The notes beneath the pieces were generated by a model. That model did not search any database. It was not told where the DNA came from and worked only from the letters and a program-made list of their open reading frames with translations. DNA of 64,000 nucleotides from an uncultured Gemmatimonadaceae bacterium (GTDB taxonomy: Bacteria; Gemmatimonadota; Gemmatimonadetes; Longimicrobiales; RSA9): contig CAYUIG010000002.1 in the NCBI GenBank assembly GCA_964444685.1, forward strand, positions 49,586-113,585, written 5' to 3'. Each line of letters begins with the position of its first letter. Within the stretch, counting starts at the first letter, position 1. A program made the position numbers and the translations under genes. This document shows positions 1 to 64,000 of this stretch, one piece after another.

Positions 1-1
1 G

Positions 2-319
2 TCCGAGTGGGCGGGTGAAGAGTGCTGGCGCGTCCGGCTGGTCTGGAAGTCCGGCCGCGAGTCGTTCGAGTGCTACTCGATCGCAACCGGCCTGCTCATC
101 GGCACCGAGACCACGGCCGCGACTTCGATGGGTGAGGTGCCCACCACGATCACGGTCCAGGAGTACAAGGATTTCGACGGCATCAAGTTCGCCACGAAAG
201 CCACGCAGGCCGCGATGGGCGTCGAGCAGCAGTTCACCTTCACCGCTGTCCACTTCATGGACATCGATCCGAAGGTGTTCGATCTGCCGCCCGAGATTCA
301 GGCGCTGGTCAAGCAATAG
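2..319 (+). CDS. hypothetical protein, 5-prime truncated by the window edge (C-terminal ~105 aa)
   Basis: Frame 2 is open from the window edge to TAG at 317-319. Track ORF 128..319 is only its tail. Beta-rich C-terminus with no catalytic motif recognised. Confidence 0.55.
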   Translation, partial: SEWAGEECWRVRLVWKSGRESFECYSIATGLLIGTETTAATSMGEVPTTITVQEYKDFDGIKFATKATQAAMGVEQQFTFTAVHFMDIDPKVFDLPPEIQALVKQ

Positions 320-325
320 AATCGA

Positions 326-380
326 TCACCGCCGAGGTCGCCGAGGACGCCGAGAACAACATGATCTCGGCGTTCTTTGC
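326..380. repeat. family-2 repeat copy (CACCGC + tandem GCCGAG units)
   Basis: CACCGCCGAGGTCGCCGAGGACGCCGAGAACAAC parallels TTCACCGCAGAGCCGCAGAGAAGGCCGAGAACTGCAAC at 39545. Confidence 0.6.
347..380 (+). terminator. intrinsic terminator-like hairpin (ACGCCGAGA / TCTCGGCGT stem plus T-rich tail) within a family-2 repeat copy
   Basis: A 9-bp perfect stem (347-355 and 365-373) with a 9-nt loop is followed by TCTTTGCGTTCC. It lies 28 nt after the stop codon. Confidence 0.55.
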
Positions 381-504
381 GTTCCCAGGCGTTGAATGCC
401 TTGTTAGTCGCCGTTCGAGGCGGCTAGCGAATCCTGACGTCGTGCCCTCCGACGCAACGTGCGGCCCGGAGCTGCTTGACTGGACAGGTGAGTGAGAAGC
501 GCCG

Positions 505-1701
505 ATGCGTCCGCAGCCTATCCTCGGGGTCCTCGCGTCATGCTTCGCAGGCGCATGCGGTTCCCAGGCGCCTGACGTGTCACAGACATCGGCCGTCGAG
601 GCCACAGCTGTACACGTGTGGAGTGCAGGGGGCACGGCTGAAGTCGCCGGAGTTCAACTGCGCGAGCCGACGAGCGCAACGTTCGGCCCCGATGGATTGC
701 TTGCCGTAGCGGATCCGTACCATGCGGTCGTCCTGCTCCTGCGAACGGACGGCACAATGCGGATTCAGCTCGACCGCCGCGGCTCGGGCCCGGGCGAGTT
801 TCAGCAGCCGGAGCAGGTCGGGTTCCTGGGCGACTCGCTCTTGTGGGTGTTCGACCGGTCGCTGGCTCGCGTTACGCTCTTCGATATGGATGGTAGGGTT
901 GTGGAGACCATGCTGCGTCCGTATCAGCCGATTCCCAAGAGTCGCTGGTCCGCGCGCGGCAAGTGGCTGTTGGCAGATGGAGCCACACTCGGTCGGCCGA
1001 CATCCGACGGTGCTGCGGACTCGATCCCCCTCGTAATGTGGGACCGTGAAGGGAGGCAAAGCGTTGCGGACTGGATTCCCAACCACGGTCCGTCGCTCGA
1101 GCGGATCCGAACCTCGGAAGGATTGGAAATCGGATTTCCTCCTGCGTTCGACGCGAGGCCTATCGTCAACGTTGAATCCGGCGGCAACTGGTTTTACGTC
1201 CTGCATCGTCTGCCGGCCGATAGCGACGTGGGAACGATTCGCATCCAGCGGTACTCCACCGCCGGTGAACGCATGGACTCGATCGTGATCCCGTATCGTG
1301 TCCGATCGATGACCGACAGTCTGATGGGATGGGTGAGGGGACGCGCGGAAGCACTCGTCGATGCCTACCGAACCCAGGGTGGACGCGGATCGCTAACGTT
1401 CGAGGCTGTCATGGAGGGCACGTGGATCCCGCAACGTCTGCCGCCTGTCCGCGAAGCCCTCGCGGATGGCGAGGGCCTATGGCTTCAGCGCGAGGCCTCT
1501 GAGGCGGGACTCTGGGAGCGCTACGAACTTGGCGGCAACCTCGTCTACTCCGTTCGCCTGCCATTCAATTTCAGGGGTCTGGCCAGTGCTCCCGGCTTCG
1601 TGTTCGGATGGCTTGGCGATTCCATGTACGTTCCGGAACTTCGGCTCTATCGCATCCAGGTTCCCGACGACTCCGTAGCGGCTTCAGGAGGTCGCTCGTG
1701 A
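505..1701 (+). CDS. hypothetical secreted protein/lipoprotein, beta-propeller-like
   Basis: 398-aa ORF. The N-terminus MRPQPILGVLASCFAGACGS is signal/lipobox-like. Repeated beta-strand motifs are present. Paralogous architecture to the next gene. Confidence 0.6.
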   Translation: MRPQPILGVLASCFAGACGSQAPDVSQTSAVEATAVHVWSAGGTAEVAGVQLREPTSATFGPDGLLAVADPYHAVVLLLRTDGTMRIQLDRRGSGPGEFQQPEQVGFLGDSLLWVFDRSLARVTLFDMDGRVVETMLRPYQPIPKSRWSARGKWLLADGATLGRPTSDGAADSIPLVMWDREGRQSVADWIPNHGPSLERIRTSEGLEIGFPPAFDARPIVNVESGGNWFYVLHRLPADSDVGTIRIQRYSTAGERMDSIVIPYRVRSMTDSLMGWVRGRAEALVDAYRTQGGRGSLTFEAVMEGTWIPQRLPPVREALADGEGLWLQREASEAGLWERYELGGNLVYSVRLPFNFRGLASAPGFVFGWLGDSMYVPELRLYRIQVPDDSVAASGGRS

Positions 1702-2960
1702 ATTTGGCCTGTCGGCTTCCGATGGCCATGAGTGCCACGCGTGGCGTGTCGGCGTGTGTGATCGCCCTGTTGTTGGCCCAGCTCTCAAATGGCGTCGCGT
1801 ACGCTCAGTCACATCGGATGCTTGCCTATCAGGCGACGGAAGTTCTGGCTGCAAATGAGTATGGTTCCGTGATGGCTTCCGGGATCGGAGCCGACGGCTT
1901 GTTGTACGTTGCGACGCATCACGACGTGCTCGTGGCTCTCGATTGGCGCCGTGGACTCGTTCGACGAATCGATCTGGGAGACTCCGACGAACGAATCCTG
2001 AGGTTGGGCTGGTTCGGCGATAGCATCTGGGTTCACCGAGGCTCTTCGCTTCTGTTGGTCGGGCCGGATCTCAATCGAGTCCGGGAGGTGCCTCTGGACT
2101 TGCCGGGAAGGGTTGGTGAGCTCTACAGCTTTCGACTCCTCGCAGTGACGGGATCCAATCGCGCAGTCGTGCAAACTACCGCCTCGCTTCAGGCACAGGT
2201 ACCGGCGGGCGAGATGCGACGGATCATAGAGGAAAAGCTTCGTGTCTCGTATCCAGGGCCCGTGTCGGAGCTCCCTGTATGGGTGACCGATTTCGAGAAC
2301 TCCGAGCTCGACACGCTCATGCTGCTGTCAACGCGCAACTTCGTAGACGTGGCCACGTCGAACCTGGACGTCGAGATCGCGACGGCGGACTCGTTCGTCG
2401 TGAAGGAGCAGCTGATCCTCCAGCCATTCGGTGACTATCCCCTCGTGGCTTCGGCTGCGGATGGAAGTGTCCTCGTGGTCGTGGACCGCGTCATCGACGG
2501 TGAAGCGGCCCCGGTGTTTACGCTGCACTGGATCAACGCGGGCGGAGACACAATCCGCTCCCATCCGTACGAATTCACTCCGATCCGCATGCGCTCTGGG
2601 TGGCTGCGCGACGCCGCATCGCGGCATTCCAACGGGCTGGCACTGGACTCGGCGGAAGCTGTCAGCCGCGCGATGAGCGCGCTGTACAGCCCACCATGGC
2701 TTCCTTCAGTGTCCGGACTGCAGGTCGGTGGCGATGGGACGGTATGGCTGCGAAGGGAAAATGTCCCCGGCTCCAATGCGGTGGATTGGAGCATCGTCTC
2801 CCCTAACGGCGCTGAAATCGGCTCCGTGCGACTGTCCACGACTTACGACTTGCTCGCCGTTCGCGGCTTGGAGGCGTGGGCGCGCTACGAAGATGAGGAC
2901 GGTGACGCGCAGCTGTGGCACATACAGGTGTCCCAGCCGTCCGGCGGCGGCGGCCGGTGA
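1698..2960 (+). CDS. hypothetical secreted protein, paralog-like neighbour of 505..1701
   Basis: GTG at 1698 overlaps the upstream stop (GTGA) and has AGGAGG 7 nt upstream. Signal-like MAMSATRGVSACVIALLLAQLSNGVAYAQ. The track start at 1608 overlaps the upstream CDS and is unlikely. Confidence 0.6.
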   Translation: MNLACRLPMAMSATRGVSACVIALLLAQLSNGVAYAQSHRMLAYQATEVLAANEYGSVMASGIGADGLLYVATHHDVLVALDWRRGLVRRIDLGDSDERILRLGWFGDSIWVHRGSSLLLVGPDLNRVREVPLDLPGRVGELYSFRLLAVTGSNRAVVQTTASLQAQVPAGEMRRIIEEKLRVSYPGPVSELPVWVTDFENSELDTLMLLSTRNFVDVATSNLDVEIATADSFVVKEQLILQPFGDYPLVASAADGSVLVVVDRVIDGEAAPVFTLHWINAGGDTIRSHPYEFTPIRMRSGWLRDAASRHSNGLALDSAEAVSRAMSALYSPPWLPSVSGLQVGGDGTVWLRRENVPGSNAVDWSIVSPNGAEIGSVRLSTTYDLLAVRGLEAWARYEDEDGDAQLWHIQVSQPSGGGGR

Positions 2961-2989
2961 TCGTTGCTTCCCCGCCCGGTGAAGCGGAA

Positions 2990-4171
2990 TCAGGATCGAT
3001 CCAGCAGACTCGCCGGCCGGATCGCATTCGAGCCGAAGCGCTCGCGCACCGCGTCGGCTGCCTTCGCGATCGAGCGGTCCCGCTCGGTTTCCACCGACTC
3101 CGAATCGAACAGTCCGAGCTGCGCCGCTCCGTCCTCCGCGAAGTGTGACATCGCGATGCCGATCAGGCGTGCGGGCACGCGCCGCCGCGCGCGCAGTTTC
3201 GCCAGCAGCTCGTTCGCTACCGTGATGATGCCGGCATCGCTCTCGATGCCTTCGGGGATGGTGCGTGCAGCGGAGCGCGTGCGGAAGTCTGCGTCGCGCA
3301 GTTTGACGGTGATCGTGCGCGCACGCAAGCCGGCCGTGCGCACGTCGCGGCCCAGCGCGACGGCCAGTGCGCGCAGCTCGTTGCGCAGTGCGTCGTCATC
3401 GTCGATGTCGCGCGGGAACGTCTCCTCGTGCGACATCGACCGCGCCTCGCGCCCCGGCGTCACACGCGCCTCGTCCACTCCCTGCGCCCGGCGCAGCAGC
3501 CAGCGCCCGCGCTCCTCGCCGAGCCACTGCTCGAGCGTGATCGGTTCGTGACGCAGGACGTCGTCGACGGTCACGAGGCCGAGACGTCGCAACTGCTCCG
3601 TGAAGACCGGGCCGATGCCCGGAATGGCGCGCAGCTCCAGCCCGCGCATGAAGTCGGCGACCTCGTCCGCCTCCACGATCCGGACACCCGCGGGCTTCGC
3701 GCGCCCGGCCGCGAGCTTCGCGACGAGCTTGCCGGGGCCGCCGCCGATCGAGATCTGGATCGTGGTCTCGGCCAGAACGGCGGCCTGCATCTCGAGCGCG
3801 ATGTCGCGCGTGCTGCGGCCGCGGTAGAGACCCTCGGTGCCGGCGAGGTCGATGTAGGCCTCGTCGATCGATGCGGCCTCGACGGCCGGGCTGAAGCGCT
3901 CGAGGACGGTCCGGACCTCGTGGCCCTTCTGACTGCACAGCTTCCGCGGGACCGGGACCACCTTCGCCTGCGGGCAGAGCCGGAGCGCCTGACCGGTCGG
4001 CATGCCCGAACGTACGCCGAACGCGCGCGTCTCGTAGGACGCGGAGGTGACGACGCCCCGGCCCTCCGCGGTCCCGCCTACGAGCAGCAGCCGCTCGCGG
4101 CCGGCGCCCTCCGGGTCCGCCAGCCGCGCGCACTGGACGAAGAACTGGTCGCAGTCGGCGAGCAGGATCAT
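2990..4171 (-). CDS. dinB: DNA polymerase IV (Y-family translesion polymerase)
   Basis: MILLADCDQFFVQCA..SASYETRAFGVRSGMP..SIDEAYIDL are hallmark Y-family motifs. Start chosen at the internal Met (aa 44 of the track ORF), where family homology begins. Confidence 0.9.
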   Translation of the reverse strand: MILLADCDQFFVQCARLADPEGAGRERLLLVGGTAEGRGVVTSASYETRAFGVRSGMPTGQALRLCPQAKVVPVPRKLCSQKGHEVRTVLERFSPAVEAASIDEAYIDLAGTEGLYRGRSTRDIALEMQAAVLAETTIQISIGGGPGKLVAKLAAGRAKPAGVRIVEADEVADFMRGLELRAIPGIGPVFTEQLRRLGLVTVDDVLRHEPITLEQWLGEERGRWLLRRAQGVDEARVTPGREARSMSHEETFPRDIDDDDALRNELRALAVALGRDVRTAGLRARTITVKLRDADFRTRSAARTIPEGIESDAGIITVANELLAKLRARRRVPARLIGIAMSHFAEDGAAQLGLFDSESVETERDRSIAKAADAVRERFGSNAIRPASLLDRS

Positions 4172-4266
4172 GCCACAAGATAGCCCCGGGCCCGACCCCT
4201 CGCGCGAGCGGGCGCGATGCCTCATCCTGTCAGCCCGCGCTGGACCAAACTCAGGGGAGGGGAACC

Positions 4267-4959
4267 ATGCGACGCACGCAGATCTTTGGCACACTGGCAC
4301 TGGTCGGGCTCCTGGCCCCCGGCACCGCGGCCGCCCAGGACGCCGACCGGAAGGTCGCCGACGGCGGCATCAAGGTGGAGGGCTGGTCGGGTGCGGTCGA
4401 CGCCCGCGCCGCCGGCGAGGGCGCCACCGTCAACGACGCGCGCTTCGCCGCCGAGGGCGACGGGTTCCGCATCACGACGGGCCCCGCCACGACCTACTGG
4501 TCGAGCGAGCGCCTCACCGGCGACTACACGGTGCGGGCGACGTTCCACGAGGCCGAATACATGGCGCTCAACGACCACCCGCACCCGTACGGCATCATGA
4601 TCGGCGGCAACGACCTCGGCTCCGCCAATCAGAGCCTGCTCTACTGCGCGGCTTACGGGAACGGCAACTACATCGTGCGCGGCTTCGGTCCGGAGCCCTT
4701 CCAGCTCGGCGGCCGCCGGCCGACCCCACACACCGCGGTGAACAGGGCGGCCGGAAAGGGCCAGCCCGTCACGCAGGAAATCGCCGTCTCCGTCCGCGGT
4801 GACAACGTCTCCTGCGAGATCAACGGCACCGTCGTCGCCACCTTCCCGAAGGCCGACCTGGTTGGCGCCGGCAAGCTTGCCAGCACCGACGGCAACTTCG
4901 GTCTGCGCCTCGCGCATAACGTCGAGGTGGTCGTGACCGGCCTTCGCGTTGTGAAGTAG
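4267..4959 (+). CDS. secreted protein, concanavalin/LamG-like (DUF1080-like) fold suspected
   Basis: Signal peptide MRRTQIFGTLALVGLLAPGTAAAQ with GGAGGGG upstream. C-terminal pattern VSCEINGTVVATF..GNFGLRLAHN..VVVTGLRV resembles DUF1080-type jelly-roll domains. Confidence 0.6.
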   Translation: MRRTQIFGTLALVGLLAPGTAAAQDADRKVADGGIKVEGWSGAVDARAAGEGATVNDARFAAEGDGFRITTGPATTYWSSERLTGDYTVRATFHEAEYMALNDHPHPYGIMIGGNDLGSANQSLLYCAAYGNGNYIVRGFGPEPFQLGGRRPTPHTAVNRAAGKGQPVTQEIAVSVRGDNVSCEINGTVVATFPKADLVGAGKLASTDGNFGLRLAHNVEVVVTGLRVVK

Positions 4960-5030
4960 CCGGATAGTCGGGCGACGCACGACGGGCGACGCCCGGCAGG
5001 CGACGAACGACGGGCGACATGTCCGGGAAC

Positions 5031-5075
5031 AGCGGGGGCGCCAACCACGCGATTTCGCATGGTTGCGCCCCCGCT
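5031..5075. other. strong GC-rich stem-loop (about 16 bp stem), possible terminator
   Basis: AGCGGGGGCGCCAACCA, a 12-nt loop, then TGGTTGCGCCCCCGCT. There is no T-tract. Confidence 0.4.
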
Positions 5076-5244
5076 CTCGCGCCCGCCCGCGCCCCCGCAG
5101 TTCCCACCTCGCTCCGCCCCCGCCCCCGCCCCCGCCCGCAGTCGGGTTGTCCCTTTCATCACCCCCGAGTCCCTCTTCTCCCGCGCTTCTCGCTCTGCGC
5201 GACGCTGTGCGCGAACGTGAAACGCAACCGAGACAGGAGGACTG

Positions 5245-7155
5245 ATGCATCGAACGACGATTGCGCTCATCGCAGTGCTGGCAGCCGCACCCGCATCCGC
5301 CCAGAGCGGCCTCCCGACGTCCGACTGGCCGGCTGTCGGCGGCGACGCGGGCGGCATGCGCTGGTCGCAGCACACACGCATCGACCGCACGAACGTGCAG
5401 CAGCTCGCGCCTGCATGGACCTTCCGCACGGGCGAGATGCCGGGAACGGACGGTCACAACCCCAGCAAGTTCGAAGCGACGCCGGTGCTCGCCTGGAACA
5501 CGCTGTTCGTGAGCACGCCGCGCAACGTCGTGATCGCGCTGGTGCCGGAGACAGGCGAGGAGCTGTGGCGGTTCGATCCGGAGATTCCGACGGAAACCCA
5601 CTATTCGGAGGGCTACGTCTCGCGCGGCGTGGCCCTCTTTGAAGACAGCAATGCCTCCGAGTGCCCGCGGAGAGTCTTCCTCGGCACGATGGACGCGCGC
5701 CTCATCGCCATCGATGCAGGCACCGGAGAAAGATGCGCGAGCTTCGGTGAGGATGGCGTCGTCGCATTGAACACGCCGGATGTGCGTTCGCTCTTCGATC
5801 GCGGCCAGTACTCCATGACCTCGCCCCCCGCCGTCATCGGCGACATCGTCGTCATTGGGTCCTCGATCGGTGACAACCGTCGCGTCAAGGTCGAGCGCGG
5901 GATCGTGCGCGGCTACGACGCGCGCACGGGTGAGCTACGCTGGAGCTGGGACCCGATTCCGCTGCCCGGGAAGCCCGGTTCCGATGCATGGCAGCCCGCG
6001 CAGGCGGAAGCGACCGGCGGCGGCAATGCGTGGGGCGTTCTCGCGACTGACGCAGAGCGCGGGCTCGTGTTCGTGCCGACCGGCAGCGCCGCGCCCGACT
6101 TCTACGGCGGCGAGCGCCTCGGCGACAACCGCTACGCGAACAGTGTCGTCGCGCTGCGCGCGGAAACCGGCGAGGTCGCGTGGCACTTCCAGGTCGTGCA
6201 TCACGACCTGTGGGACTACGATGTGCCTGCGCAGCCGGTGCTCACGACACTCCGCATAGACGGCGACGATGTGCCGGTCGTCGTGCAGACGACGAAGATG
6301 GGGCACGTCTTCGTGCTGCATCGCGATACGGGACGTCCCGTGTTCCCGGTGGAGGAGCGCTCTGTGCCGGCGAGCGATGTCCCGGGCGAGCAGGCATGGC
6401 CGACGCAGCCATTCCCCACACGGCCCGCGCCGCTGCATCCCACGCGACTCGATCCCGACAGCCTCGGTATCCTGTCGCCGGAGGACCGCGCGGCCTGCCT
6501 CATGGCGATCGAGGGAATGCGCAACGAGGGGATGTTCACGCCGCCGTCGCTCCAGGGCACGGTCGTGTATCCGAGCTACGTAGGCGGCTCCAACTGGGGT
6601 GGCATGGCGGTGGCGCGCGAGAGCGGGATCGCGGTCGTGCCGATCAATCGCATGCCGGTTTGGGTGCGGCTCATCCCGCGCGACGAATTCGAAGGGGAGT
6701 CGCGCTCCGGGCTGCGCGCGCAGTTCACGCCGCAGCACGGCACTCCGTACGGCATGGCCCGCAGCATCCTGTTCGCACCGTCCGGCGTGCCCTGCTCGCC
6801 GCCGCCCTGGGGCCTGCTCCATGGCGTGGACCTCACCTCCGGGGACATCCTGTGGAGTGTCCCGATCGGCCGCTGGGGCGATCTCGATCCCTCGTTCGGC
6901 TCGGCGATCCTGGGCGGGCCGATGGTGACGGCCGGGGGGCTCGTCTTCATGGCAGGCACGATGGATGACACAATGCGCGCGCTCGACATCGAGACGGGGG
7001 AGGTGCTGTGGAGCGCAAAGCTTCCGGCGGGCGGCAACGCGGTGCCGATGAGCTACGTGGGTCGCGACGGCCGGCAGTACATCGTCATTGCAGCGGGCGG
7101 CCACGGAAACCTCGGCACCACGCCCGGCGACTACGTGGTGGCCTTCGCATTCTGA
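5245..7155 (+). CDS. PQQ-dependent dehydrogenase (glucose/quinate/shikimate family, soluble periplasmic type)
   Basis: Signal peptide, then WPAVGGDAGGMRWS..L.PAWTF.TGE, an N-terminal pattern typical of quinoprotein dehydrogenases. 636 aa with 8-blade propeller-like repeats. AGGAGG RBS. Confidence 0.85.
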   Translation: MHRTTIALIAVLAAAPASAQSGLPTSDWPAVGGDAGGMRWSQHTRIDRTNVQQLAPAWTFRTGEMPGTDGHNPSKFEATPVLAWNTLFVSTPRNVVIALVPETGEELWRFDPEIPTETHYSEGYVSRGVALFEDSNASECPRRVFLGTMDARLIAIDAGTGERCASFGEDGVVALNTPDVRSLFDRGQYSMTSPPAVIGDIVVIGSSIGDNRRVKVERGIVRGYDARTGELRWSWDPIPLPGKPGSDAWQPAQAEATGGGNAWGVLATDAERGLVFVPTGSAAPDFYGGERLGDNRYANSVVALRAETGEVAWHFQVVHHDLWDYDVPAQPVLTTLRIDGDDVPVVVQTTKMGHVFVLHRDTGRPVFPVEERSVPASDVPGEQAWPTQPFPTRPAPLHPTRLDPDSLGILSPEDRAACLMAIEGMRNEGMFTPPSLQGTVVYPSYVGGSNWGGMAVARESGIAVVPINRMPVWVRLIPRDEFEGESRSGLRAQFTPQHGTPYGMARSILFAPSGVPCSPPPWGLLHGVDLTSGDILWSVPIGRWGDLDPSFGSAILGGPMVTAGGLVFMAGTMDDTMRALDIETGEVLWSAKLPAGGNAVPMSYVGRDGRQYIVIAAGGHGNLGTTPGDYVVAFAF

Positions 7156-7156
7156 G

Positions 7157-8227
7157 ATGCGACGCGTGAACGTATTCGTCGCCATCCTGCTGACGGCCAT
7201 CGGGGCGACGTTCCTCTTCACCTACCACTTCCTCGATGACGTGGCGCGGGGAACGGGAACGCCGTTCGCAGAACCGCTGATCGAGGAGTTCACCGCCGCG
7301 TTTTCACTCCTCGCTCTGCTGCCGCTGGTGGTGCGACTCGCGCGCCGTTGCCGGCTCGACGGCCCCGGCTGGCCGCGTGCGGCGGCCGTGCACGTGCCCG
7401 CCGCGTTGCTGTTCGGCGCCGTGGACACGTCGCTCATGTGGGCCTCGCGCAGCCTCATCTTCCCGCTCTTCGGGCTGGGCGCGTACAACTACGGCCGGAT
7501 GCCCGTACGTTATTTCATGGAGCTGCCGATGCAGCTCATCGCGTACGGCACGATCCTGATCGTGGTGTACCTGATCGACCACGTGCGTGCGGTTCGCGAA
7601 CGTGATCTGCGCATGGCGCAGCTCGAAACGCAGCTCGTGCGCGCGCGGCTGGACGCGCTGCGCGCACAGATCCAGCCGCACTTCCTCTTCAACGCACTGA
7701 ACGCAGTGTCGTCCGTGATGTACGAGGATCCAGCCGCCGCCGACACGATCCTCGCCCGCCTCTCCGAACTGCTGCGGCGGAGCATGCGTTCGGACGCCGA
7801 GCCGTTCGTGCCGCTCGCCGAGGAACTCGAGACCGTCGACCTCTACTTCGACGTACTGCGCGCCCGTTTCGGCGACGGCGTCCACCTAACGATCGAGCAC
7901 AGTGGTGAACGCGACGCGCGCGTGCCGCCGCTCGTGCTCCAGCCGCTCGTCGAGAACGCGGTGCGGCACGGCCGGCCGGCGAACGGAACGGCGCAGCGGA
8001 TTACCGTGCGTGCGCGCGTCGCCGGATCGCATACGGAGCTGGAAGTGGAGGACAACGGTCCGGGGATGAGCGAGGACTGGCGCACGCACGCAGGCATCGG
8101 GCTGACCAACACGATCGAGCGGCTTCAGCGCCTCTACGGCGACGACTTCGACCTCGACATCCAGCGCGCCCCCGACGGTGGGGCGAACGTGCGGCTGCGA
8201 CTGCCGCGCACGGCGGATCCGGGATGA
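7157..8227 (+). CDS. sensor histidine kinase, LytS/YehU-type (His_kinase + HATPase_c), about 4 TM N-terminus
   Basis: QIQPHFLFNALN motif and LVLQPLVENAVRHG N-box. Start moved to ATG 7157, just after the upstream stop. Confidence 0.85.
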   Translation: MRRVNVFVAILLTAIGATFLFTYHFLDDVARGTGTPFAEPLIEEFTAAFSLLALLPLVVRLARRCRLDGPGWPRAAAVHVPAALLFGAVDTSLMWASRSLIFPLFGLGAYNYGRMPVRYFMELPMQLIAYGTILIVVYLIDHVRAVRERDLRMAQLETQLVRARLDALRAQIQPHFLFNALNAVSSVMYEDPAAADTILARLSELLRRSMRSDAEPFVPLAEELETVDLYFDVLRARFGDGVHLTIEHSGERDARVPPLVLQPLVENAVRHGRPANGTAQRITVRARVAGSHTELEVEDNGPGMSEDWRTHAGIGLTNTIERLQRLYGDDFDLDIQRAPDGGANVRLRLPRTADPG

Positions 8228-8982
8228 CGGAGCTGACCGTCGTCGTCGCCGATGATGAGCCGCCGGCACGGCGAAAGCTGGCGCGGCTCATCGATGCCGA
8301 ACCGGGACTGAAGCTCGTGGCCGAGGCGGCCAACGGTGCGGAGGCGGTAACGGCCGTACGAGCGCACCGGCCGGACGTGCTGTTTCTCGACGTGCAGATG
8401 CCCGAGCCGGACGGCTTCGGCGTACTCGAGGCGCTCGCGGGTGAGCGGCTGCCGCACATCGTGTTCGTGACCGCGTTCGACGAGTACGCCGTGAAGGCGT
8501 TCGAAGTGCAGGCGGTCGACTACCTGCTCAAGCCGTACGATCCGCCCCGATTCCGAAACGCGGTCGAGCGCGTCCGCGAGCGTGCATCGGCCGGACGAGC
8601 ATCGAGCGAACGGATCAACGAGCTGCTCGCCGGCATGCTGGAGCGGCGCACGCCCGTCGAGCGGCTGCTCGTCGATGCCGGCGAGCGCAGCTACTTCGTT
8701 CCTGCGAATGAGATCGACTGGATCGAGGCGGCGGGGAACTACGCCGTGCTGCACGCGGGCGGTGAACGCCACATCGTGCGCGCCACTCTCACGTCGCTGG
8801 AGAAGAGCCTGGACCCACAGCGTTTCGCGCGCGTGCACAAGGGCCACATCGTGAATCTCGATCGTGTGCGCGAGCTGCGGCCGTGGTCGCACGGCGACCG
8901 CGTGGTCGTGCTGACGGACGGCACAGAGCTGATGCTGAGCCGCCGCTACCGCGACCGTCTGGAGCGATTCTTTCCGGGGTGA
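8224..8982 (+). CDS. LytTR-family response regulator (REC + LytTR DNA-binding)
   Basis: VVVADDEPPAR..DVLFLDVQMPEPDG receiver and a C-terminal LytTR pattern (IDWIEAAGNY..LH..RATL..LE..L....F.RVHKG.IVNL). ATGA overlap with the kinase stop. Confidence 0.9.
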   Translation: MTELTVVVADDEPPARRKLARLIDAEPGLKLVAEAANGAEAVTAVRAHRPDVLFLDVQMPEPDGFGVLEALAGERLPHIVFVTAFDEYAVKAFEVQAVDYLLKPYDPPRFRNAVERVRERASAGRASSERINELLAGMLERRTPVERLLVDAGERSYFVPANEIDWIEAAGNYAVLHAGGERHIVRATLTSLEKSLDPQRFARVHKGHIVNLDRVRELRPWSHGDRVVVLTDGTELMLSRRYRDRLERFFPG

Positions 8983-8983
8983 T

Positions 8984-9394
8984 TCAGCGCTCGAGGAGCG
9001 CGCGGTGCTCGGAGCGGAGATTGTCGCAGAAGCACTCGAGCGAGTAGGCGAGACGTTCGGCCGGCGCATCGAGATCCTCGACGTGACCCGCGTTCGCGCG
9101 CTCCTCGATCAGGCCGCAGATCGATTCCGCCTCCTCCGCGCCCATGTTGCCGCAGCTGCCGCGCAGGGAATGCGCAGCGAACGCGACGCCCTTGGCGTCG
9201 CCTGACGCGATGCCCTCACGGATCGCTTCGATCCGCTTCGGCACCTCGGTCAGGAAAACGCCGAGGATTTCGCGCACGAAGTCGTCGCTCCCGATCTGCA
9301 GGAGCCGCTTGACCACGCTTTCCAATGTCTGACCTGTCTCGGGACACGCTCGGGACGTTCGCTCGGGGAGCAACGCGTCCGGGACGCCGCCCAT
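8984..9394 (-). CDS. stand-alone Hpt (histidine phosphotransfer) domain protein
   Basis: AHSLRGSCGNMGA matches the Hpt HxLKGSxxxxGA signature. The start codon is uncertain (see finding on TGTATAATG). Confidence 0.7.
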   Translation of the reverse strand: MGGVPDALLPERTSRACPETGQTLESVVKRLLQIGSDDFVREILGVFLTEVPKRIEAIREGIASGDAKGVAFAAHSLRGSCGNMGAEEAESICGLIEERANAGHVEDLDAPAERLAYSLECFCDNLRSEHRALLER

Positions 9395-9637
9395 TATACA
9401 GGGTCGTGCCTGTGCGCAACACAGGGCGTCCGGCCGCGGGGGCTCGGGCGGGCGCGGGGGCGATGCGAGCTGGGAAATGCGGGACGCCCAAGCTCCATTC
9501 CATCCCGTACTTCCCCTCGCACCGCGCCCGCCCGCCGCCCATGTCCGGTGCCGTTCCGAATGGGGACCTGAACCCGATTCCGGTTTCTCCGTCCCACCCC
9601 CGTTGCTGCGGCCCTGACGTTCTGCGACTCTGGAGGC

Positions 9638-10774
9638 ATGGTACTGTCACCGAGAAGCTGGCGATTCTGGGCGGTCGTGCTGGGCGGCTGCACGCTGGTC
9701 GGCCTTGCCGAGGCCACGCAGCTGCGCGCCGGTTCCGCCGCGGCCGGACAGGCCGCACCGTGGGGCCGGGCGCTCGGCTCCACGATGCCGTCGTGGTACA
9801 TCCTGGCGGCGCTGCTGCCGATCATCCTCTGGCTCGCCCGCCGCTTCCGCGTCGAGCGCGACAATCTCGCGCGGTCGATTCCCGTGCACCTCGTCGCGTC
9901 GGTGTTGTTCGCGGTCGTGCACCTCGCGCTCACCTCCTGGGTCAGCGACTTCCTGCTCTTTCCCGGACCGTTCCCGCTCACGTTCGGCGAGAACCTGGTC
10001 CGCCTGATGACGATATACTTCGTGCTCGACGTGCTCTACTACTGGGGCATCCTGGGCGTAGTGTACGCACTCGAGTTCGGGCGGCAGGTGCAGGAGGAGC
10101 GGCGCGCGGCCGCGGAGCTGGCACTCAAGGCGTCGCGCCTCGAGGCCGGACTGGCGCGCGCGAACCTCGAGGCTCTGCGCATGCAGCTCAATCCGCACTT
10201 CCTCTTCAACACGCTGAACTCGATTTCGGTGCTCGCGCTGAAGGGGCAGGGGCACACGGTCACGCGCATGCTCACACGTCTGAGCGACCTGCTCCGCCTC
10301 ACGCTCGAGAACGAGAATCAGGTCGTCACGCTCGATGAGGAGCTGGCGCTGCTGGCCCCCTACATCGAGATCGAGCAGGTGCGCTTCGGTGACCGCCTGC
10401 GCGTCACGCTCGACATCGCTGAGGAGACGCGCAACGCCGACGTGCCCAGCCTGCTGCTGCAGCCGCTCGTCGAGAACGCGATCCGCCACGGCATCGCGGC
10501 GCGGCCGGGGCCGGGCGAGGTGACGGTGCGCGCGCGCCGCGCGGGTGGACGTCTGCGGCTGGAGATTCTCGACACCGGGCCCGGCTTCCGTGAGAACGAT
10601 CCGACACATGGCGGCGGCGTCGGCCTCGGCAACACCCGCGCACGGCTGGAGCAGCTGTACGGCCATGCACACAAACTCGAGCGCGCGAACCGGCAGGGCG
10701 GCGGCGCGCGCGTGATGGTCGAGATTCCGCTGAAAACCACGACACCACCCTCGGAAGCTACGAGGTCCGCATGA
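9638..10774 (+). CDS. sensor histidine kinase, LytS/YehU-type (second copy)
   Basis: QLNPHFLFNTLNS and LLLQPLVENAIRHG motifs with a multi-TM N-terminus. Confidence 0.85.
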   Translation: MVLSPRSWRFWAVVLGGCTLVGLAEATQLRAGSAAAGQAAPWGRALGSTMPSWYILAALLPIILWLARRFRVERDNLARSIPVHLVASVLFAVVHLALTSWVSDFLLFPGPFPLTFGENLVRLMTIYFVLDVLYYWGILGVVYALEFGRQVQEERRAAAELALKASRLEAGLARANLEALRMQLNPHFLFNTLNSISVLALKGQGHTVTRMLTRLSDLLRLTLENENQVVTLDEELALLAPYIEIEQVRFGDRLRVTLDIAEETRNADVPSLLLQPLVENAIRHGIAARPGPGEVTVRARRAGGRLRLEILDTGPGFRENDPTHGGGVGLGNTRARLEQLYGHAHKLERANRQGGGARVMVEIPLKTTTPPSEATRSA

Positions 10775-11535
10775 AGGAAGTCATCCGCACGCTGATCGTG
10801 GACGATGAAGCGCTCGCACGCGACGGCGTCCGCATCCACCTCCAGCAGCAGCCGGACTTCGAGGTGGTCGGCGAGGCCGAGGATGGCACTGCGGCCGTGA
10901 ACGCGATCCGCGAGCTGGATCCCGATGTCGTGTTCCTCGACGTGCAGATGCCGGGGCTCGACGGATTCGGCGTGCTGCGCGAACTCGGTGCTGCTGCGCT
11001 GCCCGAGATCGTGTTCGTGACGGCGTACGACCAGTTCGCGCTCCAGGCGTTCGAGGCGCACGCGCTCGACTACCTGCTCAAGCCGTTCGATGCGGAGCGA
11101 TTCGGCGCATCGCTCGATCGCGTGCGCCGTCAGCTCACATCACGCCGCCGCGCTTCCGTCGACGACCGCCTCGCCGCGCTGCTCGCCGATCTCGATCAGC
11201 GGCCGCAATTCCTCGAGCGCGTGGCCGTGCGTTCGGGCAGCCGCATCGTCATCCTGCGCACCGCCGACATCGACTGGATCGAAGCGGCGGCCAACTACGT
11301 CAAGCTGCACGCAAACGGCCGTTCGTATCTGCTGCGCGAAACGATGAGCGGCATCGAACGCAGCCTCGATCCCGAACGGTTTCTGCGCATCCACCGCTCG
11401 ACGATCGTGAACCTCGATCGCGTGCGCGAGCTCGAGCCTCTGTTCCAGGGAGATTACCTCGTTCTGCTCCAGGACGGCACACGCCTCACGTCGAGCCGCG
11501 GCTACCGCGACAACATGCAGCGCCTGCTGGGCTGA
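10771..11535 (+). CDS. LytTR-family response regulator (second copy)
   Basis: LIVDDEALARD..DVVFLDVQMPGLDG receiver and a LytTR C-terminus (IDWIEAAANYVKLH..F.RIHRSTIVNL). ATGA overlap with the kinase. Confidence 0.9.
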   Translation: MKEVIRTLIVDDEALARDGVRIHLQQQPDFEVVGEAEDGTAAVNAIRELDPDVVFLDVQMPGLDGFGVLRELGAAALPEIVFVTAYDQFALQAFEAHALDYLLKPFDAERFGASLDRVRRQLTSRRRASVDDRLAALLADLDQRPQFLERVAVRSGSRIVILRTADIDWIEAAANYVKLHANGRSYLLRETMSGIERSLDPERFLRIHRSTIVNLDRVRELEPLFQGDYLVLLQDGTRLTSSRGYRDNMQRLLG

Positions 11536-11607
11536 TTTCCGCCGGGGGTAGCGCGCGGACCTTCGTCTGTTTACTCTTTCCACGGCGTCCCGCCACTTAT
11601 CCCCGAA

Positions 11608-12651
11608 GTGCCGATGAAGGACTCCGAACTCCTCGGCGCGCGTATCCTCATCGTAGATGACGAGCGCGCCAACGTGCAGCTTCTGCATGGGTTCCTGCGG
11701 GCTTCCGGCTACACGCACGTCCAGAGCACCTCTGACCCGACCACGGTGGTCGCGCTCGTGCGTTCGTTCGATCCGGACCTGATCCTGCTGGACCTGCGGA
11801 TGCCCGGCCTCGACGGTTTCGGCGTGCTGGAGCAGCTCCGGCCGTGGACCGAGAGCTTCTACCTGCCCGTCCTCGTGCTGACCGGAGATATTTCAGAGGA
11901 AGCGAAACGCCGATCGCTCGCATCGGGTGCGCGCGACTTCCTGCACAAGCCGCTCAATCTGGTTGAGACGCGGCTGCGCATCCGCAATCTGCTGGAAACC
12001 CGCTTCCTGCATCTCGAACTCCGCCGGCAGAACCAGACGCTCGAAGCACGCGTGCGCGAGCGCACGCGCGAACTGGAACTCACACAGCTCGAGATTCTGG
12101 ACCGGCTGTCGATGGCGGCCGACTGCCGGGATGACGACACCGGCCAGCACACGCGACGCGTCAGCCACGAAGCCGCGCGCCTGGCCGAAGCGATCGGGCT
12201 GCCGCCCGACACCGTGGACCTGATCGAGCGCGCCGCCGCACTGCACGACATCGGCAAGATCGGCGTGCCCGACAACGTGCTGCTCAAGCCGGGACGCCTC
12301 ACACCCGAGGAAGCCGCCGTGATCCGCCGCCATCCCGCGATCGGCGCGCGCCTCCTCGGTGGCGGCCGCTCCCCGCTCATCCGACTCGCCGAGCAGATCG
12401 CGCTCTGTCATCACGAGCGCTGGGACGGCACCGGCTATCCGCGCGGGCTGCGCGGCGCGCAGATCCCGATCGCAGCACGCATCGTTGCGCTCGTGGATGT
12501 CGTGGACGCGCTTGCCTACGACCGCCCCTACCGCCGCGCGTGGCCGCGCGAACGCGTGATCCAGGAGATCCGCAGCCAGTCCGGACGCCACTTCGATCCG
12601 GAGCTGGTCGAGGCGTGGGTGGAGATGGAAGGGGCGGCCGTCGCCGCCTGA
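11608..12651 (+). CDS. response regulator with HD-GYP phosphodiesterase output (RpfG-like)
   Basis: Receiver ILIVDDERANV..DLILLDLRMPGLDG, followed by HD-GYP signatures HDIGKIGVPD and HHERWDGTGYPRGL. Confidence 0.9.
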   Translation: MPMKDSELLGARILIVDDERANVQLLHGFLRASGYTHVQSTSDPTTVVALVRSFDPDLILLDLRMPGLDGFGVLEQLRPWTESFYLPVLVLTGDISEEAKRRSLASGARDFLHKPLNLVETRLRIRNLLETRFLHLELRRQNQTLEARVRERTRELELTQLEILDRLSMAADCRDDDTGQHTRRVSHEAARLAEAIGLPPDTVDLIERAAALHDIGKIGVPDNVLLKPGRLTPEEAAVIRRHPAIGARLLGGGRSPLIRLAEQIALCHHERWDGTGYPRGLRGAQIPIAARIVALVDVVDALAYDRPYRRAWPRERVIQEIRSQSGRHFDPELVEAWVEMEGAAVAA

Positions 12652-12751
12652 GTCGAGAGTCGAGAGTCGAGAGGCGAGAGTCGAGAGCTGGGAAATGGCG
12701 GGATCCCGCTTTTTCCCAGCTCCCAGCTCTCGACTCCCGACTCCCGACTCA
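12650..12751. repeat. family-1 element, GTCGAGA-heptamer subtype (full palindromic copy)
   Basis: The left arm is GAGTCGAGAGTCGAGAGTCGAGAGGCGAGAGTCGAGAG. The core is CTGGGAAATGGCGGGATCCCGCTTTTTCCCAGC. The right arm is TCCCAGCTCTCGACTCCCGACTCCCGACTC. Confidence 0.9.
12698..12714. terminator. core hairpin GCGGGATCCCGC + TTTTT, likely bidirectional terminator between convergent genes
   Basis: A perfect 12-bp palindrome followed by T5 on the plus strand. It is flanked by the complementary GCTGGGAAA/TTTCCCAGC pair and lies between 11608..12651(+) and 12760..13389(-). Confidence 0.65.
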
Positions 12752-12759
12752 GTGCGTCG

Positions 12760-13389
12760 TCACCGACGACGCACCACCCAGACCTCGTCCACCCGCCCGT
12801 CACGATTCCGATCGATCAGCAGCGCGAGCGGCCGTCCGCCGGAGCGGAGCTGCAGGCCGTAACCCTGCTGCGTGACGGACCACACGCCGCTCATCGCGCT
12901 CGCATACCCTGCGCGGCGACGATAATCCTCGAAGCGATCGAAGGACCGGCGGCCGAGCAGATCCATCAGCTCGCGGCGGTTGAGCTCCCGCTGCCGGTAG
13001 CGCGGATTGAAGAACCCTACGTCCCAGCGCACGCGCTCCCAGTCGCGGCGCCAGCGATCGTCGTCGCGGTACCAGTCATCGTTGCGCCGGCCGTCGCGAT
13101 CGCGATCCCGGCGGTAACGATCGTCGTCGCGGCCGTAGCCGCGCTCCGCGCACCACCGCCAGCCGTGCACAGGGTGCCCCTGCCCGTTGCGGCAGAAGGC
13201 CGGCCCGCGCCGGTCGTCGTTGCGGATGCGGTCGCGGTCCCGGTCGCGATCCCGGTCCCGCTCGTTTCGCTCTGCGCGCGCCCTCTGGTCGCGCTCCGCG
13301 CGCGCACGCCCCGCCTGCTGCGCCTCCGCCGGCGCTGCCGCTGCGACAATGGCCAGTCCGGCCGCGAGTGCGAGAATCCTGCGTTTCAT
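12760..13389 (-). CDS. secreted, extremely Arg/Asp-rich protein (RD-dipeptide repeats)
   Basis: MKRRILALAAGLAIVAAAAPAEAQ signal with GGAGG RBS. Contains an ERDRDRDRDRDRIRNDDRR run and many W/R/D repeats. Start moved to the internal Met carrying the signal peptide. Confidence 0.65.
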   Translation of the reverse strand: MKRRILALAAGLAIVAAAAPAEAQQAGRARAERDQRARAERNERDRDRDRDRDRIRNDDRRGPAFCRNGQGHPVHGWRWCAERGYGRDDDRYRRDRDRDGRRNDDWYRDDDRWRRDWERVRWDVGFFNPRYRQRELNRRELMDLLGRRSFDRFEDYRRRAGYASAMSGVWSVTQQGYGLQLRSGGRPLALLIDRNRDGRVDEVWVVRRR

Positions 13390-13535
13390 CCGAGCCTCCA
13401 TGATGCCTGACGTCAGCATGGAGGTACACGGGCCATGCCCGGACCGAGATCGTTGCGGCACAATGACAACCCCGGGACGAGTAGACGCGCGCGACCTCCA
13501 GCGGGCACAGTGCGCCGTCCTCGATGGCGGACAGA

Positions 13536-14378
13536 TCAGCGCTCGATCGTCAGTTCGGGATCAGGAGCAAGCTCCGAGATGCCGCGCGTGGCCCGTACGG
13601 TCCCCTCGCGGCGGATCGCAGCCATGCGCTCGCGGTTGCGACGCATGACCTCGCGGTCCTTCCACGGCTGCGCGTGGTGCAGGTGGAACGCGACCGCGCG
13701 ATGCCGGGCCTGGATGCCGCGCACGCCCGCGTTCACGAGACGGTAGCCCAGCGCGCGATCCAGGCCGCCGTACCCCATCTCCCCCTCGAAGCCGTTCACC
13801 TCGAAGAGCGCGTCCTTCCAGACGGAAGCGTTGTTCCCGTGAAAGTGCGTGCGCGTGGGTGTGACCGCGTCCAGCAGCGCGGACAGTGTCCGCGAACGCA
13901 GCAGCCGCAGTGCGCGCCGTCTCGGCCGCCAGCCGATGGAACGAAGCCATGCGACGTCGCCGATCCGCCCGCTCGCCACATCCTCTGCCGTCACCCGCGC
14001 CGTCACGTCCGCGGGCAGCTTGAGGTATCCGCCGGCCACGAACCGGTCGGGGCGCGCAAGTCGCCGGTGCACGGCGATGAGGTCGTTGCGCGGGATGCAG
14101 TCGCCATCGGTGAAGAGCAGGTAGTCTCCGCCTGCGGCGACGATCGCGCGGTTCAGGATGTCGCATTTCCGGAATCCATCGTCCGCGTGCCGCACGTGCA
14201 CGATGGTGAGCCCGGTCTCATCCCGCAGCGAGCGGATGCGCGACGCCGTTCCCGCACCCGATCCATCATCGGCGATCAGGATCTCGACGTCGCGGTCGGT
14301 CTGCACGGCGTAACCGCGCAGCACGAGCTCGAGCGCGTCGGGCCGCTCGTATGTGGAAATGATGACGGAGATCTTCAT
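13536..14378 (-). CDS. glycosyltransferase family 2
   Basis: MKISVIISTYERPDALELVL..ILIADDGS is the classic GT2 N-terminus. The track N-terminal extension was rejected because it overlaps the upstream gene. Confidence 0.85.
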   Translation of the reverse strand: MKISVIISTYERPDALELVLRGYAVQTDRDVEILIADDGSGAGTASRIRSLRDETGLTIVHVRHADDGFRKCDILNRAIVAAGGDYLLFTDGDCIPRNDLIAVHRRLARPDRFVAGGYLKLPADVTARVTAEDVASGRIGDVAWLRSIGWRPRRRALRLLRSRTLSALLDAVTPTRTHFHGNNASVWKDALFEVNGFEGEMGYGGLDRALGYRLVNAGVRGIQARHRAVAFHLHHAQPWKDREVMRRNRERMAAIRREGTVRATRGISELAPDPELTIER

Positions 14379-15064
14379 GCGCCGCGCGGTACGCCCAGCA
14401 CCTCGGACGTGCGGCGCACGTCGTCGCCGAGGATGGGGCGCACCGAGTAGTCCAGCCTCTCGAGCCGGTCGATGCAACGCGCGTGCACATCCGCGCCGTG
14501 CGTCGAGAGGAAGAGCACCGGCCGCGCCGCGAACGTGCGCGCGCCGCCCTCGAGCACATCCATCTCCGCACCTTCGACATCCAGCTTCACGACATCGGGA
14601 ACGAGCCCGTGCTCCGCGCACAGGTCATCCAGCCTGCGCATGCGCACCTCGAGTGCACCCCCTTCAGCGACGCGTCCCGTTCCGCTCCCGGTGCCTTCGT
14701 CGAAACGCGCGGCGCCTTCGCGCGCACCGACTGCGACGTTCTCGATGTGCACGTTCTCGAGCCGGTTGAGCGAGACGTGCCGGCGCAGGAACGCGCAGTT
14801 GCGCGGATGCGGTTCGAACGACCACACGCGCCCTTCTTTCCCGGCGAGCCGCGCGGCGAGGAGTGTGTAGTAGCCGACGTGCGCACCGATGTCGAACACG
14901 GTGGCGCCGGGCCGCACGTGCTCGAGGAAGAGCGCGGTCTGCTCCGGCTCGTACGTCCCGAGGAGTACGCGCGCGAGCTTGCCGCCGCTCGACGGGAGCC
15001 ACTTCGTCCCGCGCAGCGGCCCCGCCGCGATCGGCACCGCGGGTCCATACCATGGATCGGCCAT
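14375..15064 (-). CDS. FkbM-family SAM-dependent methyltransferase
   Basis: VFDIGAHVGYYTLLAA..VWSFEP.P.N...L..N pattern typical of Methyltransf_21/FkbM. 4-bp overlap with the GT2 start. Confidence 0.8.
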   Translation of the reverse strand: MADPWYGPAVPIAAGPLRGTKWLPSSGGKLARVLLGTYEPEQTALFLEHVRPGATVFDIGAHVGYYTLLAARLAGKEGRVWSFEPHPRNCAFLRRHVSLNRLENVHIENVAVGAREGAARFDEGTGSGTGRVAEGGALEVRMRRLDDLCAEHGLVPDVVKLDVEGAEMDVLEGGARTFAARPVLFLSTHGADVHARCIDRLERLDYSVRPILGDDVRRTSEVLGVPRGA

Positions 15065-15159
15065 GCGTGAGAGTGTGTGCCGGCGCTGTTCGCGTCAACG
15101 CGCGTTGACGCGGTGAGCGCGCTGCGGCTAACGTCTTCGCGAACCTTCAGGAGGCCGCC

Positions 15160-15657
15160 ATGCGCATGCACCCAACCCTCGCCCTCATCGCCGTGCTGGC
15201 GGCGTGCGAGTCTGGACCCGATGCAGGACAGGTCGCGGAGGATGCCATCGAAACCGCAAACCGGGCGGTCACGGAGACGCTGACGGAGGTCGGGCTCGGC
15301 GAGCCCGTGGATTACACGCTCACGATCGAGAAGGCGCGCGCGTGGCGGGCCGCGATGCAACGGGTGGAGGGCCTGAAGTCCGGGGAGGAGAAGGCGGTCG
15401 ACCTGCAGGGCGACAACGTGCTGGCCGAACTCGAGGCCGAGCTGGAGCGGGACCCGCGCATGGTCGAGGCCATCCGGGCCGAAGGGCTGACCGTCCGGGA
15501 GTTCAGCATTCTGACGGTACTGCTGCCCCAGGCCCTGGTCATCCACGAAACCCGTAAGGCGGGCGTGGACCTGTCCTTCCCCATGGTCACTGACGACCAC
15601 GTCGCCTTCGTGGCCGCCCACGAGGCCGAGCTGCGCCGGATCCTGGACGACGATTGA
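15160..15657 (+). CDS. hypothetical lipoprotein
   Basis: MRMHPTLALIAVLAACESG lipobox with AGGAGG RBS. The mature part is helical and acidic. Confidence 0.6.
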   Translation: MRMHPTLALIAVLAACESGPDAGQVAEDAIETANRAVTETLTEVGLGEPVDYTLTIEKARAWRAAMQRVEGLKSGEEKAVDLQGDNVLAELEAELERDPRMVEAIRAEGLTVREFSILTVLLPQALVIHETRKAGVDLSFPMVTDDHVAFVAAHEAELRRILDDD

Positions 15658-15733
15658 CTGGTCCGTCCCGCCGGGGATTCACGCTTTTCACCGATGAGGG
15701 CAGGACCGAACCGAGACCCGGAGGACGACACCC

Positions 15734-16591
15734 ATGCTCCACTCTGTCGGAAGGGCCGCCGCGATCGGGCTGGTCGCGGCCACGTTCACGGCCCCGCGCG
15801 CCGCAGCGCAGGTCACCCCCGAGCTCCCGACCGTGAACGGCCGGGTCTCCGCCATCACCTTCTTCGAGATGGGTCCGGACTTCCCGGCCCTCGAGGACCG
15901 CCACTTCTCGAAGGAGTTCGACGTTGCCAGCGCCCGCTTCATCTCGACGCAGCTCGAGCTCGAGATGCCGGCACCGGGTCGCGTGGTGCAGATCCCGATC
16001 GTGTGCACCTACTTCCGCCCCGATGGGTCGGAGATGGGCAGCGCCGACCTGTCGTTCGAGATCCAGCCCGACTGGACCCGGCCCTACAACGCGCAGGGGC
16101 GCGGGTGGGCCGACGCCGGCAACTGGACCGTCGGCACCTATCGCGTCCGCTGCCTGAACGACGGGCGCGTCGTGGCCGAGGACACGTTCGAGATCGTGAA
16201 CAAGCCGCCCACGATCCCGAGCATCGGCGGCAAGCTGATGCAGCTGCGCTTCTACGCGTCCAGTGAAGGGACCGTCGCGCGCGAGCAGCGCCAGTACACG
16301 TCCAGCTTCCCGGCGAGCACGGCCTACATCAACATGGAGCTCCAGCTCGACCACGAGCCCATCGGCCGCACCGCCGAGGTGCCGATCGCCTGTCCCGTTG
16401 TCCGCCAGGACGGCACGCTAGCGGCCACGTACCGGATCTCCTTCGAGATTCAGGGTGACTGGCGAGACACCTTCGGCTCCACCGGCTGGGGTACCGCCGC
16501 CGGCGGCTGGTGGCGGCCCGGCGTGTACCGCGTATACTGCGTCGCCGAGGGGAATCTGATCGGGGAAGGCTGGTTCCGGGTCGAGGGCTGA
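15734..16591 (+). CDS. hypothetical secreted protein with internal two-domain duplication
   Basis: Signal peptide ending AAAQ. Two ~125-aa halves share FEIQ.DW....G.GW......W..G.YRV.C. GGAGG RBS. Confidence 0.65.
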   Translation: MLHSVGRAAAIGLVAATFTAPRAAAQVTPELPTVNGRVSAITFFEMGPDFPALEDRHFSKEFDVASARFISTQLELEMPAPGRVVQIPIVCTYFRPDGSEMGSADLSFEIQPDWTRPYNAQGRGWADAGNWTVGTYRVRCLNDGRVVAEDTFEIVNKPPTIPSIGGKLMQLRFYASSEGTVAREQRQYTSSFPASTAYINMELQLDHEPIGRTAEVPIACPVVRQDGTLAATYRISFEIQGDWRDTFGSTGWGTAAGGWWRPGVYRVYCVAEGNLIGEGWFRVEG

Positions 16592-16598
16592 TACGTTC

Positions 16599-16702
16599 CT
16601 GGAGTCTGGTGTCTGGTGTCTGGTGTCTGGTTGACGAGGGGTCCCGGGGGGTACCCCGCCGTAAATCAGACTCCAGACTCCAGACCCCAGTCTCCAGACT
16701 CC
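16599..16702. repeat. family-1 element, GTCTGG-hexamer subtype (full palindromic copy, inverted orientation)
   Basis: The left arm is CTGGAGTCTGGTGTCTGGTGTCTGGTGTCTGGT. The core contains GGGGTACCCC and CGCCGTAAA. The right arm is TCAGACTCCAGACTCCAGACCCCAGTCTCCAGACTCC. Confidence 0.9.
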
Positions 16703-16774
16703 GAAGCAACGGGATCCTCCACCCACCATCGCGGTATACACCGCGACCCGCAGAAGACGAGGAACCCGACCCCG

Positions 16775-17563
16775 ATGAAGACGCTGCGCCCCTTCGCCCT
16801 GCTCATCCTGCTGCTTCCCGGCTGTGCCGGGCTCCGTTTCGTATCCGATAACGAACCGGCTGCATCGGGCGCGCCGGCGCCGGTCGCACTGCCGGTCTCG
16901 CCGCGCATGGCGCCGCCGGCGGACGAAGCGGCATTGCGCGTATGGAACGAGGCGAACGCAGCGCGCGGCACGCGCATCGTCGTTTCGACGGGCGCGCGCA
17001 CGCTCTGGCTGATGCGCGACTCGATCGTCGTGTTCGCGGCACCGGTCGCGGTCGGGATGCACGAGCAGTTCTCCTACGGCGACCGCACGTACGACTTCAA
17101 GACGCCGATCGGGCGGCGCAAGGTGCTGCGCAAGGCGTTGAACCCGGTGTGGACGCCGCCGGAGTGGCACTACTACGAACAGGTGGTACAGCGCGGGCTG
17201 GAGCCGGTGCAGCTCAGGAAGGGCAGCCGCGTCGGGCTGGCCGACGGCACGCGCATCGAAGTGCGCGGCGACCAGGTCGGCCGCGTCAACCATCTCGGCA
17301 ACTTCTGGCCGTTCACCCCGGGCATGGAGATCATCTTCGACGGCAAGATCTTCATCCCGCCCTATGGCACGGTGCAGCGGCAGATTCCCGATGTGCTGGG
17401 CACGCACAAACTGGAGATGGGCGACGGCTACCTGATCCACGGCACGAACGAAGAAGACTCGATCGGCGAGGCGGTGAGCCACGGCTGCGTGCGGATGTAT
17501 AACGCCGACGTGGAGCGCCTCTACGAGATCGTGCCCGTCGGGACGCCGGTCTTCATCTACTGA
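16775..17563 (+). CDS. L,D-transpeptidase (YkuD domain) lipoprotein
   Basis: MKTLRPFALLILLLPGCAG lipobox and the catalytic HGTNEEDSIGEAVSHGCVRM motif. The track N-terminal extension translates the repeat element and was rejected. Confidence 0.85.
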   Translation: MKTLRPFALLILLLPGCAGLRFVSDNEPAASGAPAPVALPVSPRMAPPADEAALRVWNEANAARGTRIVVSTGARTLWLMRDSIVVFAAPVAVGMHEQFSYGDRTYDFKTPIGRRKVLRKALNPVWTPPEWHYYEQVVQRGLEPVQLRKGSRVGLADGTRIEVRGDQVGRVNHLGNFWPFTPGMEIIFDGKIFIPPYGTVQRQIPDVLGTHKLEMGDGYLIHGTNEEDSIGEAVSHGCVRMYNADVERLYEIVPVGTPVFIY

Positions 17564-17566
17564 TCT

Positions 17567-19162
17567 TCAGGCGGCCGCTCTCGTCCGGCTGCGGATCAGT
17601 CTCTCGAAGCGCGCGAGCAGCACCGGATCGAACATGCGGCCGGAGTCTCGCCGCATGATCTCGAGTGCCTCGTCCGGCGAGCTCGGATCGCGATACGGCC
17701 TGCGTGTGGTGAGCGCGTCGAATACGTCCGCAATGCACAGGATGCGCGCAGTCAGCGGAATCGCCTCGCCTGCCAGACCATCCGGATATCCGGTTCCATC
17801 CCAGCGCTCGTGGTGGCCGCGCACCATCGGGCGAACATCCCACGGGAACTCGATCCGTGAGAGCATGTCGTCGCCCATGATCGTATGCCGCTTCATGATC
17901 GCCCACTCCTGCGGATCCAGCTTGCCGGGCTTGCGGAGAATGTGCGGCGGCACACCCGTCTTCCCCACGTCGTGCAGGAACGCGCCCATCCGGAACCAGG
18001 TGAGCGTCTGCGCATCGATGCCGCTCTTCGCGGCCAGCATGCACGCATAGTCGGCGACGCGTTCGCAGTGGCCGGCGGTGTACTGGTCCGTGGCTTCGAT
18101 CGAGTCGCCCCACTGCCGTACGATGTCGAGGAACAGGGCTTCGAGTGCGCCGAGCTGCCGGTCGACATCCTCGAGCAGTTTGCGCGCGCGCAGGTCGCGG
18201 TAGATGCGGTGCGCGCGCAGCAGCGCCTGGAGTGCGGCCTGGTTGCGCTCCTGCGCGCGGTGCACGAGTGCCAGCTCGGACTGCACCTCCGCCTCGAGCA
18301 CCGGGTTGGCAAAGCGATTCGCCACTTCCATTGCGGCTGCGAACCACGTTTCCGCCTGCTCGTAGTTCTCCTGCCGGCGATGGATGATGCCGTACCACTT
18401 GTACGTTTCACCGAGGGCGACCTCGTGCTCGACACGCCCGGCGAGGTAGCGTGCGCGGTCGCAGACGATGAGTGCTTCCGACAGCCGGCCGCGGCGCACC
18501 AGCAGATCGATCCGGTTGACCTCGATCATTGCGCGCGAGCGCCGGTCGCCGAGCTGCTCGCAGATGCGGGCCGCTTCGTCGAGCGTGCGTTCTGCGGTGA
18601 CCCAGCGCTCGAGATCCGTCTGCAGCATTCCCAGATTGTTCAACAGGCGCGCGACCGAGGCCTGGTCGTCGAGCTCGCGGTAGGCGGCGAGGCTTTCGGT
18701 GTAGTGCGCGAGTGCGGCGTCCAGATCGCCCTGAAGATTCAGGATCGCGCCCAGGTTCTGTCCCACCATCGCGGCGAGCCGGCGGTCGCCGTGGCGGTCC
18801 GCCAGCCGCTCCGCACGCCGGTAGTACTTCTTCGCCTCGTCCAGCCGCCCGCGCTCCTGGCAGTAGATGCCCATCCAGTTGAGTGCATGCGCCGTCGCGC
18901 GTCCGTCGCGGTGGCGCCGTGCGCATTCGAGGCTCGCCTGGAAGCAGTCCCACGCGGCCTCGCCGTTTCCCTCGACGCGATGCGTCGCGCCGATCCAGCG
19001 CAGCAGCGCGGGTGTCTGCACTTCGGCTTCAGGCATGCGCATGACTTTCTCGTACAGCGTGCGCGCTTCGCTGGTGCGGCCTGTCGATTCCAGTTCGCGC
19101 GCTTCGGCGATCAGCGCTTCCATCCCCTGCGGCGGTGCCGGCCGCCCCATGCGTGGGCTCAT
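17567..19162 (-). CDS. TPR-repeat protein with C-terminal HD-GYP phosphodiesterase domain
   Basis: About 330 aa of TPR-like repeats, then HCERVADYA..FLHDVGKTGVP..GHHERWDGTGYPDGL. Confidence 0.85.
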   Translation of the reverse strand: MSPRMGRPAPPQGMEALIAEARELESTGRTSEARTLYEKVMRMPEAEVQTPALLRWIGATHRVEGNGEAAWDCFQASLECARRHRDGRATAHALNWMGIYCQERGRLDEAKKYYRRAERLADRHGDRRLAAMVGQNLGAILNLQGDLDAALAHYTESLAAYRELDDQASVARLLNNLGMLQTDLERWVTAERTLDEAARICEQLGDRRSRAMIEVNRIDLLVRRGRLSEALIVCDRARYLAGRVEHEVALGETYKWYGIIHRRQENYEQAETWFAAAMEVANRFANPVLEAEVQSELALVHRAQERNQAALQALLRAHRIYRDLRARKLLEDVDRQLGALEALFLDIVRQWGDSIEATDQYTAGHCERVADYACMLAAKSGIDAQTLTWFRMGAFLHDVGKTGVPPHILRKPGKLDPQEWAIMKRHTIMGDDMLSRIEFPWDVRPMVRGHHERWDGTGYPDGLAGEAIPLTARILCIADVFDALTTRRPYRDPSSPDEALEIMRRDSGRMFDPVLLARFERLIRSRTRAAA

Positions 19163-20187
19163 GATTGTTTGAGGCCGTACAGCTTGATCTTGCGCAGCAG
19201 TGTCGGTCTCGAGATCTGAAGCAGGCGTGCGGCACGGGAGTGGTTGCCACCCGTGAGCCGCAGCGTGATGCCGACGAGCTGCGCCTCCGCATCTGCGAGC
19301 GAAAGACCCGAGACCGGGACCGGGATCGAACCGGCGAGCGGCTTGTCCGTGACCGCGGATTCCGCCGCCACGGTCACGCGCGACTGGAGCGTGAGATGGA
19401 TCGGCAGGATCACATCCGCTTCCGCGAGCACGACCGCGCGCTCGATCGCGTTCTTCAGCTCGCGTACGTTACCCGGCCAGTTGTGAAGCCGGAGCAGTGC
19501 TTCGGTTTCGGGTGACAGCCGCTTCGGCGGCAGCCCCTTCTCCCGGCACGATACGGCCACGAAATGGCGTGCGAGACGCTCGATGTCGCCATCACGCGCG
19601 CGCAGCGCCGGCAGCTCGAGGCGGAAGACGTTCAGACGGTAGTAGAGGTCCTCGCGGAACCGGCCCGCGGAAACGGCGGCGTGAAGATTCGCGTTGCCGG
19701 CGGAGATGATGCGGCAGCGGATCGGATGCTCGGTGAGGCCTCCGACGCGGCGGATGCTCTGCGTCTCGAGTGCGCGCAGCAGTTTCGCCTGGAGCTGGAG
19801 TGGCAGCTCGGTCACCTCATCGAGGAACACCGACCCGGCCGCGGCCACCTCCAGCAGCCCGAGCTTGCGTGCGGTGGCGTTCGTGAACGAACCGCGCTCG
19901 TGACCGAACAGCTCGGACTCCAGCAGCTGCTCCGGGATCGCCGCGCAGTTGATGGCAACGAACGGATCCGATGCGTTGGGGCCGCCGTAGTGGATACCGC
20001 GCGCGAACAGCTCCTTGCCCGTCCCGGTCTCGCCCTGGATGAGCACCGAAACGCTCGGATGTACGGCGACCCGGCAGGCCAGCGCGATCGCGGTGCGGAT
20101 CGCCAGGCTCTCACCGATCACGCTCGAGAACGCCGTCTCCGGCGCGTCGGGCGCATGCTGTTCTGACTGTGTGGCTGCTGCCGACAC
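19159..20187 (-). CDS. sigma-54-dependent transcriptional activator (AAA+ plus Fis-type HTH), no receiver or sensory domain
   Basis: Walker A GETGTGKE begins ~50 aa from the N-terminus. ESELFGHERGSFTNA loop and C-terminal HTH NHSRAARLLQISRPTLLRKIK. 4-bp overlap with the downstream TPR-HD-GYP gene. Confidence 0.9.
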   Translation of the reverse strand: MSAAATQSEQHAPDAPETAFSSVIGESLAIRTAIALACRVAVHPSVSVLIQGETGTGKELFARGIHYGGPNASDPFVAINCAAIPEQLLESELFGHERGSFTNATARKLGLLEVAAAGSVFLDEVTELPLQLQAKLLRALETQSIRRVGGLTEHPIRCRIISAGNANLHAAVSAGRFREDLYYRLNVFRLELPALRARDGDIERLARHFVAVSCREKGLPPKRLSPETEALLRLHNWPGNVRELKNAIERAVVLAEADVILPIHLTLQSRVTVAAESAVTDKPLAGSIPVPVSGLSLADAEAQLVGITLRLTGGNHSRAARLLQISRPTLLRKIKLYGLKQS

Positions 20188-20349
20188 GACTCGCCTCCGG
20201 CCCTCGTCAGCCGGTCGTACAATGGATGTTCTGTTTCGGGAGCCGTCGAGGGGAGAGAAACCCGGTGGGGCCCGCAGGACCGAGCGGTCCGTAACGCTTC
20301 TTTACAAATTTGCGACCGGGGCGCACCCCGAATCAAGCTTTTTCCCCTC

Positions 20350-20383
20350 GGTGGCCGGAACGCGCAAGTGCGTTCCGGCCACC
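20350..20383. other. 14-bp perfect stem-loop immediately downstream of the TPR gene stop
   Basis: GGTGGCCGGAACGC, a 6-nt loop, then GCGTTCCGGCCACC. There is no U-tract in the minus-strand sense. Confidence 0.45.
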
Positions 20384-20387
20384 GGCT

Positions 20388-21452
20388 TCACACGGCCGCA
20401 ACCGGCTGTGCGGGAACTTCACCCAGCCGCGCATCCACCTTGCGGCGGTCGCGGGCTGCACCGATCGAGTCGAACATGTCACGTGCTCGCGTCCATGCGG
20501 CGCGCGCTTCGGCACGCCGCCCGGCCTGGAGATACAGCTCGCCGAGCTCGCGGCCGACGTTGGCTTCCAGCAGCAGGTCCTGGCATTCGCCGGCCAGCGA
20601 CGCGGCCGCGGAGAGCTGCTCCTCCGCCTGACGCAGCTCGCCCATGTCGCGGGCCACGACCGCCGAGAGCCGGAGCGCCTCGGCTTCACGGACGCGGTCG
20701 CTGCGCTGCCTTGCAAGGCGCAGCGCCCGCCTCGTCGAGCGCGCGGCCGCGGACCAGCGCGCCCGCGCCGCCGCCAGCTCCGCCCGGTTCAGCTCGACGG
20801 AGTTGAGGATCGACAGGTCGCCGATACCCTCTGCGATGCGCGCGGCCTCGTCGAACGCGCGCTCCGCATGCGGCCACTTCCCGCGCTCCGTGTACAACAC
20901 ACCCAGATTGTTGAGTACCGACGCGATCATCTCGTCGTCGTTCGCGCGCCGGAAATTCAGGAGCGCACTTTCGTAGCGCTCCAGTGCTGCATCCATGTCG
21001 CCGCGGATCGTCGAGATCACCGCAAGGTTCTGCTCGATCTGCGCGAGCAATCTCGACTCATCCAGACCGCGCGCCATGCGGGCCGCGCGCAGAAACATCA
21101 TCTCGCCGTGCCCCAGGCGGCCGCGCCTCACTTCCACGACCGCCAGCCAGTTCACGGCATTCGCGATGCCCTTCGAGTAGCCGATTCGCTCGGCCAGATC
21201 GAGGGCCTCGAGGTACCGTTGCTCGGCCTGCTCCGTATCACCGCGCTCGCGGTGCACACAACCCATCCGTCGCAGCGCATCCGCCGTCCGCTCATCCTTC
21301 GGCCGGTACGAAACCACTTCCTCGTACAGCCGCATGGCCTCTTCCGGATTCCCCGACTTCATCGCCGCTTCGGCAGCCTTCAGCATCGGCTCCCGGACAT
21401 CGCCGGCGGGCTGGGTGCGCATCGGGTCCTCCGATCCGCTCGCGCGCCGCAT
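20388..21452 (-). CDS. TPR-repeat protein (cytoplasmic)
   Basis: 354 aa of tandem 34-40-aa helical repeats (A..Y..AL......G) with no signal peptide. Confidence 0.8.
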   Translation of the reverse strand: MRRASGSEDPMRTQPAGDVREPMLKAAEAAMKSGNPEEAMRLYEEVVSYRPKDERTADALRRMGCVHRERGDTEQAEQRYLEALDLAERIGYSKGIANAVNWLAVVEVRRGRLGHGEMMFLRAARMARGLDESRLLAQIEQNLAVISTIRGDMDAALERYESALLNFRRANDDEMIASVLNNLGVLYTERGKWPHAERAFDEAARIAEGIGDLSILNSVELNRAELAAARARWSAAARSTRRALRLARQRSDRVREAEALRLSAVVARDMGELRQAEEQLSAAASLAGECQDLLLEANVGRELGELYLQAGRRAEARAAWTRARDMFDSIGAARDRRKVDARLGEVPAQPVAAV

Positions 21453-21454
21453 CT

Positions 21455-22087
21455 CTACGCGCCCACCAGGATGAAGCCCCGGCGGAAGCCGACGCTGTAG
21501 CTCGAGAAGTGCTCGATCGGGAAGATCGCACGGAACCCGTTCAGCTGGAGCCCGAACGTCTCTTCCGCGTCGAGCGAGCCATCCTCGGCATCGTCGTTGT
21601 GGTACACGCCGATGATTCCGTTCAGCAGCGACCGGTTCGATCCGGCCTCCGTGTTCACCAGGCTCAGCGACAGGATCGCCGGCAACCGGAACTGAAGACC
21701 GTGCGGCTCGAAGCGCACGTCCATGAAGTCACCGCGCGGGACGGTCAGCGTGATGAGCACGTCCTCCTTTAGCGCGAGCGGCGGAATCACGAGCTGCACG
21801 CCGGCGCCGGCAATCACGCCGCCCAGGCGCCCGATCACCTTCGACGTCGTGTAGTCGGCCGTCTGCGTCTGCGTGCGCTTCACCGCGCGCAGCGACTGCA
21901 TCTCTGTCTGTGGGGACCCGTCGCGGCCGCCCAGGCCGGGGATCCAGTCGGACAGGCCGTACGCGGCCTCGCCCTTCATCGACGGCTGCCCGACCGGTGC
22001 GGTCGTGTCCGCCGTCTCACAGGCCGTCAGCACCACCAGCAGCGGCAGCGCGGTCAGCCAGCGAAGCATCCGTTCCAATCGAAGCAT
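21455..22087 (-). CDS. hypothetical lipoprotein
   Basis: MLRLERMLRWLTALPLLVVLTACETAD lipobox with AGAGG RBS 6 nt upstream. Start moved to the internal Met. Ends 2 nt before the TPR gene start. Confidence 0.6.
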   Translation of the reverse strand: MLRLERMLRWLTALPLLVVLTACETADTTAPVGQPSMKGEAAYGLSDWIPGLGGRDGSPQTEMQSLRAVKRTQTQTADYTTSKVIGRLGGVIAGAGVQLVIPPLALKEDVLITLTVPRGDFMDVRFEPHGLQFRLPAILSLSLVNTEAGSNRSLLNGIIGVYHNDDAEDGSLDAEETFGLQLNGFRAIFPIEHFSSYSVGFRRGFILVGA

Positions 22088-22524
22088 CGTCGCCTCTTTG
22101 GTGTCATGGGGACTGCATTGCGTCGGCGACCCTATGGACAAACCGCATGCCGGAATCGGCCAAGTGGGCAGTGTTCGTGTTTTCAACGACTTGCAGCATC
22201 GCAGCGGGCGTTGCGGATCCTGGTCCGGGCGGCCGCTGTTGCGCCCGCCCACGCCGCATTGTCAAGCATCGTGACACCTTCAGCGCATCGATCGGGGAGT
22301 CTTTGCGCGGTCGCCGACACTTTGTGCTGTTCGGCCCACGCGTACGCGCGCGGACGTGACCGCTCGCGGGACGCGCCGTGCCGGACCCGGCCGAATCCCG
22401 GGCCTGATCACGGCGCCGTCGAAACGGTCAAACGCATGAATGGGCGCAGGATGCGCGCGCGTGAGACGTCCGGCACGTCCCTTGTCCCGGGCGTACCCGA
22501 CCCGCACGAGGAGCGACCGAGATC

Positions 22525-24957
22525 ATGCACGACATCCTCCGCGACCTCCGCTACTCCCTGCGCACGCTGCGACGGAGCCCCGGCTTCACCCTCGCCGCGC
22601 TCCTGACGCTGGCCCTGGGCATCGGCGCGAATACCGCCGTCTTCAGCCTCGTTCACGGCGTGCTGCTGCGGCCGCTGTCGTATCCGGAGGCCTCGGAGCT
22701 CACGGTGCTGTGGGCGAGGAACCTGCGCGAGAACATCGAGCGGGACATCACGTCCTACCCGAACTTCACGGACTGGCAGTCACGGACGCGGGTTTTCGAG
22801 AGCATGGCGGCGAATGCCGGCACGTTCGCCACGCTGACGGGCGCCGGCGAACCAGAGCAGCTCCGGGCTGCTCTCGTCACGCAGGACTTTTTCAGGACGC
22901 TCGGTGTCACGCCGGCGGTCGGGCGTGTCCCGGCGGCGGACGAGCACACTGCCGGCGGGCCGCAGGTCGTCGTGCTGTCGCATGGGGTCTGGCAGGAGCG
23001 CTTCGGCGCGGACCCATCGGTCGCAGGTCGCACGATCAGCCTGAACGGCGATCCGTACACAGTGGTCGGCGTGATGCCGCGCGATTTCGCGCATCCCGAG
23101 GATGCGCGTCTGTGGATGCCGCTCGAAGCACGCGCATCGCTCCAGCAGCAGCTCGAGGCGCGCGGCGCACTATGGCTCTCCGTCATCGGCCGACTCGCAC
23201 CGGGAGTCGAGCTCACGCGTGCGCAGAACGAGATGACGTCGATCGCGGCCGCGCTCGAGGAGGAGTACCCGGACGCGAACGAGGGCATGGGCGTGTTCGT
23301 CGAACCGCTGCACGAGACGATCGTCGGGGACGTCCGTCCCGCGCTGCTCGTGCTACTCGGCGCCGTCGCGTTCGTGCTGCTCATCGCGTGCGCGAACGTT
23401 GCCAACCTGCTGCTCGCGCGCGGTGCGGGCCGCCGCAAGGAACTCGCGGTGCGCATCGCGATCGGCGCCGAGCGCGGTCGCATCATCCGTCAGCTCGTCA
23501 CCGAGAGCCTCGTGCTCGCGGTCGCGGGCGGAGCGACGGGACTGTTGCTGGCTTCGTGGGCGGTGAGTGCGCTCGCGGCCGCGGGCTCCGTCGACCTGCC
23601 AAGGATCGCCGACGTGCGCATCGATCCGACCGTCGCGCTCTTCACGGTCGGACTCTCGATCGCCGCCGGCATCCTGTTCGGCCTCGCACCGGCACTCCAG
23701 GCCGCGGGACGCGATGTCGCGGCTTCCCTGCGCCAGGGCGGGCGTGAAGATGCCAGCGGCGAGTCCGCCGTACGCCTGCGCCCGATCCTGGTCGTCGCCG
23801 AGATCGCGCTCGCGCTCGTGCTCCTCTCCGGCGCCGGCCTGATGATCCGCAGCTTCGCCGCGATGGCCGCCCTCGACCCCGGCTTCAATCCCGATGGTGT
23901 ACTGACCGTGCGCATGGCGCCTTCACCACGAGCCTATCCCGAGGACGAGGACCTGACCGCGTTCTGGCAGGAAGTCGTACAGCGCGTGGGTACACTGCCG
24001 GGCGTTCGCTCCGCGGGCGCCGTGTCCACGCTCTTCCTCGCCCGGCTGCCCAACATGACGAGCATCGCGGTGGAGGGCGCGCCGCCGCCGCCCGACAACG
24101 CGCCCGTCGTATCGGTCGCGTACTCCGGTGCCACGCCCGGCTACCTCGATGCATTCGGTCTCCGCCTCGCCGCCGGTCGCGACTTCGACACGCGCGACCG
24201 CGCCGACGGCCAGGCCGTGGCGATCGTCAACGAGACGTTCCTTCGCCAGTTCATGCCGGAAGGCGATCCGATCGGCCGCCGCTTCACATACAACAATCCC
24301 GAGAATCCCGACGCGGTCTGGCAGACGGTCATCGGCGTGATCCGCGATGCAAAGCGCTCCGGCCTCGACCAGCCGGTACGACCCGAGGCCTACCATCCGA
24401 CCACGCAGTTCGCCGCACGCAGCATGACGCTGCTCGTGCGCACGGGCGGCGATCCGCTCGCGCTCGCACAGCCCATCCGTTCCCTCGTGCGCGGCATCGA
24501 TGCCGACATGCCGATCGCACGCGTTGCCACCGTGAACGAGCTGATGTCGGAGTCCGTTGCGACCCGGCGCCTCGTCGCGCGCACGCTCCTCGCCTTTTCC
24601 GTGCTCGCCACGGTGCTCGCCGGTATCGGCATCTACGGTGTGATGGCGTACCTCGTCGGCAGGCGCACGCGCGAGCTGGGCATCCGCATGGCGCTCGGCG
24701 CCGATCCCGGCGACGTCGTGAAGCTCGTGCTGCGTCAGGCCGGCACCCAGATCGCGGCCGGCCTCGTGCTCGGTGTGGGCGGTGCGATCACACTGACGCG
24801 TTTCCTGTCCAGCCAGCTTTTTGGTGTGAGCCCTACGGATCCGCTGACACTCTCAGCCGTAGCGGGCGTTCTGGCAGGCGCGGCGCTGCTTGCGAGCTGG
24901 GTGCCCGCACGGCGCGCGGCCCGCGTGGATCCGATGCGTGTGATGCGCGCGGAATAG
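22525..24957 (+). CDS. ADOP-family duplicated permease (MacB-like, 2x FtsX), no ATPase domain
   Basis: N-terminus DLRYSLRTLRRSPGFT, 810 aa, two FtsX-like 4-TM modules, C-terminal ARRAARVDPMRVMRAE. Confidence 0.9.
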   Translation: MHDILRDLRYSLRTLRRSPGFTLAALLTLALGIGANTAVFSLVHGVLLRPLSYPEASELTVLWARNLRENIERDITSYPNFTDWQSRTRVFESMAANAGTFATLTGAGEPEQLRAALVTQDFFRTLGVTPAVGRVPAADEHTAGGPQVVVLSHGVWQERFGADPSVAGRTISLNGDPYTVVGVMPRDFAHPEDARLWMPLEARASLQQQLEARGALWLSVIGRLAPGVELTRAQNEMTSIAAALEEEYPDANEGMGVFVEPLHETIVGDVRPALLVLLGAVAFVLLIACANVANLLLARGAGRRKELAVRIAIGAERGRIIRQLVTESLVLAVAGGATGLLLASWAVSALAAAGSVDLPRIADVRIDPTVALFTVGLSIAAGILFGLAPALQAAGRDVAASLRQGGREDASGESAVRLRPILVVAEIALALVLLSGAGLMIRSFAAMAALDPGFNPDGVLTVRMAPSPRAYPEDEDLTAFWQEVVQRVGTLPGVRSAGAVSTLFLARLPNMTSIAVEGAPPPPDNAPVVSVAYSGATPGYLDAFGLRLAAGRDFDTRDRADGQAVAIVNETFLRQFMPEGDPIGRRFTYNNPENPDAVWQTVIGVIRDAKRSGLDQPVRPEAYHPTTQFAARSMTLLVRTGGDPLALAQPIRSLVRGIDADMPIARVATVNELMSESVATRRLVARTLLAFSVLATVLAGIGIYGVMAYLVGRRTRELGIRMALGADPGDVVKLVLRQAGTQIAAGLVLGVGGAITLTRFLSSQLFGVSPTDPLTLSAVAGVLAGAALLASWVPARRAARVDPMRVMRAE

Positions 24958-25005
24958 CCGTTCTGGAACCCTCCTTGCACACATTTTCGTGCAAGGAGGT
25001 GGAGT

Positions 25006-25398
25006 ATGCAGTACCAACGCAGAACATCGTTTGCGGCCGCGCTACTGGCCACTCTTGCGGCCGCCGGCTGTGGCAGCGCGCCGGAGCCCACGACCGGCCA
25101 GCCGGCACCGATGGGCGACCGTGCGTTTGGCGTCGAGGTGCGGAATACGAGCGGCACCGCCGCGGCCATCGACGTATTCCTCGTGCCGGTCACCGGAAAT
25201 CCGCGCCTGGTCGGGCGGGTCGGGCCGAACGAAAGCGAGATGCTGACGTTCGAGGAAGTGGCCGTAGGACCGTACCGTTTCCTCGCACGAACCATCGACG
25301 GGCGCCAGATCGTGTCCGATGAATTCTCGCTCGCGGGCGCACGCCTCTTGCGCTGGAACCTCTTTACCAATCAGGTAGAGATCATTCAGCGGAGATGA
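25006..25398 (+). CDS. hypothetical lipoprotein (tandem paralog 1)
   Basis: LLATLAAAGCGS lipobox and GGAGGTGGAG upstream. Alignable by eye along its length with the next gene. Confidence 0.65.
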   Translation: MQYQRRTSFAAALLATLAAAGCGSAPEPTTGQPAPMGDRAFGVEVRNTSGTAAAIDVFLVPVTGNPRLVGRVGPNESEMLTFEEVAVGPYRFLARTIDGRQIVSDEFSLAGARLLRWNLFTNQVEIIQRR

Positions 25399-25454
25399 GG
25401 CGAGTCCGGGCCGGAATCGGCACGGCGGCCTCCCCCCAGCGCGGAGGTATCGTC

Positions 25455-25820
25455 GTGCCATTCCGGTCTCTTGCCACCCTGATCGTCGCCGTCCTCGCCT
25501 TCGGTTGTGCCTCCACCAGCGAGAACCCCGAGGGTGCGGACCTGAGCTACACGGTGCAGGTCATCAACAACGTGCCGCAGGGCCAGCCGATCGACGTGCA
25601 CCTGCTCGCGCCGTCCGGCCGAACGCGCCTCATCGGACACGTCCAGGCCAACGCATCGGCCACGTTCCGCTTCGAGGAGATCCCGGAAGGGTCGTATCGC
25701 TTCGTCGCGCGCAACATCAGCGGCAGCGAGCTGCGCTCGCCATCCTTCGATCTCACCGGCGCGCGCGTCCTCGAGTGGAACATGCTCGGCAATGTCGTCA
25801 ACCTGATCGAACGTCGCTGA
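25455..25820 (+). CDS. hypothetical lipoprotein (tandem paralog 2)
   Basis: GTG start with GGAGG 7 nt upstream and an AVLAFGCAS lipobox. Shares the pattern V.V.N......IDV.L....G...L.G.V..N.S..F.FEE...G.YRF.AR with 25006..25398. Confidence 0.6.
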   Translation: MPFRSLATLIVAVLAFGCASTSENPEGADLSYTVQVINNVPQGQPIDVHLLAPSGRTRLIGHVQANASATFRFEEIPEGSYRFVARNISGSELRSPSFDLTGARVLEWNMLGNVVNLIERR

Positions 25821-25821
25821 G

Positions 25822-27135
25822 CTAAGCGCGCGCTCCCTCGGCCGACGGTGCTGGTGCCGCCGTGGGTGCCGGCAGTTCTCCCGACCGATCCAGGGCGCGG
25901 CGGAAGAGGATGGGGCCGACCGTCTGATTCACGGCGATCAGCGCGAGCAGCAGGCTGCGCAGCGTCTCTCCGTGGCTCGGATACGCCTCGGCCACGATGT
26001 TGGCCAGCCCGATCGCGACCCCGACCTGCGAGACGAGGCCGAGCCACACCCACCGGCGTTCCGGCTGCGGCGCACGCGCCCACGCCGCGCCGATGCGCAC
26101 GCCGGTCCAGATGCCGGCGGCGCGCACGACCGCGATCGGCAGGATGAGCGGCATCAGCGGCGCCACGAGTCCAAGGTCGATCTTGGCGCCGGAGAGCGCG
26201 AAGAACACCACGAAGATCATCGCGGCGGACCGTTCGATCGCGTGGCGCAGCTCCTCGCCGCGCGGTGACGCGTTTTCCGCGACGAAGCCCGCCGCGAGCA
26301 GCGTGAGCAGCAGCTCGGTGTGCAGCAGCTCGGCCAGCTCGAGGCCGAAGAATGCTACGAGGATGCCGAACATGATCAGCTCACGCCCGACGTATCGCAG
26401 ATAGAGTGCGATACCCGCGCCGATCAGCGCACCGATCACCAGCGCGCCGCCGATCTCCCAGAGGATCAGCCCGAAGCTCATGTCCGGGCCGCCACCACCC
26501 GCCGTGAGCGACCGCGACAGTGTCAGCATCGCGCTGAACAGGAGCACCACCACGACGTCCGCGATGAGCACGACGCCGAGCGTCGTACGCGCAACCGGAC
26601 CCCGTGCGCCCGTCTCCGCGAGCAGCGCGAGCGTGACCGCCGGGGAGTGCACGATGGCCACCGATGCGAACAGCAGCACGAAGGCCAGCACCTCTCCCAG
26701 CGGCGCACCGCGCAGCGGCGGGATGAACTCGTGCACGCCGTACAGCAGCCCCACGAGTGCGACGAACGCAACCAGCAGCTCGACGCCGGTGATCTTGAGC
26801 AGCAGGACGCCGCGCTCGCGCACTTCCTTCCACTGCAGCTCCGCACCCGCGAGGAACGCGATCATCGCGACGGCGAGGTTGCTCACGGTCGTGAGCCGCT
26901 CGGCGCCCTCGTGGGACACGACGCCCAGGACGTACGGACCGAAGACGACACCTGCGATCAGATAGCCGACGATCTTCGGAATGCGGATGGCCGTGGCGAT
27001 CTCGCCGACGGTGTACGCCGCCAGAATGATGAACCCGAAGGACAGCAGCGCCTGCGAGCCGTGCCCCTGCGATCCGAGCGGCAGGATCAGTTCGGTGCCC
27101 GCGAGCAGGAAGAGCAGGATCAGCAGCCGCCTCAC
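25822..27135 (-). CDS. cation:proton antiporter (CPA-type, Na+/H+ exchanger family membrane protein)
   Basis: 437 aa, about 12 TM, with glycine-rich helices typical of the Na_H_Exchanger fold. No soluble KTN/RCK domain. Confidence 0.75.
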   Translation of the reverse strand: MRRLLILLFLLAGTELILPLGSQGHGSQALLSFGFIILAAYTVGEIATAIRIPKIVGYLIAGVVFGPYVLGVVSHEGAERLTTVSNLAVAMIAFLAGAELQWKEVRERGVLLLKITGVELLVAFVALVGLLYGVHEFIPPLRGAPLGEVLAFVLLFASVAIVHSPAVTLALLAETGARGPVARTTLGVVLIADVVVVLLFSAMLTLSRSLTAGGGGPDMSFGLILWEIGGALVIGALIGAGIALYLRYVGRELIMFGILVAFFGLELAELLHTELLLTLLAAGFVAENASPRGEELRHAIERSAAMIFVVFFALSGAKIDLGLVAPLMPLILPIAVVRAAGIWTGVRIGAAWARAPQPERRWVWLGLVSQVGVAIGLANIVAEAYPSHGETLRSLLLALIAVNQTVGPILFRRALDRSGELPAPTAAPAPSAEGARA

Positions 27136-28355
27136 GACGCGCTCCCTTCCGTCGGCTCCGCTTCCGCCGTCGCTGCCTGCATGCGCGACCGGTAGGACGA
27201 AACCAGCGCCTTCACAACACGCGCCGAGAACAGGTCGGTCAGCAGCAGCGACACGATGGTGGTCGTGAAGATGACGTGCGCGAGCGGCGAGTCATCGTAG
27301 AGCCGGTAGTTCAGTGCAATCGCGAGGGCGAGGCCGCCGTGGCCGAGGAGGCCGAGGCCCCAGCCGCTGCCGACCGCCGGCAGGATCCCCGCCGCCCGTG
27401 CGGACAGCCGTGCCGCTCCCACCTTGGCGAAGGGGCGCAGCAGCAGGAATACCACGGCGGGGACGATCCACGCGCCGCCCGGCTGCCACGCCGCGCCTGC
27501 GAATACCAGCAGCACGAAGTAGAGCGGCCGTTCCACGCGCGCGAGCACGTCGCGGATCTCCGTGCGCGTCGCGGACGTGTTCACGAGCACCATGCCGATC
27601 AGCATGGTCGGCAGCAGTGGAGACAGGCGCAGGTACGCGGCCGCGCCGCTGCTCAGGATGAGCGCGCCCGCGAGGGCGATGAACAGCCGGTCGATGTTCT
27701 TCTCGGAGCCGAGGAAGAGATGGAAGAGCGCGCCACCCACGAAGCCGATGCCGACCGCGATCACCGTCCACTCCGTCGCAGTCGGCCGCGGCGCGCCCTC
27801 GACGCGCGTGATCGACAGCAGCAGGCCGAACGCAAGGATGGCGACCACCGCGTCCACACCGGTCGTGATCTGGAGCTGCCGTACGACCGGCACGCGGTCC
27901 CGCAGTGTGCGCGCGACGAGCGCGATGCCCGCCGGCGCCGATGCGACGCCGATGGCGCCGAGCGCGACCGCAGGTTCGATCACGGACGCGCGCGGCAGCC
28001 CGAACCACCACATCAGCGTCGCGGCCATCACTCCGCCGATTACCACCAGCGTGATCGTGGCCTCCGCGAAGGCCGCCCGGAACGCCGCTGCAGGGAGCCG
28101 CAGCAGCTCCGGCACGAAGAACTGCACGCCCACCAGCGCCCCGATCCACCCGAATGCCAGGGTCAGGAACGGCGCGAACCGGTCCACGGTGCTGGCCGTG
28201 ATCACGTCCGAGACCTGCGGCCCCAGCAGCACCCCGAGCAGCAGATACTCCGCCCCTGACACCACGAAATAGCGGCGCGCCAGCCAGTCCAGAACGACGT
28301 GCGCCGACAGATACGCGGCCACGACGATGAGGATGAGGACGAGCCCGCTGCTCAA
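27132..28355 (-). CDS. cation:proton antiporter (second, translationally coupled copy)
   Basis: Polytopic membrane protein with 4-bp overlap with the downstream antiporter. The start is uncertain. A TTG at 28355 was chosen because the track N-terminus translates a repeat element (DPRLQTPDPE). Confidence 0.65.
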   Translation of the reverse strand: MSSGLVLILIVVAAYLSAHVVLDWLARRYFVVSGAEYLLLGVLLGPQVSDVITASTVDRFAPFLTLAFGWIGALVGVQFFVPELLRLPAAAFRAAFAEATITLVVIGGVMAATLMWWFGLPRASVIEPAVALGAIGVASAPAGIALVARTLRDRVPVVRQLQITTGVDAVVAILAFGLLLSITRVEGAPRPTATEWTVIAVGIGFVGGALFHLFLGSEKNIDRLFIALAGALILSSGAAAYLRLSPLLPTMLIGMVLVNTSATRTEIRDVLARVERPLYFVLLVFAGAAWQPGGAWIVPAVVFLLLRPFAKVGAARLSARAAGILPAVGSGWGLGLLGHGGLALAIALNYRLYDDSPLAHVIFTTTIVSLLLTDLFSARVVKALVSSYRSRMQAATAEAEPTEGSAS

Positions 28356-28424
28356 GCGCTTACCATGCGGTCGGCTCCTTTCCGGCCGGGAGGATGGTCC
28401 CGAGGTTTCGGGTTTGGCAACCGT

Positions 28425-28509
28425 TTCTGGGTCTGGTGTCTGGAGTCTGGGGTCTGGGGTCTGGTTTACTTCGGGGTCGAGTCTCGAGGGTCGGGGGTCG
28501 AGGGTCGAG
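28425..28509. repeat. family-1 element, chimeric copy (GTCTGG array joined to GTCGAG array)
   Basis: TTCTGGGTCTGGTGTCTGGAGTCTGGGGTCTGGGGTCTGG, then TTTACTTCGG, then GGTCGAGTCTCGAGGGTCGGGGGTCGAGGGTCGAG. The two arms are not self-complementary. Confidence 0.85.
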
Positions 28510-28774
28510 CAACTGCGAAGGCGGGTTGCGCCGGCACGTTGCACCGCCCAAACAGAAATTCTCCCGCAGTTCTCCGCGTCCCCGGCGTCTCTGCGGTGAA
28601 TGAAGTTTCCCGTCCCGGCGAAGACGCCTTCCCACGAGCGCAACGACACGAGGAGCCGCGGAGCGCCCGGAAATCACGCAAGCTCAAGAACGACAACAAC
28701 TCCCCGGGCTCGCCGCGGAGCGGCCCGGAACCTTCCTGTCTGCCACGGACCGACGTAGCTTGACCGCAACCCGG

Positions 28775-31210
28775 ATGATGATGGACACCCTGCGGAAGGA
28801 CCTTGCCTTCGCGCTCCGCTCGCTCGTGCGGAGCCCGGGACTCACGGCTGCCGCCGTGTTGTGCCTCGCCCTCGGCATCGGCGCCACGGCTACGACATGG
28901 AGCGTGCTGCGCGCGCTCGTGCTCGAGCCGGTGCCCGTCGCCGATGGCGATCGCGTCGTGCGGATCACGGAGCTGCCGCCCAATACGACACCCGACGTCA
29001 ACGGCGCATCGGCGGCCGCGTACCATGCGTGGCGCGAGGCGCGTGCGTTCGATGACGTCGCCGCCTACCGCTTCTGGCAGGTGAGTGTCACGGGCACGCA
29101 GGAGCCGGAGCGCGTGATCGGATTCCGCGTGTCACCGGGCTTCTTCGAGATCCTGGGTGCGCGGCCGCTGCTGGGCCGCTCGCTCACGCGCGCCGATGTC
29201 GAGGCCGGCGGCGACCGCCTCGTCGTCATTGCGGAACCCCTGTGGCGCCGCGTGTTCGCCGCGGATCCCGCCGCGATCGGCCAGAGCATCCGCCTGGACG
29301 GCGAGCCGTACCGCATCGTCGGCGTGATGCCCGCGGAGTTCATCTTCCCGCCCGGCGGCGAGCTGTGGGCGCCGCTCACGTTCACACCCGCACAGGCGGC
29401 GGATGCCGGGCCGAACAACCATTCGGTCATCGCACGGCTCGCGAGCGGTGTCACGCTCGCGCAGGCGGAATCGGAGGCGCGCGCGCTGCACGCACGCATC
29501 GTCGCCGCGCATCCGGACGAGCGCACGGCCGACTGGACCGCACTCGTCGAGCCGGTGCAGCACTGGTACGCCCGCAATCCGCGCCCGTACGTGGCCGTGA
29601 TGATGGGCTCCGTCACGCTCGTGCTGCTGATCGGCTGCGCGAACGTCGCGAATCTGCTGCTTGCGCGCGCCACGTCCCGCGACCGTGAGGTGGCCGTTCG
29701 CATGGCGCTCGGCGCAGGCCGCGTCCGCATCCTGCGCCAGCTCCTCACCGAGAGCATCGTGCTCGCCTGTGCAGCCGGACTCGTCGGCGTGCTGCTCGCA
29801 CTCTGGGGCGTGTTCGCGTTCCGCAACTCCATCCCGCCCGAACTCGTCCGCTTCAATGCCGGCTGGACGCGCATCGGCGTCGACGGCTCCGTGCTCTTGT
29901 TCATTGCACTCGTGAGCATCGGCACCGGCGTGCTGTTCGGGCTCGCGCCCGCACTCCAGCTCGCGCGCGCGGACGTGCAGGGTGTGCTGCGCGAGAACGC
30001 GCGGACCACGACGAGCGCCGCCGGGCGACGTCGCCTGCGCAGCCTGCTCGTCGTTTCAGAAATCGCACTCGCCCTCACGCTGCTCGTGGGCACCGGCCTC
30101 ATGCTGCGCAGCTTCCTCACGCTCGTGAACGCCGATCCCGGCTTTCGCACGGGCGGCACACTCACGCTGCAGGTCTCGCTGCCGCGCGAGGGGTATGCGG
30201 CGGCTGGTGAGACCGCGGGCTTCTTCCGCGAACTCGAGCGGCGCGTCCTCGCGATTCCCGGCGTGCTCGCGGTCGGGCAGTCCAGCATCCTGCCGATGGA
30301 CTACTCGGACTTCCAGACGCGCGTGCGCAGCGACGCACTCGTGGATGCGCGCGAGGGGGATCTGCCGATCGTGCGCACGCGCGCCGTCACGCCCGGCTAC
30401 TTCGATGCACTCGAGCTGCGGCCGGTCGCCGGCCGCGTGTTCGATGCGCGCGACACGGAGAATGCGCCGAACGTGGCGGTCGTGAGCCGTTCCTTCGCGC
30501 GCCGCTTCTGGCCGGATGAGGACCCGGTCGGCAAGCGCATCCAGGTGATCTTCGATACGGCGTGGATCCGTGTGGTCGGCGTCGTCGACGACATCCGCCA
30601 CAATCCCAACGCGGGCGGGGACGCCGTGCTGCCGACCTTCCACAGGCCGCACGCGCAGTCATCCGCACGCTCGATGGCCATGCTCGTGAACACGGCCGGA
30701 TCGCCCGACGAGCTGGCGCCGGCCGTGCGACGCGCGGTCGCCTCGATGGATCCGGCGGTCGCGCCCGGAGAGATGCGCACGATGGAGCGCGTCGTCCACA
30801 ACGCGCTCGCACCGCAGCGCACCACCACGCGTACGCTCGCGCTCTTCGGCATCGTCGCGGTCGTGCTCGCCACGATCGGCACGTACGGCGTGATCGCGTA
30901 CACCGTGCGTCAGCGCACCGATGAGCTGGCCATCCGCATGGCGCTCGGCGCCGCCCGCGCCGACATCGCGCGGCTCGTGCTCCGCCAGGGCGGTGGCCTC
31001 GTCCTGGCCGGCATCGGCCTCGGTCTCGTCGGCGCCACGGCACTCGCGCGCTCCATGCGCGCCATCACCTTCGAGACCGGTGCATTCGACCCGCTCGCGT
31101 TCACCCTGGCCGCGGCCACGGTCGGCGCGGTCGGCCTGCTCGCCTGCTGGCTGCCCGCATACCGCGCCTCGCGATCGGAACCAGCCAGACTACTGCGGGG
31201 TCCGCAGTAA
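28775..31210 (+). CDS. ADOP-family duplicated permease (second copy)
   Basis: MMMDTLRKDLAFALRSLVRSPGLT N-terminus and two FtsX modules. The TAA stop lies inside a repeat half-element. Confidence 0.9.
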   Translation: MMMDTLRKDLAFALRSLVRSPGLTAAAVLCLALGIGATATTWSVLRALVLEPVPVADGDRVVRITELPPNTTPDVNGASAAAYHAWREARAFDDVAAYRFWQVSVTGTQEPERVIGFRVSPGFFEILGARPLLGRSLTRADVEAGGDRLVVIAEPLWRRVFAADPAAIGQSIRLDGEPYRIVGVMPAEFIFPPGGELWAPLTFTPAQAADAGPNNHSVIARLASGVTLAQAESEARALHARIVAAHPDERTADWTALVEPVQHWYARNPRPYVAVMMGSVTLVLLIGCANVANLLLARATSRDREVAVRMALGAGRVRILRQLLTESIVLACAAGLVGVLLALWGVFAFRNSIPPELVRFNAGWTRIGVDGSVLLFIALVSIGTGVLFGLAPALQLARADVQGVLRENARTTTSAAGRRRLRSLLVVSEIALALTLLVGTGLMLRSFLTLVNADPGFRTGGTLTLQVSLPREGYAAAGETAGFFRELERRVLAIPGVLAVGQSSILPMDYSDFQTRVRSDALVDAREGDLPIVRTRAVTPGYFDALELRPVAGRVFDARDTENAPNVAVVSRSFARRFWPDEDPVGKRIQVIFDTAWIRVVGVVDDIRHNPNAGGDAVLPTFHRPHAQSSARSMAMLVNTAGSPDELAPAVRRAVASMDPAVAPGEMRTMERVVHNALAPQRTTTRTLALFGIVAVVLATIGTYGVIAYTVRQRTDELAIRMALGAARADIARLVLRQGGGLVLAGIGLGLVGATALARSMRAITFETGAFDPLAFTLAAATVGAVGLLACWLPAYRASRSEPARLLRGPQ

Positions 31211-31240
31211 ACCAGACACCAGACTCCAGACCCCAGACCC
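31207..31240. repeat. family-1 half-element (right arm only: GTAAACCAGACACCAGACTCCAGACCCCAGACCC)
   Basis: Matches the CCGTAAACCAGACCCCAGAC junction of the full copy at 61432-61450. Confidence 0.85.
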
Positions 31241-31264
31241 GAAGGCGTCAGACGAACACGTCAG

Positions 31265-32632
31265 ATGAAACCGATCCGCAACGGCACAGCCAGAGTTCTC
31301 ATAGCCGACGACCAGCAGGACGTGCTGGTCGCGCTCCGCATGCTGCTTTCGGAAGAAGGCTTCACGCTGACGACCGCGACCACACCGGACGCGGTGCTGC
31401 GCGCGCTCGACGAGGAGTCGTTCGATGCGGTCGTGATGGACCTCAATTATTCGCGCGACACCACGTCGGGGAAGGAGGGGCTCACGCTCCTCCAGTGCAT
31501 CCGCGCACAGGATGACACACTGCCGGTGATCGTCATGACTGCGTGGGGCAGTGTGGACGGTGCGGTCACCGCCATGCGCAATGGCGCCAACGACTACATC
31601 CAGAAGCCGTGGGAGGACGAGCGGCTGGTCGCGACGCTGCGCACACAGGTGGAGCTGGCGCAGGCGGTGCGGCGCGCGCGGCTGCTGGAAGCGCAGAACG
31701 AGCGGCTCCAGGTGAAGGGACTGCCCGTCATGATCGCCGAGTCGCCGGTCATGCGGCCAGTCTTCGAGGTGATGAATCGGGTCGCGAACTCCGATGCCAC
31801 CGTGCTCATCACCGGTGAGCACGGCACCGGCAAGGAGGTCGTCGCGCAGTGGCTGCACGCCGCATCCGGCAGGAAGGACAAGCCGCTGGTCACGGTGAAC
31901 GCCGGCGGGTTGTCGGAAGGCGTCGCCGAGAGCGAGCTCTTCGGTCACGTGAAGGGTGCGTTCACCGATGCGCGGCAGGACCGCATCGGCTGCTTCGAGC
32001 TGGCGAACGGCGGCACGCTCTTCCTCGACGAGATCGCCAACATGCCGGCCAAGCTGCAGGCCAAGCTCCTGCGCGTGCTCCAGACCGGCGACATCCAGCG
32101 CGTCGGCTCCTCGCGCACGATCCACGTCGACGTGCGCGTCATCTGCGCCACCAACGCCGACATCGCGGCCGAGATCCAGGAGGGGCGCTTCCGCGAGGAC
32201 CTGCTGTATCGGCTGAACACCGTCGAGATCCGGCTGCCGCCGCTGCGCGAACGCGGCGACGACATCCTCCTCCTCGCCGCCCACTTCCTCGCCTCGTTCG
32301 CCGCACGCTACGGCCGCAGCATGGCCGGCTTCGATCCGGCCGCGCAGTCGGCGCTGCGCGCGCACACGTGGCCTGGCAACGTGCGCGAACTGGCGCATGC
32401 GGTCGAGCGCGCGGTGCTGATGGCGCAGGGTGAGCGCATCACCGCACGCGACCTCGGCCTGCACACGCGCGAGCCGGCGCGCGGCGAGGATGAGATGACA
32501 CTCGAGGAGGCGGAGCGCGCATTCATCCGCAAGGTGCTGGCGAAGCACGCGGGCAACGTGCTCGCCGCTGCGGAGCAGCTCGGCATGAGCCGCAGCGCGC
32601 TCTATCGCAGGATCCAGCAGTACGGCCTGTAG
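31265..32632 (+). CDS. sigma-54-dependent response regulator (NtrC family: REC + AAA+ + Fis HTH)
   Basis: VLIADDQQDV..AVVMDLNY receiver, GEHGTGKE Walker A, ESELFGHVKGAFTDA loop, C-terminal HTH. Confidence 0.9.
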   Translation: MKPIRNGTARVLIADDQQDVLVALRMLLSEEGFTLTTATTPDAVLRALDEESFDAVVMDLNYSRDTTSGKEGLTLLQCIRAQDDTLPVIVMTAWGSVDGAVTAMRNGANDYIQKPWEDERLVATLRTQVELAQAVRRARLLEAQNERLQVKGLPVMIAESPVMRPVFEVMNRVANSDATVLITGEHGTGKEVVAQWLHAASGRKDKPLVTVNAGGLSEGVAESELFGHVKGAFTDARQDRIGCFELANGGTLFLDEIANMPAKLQAKLLRVLQTGDIQRVGSSRTIHVDVRVICATNADIAAEIQEGRFREDLLYRLNTVEIRLPPLRERGDDILLLAAHFLASFAARYGRSMAGFDPAAQSALRAHTWPGNVRELAHAVERAVLMAQGERITARDLGLHTREPARGEDEMTLEEAERAFIRKVLAKHAGNVLAAAEQLGMSRSALYRRIQQYGL

Positions 32633-32635
32633 CGA

Positions 32636-34003
32636 ATGATCGAAGCCCGGACGGCGCGTCGCAGCCTCGAGCGGACCGTCGTCCGGCTCGTCCTGATCGG
32701 CGGACTGCCCGCAGTCGTTTCAGCGATCTGGCTCGTATGGGTGGGGCCGTACGGACCGGAGCTGCGCTGGACGCTCACCACGCTGCTGCCCGCGTTCTGG
32801 CTCGGTGCCGCAGCCGTCGCATGGAACCGCACGCTTCGACCGCTCCAGCTCCTCGTCAATCTCCTCGGTGCACTCAGGGAAGGGGACTACTCGCTGCGCG
32901 GCGCGGGCGCCGGTGCGGGGGATCCGCTCGGTGACGTCCTTGCCGAGGTCAACGCGCTCGGCGACACGCTCCACCGCCAGCGCCTGTCCGCCGTCGAGGC
33001 GACGGCGCTCCTCTCCAGCATCCTGCGCGAGATCGATGTCGCGATCTTCGCGTTCGATGAGTTCGACAGACTGCGCGTGGTGAACCGCGCGGCCGCCGAC
33101 CTGCTGCAGCGCTCGCAGGCCGAGCTGCTCGGGCTCGCTGCCACGGACGTCGGACTCGGTGAGCTGCTGACGGGTGATGCGCCGCGCACCGTCGAGCGCG
33201 CGTTCCCCGGCGGACGCGGACGGTGGGAGATCCGGCGCAGCGAGTTCCGGCAGGACGGCCGGCCGCATCGCCTGCTCGTGCTCGCGGACCTGAGTCGCGC
33301 ACTGCGCGAAGAAGAGCGGCAGGCGTGGCAGCGCATCGTACGCGTGCTCTCGCACGAGATCAACAACTCGCTCGCGCCGATTCAGTCCATCGCGCGCAGC
33401 GTGCGCCGCATCCTCGATCGCGAGCTGGCCGACTCACCGCGCGTGAGCGAGGTCTACGAAGGTCTCGATGTCATCGCCGGCCGTGCAGGATCGCTTGGCA
33501 AGCTCATGTCCGAGTACGCGCGTCTCGCGAAGCTGCCAGCACCGAAGCTCCGGCCCGTGAACGTGGAAGAGCTGATACGCGGCGTCGTCGGCATCGAGCA
33601 GCGCGTCCCAGTACGGGTCGTCGTCCCGTCGACACCAGACGCCAGTCTCGAGTCTCCCGACTCCCGACTCATGGCCGACAGGCCCCAACTGGAGCAGGCG
33701 CTGATCAATCTCGTGCGCAACGCGGCCGACGCGTCGCTCGAAACGGCAGGCGAGGTGCGGATCTCATGGCACGCAAACGAGGACGCCGTCGAGATCCGCA
33801 TCGAGGATGACGGGCCGGGCATCGAGAATCCCGGCAACCTCTTCGTGCCGTTCTTCACCACGAAGCCGGATGGCTCCGGCATCGGCCTCGCACTCTCGCG
33901 CCAGATCGCCGAAGCGCACGGCGGCAGCCTCACCCTCGAGAACCGCACTCACCGCACCGGCGCACGCGCCGTACTCCGCATTCCCATTGCGGAGCGTGCG
34001 TAG
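32636..34003 (+). CDS. sensor histidine kinase (2 TM, HAMP/PAS-like, HisKA, HATPase_c), NtrB-like partner
   Basis: H-box VLSHEINNSLAPI, N-box LINLVRNAADA, G-boxes DDGPGI and GSGIGL. Starts 3 nt after the regulator stop. Confidence 0.85.
   Translation: MIEARTARRSLERTVVRLVLIGGLPAVVSAIWLVWVGPYGPELRWTLTTLLPAFWLGAAAVAWNRTLRPLQLLVNLLGALREGDYSLRGAGAGAGDPLGDVLAEVNALGDTLHRQRLSAVEATALLSSILREIDVAIFAFDEFDRLRVVNRAAADLLQRSQAELLGLAATDVGLGELLTGDAPRTVERAFPGGRGRWEIRRSEFRQDGRPHRLLVLADLSRALREEERQAWQRIVRVLSHEINNSLAPIQSIARSVRRILDRELADSPRVSEVYEGLDVIAGRAGSLGKLMSEYARLAKLPAPKLRPVNVEELIRGVVGIEQRVPVRVVVPSTPDASLESPDSRLMADRPQLEQALINLVRNAADASLETAGEVRISWHANEDAVEIRIEDDGPGIENPGNLFVPFFTTKPDGSGIGLALSRQIAEAHGGSLTLENRTHRTGARAVLRIPIAERA
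33631..33670. repeat. family-1 repeat segment embedded in-frame in the kinase CDS
   Basis: GACACCAGACGCCAGTCTCGAGTCTCCCGACTCCCGACTC encodes TPDASLESPDSRL just upstream of the N-box. Confidence 0.7.
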
Positions 34004-34014
34004 CGCCGGGTCGC

Positions 34015-34251
34015 CTACTGCTGTTTCCGGTACACCCTGTCCAGCGCGGACTCGTACTCCTCGTCCGTGATCCGGCCGTTCACCCACGCGCGCTGCAGCT
34101 CCGTCACAGGATCGGGACGCGGCAGCTCGGGCGCACGCGTGGCCGTCGTACCGCGGCCGTGCGGGAGCGCGCGCGGACGGCAGCTGGAACTGCCCTGGAT
34201 CACATTCCTCAGCACGACGAACAGAATCACCAGCAGCAACCACTCGGGCAT
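34015..34251 (-). CDS. small membrane-anchored SHOCT-like domain protein
   Basis: N-terminal TM MPEWLLLVILFVVL and C-terminal LQRAWVNGRITDEEYESALDRV, which resembles the SHOCT motif. Starts 2 nt after the padR stop. Confidence 0.55.
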   Translation of the reverse strand: MPEWLLLVILFVVLRNVIQGSSSCRPRALPHGRGTTATRAPELPRPDPVTELQRAWVNGRITDEEYESALDRVYRKQQ

Positions 34252-34253
34252 CG

Positions 34254-34811
34254 TCAGGCCTCCTTCCGCTGGCGGACATCGCGCGTTGCACGATCGATCA
34301 CGTCTCGCAACTCCTTCAGCGCATCGGTGTTCCCCGCGCGGCGCATCGCCTCCTCGAAGCTCGCCTGCGCGAAACGCACGAACGACTTCGTCACTTCGCC
34401 CATCGCGGGACCCGTGAAGCGATCCGCCATCGCGCTGATCCGATCCGTCACATCGTCGACCCGCTCGCTGTGCTCCGTCAGGAACGCACGACCCGCCTCC
34501 GTGATCGTGTACACGCGCTTGCCGTCACGATCCTCCGACGTCACGTAACCTTGGTCCTGGAGCAGCTGCAGCACCGGATACACGGAACCCGGACTCGCCG
34601 AATACCAGCCGCCGGCTTCCGCCTCCAGCGCCTGCATCACCTCGTAGCCGTGCATCGGCTTCTCCCACAGCAGCCGCAGGATTACGTACTTCAGGTCGCC
34701 GCGGTCGAATACACGCTTGCGCGGACCCCGCTTCCCGAAATCCGGCCCGCACGCCGCCGCCCACGGCCCGAATCCCCAGTCACCCCAGCCACCAAAGCCT
34801 GCGCGACCCAT
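34254..34811 (-). CDS. PadR-family transcriptional regulator
   Basis: LKYVILRLLWEKPMHGYEVMQALE....W..SPGSVYPVLQLLQDQGYV winged-helix signature. Start moved to the Met with GAGGAGG 6 nt upstream. The track extension translates a repeat. Confidence 0.85.
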   Translation of the reverse strand: MGRAGFGGWGDWGFGPWAAACGPDFGKRGPRKRVFDRGDLKYVILRLLWEKPMHGYEVMQALEAEAGGWYSASPGSVYPVLQLLQDQGYVTSEDRDGKRVYTITEAGRAFLTEHSERVDDVTDRISAMADRFTGPAMGEVTKSFVRFAQASFEEAMRRAGNTDALKELRDVIDRATRDVRQRKEA

Positions 34812-34826
34812 CGCATCCTCCTCGAA

Positions 34827-34857
34827 GCTCGACTCCCGACTCCTGACTCTCGACTCC
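34827..34857. repeat. family-1 half-element (GCTCGACTCCCGACTCCTGACTCTCGACTCC)
   Basis: Same CTCCCGACTC units as 12730-12751 and 33651-33670. Confidence 0.8.
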
Positions 34858-34966
34858 ATACGTTCCGATATATCGCGAAGTTTCGCGATCCCGGATCTGA
34901 TTTACGGGACGGAACTTGCATGATGGGGAGGGGAACCCTCACGGCGAACCAGAAGGAGGCAGCAGT

Positions 34967-35338
34967 ATGGCGCAGGAGAGGGAAGGCAGCCGGATGACGG
35001 ACAGGTCGGCGAACCGCACGACGGATCGAACCACGCGCGAGCCCGGGTCGAGCTGGAGCGACGAGTCACGCTGGTGGCGTGAGAACTGGCAGAGCCGTCC
35101 GTACGTGCGCGAGGGTCGGCGGTTCGAGGATTACGAGCCGGGCTATCGGTACGGCTTCGAGTCCGCGTCGCGGCAACAGGGCCGGTCGTGGGATGAAGCG
35201 GAGCCGGAGCTGCGTGCGGGCTGGGATCGGTACGAGCACAAGGGCCGGTCGACGTGGGAAGAGATCAAGGACTCCGTCCGTGATGCATGGGAGCACCTGA
35301 CGGGATCGGACCGGGAGCACGGCCGCCACGATCGGTGA
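34967..35338 (+). CDS. hypothetical hydrophilic W/R/E-rich protein
   Basis: AAGGAGG RBS 7 nt upstream of the ATG. 123 aa, no TM, repeated W-x-x-x-W / YRYG motifs. Confidence 0.55.
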   Translation: MAQEREGSRMTDRSANRTTDRTTREPGSSWSDESRWWRENWQSRPYVREGRRFEDYEPGYRYGFESASRQQGRSWDEAEPELRAGWDRYEHKGRSTWEEIKDSVRDAWEHLTGSDREHGRHDR

Positions 35339-35426
35339 CACGAAGGTCGGTCGGAGCGATGCAGTAGTCGCGGGGGTGGCGCGTGTTGCGCCGCCCCCGT
35401 TTTCGCAACAACCACAGGAGGTGTGC

Positions 35427-35720
35427 ATGGCCGGACGCGGGAAGGACCGTTCGCGCGGCGAGGAGCGAAACGTCAACGAGCCGCAGCGTGGCCGCCAGCA
35501 GGGCGAGGGGCTGTTGGGTTCGGAGCGAGGCAAGCAGCGCGGTCAGGAGCAGAACATCGAACGGTCGAAGCAGGGCAAGTCGGGACGCGAGCAGTCGGGC
35601 TCCGAGCAGGAGAACGTCCGCCGCGGTGTGGGCCGCGAGCATGGCACACAGTCGGACGGCGGCGCCGAGCGTGAGTTTGAAGGCGAGGGGATCGGGGAAG
35701 GGGACCTGGACGAGCGCTGA
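35427..35720 (+). CDS. hypothetical highly charged, low-complexity protein (G/Q/R/E-rich)
   Basis: AGGAGG RBS. 97 aa rich in GRxxQG/ERGKQ repeats, reminiscent of small stress-type disordered proteins. Confidence 0.5.
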   Translation: MAGRGKDRSRGEERNVNEPQRGRQQGEGLLGSERGKQRGQEQNIERSKQGKSGREQSGSEQENVRRGVGREHGTQSDGGAEREFEGEGIGEGDLDER

Positions 35721-35777
35721 TACGCGATGTCGGGCCGCGGGCCGGTGGCGCAGCGCGCGTCACCGGCCCGCGCGCGT

Positions 35778-36191
35778 TCATTCCGGGACCAGGGTCAGCA
35801 GTACGCGGTAGTCGCGCTGCGGGATCTCGCGGTCCGTGCGTGGCAGCGGCTCGAGGTCCCCGATCCGGAACGTACGCCCGGCGAACGCAACACTAAGTGG
35901 CTCCGTCGCCGTGTTGAGCGACACATTCCGCGTTTCCGCGCCCGCGGTAAGTCGCAGCGTGATGCTGCCGTTCCCTTCCCAGACGCACTGCACGTCCGTC
36001 GGGCAGCGCGAGTCCTCCGTCACGTCGACGAACACGATCTCGATCCCGTCCACCTGCGCGGTCGTTCCCGCAGACATCCGCACGGTCACCGTGTCACCGT
36101 TCGCCACCTCGACGAGCGCCGGTTCGTGCGCCGTGGGTCCGCCGCACGCAGAAGCGCCAGCCGCAAGTGCGAGCAGCCATGCATTCCTCAT
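35778..36191 (-). CDS. hypothetical lipoprotein
   Basis: MRNAWLLALAAGASACGG lipobox and a DSRCPTDVQCVWEG Cys motif. Begins 8 nt downstream of the serpin stop on the same strand. Confidence 0.6.
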   Translation of the reverse strand: MRNAWLLALAAGASACGGPTAHEPALVEVANGDTVTVRMSAGTTAQVDGIEIVFVDVTEDSRCPTDVQCVWEGNGSITLRLTAGAETRNVSLNTATEPLSVAFAGRTFRIGDLEPLPRTDREIPQRDYRVLLTLVPE

Positions 36192-36198
36192 GTTCGCC

Positions 36199-37419
36199 TC
36201 ATTCCGTTGCGGTCGGATCGCCGACGCGTCCCATGAACAGCAGCGTGCCCGATCCGCGCTCGCGAATCGCGAACACGAACGGGCGGTCGAATTCGATGCT
36301 CGGCGGTGCCGATGTCACGGAGACGCCGACGGCCGTTGCCGCAGCGGCTTCGGTGCCCAGCTCGTGCACGTCGATGAACGACTTGTGCTCGACGCGTGAG
36401 ATGTAGAGGTCGTCGCGCGCGCGCGTGATCCGGTCGAAGTCCGCGAGCGCCGGATCGAACGCGACGCCCATCCCGAGTTCGCGCAGCGCATCGTTCAGCC
36501 GATCTCCCCACGTGAAGCGGAACTTCGGCACCATGAGCTGGATGCGTCCAGGCTGCATCGCGTCCAGCCACTGCTGCCACTGCGACGGTGTGAGCTCCGC
36601 CACGAGATCGTCGAGCGTGCGGCCGTCTGCCGGCATGAGCACGACCATCGAGAACGCGCTATCCGCGTACAGCAGTTCGACGCCGACGACGTCGTCGTTC
36701 TGGAAGTGGAGGTAGCGCGCATCCTGCGACATGCGTGGCGCGGTGACGGTGCTGCCGCCCTCAAGGTGGAACGGCGCGTCGTGCGTGCCGTGCTCGTTGA
36801 ACGGCTGTGTCCACGGCGCCTTGAAGTAGACCGCATTCACGAGGAACAGCACCTCGAGCGGATCGATCTGCCTGATCAGGTCCTTGATCCTGCCGCCCGT
36901 CGCGTCCTCCGCCCAGCCGCTGATCGTGGCGGGCGCGGACGGCGCGGAGAAGTCGAGGTCGCGCACCTCCGCATCGAACGTCTCGCGCACGGCATCCAGG
37001 AACGGCTGCTCGATGGGGAAGCCGCCGCGGTACCACACCGAGTTCGCGAGCCGGAACTCCACCTTGCGATCGCGCGCACGCAGCTGCGCGATCAGTCCCG
37101 CGTACGCCGCATTGACCTCGTCCTCCGGCAGCGCGCCGAATCCGAGCGCGGCGCGCATGGCGTCGTACGTCTCGCCCTCCGCGCCGTTCATGGTCATGCC
37201 GAGCGCCATGGAAACGCTGAGCGGCGACACCAGCAGATTCGGCTTCTCCACCGCCGCATGCAGCGCGCGGAACAGCCCGAGCCCGAACGCCGTGTTCGCG
37301 GCCGAGACCTCCAGCTCGCGCACCGTGAACGGCCGCGGGTCCTCGATCGGCCCCGTCGTCTCCACCGTGCATCCCGCCATCAGCGCGGCCCCCACGAACG
37401 CCACCTTGCGACGACTCAT
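36199..37419 (-). CDS. serpin-family serine protease inhibitor, lipoprotein-type signal
   Basis: Start at MSRRKVAFVGAALMAGC with GGAGG RBS. N-terminal serpin pattern FAL.L...L......N...SP.S...AL.M...GA.G.T, and C-terminal FDRPFVFAIRE..SGTLLFMGRV.DP typical of serpins. Confidence 0.85.
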   Translation of the reverse strand: MSRRKVAFVGAALMAGCTVETTGPIEDPRPFTVRELEVSAANTAFGLGLFRALHAAVEKPNLLVSPLSVSMALGMTMNGAEGETYDAMRAALGFGALPEDEVNAAYAGLIAQLRARDRKVEFRLANSVWYRGGFPIEQPFLDAVRETFDAEVRDLDFSAPSAPATISGWAEDATGGRIKDLIRQIDPLEVLFLVNAVYFKAPWTQPFNEHGTHDAPFHLEGGSTVTAPRMSQDARYLHFQNDDVVGVELLYADSAFSMVVLMPADGRTLDDLVAELTPSQWQQWLDAMQPGRIQLMVPKFRFTWGDRLNDALRELGMGVAFDPALADFDRITRARDDLYISRVEHKSFIDVHELGTEAAAATAVGVSVTSAPPSIEFDRPFVFAIRERGSGTLLFMGRVGDPTATE

Positions 37420-37507
37420 GTCCACCTCCGTCTCTCCCATACGACGCGCGAGCCCCTTGTTCTTCGCACATGGCCGGGCTGGCCCGGAGCTTGTATGCTC
37501 CCAACCC

Positions 37508-38095
37508 ATGACCATGCGACGCGTCCGGTCCGTCCTCCTCGCGGCACTCCTCGTGCCCGGCTGCGCCACGCTCCAGCAGATCGCGGCGCTCCGCGACGTC
37601 GACTTCGCCCTCGACCGGGCCACCGACGTCTACCTTGCCGGTGTGGCCGTCGACCGCATCCGTTCCTGGAACGATCTCTCCGCCTCCGATGCCGCCCGGA
37701 TCACCCTGGCCGTCACGCGCGCCGAGGTCCCGCTCGAGTTCGAGCTGCACGTGGCCGCCCTCAACCCCGCGGAGAACGACGTCACCGCCCGGCTCCTCGC
37801 CATGGACTGGACGCTGCTGCTCGAGAACCGCGAAACGGTCTCCGGCCGGCTGAACCGCGAGGTCGTGCTGCCCCCCGGCCAGCGCGTCGACATCCCCATC
37901 GTCATCGGCCTCGACCTCGTCGACTTCTTCGATGAGAACGCCCGCGACCTCGTCGACCTCGTGCTTTCGTTGTCCGGTCAGGGCGGTGCGCCCAAGAACG
38001 TAGCCCTCAGCGCCTCGCCGACCATCGAGACGCCGCTCGGGCCCATGCGCTACCCTCAGCCCATTACCATCGTATCGGCTACCGTCGGGAACTGA
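37508..38095 (+). CDS. LEA type-2 (LEA_2/NDR1-like) family lipoprotein
   Basis: MTMRRVRSVLLAALLVPGCAT lipobox. The F.L.V.A.NPA...A.L....W.L......V.G pattern is typical of bacterial LEA_2 proteins. Only the 3-prime third of track ORF 36884..38095 is credible. Confidence 0.65.
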   Translation: MTMRRVRSVLLAALLVPGCATLQQIAALRDVDFALDRATDVYLAGVAVDRIRSWNDLSASDAARITLAVTRAEVPLEFELHVAALNPAENDVTARLLAMDWTLLLENRETVSGRLNREVVLPPGQRVDIPIVIGLDLVDFFDENARDLVDLVLSLSGQGGAPKNVALSASPTIETPLGPMRYPQPITIVSATVGN

Positions 38096-38096
38096 G

Positions 38097-38135
38097 TTTT
38101 CACCGCAGAGCCGCAGAGAACGCAGAGGCGACGCG
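38097..38135. repeat. family-2 repeat copy (TTTTCACCGCAGAGCCGCAGAGAACGCAGAGGCGACGCG)
   Basis: Near-identical opening to 39545 (TTCACCGCAGAGCCGCAGAGAAGG). Starts 2 nt after the stop codon. Confidence 0.85.
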
Positions 38136-38305
38136 CCGAACAATTGTCGAGCCCGAGCACGTTCAGGTCCCCGATCGCATCCCACCCTACCCTACAGCAG
38201 CCGATGTTGCGCGCCTTGTCGCAGCCGTTATCTGCTCGCCATCGTCTTTGCACATTCCGTCGTGGGGGATCTTGGCAGCGCGAGGCTGGTTTCAGCGCGA
38301 GTGAT

Positions 38306-38490
38306 GTGAACCTTGCCCCAAGGACCTATCTCTGGAGGGGTGGGGCACGATTCACCGCGCGTGGCGCAGTTGAAATGACCCCAGATGCATTCATGAATGG
38401 CGTGGGGCATGGTTCACGGCACGTAGCGCAGTCAGAAAGACCCCAGTCTCTCAGAGACAGCCGCGCGGGGTAAGGTTCACCGCGCCGCCT
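38306..38490. repeat. GGGGCAnGGTTCAC-containing repeats (1 inverted + 3 direct, direct copies 62-63 bp apart)
   Basis: GTGAACCTTGCCCC at 38306-38319. GGGGCACGATTCAC at 38342, GGGGCATGGTTCAC at 38404, GGGGTAAGGTTCAC at 38467. The first ~40 nt of each unit are alignable. Confidence 0.8.
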
Positions 38491-38499
38491 GTGGCCGAA

Positions 38500-38646
38500 C
38501 CCAACGCGCGTCTCCTCCACCACCCAACGCGCGTATCCTCCTCAGGTGCGTCTCCTCCCACCATCCCAACGCGCGTCTCCTCCTCAGGTGCGTCTCCTCC
38601 ACCATCCCAACGCGCGTCTCCTCCACACATGCGTCTGCTCCACCAC
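38500..38646. repeat. tandem array, about 7 units of ~21 bp (3.5 units of 41-42 bp) each carrying GCGTCTCCTCC
   Basis: CCCAACGCGCGT recurs at 38500, 38523, 38565 and 38606. GCGTCTCCTCC-like cores recur every 20-23 bp. Confidence 0.85.
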
Positions 38647-38677
38647 CCCCTCTGCGCCCTCCGCGCCTCCGTGGTGA
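38647..38677. repeat. family-2 repeat fragment (CCCTCTGCGCCCTCCGCGCCTCCGTGGTGAG)
   Basis: Matches CTCCGCGCCCTCCGCGCCTCCGCGGTGAA at 54059-54086 with 2-3 mismatches. Confidence 0.8.
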
Positions 38678-38719
38678 GTATTCGTTGCCTTCCCGAGCCG
38701 TCCTGCTAAGGTTGAACCC

Positions 38720-39541
38720 ATGCGCAAAGTGGTACGCCGAAGCATACCGGCACTCGCTCTCTCGATCCTCGTCGGGTCGGGATACACGGCCATGGTACGG
38801 CCGTCGAACGAACGCGCCTGGATCCCGGAGCAGTCGCGGCTGCCGGCCGCCGACTTCGAGGCCACACGCGTCCGCATCCGGAACCTGCGTGACTTCCGGT
38901 ACACGGACGGAGAGGTCGTGCAGGCGTGGGATGACCGGACATACGACCTCTCGAAGCTTGAGTCGGTCTGGTACATCGTCTCGCCGTTCTCATCCGAATG
39001 GCGCGGGCCCGCGCACACGTTCCTGAGTTTCGGCTTCGCCGATTCGCAGTTCGTGGCGATCTCGGTCGAGGCGCGGAAGGAGGCCGGCGAGGACTACTCG
39101 ATGCTGAAGGGAATGGCCCGGCGCTTCGAACTGATGTACGTGATCGGCGATGAAGAGGACCTGATCCGCCTGCGCACCGACGTCTGGGGCGACGACGTGT
39201 ACGTTTATCCCGTCCGCGCCACCCCCGAAGCGATCCGTGAGCTCTTCCTGCGAATGCTCGAGGCCGCCGATGCGCTGAACGCGAGTCCCGAGTTCTACAA
39301 CACGCTCACCAACAACTGCACGACGAACATCATCCGGCACGTGAACAGGGTCTCACCCGGACGTGTGCCATGGGGCTGGAGGGTGCTGCTGCCGGGCTAT
39401 ACGGACGAGGTGGCCGAAGCGCTTGGGCTCCTGGATACATCCGAAGGCATCGAGGCCGCACGCAGGCGGTATCGCATCAACGACCGTGTGCCGCCTCCGG
39501 GGGATCCGCACTTCTCCCTGCGCATCCGCGATTCCGGCTAA
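38720..39541 (+). CDS. DUF4105 domain protein (Lnb-like N-terminal periplasmic domain)
   Basis: Signal/TM N-terminus. Pattern HTFLSFGF....VAISVEARKE.GE.YS...G....FELMYVIGDE.D.I..R......Y.YP, ending with NNCTTN. Confidence 0.75.
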   Translation: MRKVVRRSIPALALSILVGSGYTAMVRPSNERAWIPEQSRLPAADFEATRVRIRNLRDFRYTDGEVVQAWDDRTYDLSKLESVWYIVSPFSSEWRGPAHTFLSFGFADSQFVAISVEARKEAGEDYSMLKGMARRFELMYVIGDEEDLIRLRTDVWGDDVYVYPVRATPEAIRELFLRMLEAADALNASPEFYNTLTNNCTTNIIRHVNRVSPGRVPWGWRVLLPGYTDEVAEALGLLDTSEGIEAARRRYRINDRVPPPGDPHFSLRIRDSG

Positions 39542-39544
39542 CCT

Positions 39545-39776
39545 GTTCACCGCAGAGCCGCAGAGAAGGCCGAGAACTGCAACAGCATTCACCGCGGAGG
39601 GCGCGGAGGGCGCGGAGCATCGTTTTGTTGTCCGGTGGTTCGTGCTCGCGGCGGAGTTGGACTTTCGCGACCAATCTCACCTGACCGGAGACCCACTTCA
39701 AAAATTCGTACTCCGCGGCCTCCGCGAACTCCGCGGTGAAAAATTCCGTTCTCGGCGCTCTCGGCGGTTGCTGCAG
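39545..39776. repeat. family-2 composite palindrome filling the whole intergenic space between convergent genes
   Basis: TTCACCGCGGAGGGCGCGGAGGGCGCGGAGC (39588-39618) is the inverted partner of TACTCCGCGGCCTCCGCGAACTCCGCGGTGAA (39709-39740). The outer arms are TTCACCGCAGAGCCGCAGAGAAGGCCGAGAACTGCAACAGCA and AAATTCCGTTCTCGGCGCTCTCGGCGGTTGCTGCAG. Confidence 0.85.
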
Positions 39777-39777
39777 T

Positions 39778-40830
39778 TTACCGGAAGCGTTCCTGAAGCT
39801 TCTCCAGAGCCGAAGCCCCCGGACACAGCTCCTCGAACGGGATATCGACAAGCGGCCTGGCGACGGTGCCCTCGAGGTCGTGCATGGCCGCGCCGCTCTC
39901 CGACACGTACAGCAGCCCCGTCGGTACCTCGCCTGCCCGCTGCTTCTGCCGGACGTACTCGTAGACGCCGTCGCGGTCGGTGGGGTCGTAGTCGGAGCTG
40001 ACCTTGCGGAGTCGCAAAGCGCTGCCGTCGTGCATCGTGACGGTGTGCGCGGCACCCTCGTCGTAGGACGCGGTGATCTCGCTGCGCAGCGGCACGAGGT
40101 CGACGACTTCACGGGTGTGTTCGCGGGTGTACGCGTACGACTTGGTCGAACCCTCGTGGTCGTTGAACGTGACGCACGGGCTGATCACATCGACGAACGC
40201 GAAACCCTTGTGCGCAAGACCGGCCTTGAGGATCGGTACGAGCTGCTCCTTGTCGCCCGAGAACGAACGCGCGACGAACGTGGCACCGAGCGAGAGGGCG
40301 AGGAGGACGGGGTCGATCGGCTCGTGTCGGTTCGGCTCGCCGCGCTTGGCCTTCGAGCCGACATCGGCGGATGCGGAGAACTGGCCCTTGGTCAGGCCGT
40401 ATACGCCGTTGTTTTCCAGGATGTAGAGCACCTGGATGTTGCGGCGGATGGCGTGGCAGAACTGGCCGAGACCGATCGAGAGCGAGTCGCCATCGCCGCT
40501 GATGCCGATGTGGATGAGGTCGCGGTTGGCAGCGTGCGACCCGGTCGTCAGCGACGGCATGCGGCCGTGCACGCCGTTGAAGCCGTGCGCCTCGCGCAGG
40601 AAGTAGGTCGGCGTCTTCGATGAGCAGCCGATCCCGCTCATCTTCGCCACGCGGTGCGGCTCGATGGACAGCTCCCAGAATGCGCGCACGATCGCGGCCG
40701 TGATCGAGTCGTGGCCGCAGCCCGCGCACAGCGTGGACATCGCGCCTTCGTAGTCGCGCCGGGTGAGCCCGAGCGCGTTCACGGGCAGGCCGGGGTGCCG
40801 GACGCCCGGCTTTGCGATCGACGTCGTCAT
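39778..40830 (-). CDS. korB: 2-oxoacid:ferredoxin oxidoreductase, beta (TPP-binding) subunit
   Basis: CAGCGHDSI..GIGCSSK..GDGD..SIG TPP-binding pattern. 4-bp overlap with the alpha subunit. Confidence 0.9.
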   Translation of the reverse strand: MTTSIAKPGVRHPGLPVNALGLTRRDYEGAMSTLCAGCGHDSITAAIVRAFWELSIEPHRVAKMSGIGCSSKTPTYFLREAHGFNGVHGRMPSLTTGSHAANRDLIHIGISGDGDSLSIGLGQFCHAIRRNIQVLYILENNGVYGLTKGQFSASADVGSKAKRGEPNRHEPIDPVLLALSLGATFVARSFSGDKEQLVPILKAGLAHKGFAFVDVISPCVTFNDHEGSTKSYAYTREHTREVVDLVPLRSEITASYDEGAAHTVTMHDGSALRLRKVSSDYDPTDRDGVYEYVRQKQRAGEVPTGLLYVSESGAAMHDLEGTVARPLVDIPFEELCPGASALEKLQERFR

Positions 40831-42683
40831 CGGATGCCTCCCGCGGGCTGGCCGTTCCCTCTCAGGTGTGCCTGGATCCCTTCGATCACGTGCATCGCGG
40901 AGAGCGGCATGCCGCCGTAGCGACGCACGGATTCCAGCCGCTCCCGCCCGACACGTGTCTCCAGCAGCAGCAGGTTGCGCAACTGGCCGTCGCGGTTCTG
41001 TTCGACCACGAAGTTGCGGTCGTGCTCCATGAGGAACGCCTCGACGGATGCGTCGAACGGGAAGCCGCGGATCCGCATGTAGTCGAACGGCAGCCCCTCC
41101 GCGGTAAGCAGCGCGACCGCTTCGCGCACGCCCGCGTCGCAGCCGCCGATCGACACGATGCTCATGCGCGAGCCCGGCGTACGCTGGATCACCGGTGCGG
41201 GCACGGCCGCACCCGCCGAATCGATCTTCCGCGCCAGCCGATCCATCACTTCCGTGTAGTCGCCGGCGTCTTCCGTGTACGCGCCGAACTTGTTGTGGCC
41301 CGAGCCGCGCGTGAAGTACGCGCCGCGCGGGTGGACGCCGGGAAGCGTGCGTGCAGTGACGCCGTCGCCATCGACATCGAGATAACGGTAGAACTTCTCC
41401 ATGCGCTCGAGCTGCTCGGCGGAGAGCACCTTGCCGCGGTCGGGACGGTACGCGTCATCCCACTTCAGCTTGGGTACGCGCCAGTCGTTCATGCCGATGT
41501 CGAGATCCGACAGCACGAACACGGGCGTCTGGAAGCGCTCGGCCAGGTCGAAGGTTTTGACCGCGAAGTGGAAGCATTCGTTCGGGTCGCCGGGGAAGAG
41601 CAGGACGTGCTTCGTGTCCCCGTGCGACGCGTACGCGCACAGCATGAGATCGCCCTGCTGCGTGCGCGTCGGCATGCCCGTCGATGGGCCGGTCCGCTGC
41701 ACGTCGAAGATCACGACCGGGATCTCGGCGTAGTACGCGAGCCCGATGAACTCGCTCATGAGGGAGATGCCGGGGCCGCTCGTCGGCGTGAACGCGCGTG
41801 CACCTGCCCAGCCCGCTCCGATGGCCACACCGATGGCCGACAGCTCGTCTTCCGCCTGCACGACGATGTAGCGGTTCTTCCCGTCGTCGTCGCGCCGCAG
41901 CTTCGCGCAGTAGCCGCGGAACGCATCGGTCAATGAAGTGGCGGGTGTGATCGGGTACCATGCGGCCACGGTCGCGCCCGCGTAGACGCAGCCGAGCGCG
42001 GCCGCGCTGTTGCCGTCGATCAGGATCCAGTCGTCGGGCGCGGCCATCGGCTCGAGGCGGATCGGCAGCGGGCACTCCCAGTTCGCCTTCGCGTACTCGT
42101 AGCCCATGCGCACGGCCTGCTGGTTCGAGTCGATCAGCGCCTGCTTCGCGCCGTACGTCTCGCGCAGGAGCTGTGCGATCACCTCGAGGTCCACCTCCAG
42201 CAGCGCCGCGAGCGCGCCCACGTACGCGATGTTCTTCATCAGCAGCCGCTCGCGCGGGCGAGTGAACGCCTCGTTGCACATGCGGGCGAGCGGGATCCCG
42301 AGGAAGTTCACGTCGCCACGGCGCCGTTCGGGCAGCATCTCCCACGACGAGTCGTAGATCAGCCAGCCACCGCTGCGCAGCTCGGCGATGTCGCGCTTGT
42401 AGGTGGCCGCGTTCATCGCGACGAACAGGTCGAATACGGGCGTGCGCGCGGTCCAGCCCGCGCCGCTCACCCGGATCTCGTACCAGGTCGGCAGCCCCTG
42501 GATGTTGGATGGGAAGACGTTCTTGCCGGTGACCGGCACGCCCATGCGGAAGATGGCCTGCATCAGCAGGCCGTTCGCACTGGCCGAGCCCGTGCCGTTG
42601 ACCGTGGCGATTTTCAGCGCGAAGTCGTTCACGCGCTGCGCGGACTCCCGCATCGGCGCGGGCGAAGCCTGCACATCGAGCAT
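40827..42683 (-). CDS. korA: 2-oxoacid:ferredoxin oxidoreductase, alpha subunit
   Basis: 618 aa. N-terminal gamma-like domain (GTGSASANGLL) fused to the pyrimidine-binding domain (YPITPAT), as in two-subunit KorAB enzymes. Confidence 0.9.
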   Translation of the reverse strand: MLDVQASPAPMRESAQRVNDFALKIATVNGTGSASANGLLMQAIFRMGVPVTGKNVFPSNIQGLPTWYEIRVSGAGWTARTPVFDLFVAMNAATYKRDIAELRSGGWLIYDSSWEMLPERRRGDVNFLGIPLARMCNEAFTRPRERLLMKNIAYVGALAALLEVDLEVIAQLLRETYGAKQALIDSNQQAVRMGYEYAKANWECPLPIRLEPMAAPDDWILIDGNSAAALGCVYAGATVAAWYPITPATSLTDAFRGYCAKLRRDDDGKNRYIVVQAEDELSAIGVAIGAGWAGARAFTPTSGPGISLMSEFIGLAYYAEIPVVIFDVQRTGPSTGMPTRTQQGDLMLCAYASHGDTKHVLLFPGDPNECFHFAVKTFDLAERFQTPVFVLSDLDIGMNDWRVPKLKWDDAYRPDRGKVLSAEQLERMEKFYRYLDVDGDGVTARTLPGVHPRGAYFTRGSGHNKFGAYTEDAGDYTEVMDRLARKIDSAGAAVPAPVIQRTPGSRMSIVSIGGCDAGVREAVALLTAEGLPFDYMRIRGFPFDASVEAFLMEHDRNFVVEQNRDGQLRNLLLLETRVGRERLESVRRYGGMPLSAMHVIEGIQAHLRGNGQPAGGIR

Positions 42684-42781
42684 GAGACCTCTACAGGAGG
42701 GCCGGCCGCGACCGCGGCCGGTTCAATCCATGGTCCTGTCACAGGATACGCTGCGGCACGCAACCGCGACAGCCCCGCCGG

Positions 42782-42811
42782 TTGACATGCGCATTGGCGC
42801 CCGCCTACGAT
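42782..42811 (+). promoter_or_regulatory. candidate sigma-70-type promoter (TTGACA, 18 nt spacer, TACGAT)
   Basis: Seen by eye ~90 nt upstream of GTG 42898. No experimental support. Confidence 0.3.
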
Positions 42812-42897
42812 GGCCTGTCCGACGACGCCCTGCCCACGACGCGGTGACCCCCCGCAGCCCGCCGCCGGACCTCCTTTCCCCTCAGACGGAGGTCGCC

Positions 42898-44250
42898 GTG
42901 ACGCCTGTACGCATCCCCGCCGGCTTCGCCGGCACGCAGCTCACGCCCGACGATCCCGGTTACGCTGAAGCCATACGCCTCTTCAACGGCGCGGTGAACA
43001 AGCGACCCGCGCTGGTCGCGCGCTGCGCGAACGAGGCCGACGTCGTCGCCGCCGTCCGCTTCGCGCGTGAGCAGAGCCTCCCGCTCTCCGTCCGCGCCGG
43101 CGGCCACAACGTCTCCGGCAACGCGCTCGTCGACGGTGGTCTCGTGATCGACCTCCGCTCCATCAACGGCGTGGAGGTCGACCCGGTGAACCGCATCGCG
43201 CGCGCGGGCGCCGGTGCCACATGGTCGCAGTTCGACAGGGCCACGCAGGCGCACGGCCTGGCCACTACCGGCGGGGCCGTGTCCACGACCGGGATCGCGG
43301 GCCTCACCCTCGGCGGCGGCATCGGCTGGCTCATGCGCATGCACGGCCTCGCATGCGACAACCTGATCGGCGCGCGCATGGTCACGGCCGAAGGCGAAAT
43401 CGTCACGGTAGGCCCCGACCAGCCCGAGCTGCTCTGGGGGCTCCGCGGAGGCGGCGGCAACTTCGGCGTCGTCACGCGCCTCGACTACCGCCTGCACCCC
43501 GTCGACAGCGTCTGGGGCGGGATGATCATCTTCCCGCAGGCCCGTGCGGTGGAAGTCCTCGGCGCCGTACGCGCCATCAATGACGTCGCCCCCGACAACC
43601 TGATGACGATGGCCGTGCTCGGCACACACCCGGAGGCCGGCCCGATCGTCGGCGCGCTCGTCGGCGGCTTCGGTGACAATGCGGCCGCCGAACGGATCGC
43701 GGCACCCCTGCGTGCACTGGAGCCGGTGGCGGACCTGCTCGGGCCCATGAAGTACGTCGAGCTCCAGTCGATGCTCGATCCACTGCTCTCCGAGGGCTTC
43801 TACCACTACTGGAAGTCCAACTTCCTGACCCGACTGGATGATGAAGTCGCCGCGGCCATGCAGAAGGTCATGAGCGCGGCACCGACCCCGTTCTGCCAGA
43901 TCGTCATCGAGCAGTTCAGCGGCGAGGCCGCGCGCGTACCCGTCGATGCCACGGCGTTCGCGCAGCGCAACGCGCCCTACAACATGGCGATCCTCGGGAT
44001 GTCTGCCGGACCGGAGGATTACGCGGCGGCGCGCGACTGGGCGCGCGCAACGTGGCGGGCCCTCGAGCCCTTCTGCGCCGAGGGTGTGTACCTGAACTAC
44101 CTCGGTTCCGTCGAGGAGGAAGGCGCACAGCGCGTACGCGACGCCTGGGGCGCCGATACCCTCGCCCGCCTCGCCGCGCTCAAAGCCGTCTGGGATCCCG
44201 CGAACGTGTTCCGGTCGAATCAGAACGTCACGCCGGCGCTGCTTGCTTGA
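42898..44250 (+). CDS. FAD-linked oxidase (FAD_binding_4 with C-terminal BBE-like domain)
   Basis: GTG start with GGAGG 6 nt upstream. P..V..C....DV..AVRFARE..L.LSVRAGGHN..G and C-terminal LKA.WDP.NVFR.NQN. The track N-terminal extension overlaps korA antisense and was rejected. Confidence 0.85.
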   Translation: MTPVRIPAGFAGTQLTPDDPGYAEAIRLFNGAVNKRPALVARCANEADVVAAVRFAREQSLPLSVRAGGHNVSGNALVDGGLVIDLRSINGVEVDPVNRIARAGAGATWSQFDRATQAHGLATTGGAVSTTGIAGLTLGGGIGWLMRMHGLACDNLIGARMVTAEGEIVTVGPDQPELLWGLRGGGGNFGVVTRLDYRLHPVDSVWGGMIIFPQARAVEVLGAVRAINDVAPDNLMTMAVLGTHPEAGPIVGALVGGFGDNAAAERIAAPLRALEPVADLLGPMKYVELQSMLDPLLSEGFYHYWKSNFLTRLDDEVAAAMQKVMSAAPTPFCQIVIEQFSGEAARVPVDATAFAQRNAPYNMAILGMSAGPEDYAAARDWARATWRALEPFCAEGVYLNYLGSVEEEGAQRVRDAWGADTLARLAALKAVWDPANVFRSNQNVTPALLA

Positions 44251-44258
44251 GCTGCGGT

Positions 44259-44362
44259 TTCTGGGGTCTGGGGTCTGGAGTCTGGAGTCTGGAGTCTGGA
44301 GTCTGGTTTACGGCGGGGTCACCCCGCATTCAACCAGACCCCAGACCCCAGACCCCAGACTC
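44259..44362. repeat. family-1 element, GTCTGG-hexamer subtype (full copy) between convergent genes
   Basis: The left arm is TTCTGGGGTCTGGGGTCTGGAGTCTGGAGTCTGGAGTCTGGAGTCTGG. The core is TTTACGGCGGGGTCACCCCGCATTCAA. The right arm is CCAGACCCCAGACCCCAGACCCCAGACTC. Confidence 0.9.
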
Positions 44363-44367
44363 GAGTT

Positions 44368-44961
44368 TCAGAGCGATGCTAGAAGCACCCCCAGATCCTT
44401 CCAGCCATAGTTCCCATTCCCCGGATCCTCGTCCGTCTTCACGGCCCCCATCGCCACCCACGCCGCGGCGGATGGATTGCGCGGGTCGCCGTACAGCCAC
44501 ATGGACGTGATGCCCGTGGCGAGGAAACGCTGCGCAACGAGCCGGACGAGCCTGCGGCCGAGACCGAGCCGCTGATACTCGCGCAGCAGATAGATCTTGT
44601 TCAGTTCGCCGCCGTACTCCGGATTGTCGCTCAGGTTCGCCTGTGCGAAACCGATTAGCTCGCCCTGTTCGTTCTCGACCACGAAGCAGAACCAGCTCCC
44701 GTCATCTTTGGCGAAGCGTTCCCGCCATTGCCGCTCGCGGACCGCGACCGGCGGGCCTTTCGCACCCATCGGTGCGTACGTCGCGTTCCAGGTCGTGACG
44801 TGCAACTCCGCAAGCCCGGGGATGTCGGACTCGCGCGCCTCGCGGATTACGAGCGATTCGAGCGACTCACCGCGCGCGCGCATGCGGTCCTCGTTGCGGG
44901 TAGAGGATGGCCGTGTGGCCGCGATGAGACGTCGCCAGAGTCCGAAAATGACGGCTTTCAT
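44368..44961 (-). CDS. GNAT-family N-acetyltransferase
   Basis: Start at MKAVIF with GGAGG RBS. Acetyl-CoA motif REYQRLGLGRRLV. The track extension to 45495 runs antisense through the neighbouring gene. Confidence 0.85.
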   Translation of the reverse strand: MKAVIFGLWRRLIAATRPSSTRNEDRMRARGESLESLVIREARESDIPGLAELHVTTWNATYAPMGAKGPPVAVRERQWRERFAKDDGSWFCFVVENEQGELIGFAQANLSDNPEYGGELNKIYLLREYQRLGLGRRLVRLVAQRFLATGITSMWLYGDPRNPSAAAWVAMGAVKTDEDPGNGNYGWKDLGVLLASL

Positions 44962-45226
44962 CTCGATCCTCCGGCCCTGAGCCGGAACTCGTTGTGCATC
45001 CGTCCGATCGGTTCCGGGTTGGGTCCGGAATCCGACCCTGATCCAGCACACATCGGCTCGCCCCCCTACCGATTCCGGATCAGGGTCGATATCCGGACCC
45101 GATCCGGAACGCTTCGAGGGCCTATGCGTTGGTTTCCGCATCAGGGCCGGTTCCACCACGGGAGAGCGTTCCCGCGGGAACGCGTTCATGCCTGGATCGG
45201 CCGATCCGACCCACCCGGGGGGCGGG

Positions 45227-47467
45227 CTACGATATCGGTCGCCCGCGCGGGCGCAGGATGAACAGTCCCTCGTTGATGCTGGACACCAGCACGGCGCCGC
45301 TCTCGAGGAACGGGTACGCCGTCCACGCGCCGCCGAAGAAGCCGGTCGGATTCGAGCCGTACGGCGTCGTGTCGAAGTGTCCGATCTCGACCGGTTTCGT
45401 CGGATCCGAGATGTCGACCACGCGCAGCCCCGCGTGATAATTGGCGAGGTACATGCGGTCGCCGCGGATGAAGAGGTTGTGGTCGGTCGAGCCATCCGGC
45501 CCGAGCAGCTCGCCTGCGATCACCGGGTCGTCGAGGTCGGCCACATCCCAGACCAGTGTCTTCGTGCGCGTCGTCGTGCCCACCAGCTCGTCCAGCTCGT
45601 CGTCCAGGAAGAAGTACCGCTGATCCTCGGTGAGCCAGCCCTGATGGATGTATCCGCGACCCGGATAGTCCGCTTTCGATATCGGCTTCGGCGACCCGGC
45701 GTCCGTCACGTCCACGATGCGCAGCGCCGTCTCGTTGCTCGCGAAGCAGATGCGCTTGCCACGATGCTCCGCATCCGGCCCGCGATAGATCACGCACTGC
45801 GCGTCGTGCGTGCGACCCGGCGCGATCAGCCCTTCCGTGTCGGTATAGCACCCCGCGAACTTCGGCGCGCGCGGCTCGGTGATGTCGACCATGTGCAATC
45901 CGCCGCCGCAGGTGTTCCCGCCCGCGCTCGCAGCCACGGGTATGGCCAGTCCCGTCTCCGTCTCGATCGCGAGATTGTGTGCACTCGCGATGCCGGTGTA
46001 GACCGTGTCCGGGCGATGCACGCCCGCCGACGTGATCGTGCGCAGGCGAGTGAGGTCGAACACCACCAGGCCGTGCGCGCCCGCGCCGTCGCCCGTGAAG
46101 AACATGTGGTCGCGGTACACCTTCACATCGCGCGCACCGCTCGGGTTGCCGGGCACGAGCCCGAGATACCGTGGCGACGCGGGGTCCGTCACATCCACGA
46201 GCGCGATACCGGCCGTGCGTCCGACGAGTGCATACTCGCGACCCGTCTCGCGATCCGTCCAGCCCCAGAGGTCGCTCACGCGCTCCCACGGCTCGGCGCC
46301 CATCGATGCCAGCGGCAGGAACGCGAGCAGGTCCACGTTCGCGCAGTCGAACCCCGCAGCCGCACCGTCCGCGCATCGCACTTCACCCGTCACTTCGACG
46401 AGCGGCTCCGTACCCACGAGGCGGCCGTCGAACTCCCACGCATCACCGGAACGGCGCCACACGTACGCTGCACCTTCACCCGGTGCACCGGCGACGACGA
46501 TCCCCTCCGATGCTGCGATCGATGCACCGACACCGGCGCCCCGCGGAGCACCGTTCACGTCCAGGTCGTTGCCGAACCGCCAGCGGTCGCCTGCGCGCAC
46601 CCAGCGCTGCACGCCGCCCATGGAAGGTTTGCCGATCCACAGCTCATCACCGTGCAATGCGAGTGAACCCAGCCCCTGCGCTTCGATCCGCTGCACCACT
46701 TCCCAAGCGCCCGTGACGGGCCGGCGCACGAGCACCTGATCCGCAAGCCCGAGGAGCACGGCATCACCGTCGATCGCGAGCGCCCGGGGACGGTCGGGCA
46801 ACGTTGTGGTGACGTGCCACGTCGCACCGTTGTGTTCCAGGATCGCAACGCCATTGCCGGTAGCGACCGCGATCCGATCTCGCGCAGCCGCGAGCACGGG
46901 CGGACCTGCAATGTCCCCCTCGAGGGCGAGCCGCGCCGTTTCCGTCCACTCGCCGCCGCGCTGCTCCATGACGATCAGTTCGGGTCCGCCCGAACCGCCG
47001 CCCGCGAATGCGAGCACGGATCCATCCGCGGAAATCGCAACCGCGCGCGCCGGCGGTGCGGCCAGCCGCATGATGCCGGCGAGATCCAGGGCCGGCGCGG
47101 CGGCCCCGTTCCGCTCCATCCGCGGCACACGCAGCGCAGGCCGCCACGACGACGGCGGTGCAAGGAAGACATTGGCCGCCCACACACCATCCGGGTCTCC
47201 GGCCGCCACGACGAGCGCATCGGAGGTAAAGGCCAGTGACGCGCTGAACCGCTCGCCCGGTCCGCCGTCGATGGGATGCAGCCGTGCGACCTCACGCCAT
47301 TCGCCGCCCGCTCGCCCGAATACGATGGCGGCCGACAAACCGCGATCGAGGTCCGGCTTCACGACCGCGATGGTTTCTCCCGAAACCGCCACGGCACGCC
47401 CGAAACCATCCTGCGCCATTGCGCCGGCCGGGATCATCAGTATCAGAAACGCGAGCGTGAGTCGCAT
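45227..47467 (-). CDS. secreted choice-of-anchor-B (LVIVD-repeat) protein with N-terminal FG-GAP-like propeller region
   Basis: Signal MRLTLAFLILMIPAGAMAQ with GAGGTG RBS. The C-terminal half has SDLWGWTDRETGREYALVG...VDVTDP..P, typical of choice-of-anchor B/LVIVD proteins. Confidence 0.75.
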   Translation of the reverse strand: MRLTLAFLILMIPAGAMAQDGFGRAVAVSGETIAVVKPDLDRGLSAAIVFGRAGGEWREVARLHPIDGGPGERFSASLAFTSDALVVAAGDPDGVWAANVFLAPPSSWRPALRVPRMERNGAAAPALDLAGIMRLAAPPARAVAISADGSVLAFAGGGSGGPELIVMEQRGGEWTETARLALEGDIAGPPVLAAARDRIAVATGNGVAILEHNGATWHVTTTLPDRPRALAIDGDAVLLGLADQVLVRRPVTGAWEVVQRIEAQGLGSLALHGDELWIGKPSMGGVQRWVRAGDRWRFGNDLDVNGAPRGAGVGASIAASEGIVVAGAPGEGAAYVWRRSGDAWEFDGRLVGTEPLVEVTGEVRCADGAAAGFDCANVDLLAFLPLASMGAEPWERVSDLWGWTDRETGREYALVGRTAGIALVDVTDPASPRYLGLVPGNPSGARDVKVYRDHMFFTGDGAGAHGLVVFDLTRLRTITSAGVHRPDTVYTGIASAHNLAIETETGLAIPVAASAGGNTCGGGLHMVDITEPRAPKFAGCYTDTEGLIAPGRTHDAQCVIYRGPDAEHRGKRICFASNETALRIVDVTDAGSPKPISKADYPGRGYIHQGWLTEDQRYFFLDDELDELVGTTTRTKTLVWDVADLDDPVIAGELLGPDGSTDHNLFIRGDRMYLANYHAGLRVVDISDPTKPVEIGHFDTTPYGSNPTGFFGGAWTAYPFLESGAVLVSSINEGLFILRPRGRPIS

Positions 47468-47558
47468 ACGGTCACCTCGGGGACACGTGGGTCGGCCGAA
47501 CGCCGATTCAATCAACGTTGGCGTCGACGACTCGGCTGCGCCAGCACGCGGCGCCGAC

Positions 47559-47588
47559 TTGACACGGCCCGACCCTCCGCGGTATGCT
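47559..47588 (+). promoter_or_regulatory. candidate sigma-70-type promoter (TTGACA, 18 nt spacer, TATGCT)
   Basis: Seen by eye 45 nt upstream of ATG 47633. A perfect -35 hexamer is rare in this GC context. Confidence 0.35.
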
Positions 47589-47632
47589 GTCCTAAACAGC
47601 TTAGGAGAAAGCTGCCCCGAGGAGACCAGCCC

Positions 47633-50218
<2,586 letters not shown>

Positions 50219-50292
50219 GACCCGCCCGGCGGCCGCGCGTCAACAGGCAGGGACGGTCCGGCACCGCGCCCCCGTTCCGGGGTTTCATTTGC

Positions 50293-54762
<4,470 letters not shown>

Positions 54763-54763
54763 C

Positions 54764-55576
54764 GTGCCCGAAGGGGATACGCTTCACCGCATCGCGCGTG
54801 CGCTTGCACCCGCGCTAACCGGCCGCACGATCGATGAAATCGAGGTGCACGATGCCGGTGAGGTTGCGGAGCTGCGTGGTCGAACGGTTACGGGCGTCGA
54901 GGCGCGCGGCAAACACCTGCTCGTGCACATCGACGGCGGCTGGACGCTGCGCACGCATCTCGGCATGGAGGGGAAGGTGCGCCGCCTGCACGCACGCGAG
55001 CGCCGGCCGCGCGCCAGTGCCGTGATCGTAACCGGCGACGACGCGTTCGTAGTGATCCACGCGTACCGCGCCGAACTCGTGCGCACGCACGCGCTCCGCA
55101 CGCATCCGCGGCTTGCGCGGCTGGGGCCCGATCTGCTGGCCGATCCACCGGATATCGACAACGCCGTGCGCCGCGCATTGCTCCCGGCGAACGCGGGTCG
55201 CGAAATCGCGGATGTGCTGCTGGACCAGCGTGTGGCCGCGGGGATCGGCAACGTGTGGAAGAGCGAAACGCTGTTCGAGGTGCGCATCCATCCGCGCACG
55301 CGCGTCAGTATGCTCAGCGCCGAACAGCTCCGGGATCTGTACGAGACCGCGGCGCGGCTGATGCGGACGAACCTGAAAACGCGCCGTCGCACCACTGTGC
55401 CCATCGAGCGGCGGCCGCGGCCGGGCAGCGAACGGCTCTGGGTCTACGGTCGGGCGGGGAAACCCTGTCACGAGTGCAAGACACCGATCGAGCGGTTCCT
55501 CCAGGGAGACATGGCGCGCAGCACGTACTTCTGCCCGCGCTGTCAGTCGGACAATATCGAGCCGATGGGTGCGTAG
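54764..55576 (+). CDS. nei: Fpg/Nei-family DNA glycosylase (endonuclease VIII-like)
   Basis: N-terminal MPEGDTLHR (catalytic Pro2/Glu3), H2TH region, C-terminal zinc finger CHECKTPI....TYFCPRCQ. Starts 1 nt after the lhr stop. Confidence 0.88.
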   Translation: MPEGDTLHRIARALAPALTGRTIDEIEVHDAGEVAELRGRTVTGVEARGKHLLVHIDGGWTLRTHLGMEGKVRRLHARERRPRASAVIVTGDDAFVVIHAYRAELVRTHALRTHPRLARLGPDLLADPPDIDNAVRRALLPANAGREIADVLLDQRVAAGIGNVWKSETLFEVRIHPRTRVSMLSAEQLRDLYETAARLMRTNLKTRRRTTVPIERRPRPGSERLWVYGRAGKPCHECKTPIERFLQGDMARSTYFCPRCQSDNIEPMGA

Positions 55577-55629
55577 CGACGGCATATCGCCGCCGCTACG
55601 CACCAATGAACGATTCGATGGAAGAGGAT

Positions 55630-56154
55630 TCAGCGCTGCAGCACGTTGTATCGCAGTGTCAGGCCGAGAGTCAGCCGCGAGCCGCCGTGGTCAGTGTCCC
55701 TCTCTTCTGATGGGACGAGCGGTCGCCAGTAGGTCACTTCCAACGCGTTGGACCACCGGTCGCCCAGCATGAACTGCAGTCCCAATCCTGCGGCGATTGC
55801 CGTCGCGCTCTCGTCGCCGGCGTCGCACGCGCTCTCGCCTCGCCTTCGGCATGAAGTACTGCCAACCATGCCGATTCCAGTGATGGCGACGCGCGGGTCT
55901 AAGGCCAAGTTCGTACGCAACCCGACCCCTGTTGCAGACTTCCTCCGACCCACCAAACCCTCGCCACGAGCGACAACATACAGACCGTCGAGAACGCGGA
56001 CTTCTGCTCCTATTCCAATTGCGTGCACTGTCACCGCCGACACTGATACGATTGCAGCGGCATCTCTGGTGGGTTCCTGCCCACGCAGTTCCGCAGGCCG
56101 GCTGACCATAATCAGGAAAACGATGAACGAAGCGGTTACGAATCCCCGCGACAT
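55630..56154 (-). CDS. hypothetical secreted beta-rich protein (possible small outer-membrane barrel)
   Basis: Start moved to MSRGFVTASFIVFLIMVS (signal-like). Alternating hydrophobic beta-strand pattern. 1-nt gap from the upstream gene. Confidence 0.45.
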   Translation of the reverse strand: MSRGFVTASFIVFLIMVSRPAELRGQEPTRDAAAIVSVSAVTVHAIGIGAEVRVLDGLYVVARGEGLVGRRKSATGVGLRTNLALDPRVAITGIGMVGSTSCRRRGESACDAGDESATAIAAGLGLQFMLGDRWSNALEVTYWRPLVPSEERDTDHGGSRLTLGLTLRYNVLQR

Positions 56155-56155
56155 G

Positions 56156-56722
56156 TCAGAACCCCTGATAGGATAGCATGTTGCCGTACTGCGCAACGGT
56201 AACCAAGGGCTGCAGCCCAGTCCAGCCCCTGAAGCTCCCGGACGTTGCCCAGAAGCACTCTGTGTAGCCGGTTGCACCCTGGACGCAGTTGATGAGTTGG
56301 TCGCCCGATCGGCCGAGATTCCGATACGCACTGAAGTAGTCGCGGACGAAGTAATCCGAGAAGCACTCGTCGCTGCTTGCGAAGGGCCCACCTGATTCAC
56401 ATTGGTTGTCGGACAGGTAGCTAGCGTGCTTCCCGTATGCTACATAGACACTTGGATAACCAAGGTATGGACCGTTGTAGCTGACCTGATTGCCCGCAGC
56501 GGTCGAGTACTCACCGTGTCGCGACATGGAAAGGCTTGAAAGTTCCCAGTGCTTTGTAGTGGCGTTGTATGACAGGTCCATCACAAGACTCTCGGAATCG
56601 CCCGGATGTCCCGCGCAGGTCCAATCCTCGAAAATGTAGCGCAGTGGGTTATTGCAGTACCACGCTGTCGGATTGGCTGTGCCCGCATCTTCGAAGAATC
56701 CAAAAGCCCAGAATAGCTTCAC
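56156..56722 (-). CDS. hypothetical Cys/Tyr/Trp-rich secreted-type domain (possible distal part of a frameshifted gene)
   Basis: 188-aa ORF in low-GC DNA with a GTG start. The same frame stays open ~100 nt further upstream (..SHEPYWAARFDGNDVKLFW..). The CAGHPGDSE motif faintly recalls the Vps62/DUF946 H.GDWE motif. Confidence 0.45.
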   Translation of the reverse strand: MKLFWAFGFFEDAGTANPTAWYCNNPLRYIFEDWTCAGHPGDSESLVMDLSYNATTKHWELSSLSMSRHGEYSTAAGNQVSYNGPYLGYPSVYVAYGKHASYLSDNQCESGGPFASSDECFSDYFVRDYFSAYRNLGRSGDQLINCVQGATGYTECFWATSGSFRGWTGLQPLVTVAQYGNMLSYQGF

Positions 56723-57075
56723 ATCGTTCCCATCGAAACGAGCCGCCCAGTACGGTTCGTGGGACTTGGCAGGGTCAGCCGCGCCATGATCAGGTATGGG
56801 CGGAAGAACTCGGCGAACCGACGCTCACATGTGTCGCGGAGCCCGTCTGTATCCTGGTCGTCGACCAGCGTGGTCTCACATTCTTCGGCGCTGAGTCCTA
56901 TCCAATGTCCATCGCATTCGGGGCAAGGATCCGGGGGAAGCTGAGCGGTGATACCGGCGGCAGGATCGAGATCTGATGGTCCGGCGGGATCCATACCAGT
57001 TTCGCCACAGCCCGCGATGAGCAGGCTCAGGATTGCGGCAGCATACCGTGATTTTCTGAACAACTGAGTAGACAA
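56719..57075 (-). CDS. hypothetical lipoprotein fragment with TSP3-like DDQDTDGLRD motif (possible proximal part of the same gene)
   Basis: TTG start. Lipobox AAILSLLIAGCGE and a Ca-binding-like DxDxDGxxD motif. Ends in an ATGTGA overlap with the next ORF. Confidence 0.4.
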   Translation of the reverse strand: MSTQLFRKSRYAAAILSLLIAGCGETGMDPAGPSDLDPAAGITAQLPPDPCPECDGHWIGLSAEECETTLVDDQDTDGLRDTCERRFAEFFRPYLIMARLTLPSPTNRTGRLVSMGTM

Positions 57076-57220
57076 GACTTCCCTGTGTAGAATGAAACGT
57101 GACGTGCATGGATATAACGGACCTCCTAGACGTGCGTTGTCGGGATTCGCCTGAGATCGCGTGGAGGGATCCCCCACGTTCGTGGAGACCCGTTGCCTAC
57201 TAGCGCATACCGAATCGCAG

Positions 57221-57234
57221 TTGTACATTGTACA
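57221..57234. promoter_or_regulatory. tandem TTGTACA TTGTACA (two TGTACA palindromes) abutting the antitoxin start codon; candidate operator
   Basis: Read directly as GCAGTTGTACATTGTACACATG. AT-rich palindromes directly upstream of a TA operon are typical autoregulatory sites. Confidence 0.35.
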
Positions 57235-57235
57235 C

Positions 57236-57487
57236 ATGAAGCGGATAACGGCATCTGAGGCTCGGCGAGACTGGTTCCGGATCCTGGACGAAGTCGCGGA
57301 CGGTGAGGTCGTGGTGATCGTGCGGAAGGGGCGTCGCATAATGCTGCGCCGCGAGCCGGACCGCGCGCGTTCTGCGCCGGTGCCGGATTACGGCGACATC
57401 ATTCAGGTACCGGACGTCGAACGCGCGGCGGAATGGGGCTGGGCCTGGACCGAGGAGTCGGACCTCGAGTCGACGGAGCGGGAATGA
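57236..57487 (+). CDS. type II antitoxin, Phd/YefM-like
   Basis: MKRITASEARRDWFRILDEVADGEVVVIVRKG matches the prevent-host-death N-terminal pattern. ATGA overlap with the toxin gene. Confidence 0.8.
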   Translation: MKRITASEARRDWFRILDEVADGEVVVIVRKGRRIMLRREPDRARSAPVPDYGDIIQVPDVERAAEWGWAWTEESDLESTERE

Positions 57488-57870
57488 AGTGCGTCCTCGA
57501 CACACATTTTCTGCTCTGGATCACCGTCGCCGCAGCGCGGCTTGACGAGTTTCCGTGGCTGGAGGACTACCGGCCGTGGGGTGTTTCTCCGGTGTCGTTC
57601 CTGGAGGTAAAGTTCCTGGGTGAGATCGGCAGGCTCAACGTGCGTATCGACGAGTTTGTCTCAGCCGTGTCGAACGATCCACGATTCGTCGTGGATGAGG
57701 TGCCGTTGCTGCGGCTGATCGATCAGGCGCTCCCGCTCGACTGGACACGCGACCCGTTCGACCGCATGCTGGCGGCGCACAGCATGTCGCGGCGCCTGCC
57801 GCTCTGCACGGTGGACCGGGGAATCCGGCGCCATCACGTGCATCTGCCGAAGGAACTGCCTGGCGTCTGA
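57484..57870 (+). CDS. vapC: type II toxin, PIN-domain ribonuclease (VapC-like)
   Basis: MKCVLDTHFLLW (first acidic residue), conserved E in SFLEV, and DPFDRML.A (third/fourth acidic residues). 128 aa. Confidence 0.85.
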   Translation: MKCVLDTHFLLWITVAAARLDEFPWLEDYRPWGVSPVSFLEVKFLGEIGRLNVRIDEFVSAVSNDPRFVVDEVPLLRLIDQALPLDWTRDPFDRMLAAHSMSRRLPLCTVDRGIRRHHVHLPKELPGV

Positions 57871-58023
57871 CGTCACACGACGCCGGCGGGTTGTGCCGTC
57901 GGCGTTGCTTCCCCATATCTCCGGGCATGACCGGGCGCTCGCGACTCCCGGGCCCAATTCCGACGCTGGTCCCTCCGGATCTTCCGCTCCGTCCATTCCG
58001 CAGGTCCCTGCCATGGAGGAACA

Positions 58024-58833
58024 ATGCAAGCCGAACCCACGTTCGAACGCTATGGTGGCAGCGCACCCGAGAACTACGAGCGCTACTTCGTCCCGGTGAT
58101 CTCCGCGCCCATCGCGGCGGAGCTGATGACGCACGCCGCACTCCAGCAGGGCCAAAGCGTCCTCGACCTCGCCTGCGGCACGGGGTTCGTCGCGCGCAGG
58201 GCGGCCGAACGCGTCGGGGCCGACCATGTCACGGGAGTGGATCCGAATCCCGGGATGCTCGGGGTGGCGCGTGCAGTGGCACCGGCCATCGAATGGCGTC
58301 AGGGCAGCGCCGAAGCGATTCCGCTTGAGGACGCGAGCCAGGACGTCGTTCTCTGCCAGATGGGACTGCAATTCTTTCCTGACGCTGCGAGAGCTCTGAA
58401 AGAGGTGCGCCGGGTGCTGAAGCCGGGAGGACGCTTCGTGGCGAACATGCCCGGCCCGATGCCGCCGGTGTTCGAGGTCATGGGCAGGGCACTCGCGCAG
58501 CATGTGCGCCCCGAGATGGCCGGCTTCGTCGCGGCCGTGTTCCGGCTGCACGACGCCGGGCAACTGCGGGACCTCCTCGAGACCGCGGGCTTCGAAAAGG
58601 TCGTGACGTTGGAGCAGATGCATACGCTGGAGCTGCCACCGCCGCGCGAATTCCTCTGGCAGTACATCCGCTCGACGCCTCTGGTCGATGCGCTCGCCGT
58701 CGCGACGGAGGAACAGCGGGCGGCCGTCGAGCGGGACGTCGCCTCCGCCTGGGAGCCGTACACCCGTGACGGCCGGCTGCATATGGACGTTCGTGTCATC
58801 CACGTCAGCGGAGGTAACACACAGCCCGACTGA
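58024..58833 (+). CDS. class I SAM-dependent methyltransferase
   Basis: Motif I VLDLACGTGF and post-I VTGVDPNPGML. Methyltransf_11-like core. Confidence 0.85.
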   Translation: MQAEPTFERYGGSAPENYERYFVPVISAPIAAELMTHAALQQGQSVLDLACGTGFVARRAAERVGADHVTGVDPNPGMLGVARAVAPAIEWRQGSAEAIPLEDASQDVVLCQMGLQFFPDAARALKEVRRVLKPGGRFVANMPGPMPPVFEVMGRALAQHVRPEMAGFVAAVFRLHDAGQLRDLLETAGFEKVVTLEQMHTLELPPPREFLWQYIRSTPLVDALAVATEEQRAAVERDVASAWEPYTRDGRLHMDVRVIHVSGGNTQPD

Positions 58834-58933
58834 CACACGCGCGTGTAAACAATCGGGCCCCCGCGTGCGTCCGGCACCGGGGGCCCGGGTCCGTAAAGCG
58901 GCCGCGACACATCCTGTAGCCCGTCCAGATGGC

Positions 58934-59020
58934 GAGCACGCCTTCAGGCCCGAGCTCAATGCGACGAACCTCGCCGTGCTCGGAATCCGCGCGATCATCG
59001 GGACGGGCGTCTTCTCATGA
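58934..59020 (+). pseudogene. remnant of the N-terminus of an APC-family amino-acid permease (first TM only)
   Basis: LNATNLAVLGIRAIIGTGVFS resembles the conserved L..DL...GIGAIIGTGIFV opening of APC transporters and is followed immediately by TGA. Confidence 0.4.
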
Positions 59021-59057
59021 TGAGTATCGTTGACGTACAGGAGGTCGGCGGCGAGGC

Positions 59058-59513
59058 GAGTTCATTGCGGTATTCTTCGGCACGCTCGCGTTCGCGTGCA
59101 TCGAGCCGTTCTTCTTCATCGGCTACCTGATATCGATAGCAATCTTCGGCATGTATCAGGCAATCTTCATGGCCAATGCCGGTGGTGCGTGGGACAACGC
59201 GAAGAAGCTCGTCGAGGTGGAGCTACAGGAGAAGGGCACCGAGCCGCACGCGGCCACGGTCGTGCGTGTCACGGTAGGAGACCCGTTCAAGGACACGTCG
59301 TCGGTCGCGCTGAATCCGATCATCAAGTTCACGACGCTCTTCGGTCTGCTCGCGGTCGAGCTGGCCGTGGTGCTGCCGCGCACGGTGAGCGTCTCGCTGG
59401 CGGTCGTGTTCTTCGTGATCTCGACCGTGTTCGTGTGGCGGTCGTTCTACGGGATGCGGATACAGTCCGAGCAGCCCGGCGTCGCCAGCTCCATGAAGGG
59501 GGTCGCGGTCTAG
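59058..59513 (+). pseudogene. hppA: 3-prime remnant of a membrane-bound proton/sodium-translocating pyrophosphatase
   Basis: AIFMANAGGAWDNAKKLVE.....KG...H.A.V..VGDPFKDTSS.ALNP.IKF is the conserved C-terminal block of H+-PPases. Only about the last 150 aa are present, although such enzymes are far longer. Confidence 0.75.
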
Positions 59514-61306
59514 CCGTTGACATCGAGCGCCGGTGCAACCGCCTCACGACCGGCATAGGGCAGCAGCGCCGTGAACTTCTGCATGTCCCACGCGGCCGTC
59601 GGACAGCGCTCCGCGCACAGGCCGCAGTGCAGACAGAGGTTCTCGTCCTTCAGCATGAGGCGCGCGGTGTGCTTCAACGGCCCGGAGGCGAACAGGGGCT
59701 GATCCGGGTTCAGGGCCGGTGAGGTGAGGCTCACGAGCACCTCGTCCGGAGCCCCGTCCGGCGCGATCGTCAGGCAGTCGACCGGGCAGATGTCGATGCA
59801 CGCGTCGCATTCGATGCAGAGCGCATCGGTGAAGTGCGTCTGGATGTCGCAGTTGAGGCAGCGCTGGACTTCGGCTTCCGTCTGTTCCGGCGTGAAGCCC
59901 AGCTCGACTTCGACGGCGACGCTCTGGAAACGACGCCCCAGCTCGACGTGACGCATGCGCTGCCGCTCGGCCGGGCTGTAGTCGTTGCTGTAGCTCCACT
60001 CGTGCATCCCCATCTTCTGGCTCTCGAGCCGCATGCTATGGACGGGCCGCTGCGTCACGGGGATGCCCTGGCAGTACTGGTGGATCGAGATCGCGGCGTC
60101 GTGGCCGTGCGCGACCGCCCAGATGATGTTCTCCGGGCCCCACGCCGCATCGCCGCCGAAGAACACGCCGGGCAGCGTCGTCATCATCGTGTTCCGGTCC
60201 ACCACCGGCATGTCCCACTTCCCGAACTCGATGCCGATGTCGCGCTCGATCCAGGGGAACGCGTTCTCCTGGCCGATCGCGAGGATCACGACGTCGCACG
60301 GAATGACGACGGTCTCGAGCGTGCGCGACTTCTGACGGCCGTCCTCCTCGTACCACTCGACGCGGTCGAACTCCATGCCCGTTAGCTTGCCGTTCTCGAC
60401 GATGAAGCGCTTCGGCGCATGGTACTCGACGATCTCGACCTGCTCTTCCTCCGCGTCCTCCAGTTCCCACGGCGACGCCTTGAAGTCCTTGCGTCCGCGC
60501 CGCGCCATCACCTTCACATCCGTGCCGCCCAGCCGCTTCGACGTGCGGCAGCAGTCCATCGCGGTGTTGCCGACACCGATGATGAGCACGCGCGGCTGGA
60601 TCGATGTCACGTGGCCGAAGTGCACGGACTCGAGCCACTCGATGCCGATGTGAATGTCCTGCGTTTCCCATCGACCCGGCAGATCGAGCTCCTTGCCCTT
60701 CGGCGCACCCGAGCCGACGAAGATCGCGTCGTATCCTTCGCGCAGCAGCGACTCCATGCTATCGACCGGCGAGTTGAGTCGCAGGTCGGCGCCGATGTTC
60801 AGGATCGCGTCGATCTCCTCGTCGAGAACTTCCGGCGGGAGACGGAACTCGGGGATGTTCGTGCGCATCAGGCCACCGGGTCGCCCCAGCTTCTCGTAGA
60901 TCACGACCTCGTAGCCCAGCGGCAGCAGGTCATTCGCCACAGTGAGCGACGCCGGCCCTGCACCCACACACGCCACACGCTTCCCGTTCTTCACCGCCGC
61001 AGGCTTCGGCAGGCGGTCGGCGATGTCACCGCGCAGGTCGGATGCGACACGCTTCAGCCGGCAGATCGCGACCGGCTTCCCGTCCACGCGTGTACGACGG
61101 CACGCCGGCTCGCACGGACGGTCGCACGTGCGGCCCAGGATGCCCGGGAACACGTTCGACTCGCGGTTCAGCATGTACGCGTCGGCGTACCGCCCCTGCG
61201 CGATCAGTCGGATGTATTCGGGTACGTTCGTGTGCGCCGGACATGCCCACTGGCAGTCCACGACGCGGTGGTAGTAGGCCGGATCCGAGGTGTTGGTCGG
61301 CTTCAT
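59510..61306 (-). CDS. GltD-like NAD(P)H-dependent FAD oxidoreductase with C-terminal 2x[4Fe-4S] ferredoxin domain
   Basis: N-terminal Fe-S Cys cluster region (CQWACPAHT..CDRPCEPAC), dinucleotide fold VACVGAGPASLTVANDL, and C-terminal CLNCD..C..CDACIDICP plus CLHCGLCAERCP. Confidence 0.8.
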   Translation of the reverse strand: MKPTNTSDPAYYHRVVDCQWACPAHTNVPEYIRLIAQGRYADAYMLNRESNVFPGILGRTCDRPCEPACRRTRVDGKPVAICRLKRVASDLRGDIADRLPKPAAVKNGKRVACVGAGPASLTVANDLLPLGYEVVIYEKLGRPGGLMRTNIPEFRLPPEVLDEEIDAILNIGADLRLNSPVDSMESLLREGYDAIFVGSGAPKGKELDLPGRWETQDIHIGIEWLESVHFGHVTSIQPRVLIIGVGNTAMDCCRTSKRLGGTDVKVMARRGRKDFKASPWELEDAEEEQVEIVEYHAPKRFIVENGKLTGMEFDRVEWYEEDGRQKSRTLETVVIPCDVVILAIGQENAFPWIERDIGIEFGKWDMPVVDRNTMMTTLPGVFFGGDAAWGPENIIWAVAHGHDAAISIHQYCQGIPVTQRPVHSMRLESQKMGMHEWSYSNDYSPAERQRMRHVELGRRFQSVAVEVELGFTPEQTEAEVQRCLNCDIQTHFTDALCIECDACIDICPVDCLTIAPDGAPDEVLVSLTSPALNPDQPLFASGPLKHTARLMLKDENLCLHCGLCAERCPTAAWDMQKFTALLPYAGREAVAPALDVNG

Positions 61307-61364
61307 GGGACTCCCGGGTAGGGCTGGTTCGTCTACTGATACGGCGTGTCCCGCGTCAATTCAA

Positions 61365-61473
61365 GGAGTCTGGAGTCTGGGGTCTGGGGTCTGGAGTCTG
61401 GTGTCTGATTTAGTGCGGGTTTGCATCCCGCCGTAAACCAGACCCCAGACACCAGACCCCAGACTCCAGACCC
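61365..61473. repeat. family-1 element, GTCTGG-hexamer subtype (full copy)
   Basis: The left arm is GGAGTCTGGAGTCTGGGGTCTGGGGTCTGGAGTCTGGTGTCTG. The core is ATTTAGTGCGGGTTTGCATCCCGCCGTAAA. The right arm is CCAGACCCCAGACACCAGACCCCAGACTCCAGACCC. Confidence 0.9.
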
Positions 61474-61481
61474 TGAAGTTC

Positions 61482-61835
61482 TCAGAGAACCTTCGGATGG
61501 TCCGGCAGGTTCGGCACCACGCAGATGAACTCGAACGGCTCGTTCCCCGTGACCTCGTACGAATGTGGGACGCTCGCCGGGATGTAGACGACGTCGTCCG
61601 CGCCCACCTCGAACGACTCCTCGCCGATCGTGATGCGCGCTCGGCCGCGCAGGACGTACTGCTCGTGCTCGACCGTGTTCGTGTGCCGTGGCATGCCGCC
61701 GCCCGGCTGCATGATGAACCGGCGCAGCGCGAAGTTCGGCGCCTCGCCTGGCCCGATCAACACCTGCCGCACCGCCTCCTTGCCGGCCGTGACCGGCTCC
61801 CGTTCCACCGTGTCCGCCTTCCGTACGAAGCTCAT
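61482..61835 (-). CDS. cupin-domain protein
   Basis: G..PRH.H..EHE.YVL.G.......E......D.VYIP....H two-motif cupin signature. 117 aa. Confidence 0.8.
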   Translation of the reverse strand: MSFVRKADTVEREPVTAGKEAVRQVLIGPGEAPNFALRRFIMQPGGGMPRHTNTVEHEQYVLRGRARITIGEESFEVGADDVVYIPASVPHSYEVTGNEPFEFICVVPNLPDHPKVL

Positions 61836-62068
61836 GACGCCTCCGCGCTCGCCGTCGCCCGCGTGGACGGCCGGACAACCAGGGAATCGAACATGCGACG
61901 CGTCACTTCCGTGACCTCGTCGACCGCACGTTCGAACGCTGCTTCATTCACCTTCGACGGCTTCCGGTAGCCCGAGAGCTTCCGGATGTACTGGAGCGCC
62001 GCGTCCCGCAGCTCCTCGTCGGACGGTGCGCCGTCCTCCCGCCTCAGCACCTTGATGTTCCTGCACAT
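61832..62068 (-). CDS. DUF2277-like small protein
   Basis: MCRNIKVLRR....PSDEELRDAALQYIRKLSG matches the characteristic MCRNI opening of DUF2277. The track extension translates a repeat. 4-bp overlap with the cupin gene. Confidence 0.65.
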   Translation of the reverse strand: MCRNIKVLRREDGAPSDEELRDAALQYIRKLSGYRKPSKVNEAAFERAVDEVTEVTRRMFDSLVVRPSTRATASAEAS

Positions 62069-62123
62069 GTCGCCCTCGCCTCCGGTTGAACCTGCCAGTA
62101 TCCTTACCCACAAGCCCGACCCG

Positions 62124-62158
62124 CGGTCAACCAGACCCAGACTCCAGACCCCAGACTC
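62124..62158. repeat. family-1 half-element (GGTCAACCAGACCCAGACTCCAGACCCCAGACTC) ending 1 nt before a start codon
   Basis: Parallels ATTCAACCAGACCCCAGACCCCAGACCCCAGACTCGAG of the 44.3-kb copy. Confidence 0.85.
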
Positions 62159-62159
62159 G

Positions 62160-62513
62160 ATGACACGGCCCACAGTCTACCAGAAGCCCACCTGCACCAC
62201 CTGCCGCAACCTCGCCTTCTTTCTGCGCGACCGCGGCATCGACTACGACGCGGTGGACTACTTCATCGATCCGATCCCGCGGCCCAAGCTGGTAGAGCTA
62301 CTGGGCAAGATGGGCATGCCTGCGCGCGAGCTGCTGCGCCCGAAGGAATCACGGGCGCTCGGACTCGATCCGGCGAGCATGACGGACGACGAGGCGCTGG
62401 ACGCGATGACGTCGCACCCCGAGTTGATCCAGAGGCCGATCGTGGAGATCGGGGACCGCGCGGTGCTCGCGCGGCCGGTGGAGCGGATCGAGGAGATCCT
62501 GCCCCGAACCTAG
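62160..62513 (+). CDS. ArsC/Spx-family thioredoxin-fold protein
   Basis: VYQKPTCTTCRN....L...GI.Y..VDY.......L..LL........LL......Y..L............L.....L..RPIV pattern of the ArsC family. 117 aa. Confidence 0.8.
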   Translation: MTRPTVYQKPTCTTCRNLAFFLRDRGIDYDAVDYFIDPIPRPKLVELLGKMGMPARELLRPKESRALGLDPASMTDDEALDAMTSHPELIQRPIVEIGDRAVLARPVERIEEILPRT

Positions 62514-62677
62514 GGAGGGCTGCCGCCTTCCTGCTGCGTCGGTACGTCGATGTCGACGTCGATCGTGGCGTCCTGGTCCCTGCGGCCGATCACGAGCCAC
62601 ACGATCACGGCGAGCGCTGCGATCACGACCAGGATCAGGATCACGTTGCTCGTCTGCCCGTTCCCGTCATTCGCCAT
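62510..62677 (-). CDS. small single-TM protein (hypothetical)
   Basis: GGAGG RBS 6 nt before the ATG. MANDGNGQTSNVILILVVIAALAVIVWLVIGRR contains one clear TM helix. Confidence 0.4.
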   Translation of the reverse strand: MANDGNGQTSNVILILVVIAALAVIVWLVIGRRDQDATIDVDIDVPTQQEGGSPP

Positions 62678-62854
62678 CTCGACCTCCATGAGCCACACCC
62701 TGCCGGGGCGCCGCAGGCGAGCGTGCCGCGCGGCCCGGCGACCCCTGCGTAAGTCGTGCCACCGGGCGGTCGACCTTCTTGCGGCCGGAACGAGGGCGAT
62801 TCAGCTTTGGGCTGTTCCCGCAGACAGCTCGGTCGTTCCCCCTGGAGGGTCCCT

Positions 62855-64000
62855 ATGCGCAGTGCGTATGTGGTCCTGCCGTCCCTCGCCGTTCTGCTGT
62901 TCGCCGCCCCCAACGCTCGACGGCCCATACGGGACCTCCCGCTCGCAGCCCACAACGACAACCGCGTTCCTGCCGGCACGTTCCGCGACGGCGTGCTCGA
63001 GATCGACCTCGAGGTCGTGCGCGCGCGGTGGGAACCGATGGGTTCGGAGGCCGGGTCGTACGACCTCCCGGTATTCGCGGAGAAGGGACATGCGCCTTCG
63101 ATCCCTGGACCGCTCATCCGCGTTCCCGCGGGAACGCGCATTCGCGCGCGCATAACGAACACGCTCGACAAGCCGCTGGTGGTGAACGGCCTGTATGAAC
63201 GCACCGGTGGCGAACTCGAATGGATCGAAGTCGCGCCGGGCGAAACCGCAGCGCGGGAGTTCGTGGCGGATGCAGAGGGAAGCTACTTCTACGAGGGGTT
63301 GCTGCCGGGGAACGACATCGATTCGACAGGGACCGTTTCCTCCATGCTCACGGGCGCATTCATCGTCGATGCGCCGGGGACCACCGGTCCGCCGAAGGAT
63401 CGCGTCCTGATGATCGGCGTGCAGGTCGACCGCTTCACCGAAGATGGCGATCTGGATCGGACGCGCGAGCTGGTCGTCGTCAACGGTCGCCCGTGGCCGC
63501 ACACGGAGCGGCTGGAATACGCACTCGGTGACAGCATCCACTGGCGTGTGATCAACGCATCGGATGTGCCGCACCCGATGCACCTGCACGGCTTCTATTT
63601 CCGCGTCGATGCGCGCGGCGACATCGCGAAGGATACGATCTACTGGCCGCGCGAGCGCCGCATGGTCGTAACCGAGTTCCTCCAACCCTTCGAGACGATG
63701 ACGGTGGCGTGGTCGCCGGATCGGCCCGGCAGCTGGGTGTTCCACTGCCACCTGAACATCCACGTCGCAACGAATCCGGTGATCGGGCCGAACGCGCCGT
63801 CGACGCCGGAACGCATGCGCGCCCTCTCCATGGGCGAGGATGATCATGGCGATCCGCATCATCACACCGAACACGGCATGGGCGGTCTGATGATGGCCAT
63901 TCGCGTGCCGCCTCCCGAAGGCTGGCAGCCGGAGGAGCAGGCGCGCCGCGAGCTGCGTCTGTTCATTCAGAGCGATACCATCCCCGGTCAGCACCGGCGC
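62855..64000 (+). CDS. multicopper oxidase / cupredoxin-domain protein, 3-prime truncated by the window edge (absent from the supplied ORF track)
   Basis: I translated 382 codons from ATG 62855 (GGAGGG RBS) with no stop. It has a signal-like N-terminus and copper-ligand motifs HPMHLHG and HCHLNIH. The overlapping antisense track ORF 62801..63994 was rejected. Confidence 0.85.
   Translation, partial: MRSAYVVLPSLAVLLFAAPNARRPIRDLPLAAHNDNRVPAGTFRDGVLEIDLEVVRARWEPMGSEAGSYDLPVFAEKGHAPSIPGPLIRVPAGTRIRARITNTLDKPLVVNGLYERTGGELEWIEVAPGETAAREFVADAEGSYFYEGLLPGNDIDSTGTVSSMLTGAFIVDAPGTTGPPKDRVLMIGVQVDRFTEDGDLDRTRELVVVNGRPWPHTERLEYALGDSIHWRVINASDVPHPMHLHGFYFRVDARGDIAKDTIYWPRERRMVVTEFLQPFETMTVAWSPDRPGSWVFHCHLNIHVATNPVIGPNAPSTPERMRALSMGEDDHGDPHHHTEHGMGGLMMAIRVPPPEGWQPEEQARRELRLFIQSDTIPGQHRR

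Follow-up and report, generated by a model that had tools for sequence, protein, structure and literature searches.

Heptanucleotide repeat arrays flanking small GC hairpins form a dispersed, largely intergenic family in a Gemmatimonadota genome

In a 64-kb stretch of high-GC DNA from an uncultured Gemmatimonadaceae soil bacterium (the window), a preliminary description reported nine copies of a palindromic element with repetitive arms, raising the question of what kind of element this is, how it arises and whether it acts at the gene ends that it occupies. All nine sites were confirmed at the coordinates given below, four as full (c1–c4) and five as partial copies (c5–c9). The repeat unit, previously taken to be a GTCTGG hexamer, is a heptamer, as Tandem Repeats Finder returned a period of 7 in every arm, with units NGTCTGG (N = A, G or T) and NGTCGAG/NGTCGGG. 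Across the window, GTCTGGNGTCTGG with at most one mismatch matched 35 times (0.41 expected), and the generalized exact dimer GTCKRGNGTCKRG 37 times (0.41 expected, an approximately 90-fold excess). All 37 exact dimer matches fell inside the nine sites, showing that the earlier inventory was complete. An assembly artifact is excluded, as c1 is intact in short-read assemblies obtained independently from the same population (at least 99.3% identical); in c2 and c4, such assemblies end within the GTCTGG arrays. The nine sites are a real dispersed family, whose palindromic members consist, as had been proposed, of microsatellite-like arms flanking a small GC hairpin.

The four full copies, to which no strand is assigned, fill intergenic gaps, with arrays that start 0–9 nt past a stop codon; the gaps are convergent for c1 and c3 and co-directional for c2 and c4. 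Element c1 (12650–12751) is composed of a left arm (12650–12687, (GAGTCGA)x5.4), an inner stem GCTGGG/CCCAGC, a core (12693–12714, AAATG-GCGGGATCCCGC-TTTTT) and a right arm (12727–12750, (CTCCCGA)x3.4). It fills the space between a response-regulator/HD gene, whose stop codon (12649–12651) is overlapped by the first unit, and a minus-strand gene with its stop at 12760–12762. Similarly, c3 (44259–44362), with a G-arm (44259–44306, (NGTCTGG)x6.7), a core (44307–44333, TTTACGGCGGGGTCACCCCGCATTCAA) and a C-arm (44334–44360, (CCAGACC)x3.9), fills the gap between an FAD/BBE oxidase gene (stop 44248–44250) and a minus-strand GNAT gene (stop 44368–44370). Element c2 (16599–16702; G-arm 16599–16630, (NGTCTGG)x4.7; core 16631–16665, TTGACGAGGGGTCCCGGGGGGTACCCCGCCGTAAA; C-arm 16666–16702) begins 8 nt past the stop codon (16589–16591) of the plus-strand gene 15734–16591, and the ATG of the next gene, YkuD, follows 72 nt further on at 16775. 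Read on the minus strand, c4 (61365–61473; G-arm 61365–61408; core 61409–61437, TTTAGTGCGGGTTTGCATCCCGCCGTAAA; C-arm 61438–61473) begins 9 nt past the stop codon of a cupin gene (61482–61484) and ends 58 nt short of the start of a GltD-like oxidoreductase gene (61306).

The partial copies occupy more varied sites. Chimeric copy c5 (28425–28509, plus strand) is built as (NGTCTGG)x5, TTTACTTCGG and (GGGTCGA)x5; it is not palindromic, both arrays having the same orientation, and lies in a divergent intergenic region. Half copy c6 (31193–31240, minus strand) comprises a hairpin, CTGCGGGGTCCGCAG (31193–31207), followed by (CCAGACN)x4 at 31212–31240. The hairpin encodes the last codons of a MacB-like permease, whose TAA stop codon (31208–31210) is part of the GTAAA junction, and the array ends 24 nt ahead of the ATG of a sigma-54 response regulator gene. 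This spacer is missing in a 71%-identical relative, whose permease and regulator genes have a 4-nt overlap. Half copy c8 (34827–34857, minus strand, (NGTCGRG)x4) resides in the 5' leader of a PadR gene and gives rise to a false N-terminal extension of ORF 34254–34859; the true start is likely the ATG at 34811, which is preceded by GGAGG. In half copy c9 (62118–62158, minus strand), (NGTCTGG)x4 is followed by TTGACCGCGG; on the plus strand, its C-rich array adjoins the ATG (62160) of an ArsC-family gene, and a DUF2277 gene borders the divergent region on the other side. Spurious ORFs from six-frame translation of the repeats, of which the preliminary description had warned, are indeed present in the ORF list (e.g. 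16616–17563, 61333–61878 and 44052–44510).

The one exception to placement at gene boundaries, likewise recognized beforehand, is c7 (33631–33670, plus strand), an array of five C-type heptamers (CACCAGA, CGCCAGT, CTCGAGT, CTCCCGA, CTCCCGA) within the coding sequence of a histidine kinase (32636–34003). The units are in frame, encode PDASLESPDSRL and coincide with a 6–9-residue insertion relative to 14 homologues; relative to four of the 14, some of the closest included, the insertion amounts to 7 residues (21 nt, three units). An in-frame array of this kind points to local expansion.

An exact 11-nt core half, TTTACGGCGGG, is common to three of the full copies and occurs nowhere else in the window, and CTGGTTKAC was found at six of nine GTCTGG array ends (six matches versus 0.35 expected, every one at an array end); all five matches to TTKACNGCGG were also at array ends. 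This junction was not found in GTCTGG arrays of other genomes. We therefore regard the sites as one lineage-specific family, whose copies are homologous rather than of independent origin. The basic module is oriented, with (NGTCTGG)n or (NGTCGRG)n leading into an A/T pentamer (TTKAC or AAAWN) and then GCGGG. Two facing modules have a GCGGG/CCCGC stem in common, and their pairing yields an imperfect hairpin of 100–110 nt, built of 6-bp helical blocks in which the seventh position is usually mismatched or a wobble pair. Only three of 13 unit pairs are complementary in register at this variable position, so that pairing is not kept perfect. The loops differ among the copies, as do the 3' halves of the core.

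The large imperfect hairpin anticipated from the arms is borne out by folding, with z-scores of −7 to −11 for the full copies as RNA (both strands) and as DNA, and no other 110-nt segment tested in the 64 kb is as stable as c1–c4. In the c1 core, the hairpin GCGGGATCCCGC is flanked by an A-tract and a T-tract (TTTTT), as had been noted, and members are found at gene ends, as expected of the terminator module then suggested. Three of the four full-copy cores lack a 3' U-tract, however, and their A/T patches are reversed in polarity compared to a canonical terminator. Over 60 kb, consensus hairpin-plus-T-tract sites were below expectation (nine versus approximately 21 by shuffling), and in this genome, canonical hairpin-plus-U-tract terminators do not exceed the frequency expected by chance. 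Other convergent gaps hold plain GC hairpins (e.g. 35721–35777). For the half copies in 5' leaders and divergent regions, a terminator role would make no sense.

The architecture, initially thought to match no known class, has published precedents. Xanthomonas and Nostoc carry heptanucleotide repeats between genes, frequently as inverted, convergent pairs shortly after an ORF (Rehm 2015, PMC4692102). Xanthomonas genomes carry 70–75 such pairs each, always convergent and close behind the upstream ORF (mean distance 28 nt; PMC4692102), and heptamers form the dominant class of long simple sequence repeats (SSRs) in many bacteria, as Mrazek 2007 is summarized in PMC4679880. In 807 kb flanking such arrays in other phyla we detected 240 period-7 arrays, with 76 different units, whereas periods 5, 6, 8, 9, 10 and 12 were represented by 1–8 arrays each. 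Placement follows the rules of the published repeats: in other genomes, the arm order from 5' to 3' was G-rich then C-rich in 27 cases and the reverse in five, and 12 of 19 palindromic GTCTGG elements adjoined a stop codon that ends an ORF of 80 residues or more (25% under random placement). The window holds one local instance of an excess of intergenic tandem heptamers that has long been known in bacteria, here as a lineage-specific family of heptanucleotide SSR arrays in a member of the Gemmatimonadota, probably of the Longimicrobiales.

With moderate confidence, we favor the view that these are slippage-generated arrays, anchored on GC hairpins, which act as U-tract-poor terminators and/or 3'-end-protecting hairpins. 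Replication slippage or unequal exchange would lengthen and shorten the arrays, one to three units per step, and growth would halt on reaching sequence under selection, which would explain the exact filling of stop-to-stop gaps. Judged by position and fold, the full palindromes probably have a role in termination or stabilization, as factor-independent, mostly U-tract-poor two-way stops and/or 3'-end protectors, and the half copies in 5' leaders and one coding loop may be by-products of the same process. The earlier phrase "mobile or expandable" stands in its second part: expansion is plausible, given higher-order periods of 14 and 21 nt, which outscore 7 in several arms, unequal arm lengths within one element (seven versus four units in c3), the 6–9-codon insertion and the lack of the c6 spacer in a relative. 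Array-length polymorphism was not found among the assemblies; c1 is identical in every assembly that spans it, and short-read contigs break within the other elements. Slippage alone leaves the conserved junction motif and the strict 7-nt step unaccounted for.

For mobility, in contrast, we found no evidence. A REP/REPIN- or MITE-like element would have a core, TTTACGGCGGG...CCCGCCGTAAA, recognized by a transposase encoded elsewhere (e.g. a RAYT) and copied to gene ends, with the arms as subterminal binding sites or by-products of the transposase. The shared 11-nt core half, the REP-like size of the core, the junction motifs of homologous copies and the absence of the c6 spacer from a relative would fit such an origin. 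However, no target-site duplications were seen at the borders of c1–c4; conservation is confined to the interior, and the outer ends differ in both length and sequence, the opposite of an element bounded by terminal inverted repeats; and 53 window ORFs scanned against Pfam contained no transposase, Y1 or RAYT domain. Considering also the variable loops and 3' core halves, and the similar palindromes that GTCGAGA and 8–9-nt units build within the window, we deem a mobile element improbable.

It is conceivable, though we lean against it, that the family is a functionless by-product of a 7-nt-specific slippage bias, with arrays wherever selection permits (short gaps past stops), inert arms, and hairpins that were ordinary terminator stems before arrays came to flank them. 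The spread of the heptamer excess over many unrelated units and phyla agrees with this idea, as do the lack of arrays in 13–15 kb of an approximately 70%-identical relative, their rarity across other soil contigs (977 kb), the seventh position not being kept complementary and the failure of Rehm et al. to find a regulatory role (PMC4692102). Yet neutral slippage would not be expected to produce the 27-versus-5 orientation bias or the convergent-only rule of Xanthomonas, and it leaves unexplained the conserved junction and the maintenance of both arms in each palindrome. Very improbable, in our view, is a role as non-B DNA, with G-quadruplexes (G4) in (GGGGTCT)n arms (N = G) and i-motifs in C-rich arms, or as protein-binding arrays, bound one unit at a time, that tune neighboring promoters or translation starts. 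G4 formation in vitro is known for heptamers of Xanthomonas and Nostoc (PMC4692102), one strand of c5, which lies in a divergent promoter region, has seven runs of three or more G, and the C-rich arrays of c9 and c6 are directly upstream of start codons, where TAACTGA repeats are also placed (PMC4679880). Most units offer only GG (N = A or T), however, four G-runs of at least 3 occur only in c5, duplex or hairpin formation would compete with G4 inside the palindromes, and no candidate binding protein was identified.

Among known systems, the Xanthomonas GGGAATC and Nostoc PCC 7120 GGGGA(C/T)T repeats (PMC4692102) resemble our family in being tandem heptamers in which some positions are conserved and others vary, approximately 90% intergenic, with two to tens of units (about four being commonest), able to form stem-loops as inverted pairs and rare between divergent genes. 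The window units differ in sequence (NGTCTGG/NGTCGRG), phylum (Gemmatimonadota) and G-runs, most of which fall short of the length for classical G4; the conserved TTKAC-N-GCGG junction and the small GC hairpin between the arms of the window family may be a further difference. The TAACTGA direct repeats of marine Beggiatoaceae, cyanobacteria and Bacteroidetes (MacGregor 2015, PMC4679880) are also intergenic heptamers (two to six units) of scattered phylogenetic distribution, many of which end 1 nt ahead of a start codon, as c9 does, but they are AT-rich, contain in-frame stops, lie mostly in 5' regions and are almost never inverted (one case in 170 sets). The STRRs of heterocystous cyanobacteria are likewise dispersed intergenic tandem heptamers (Mazel et al. 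1990, as cited in PMC4692102). Unlike the window family, they are plain direct arrays of low-GC cyanobacteria, used mainly for fingerprinting. We know of no core hairpin described for STRRs, one unit of which, CCCCAGT, is one base off the C-arm unit CCCCAGA and itself present in c2.

REP, BIME and REPIN sequences with their RAYTs share with our family the dispersed, extragenic imperfect palindromes at gene ends, often in convergent gaps, and a conserved core of similar size, and can stabilize upstream mRNA. Their stems, however, are of unique sequence without tandem repeats, and a conserved 5' tetranucleotide is recognized by the RAYT, a protein not encoded by the window ORFs scanned. High-GC bacteria also use hairpin-only ("I-shaped") and bidirectional intrinsic terminators, which are GC-rich, directly follow stop codons and often lack a U-tract. 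Such terminators are shared by convergent genes, and c1 shows their A-tract/hairpin/T-tract layout; ordinary terminators have unique stems of 5–15 bp, whereas the window elements extend over 35–45 bp of repeated 7-nt blocks with periodic mismatches.

All arms of the elements were assigned a period of 7 by Tandem Repeats Finder (TRF), so the repeat unit is a heptamer and not the hexamer of the preliminary description. The four full palindromic copies of that description (c1, 12650-12751; c2, 16599-16702; c3, 44259-44362; c4, 61365-61473) and its five partial or chimeric copies (c5, 28425-28509; c6, 31207-31240; c7, 33631-33670; c8, 34827-34857; c9, 62124-62158) were all recovered at their positions. 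NGTCTGG units (N mostly A, G or T) build c2-c6 and c9, while NGTCGAG/NGTCGGG units occur in c1, c5, c7 and c8; as one or two bases separate the two types, which lie next to each other in c5 and in c7, we treat them as one family. The two-unit pattern GTCKRGNGTCKRG matched 37 times in the window (0.41 expected from shuffles), and dimers spaced by 7 nt were enriched about 90-fold above chance. Since all 37 matches fell inside the nine known sites, the nine-site inventory is complete and far above chance. In this window of 63-70% G+C, six strict period-7 arrays were found, and every other period from 4 to 12 gave none or one. The units are contiguous, without the unique spacers between 24-48-nt repeats that characterize a CRISPR, in keeping with the earlier exclusion of that class. 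Rfam covariance models yielded no match at gathering score over the whole window on both strands, and a literature search for the unit strings as repeats returned no paper, only primer coincidences.

Each full copy is predicted to fold into a single long imperfect hairpin. RNA fold energies of the full copies range from -65 to -86 kcal/mol, with z-scores of -7 to -11 for either strand, and their DNA folds likewise have z-scores of -7 to -11. Among the sliding 110-nt windows tested across the 64 kb, c1-c4 occupy ranks 1-4 for stability. A long imperfect hairpin had been proposed for the element, together with a call for RNA fold prediction. The stems are made up of 6-bp blocks, with a mismatch or G-U wobble at most seventh positions.

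Aligned with the G-rich arm (G-arm) first, the cores share the order (NGTCTGG)n - TTTAC - GGCGGG - loop - CCCGC - nnTCAA/GTAAA - (CCAGACN)n. The 11-mer TTTACGGCGGG has three exact occurrences in the window, all of them adjoining the G-arm of a full copy, and variants of this core half are found in three further copies. TTKACNGCGG occurs five times, invariably at an array end, and the same holds for all six occurrences of CTGGTTKAC (0.35 expected); in c1, the counterpart of this junction is AAATG-GCGGGATCCCGC-TTTTT. A TTKAC-type junction was also sought in the GTCTGG arrays of other genomes and was absent from them. Because the junction is conserved at array ends here and absent from those other arrays, the window elements are, as judged by sequence comparison, a homologous, lineage-specific family from one oriented half-module. 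A full palindrome is two such half-modules head to head, with the GC stem in common. A promoter reading of the core (TTKAC...TAAAYC) was dropped, given that the final T is missing from the -10-like hexamers and that no scan match supported it.

Using a gene map based on GC3 values, Pfam matches and the ORF list, we located eight of the nine sites between genes, with the full copies beginning 0-9 nt past a stop codon. The first unit of c1 overlaps the TGA of a response-regulator/HD gene, and the element ends 8-9 nt ahead of the stop of the convergent gene. Copy c2 begins 8 nt past the stop of the co-directional upstream gene, c3 takes up the whole space between two convergent genes, one for a BBE-type oxidase and one of GNAT type, and c4 begins 9 nt past a co-directional upstream stop and ends 58 nt ahead of the next start. 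As to the partial copies, c5 lies in a divergent region, c6 behind the stop codon of a permease gene, with the stop itself within the GTAAA junction, and c8 and c9 in 5' leaders, c9 adjoining the ATG. Only c7 lies inside a gene, that of a histidine kinase; location at gene boundaries had been claimed for all copies but one. Large duplicated MacB/FtsX-type (ADOP-like) permease genes occur three times in the 64 kb (22525-24957, 28760-31210 and 47276-50218), one of them followed by genes for a sigma-54 response regulator and an NtrY-like kinase, with a PadR regulator nearby.

The core of c1 had further been likened to a bidirectional intrinsic terminator. Its hairpin is followed by TTTTT; c2-c4 lack the immediate U-tract of a canonical intrinsic terminator, and consensus terminator and promoter scans gave no match at the elements. 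Consensus hairpin-plus-T-tract sites number 9 over window positions 1-60000 versus about 21 in shuffles, and plain GC hairpins occupy other convergent gaps in the window. Hairpins without a U-tract are therefore likely to be the normal 3' structure in this organism. In the account that we consider most likely, these are slippage-type heptamer arrays anchored on small GC hairpins; judging by position and fold, we see about an even chance that the full palindromes act as two-way terminators or 3'-protecting hairpins. The sole convincing hairpin-plus-T-tract terminator, CCCCGTTCCGGGG-TTTCATTT, is situated at 50270, ahead of an Lhr helicase gene.

In the convergent gap at 39542-39777 lies a palindrome of another kind, also with arms of tandem repeats (fold, -126 kcal/mol), built of 8-9-nt units (CCGCAGAG; CGCGGAGGG against CTCCGCGG). 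Related 9-mers and a 41-nt tandem repeat (3.5 copies) lie in a non-coding stretch of about 0.6 kb upstream of an Lnb_N-domain gene (38720-39541), and the repeats tied to the palindrome are at 38102-38127, 38508-38649 and 38648-38671. The minus strand carries a serpin gene (36199-37623; Pfam E = 1e-102). Overlapping it is a long ORF on the plus strand (36884-38095), whose GC3 is just as high; beyond 37624 this ORF looks coding, and it ends with a TGA (38093-38095) just ahead of the CCGCAGAG repeats. The plus-strand ORF 59151-59513 matches only the last ~67 of the 645 positions of the H+-pyrophosphatase model and is apparently a C-terminal gene fragment; it converges on a GltD-like gene, overlapping its end.

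The same population is represented, at 99.3-100% identity, in short-read assemblies of two studies (metagenomes SRR31189351-57 and SRR9016293-98), and their contigs terminate within the GTCTGG arrays of c2 and c4, some extending exactly from c1 to c2. Compared with window positions 12734-16628 and 61442-64000, these Logan contigs (L001-L006 and L202-L217) start or stop inside heptamer arrays, several of them covering precisely the interval between two elements. That independent short-read contigs of one population end inside the arrays shows that the arrays are real and not an assembly artefact, and also suggests that they recur elsewhere in the genome. Copy c1 is spanned in four assemblies of this population, with unchanged length and identical sequence, and contigs break at the other elements. 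SNPs among the Logan contigs, again from the same population, cluster at contig ends, with none in c1.

Several observations bear on how the arrays arose. In several arms, periods of 14 or 21 nt outscored 7 in TRF, suggesting duplication of two- or three-unit blocks, and the number of units is unequal between the two arms of one element. The c7 array coincides with an insertion of 6-9 residues relative to all 14 homologues in an alignment of the histidine kinase, and relative to four of these, some of the closest included, the insertion comprises exactly seven residues (21 nt, three heptamers), 21 nt being the shortest multiple of 7 that keeps the reading frame. Among named homologues, the nearest to this kinase belong to Longimicrobiales (67% and 64% identity) and Gemmatimonadaceae (57%); for the GltD-like protein, sequences of Longimicrobiales and of Gemmatimonadetes are among the nearest. 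The spacer with c6 measures 54 nt in the window; in a relative with 71% identity, there is a 4-nt overlap of the permease gene with the regulator gene. A second relative had no heptamer array in the 13-15 kb examined; relatives such as these, more distant than the population above, are devoid of arrays at c6, c7 and nearby.

The evidence favours local expansion over transposition. We saw no direct repeats or target-site duplications flanking the elements, no transposase or RAYT was detected among the 53 ORFs of the 64-kb window scanned against Pfam, and the conserved part of the elements is internal, not terminal; the mobile module envisaged in the preliminary description found no support. Its statement that these are not TIR-bounded MITEs proved correct, the outer ends being variable-length arrays without flanking target-site duplication. 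As to REP elements, the core half TTTACGGCGGG recurs in three copies and its variants in three more within the window, but most of the stem consists of tandem repeats. That the conserved core had a mobile, REP-like origin appears unlikely to us. Telomerase-like addition agrees with the orientation but predicts arrays inside the core halves, and the real arrays lie outside. Likewise, arm-to-arm templating or quasi-palindrome correction is unsupported, as units resemble each other about equally within and between arms, and only 3 of 13 unit pairs have complementary variable bases in register. We consider it quite improbable that the oriented module (NGTCTGG)n-TTKAC-N-GCGGG is a self-propagating unit of a new kind, with a REP-sized hairpin core targeted by a hypothetical enzyme whose action also makes the 7-nt arrays, by nicking or template switching at the foot of the hairpin. 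If this were true, an active process directed by hairpins, and not passive polymerase slippage, would have left the heptamer excess of many bacteria as its footprint, and the elements would carry terminator hairpins to new gene ends.

Heptamer arrays are widely distributed. Among species-representative genomes, (GTCTGGN)4 turned up in over 115 stretches, which belong to Verrucomicrobiota, Planctomycetota, Acidobacteriota, Gemmatimonadota, Actinomycetota, Chloroflexota, Cyanobacteria, Bacteroidota and Proteobacteria. The 807 kb around these matches contain 240 period-7 arrays with 76 different consensus units, compared with 21 arrays of period 4, 1-8 arrays each of periods 5, 6, 8, 9, 10 and 12, and none of period 11. 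The same two unit types occupy stop-to-start or stop-to-stop gaps in MAGs of Gemmatimonadales and Longimicrobiales, and palindromic versions with a conserved core of their own, AGTCAAAAG...CTTTTGACT, are common in Pyrinomonadaceae. In other genomes, the G-rich array has its complementary array downstream in 27 cases and upstream in 5, as counted by an explicit complementary-array test that replaced a too-permissive fold-based partner-arm test (57 downstream versus 47 upstream); the G-rich arm is 5' in all four full copies of the window. Palindromes elsewhere adjoin an ORF stop in 12 of 19 cases (ORFs of 80 aa or more), versus 25% under random placement. Such arrays are rare in 977 kb of other soil contigs, which had been chosen via a protein, and two soil contigs (L149 and L175) bear palindromic heptamer arrays with other units. 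Uninterrupted GTCTGGN arrays of 14-91 units, far above the lengths in the window, occur in isolate genomes of Gammaproteobacteria and Bacteroidota (L080, Parathalassolituus penaei; L089; L095; L071).

Contigs of a viral collection matched GTCTGGN (111 contigs), two permuted units (64 and 18) and GTCGGGN (17). As permuted and sister units also match, GTCTGGN is common but not unique, and we rejected the idea of a special cross-phylum GTCTGGN family. More than half of the 111 IMG/VR contigs (L221-L331), together with a Massilia phyllosphaerae locus (L042), share the context '...ggtttta (GTCTGGA)4 CTAAGGtt...', and this phage context of (GTCTGGN)4-5 continues as iteron-like gggtt/aaccc repeats. 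It looks like a conserved phage origin or operator built on four heptamers, and it has no relation to the Gemmatimonadota elements.

In many bacterial genomes, no class of long SSR is as over-represented as heptanucleotide repeats, and their cause and function have been standing questions since 1990 and 2007. The example in the window is clean and compact, comes from a phylum that has received little study and offers several handles on the question: an invariant inner-end junction motif, arms flush with stops on both sides, an in-frame kinase expansion of 6-9 codons and a strict G-arm-first orientation, as in Xanthomonas. In practical terms, short-read assemblies break systematically at these elements, precisely where genes end, and annotation acquires false ORFs and spurious N-terminal extensions from them, as had been anticipated. 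The earlier observation is confirmed and its interpretation partly supported.

According to Mrazek et al. 2007, as cited in PMC4679880 and PMC4692102, heptanucleotides outnumber every other class of long SSR in most genomes, and polymerase-related slippage was proposed. MacGregor 2015 described TAACTGA arrays, the majority ending just ahead of start codons (PMC4679880). In Xanthomonas, Rehm et al. 2015 counted 183-186 GGGAATC-type arrays per genome, 89-93% of them intergenic and on average 28 nt past the upstream ORF, with 70-75 pairs per genome that are always convergent and stem-loop-capable; similar repeats are present in Nostoc, and no function was found (PMC4692102). The window elements share with these repeats the exact 7-nt unit, the intergenic bias, the convergent pairing and a G-rich strand that is the coding strand just past ORFs. 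Indeed, a 7-nt unit, a non-coding bias near ORF ends, convergent inverted pairs and an excess of period 7 are all found here, so that the architecture, initially thought unfamiliar, follows the rules of published heptamer SSRs. That the elements belong to this known kind is well supported; they come from a phylum new to it, use a new unit and possess a conserved junction and hairpin core; the feature is conspicuous, but its kind has already been described.
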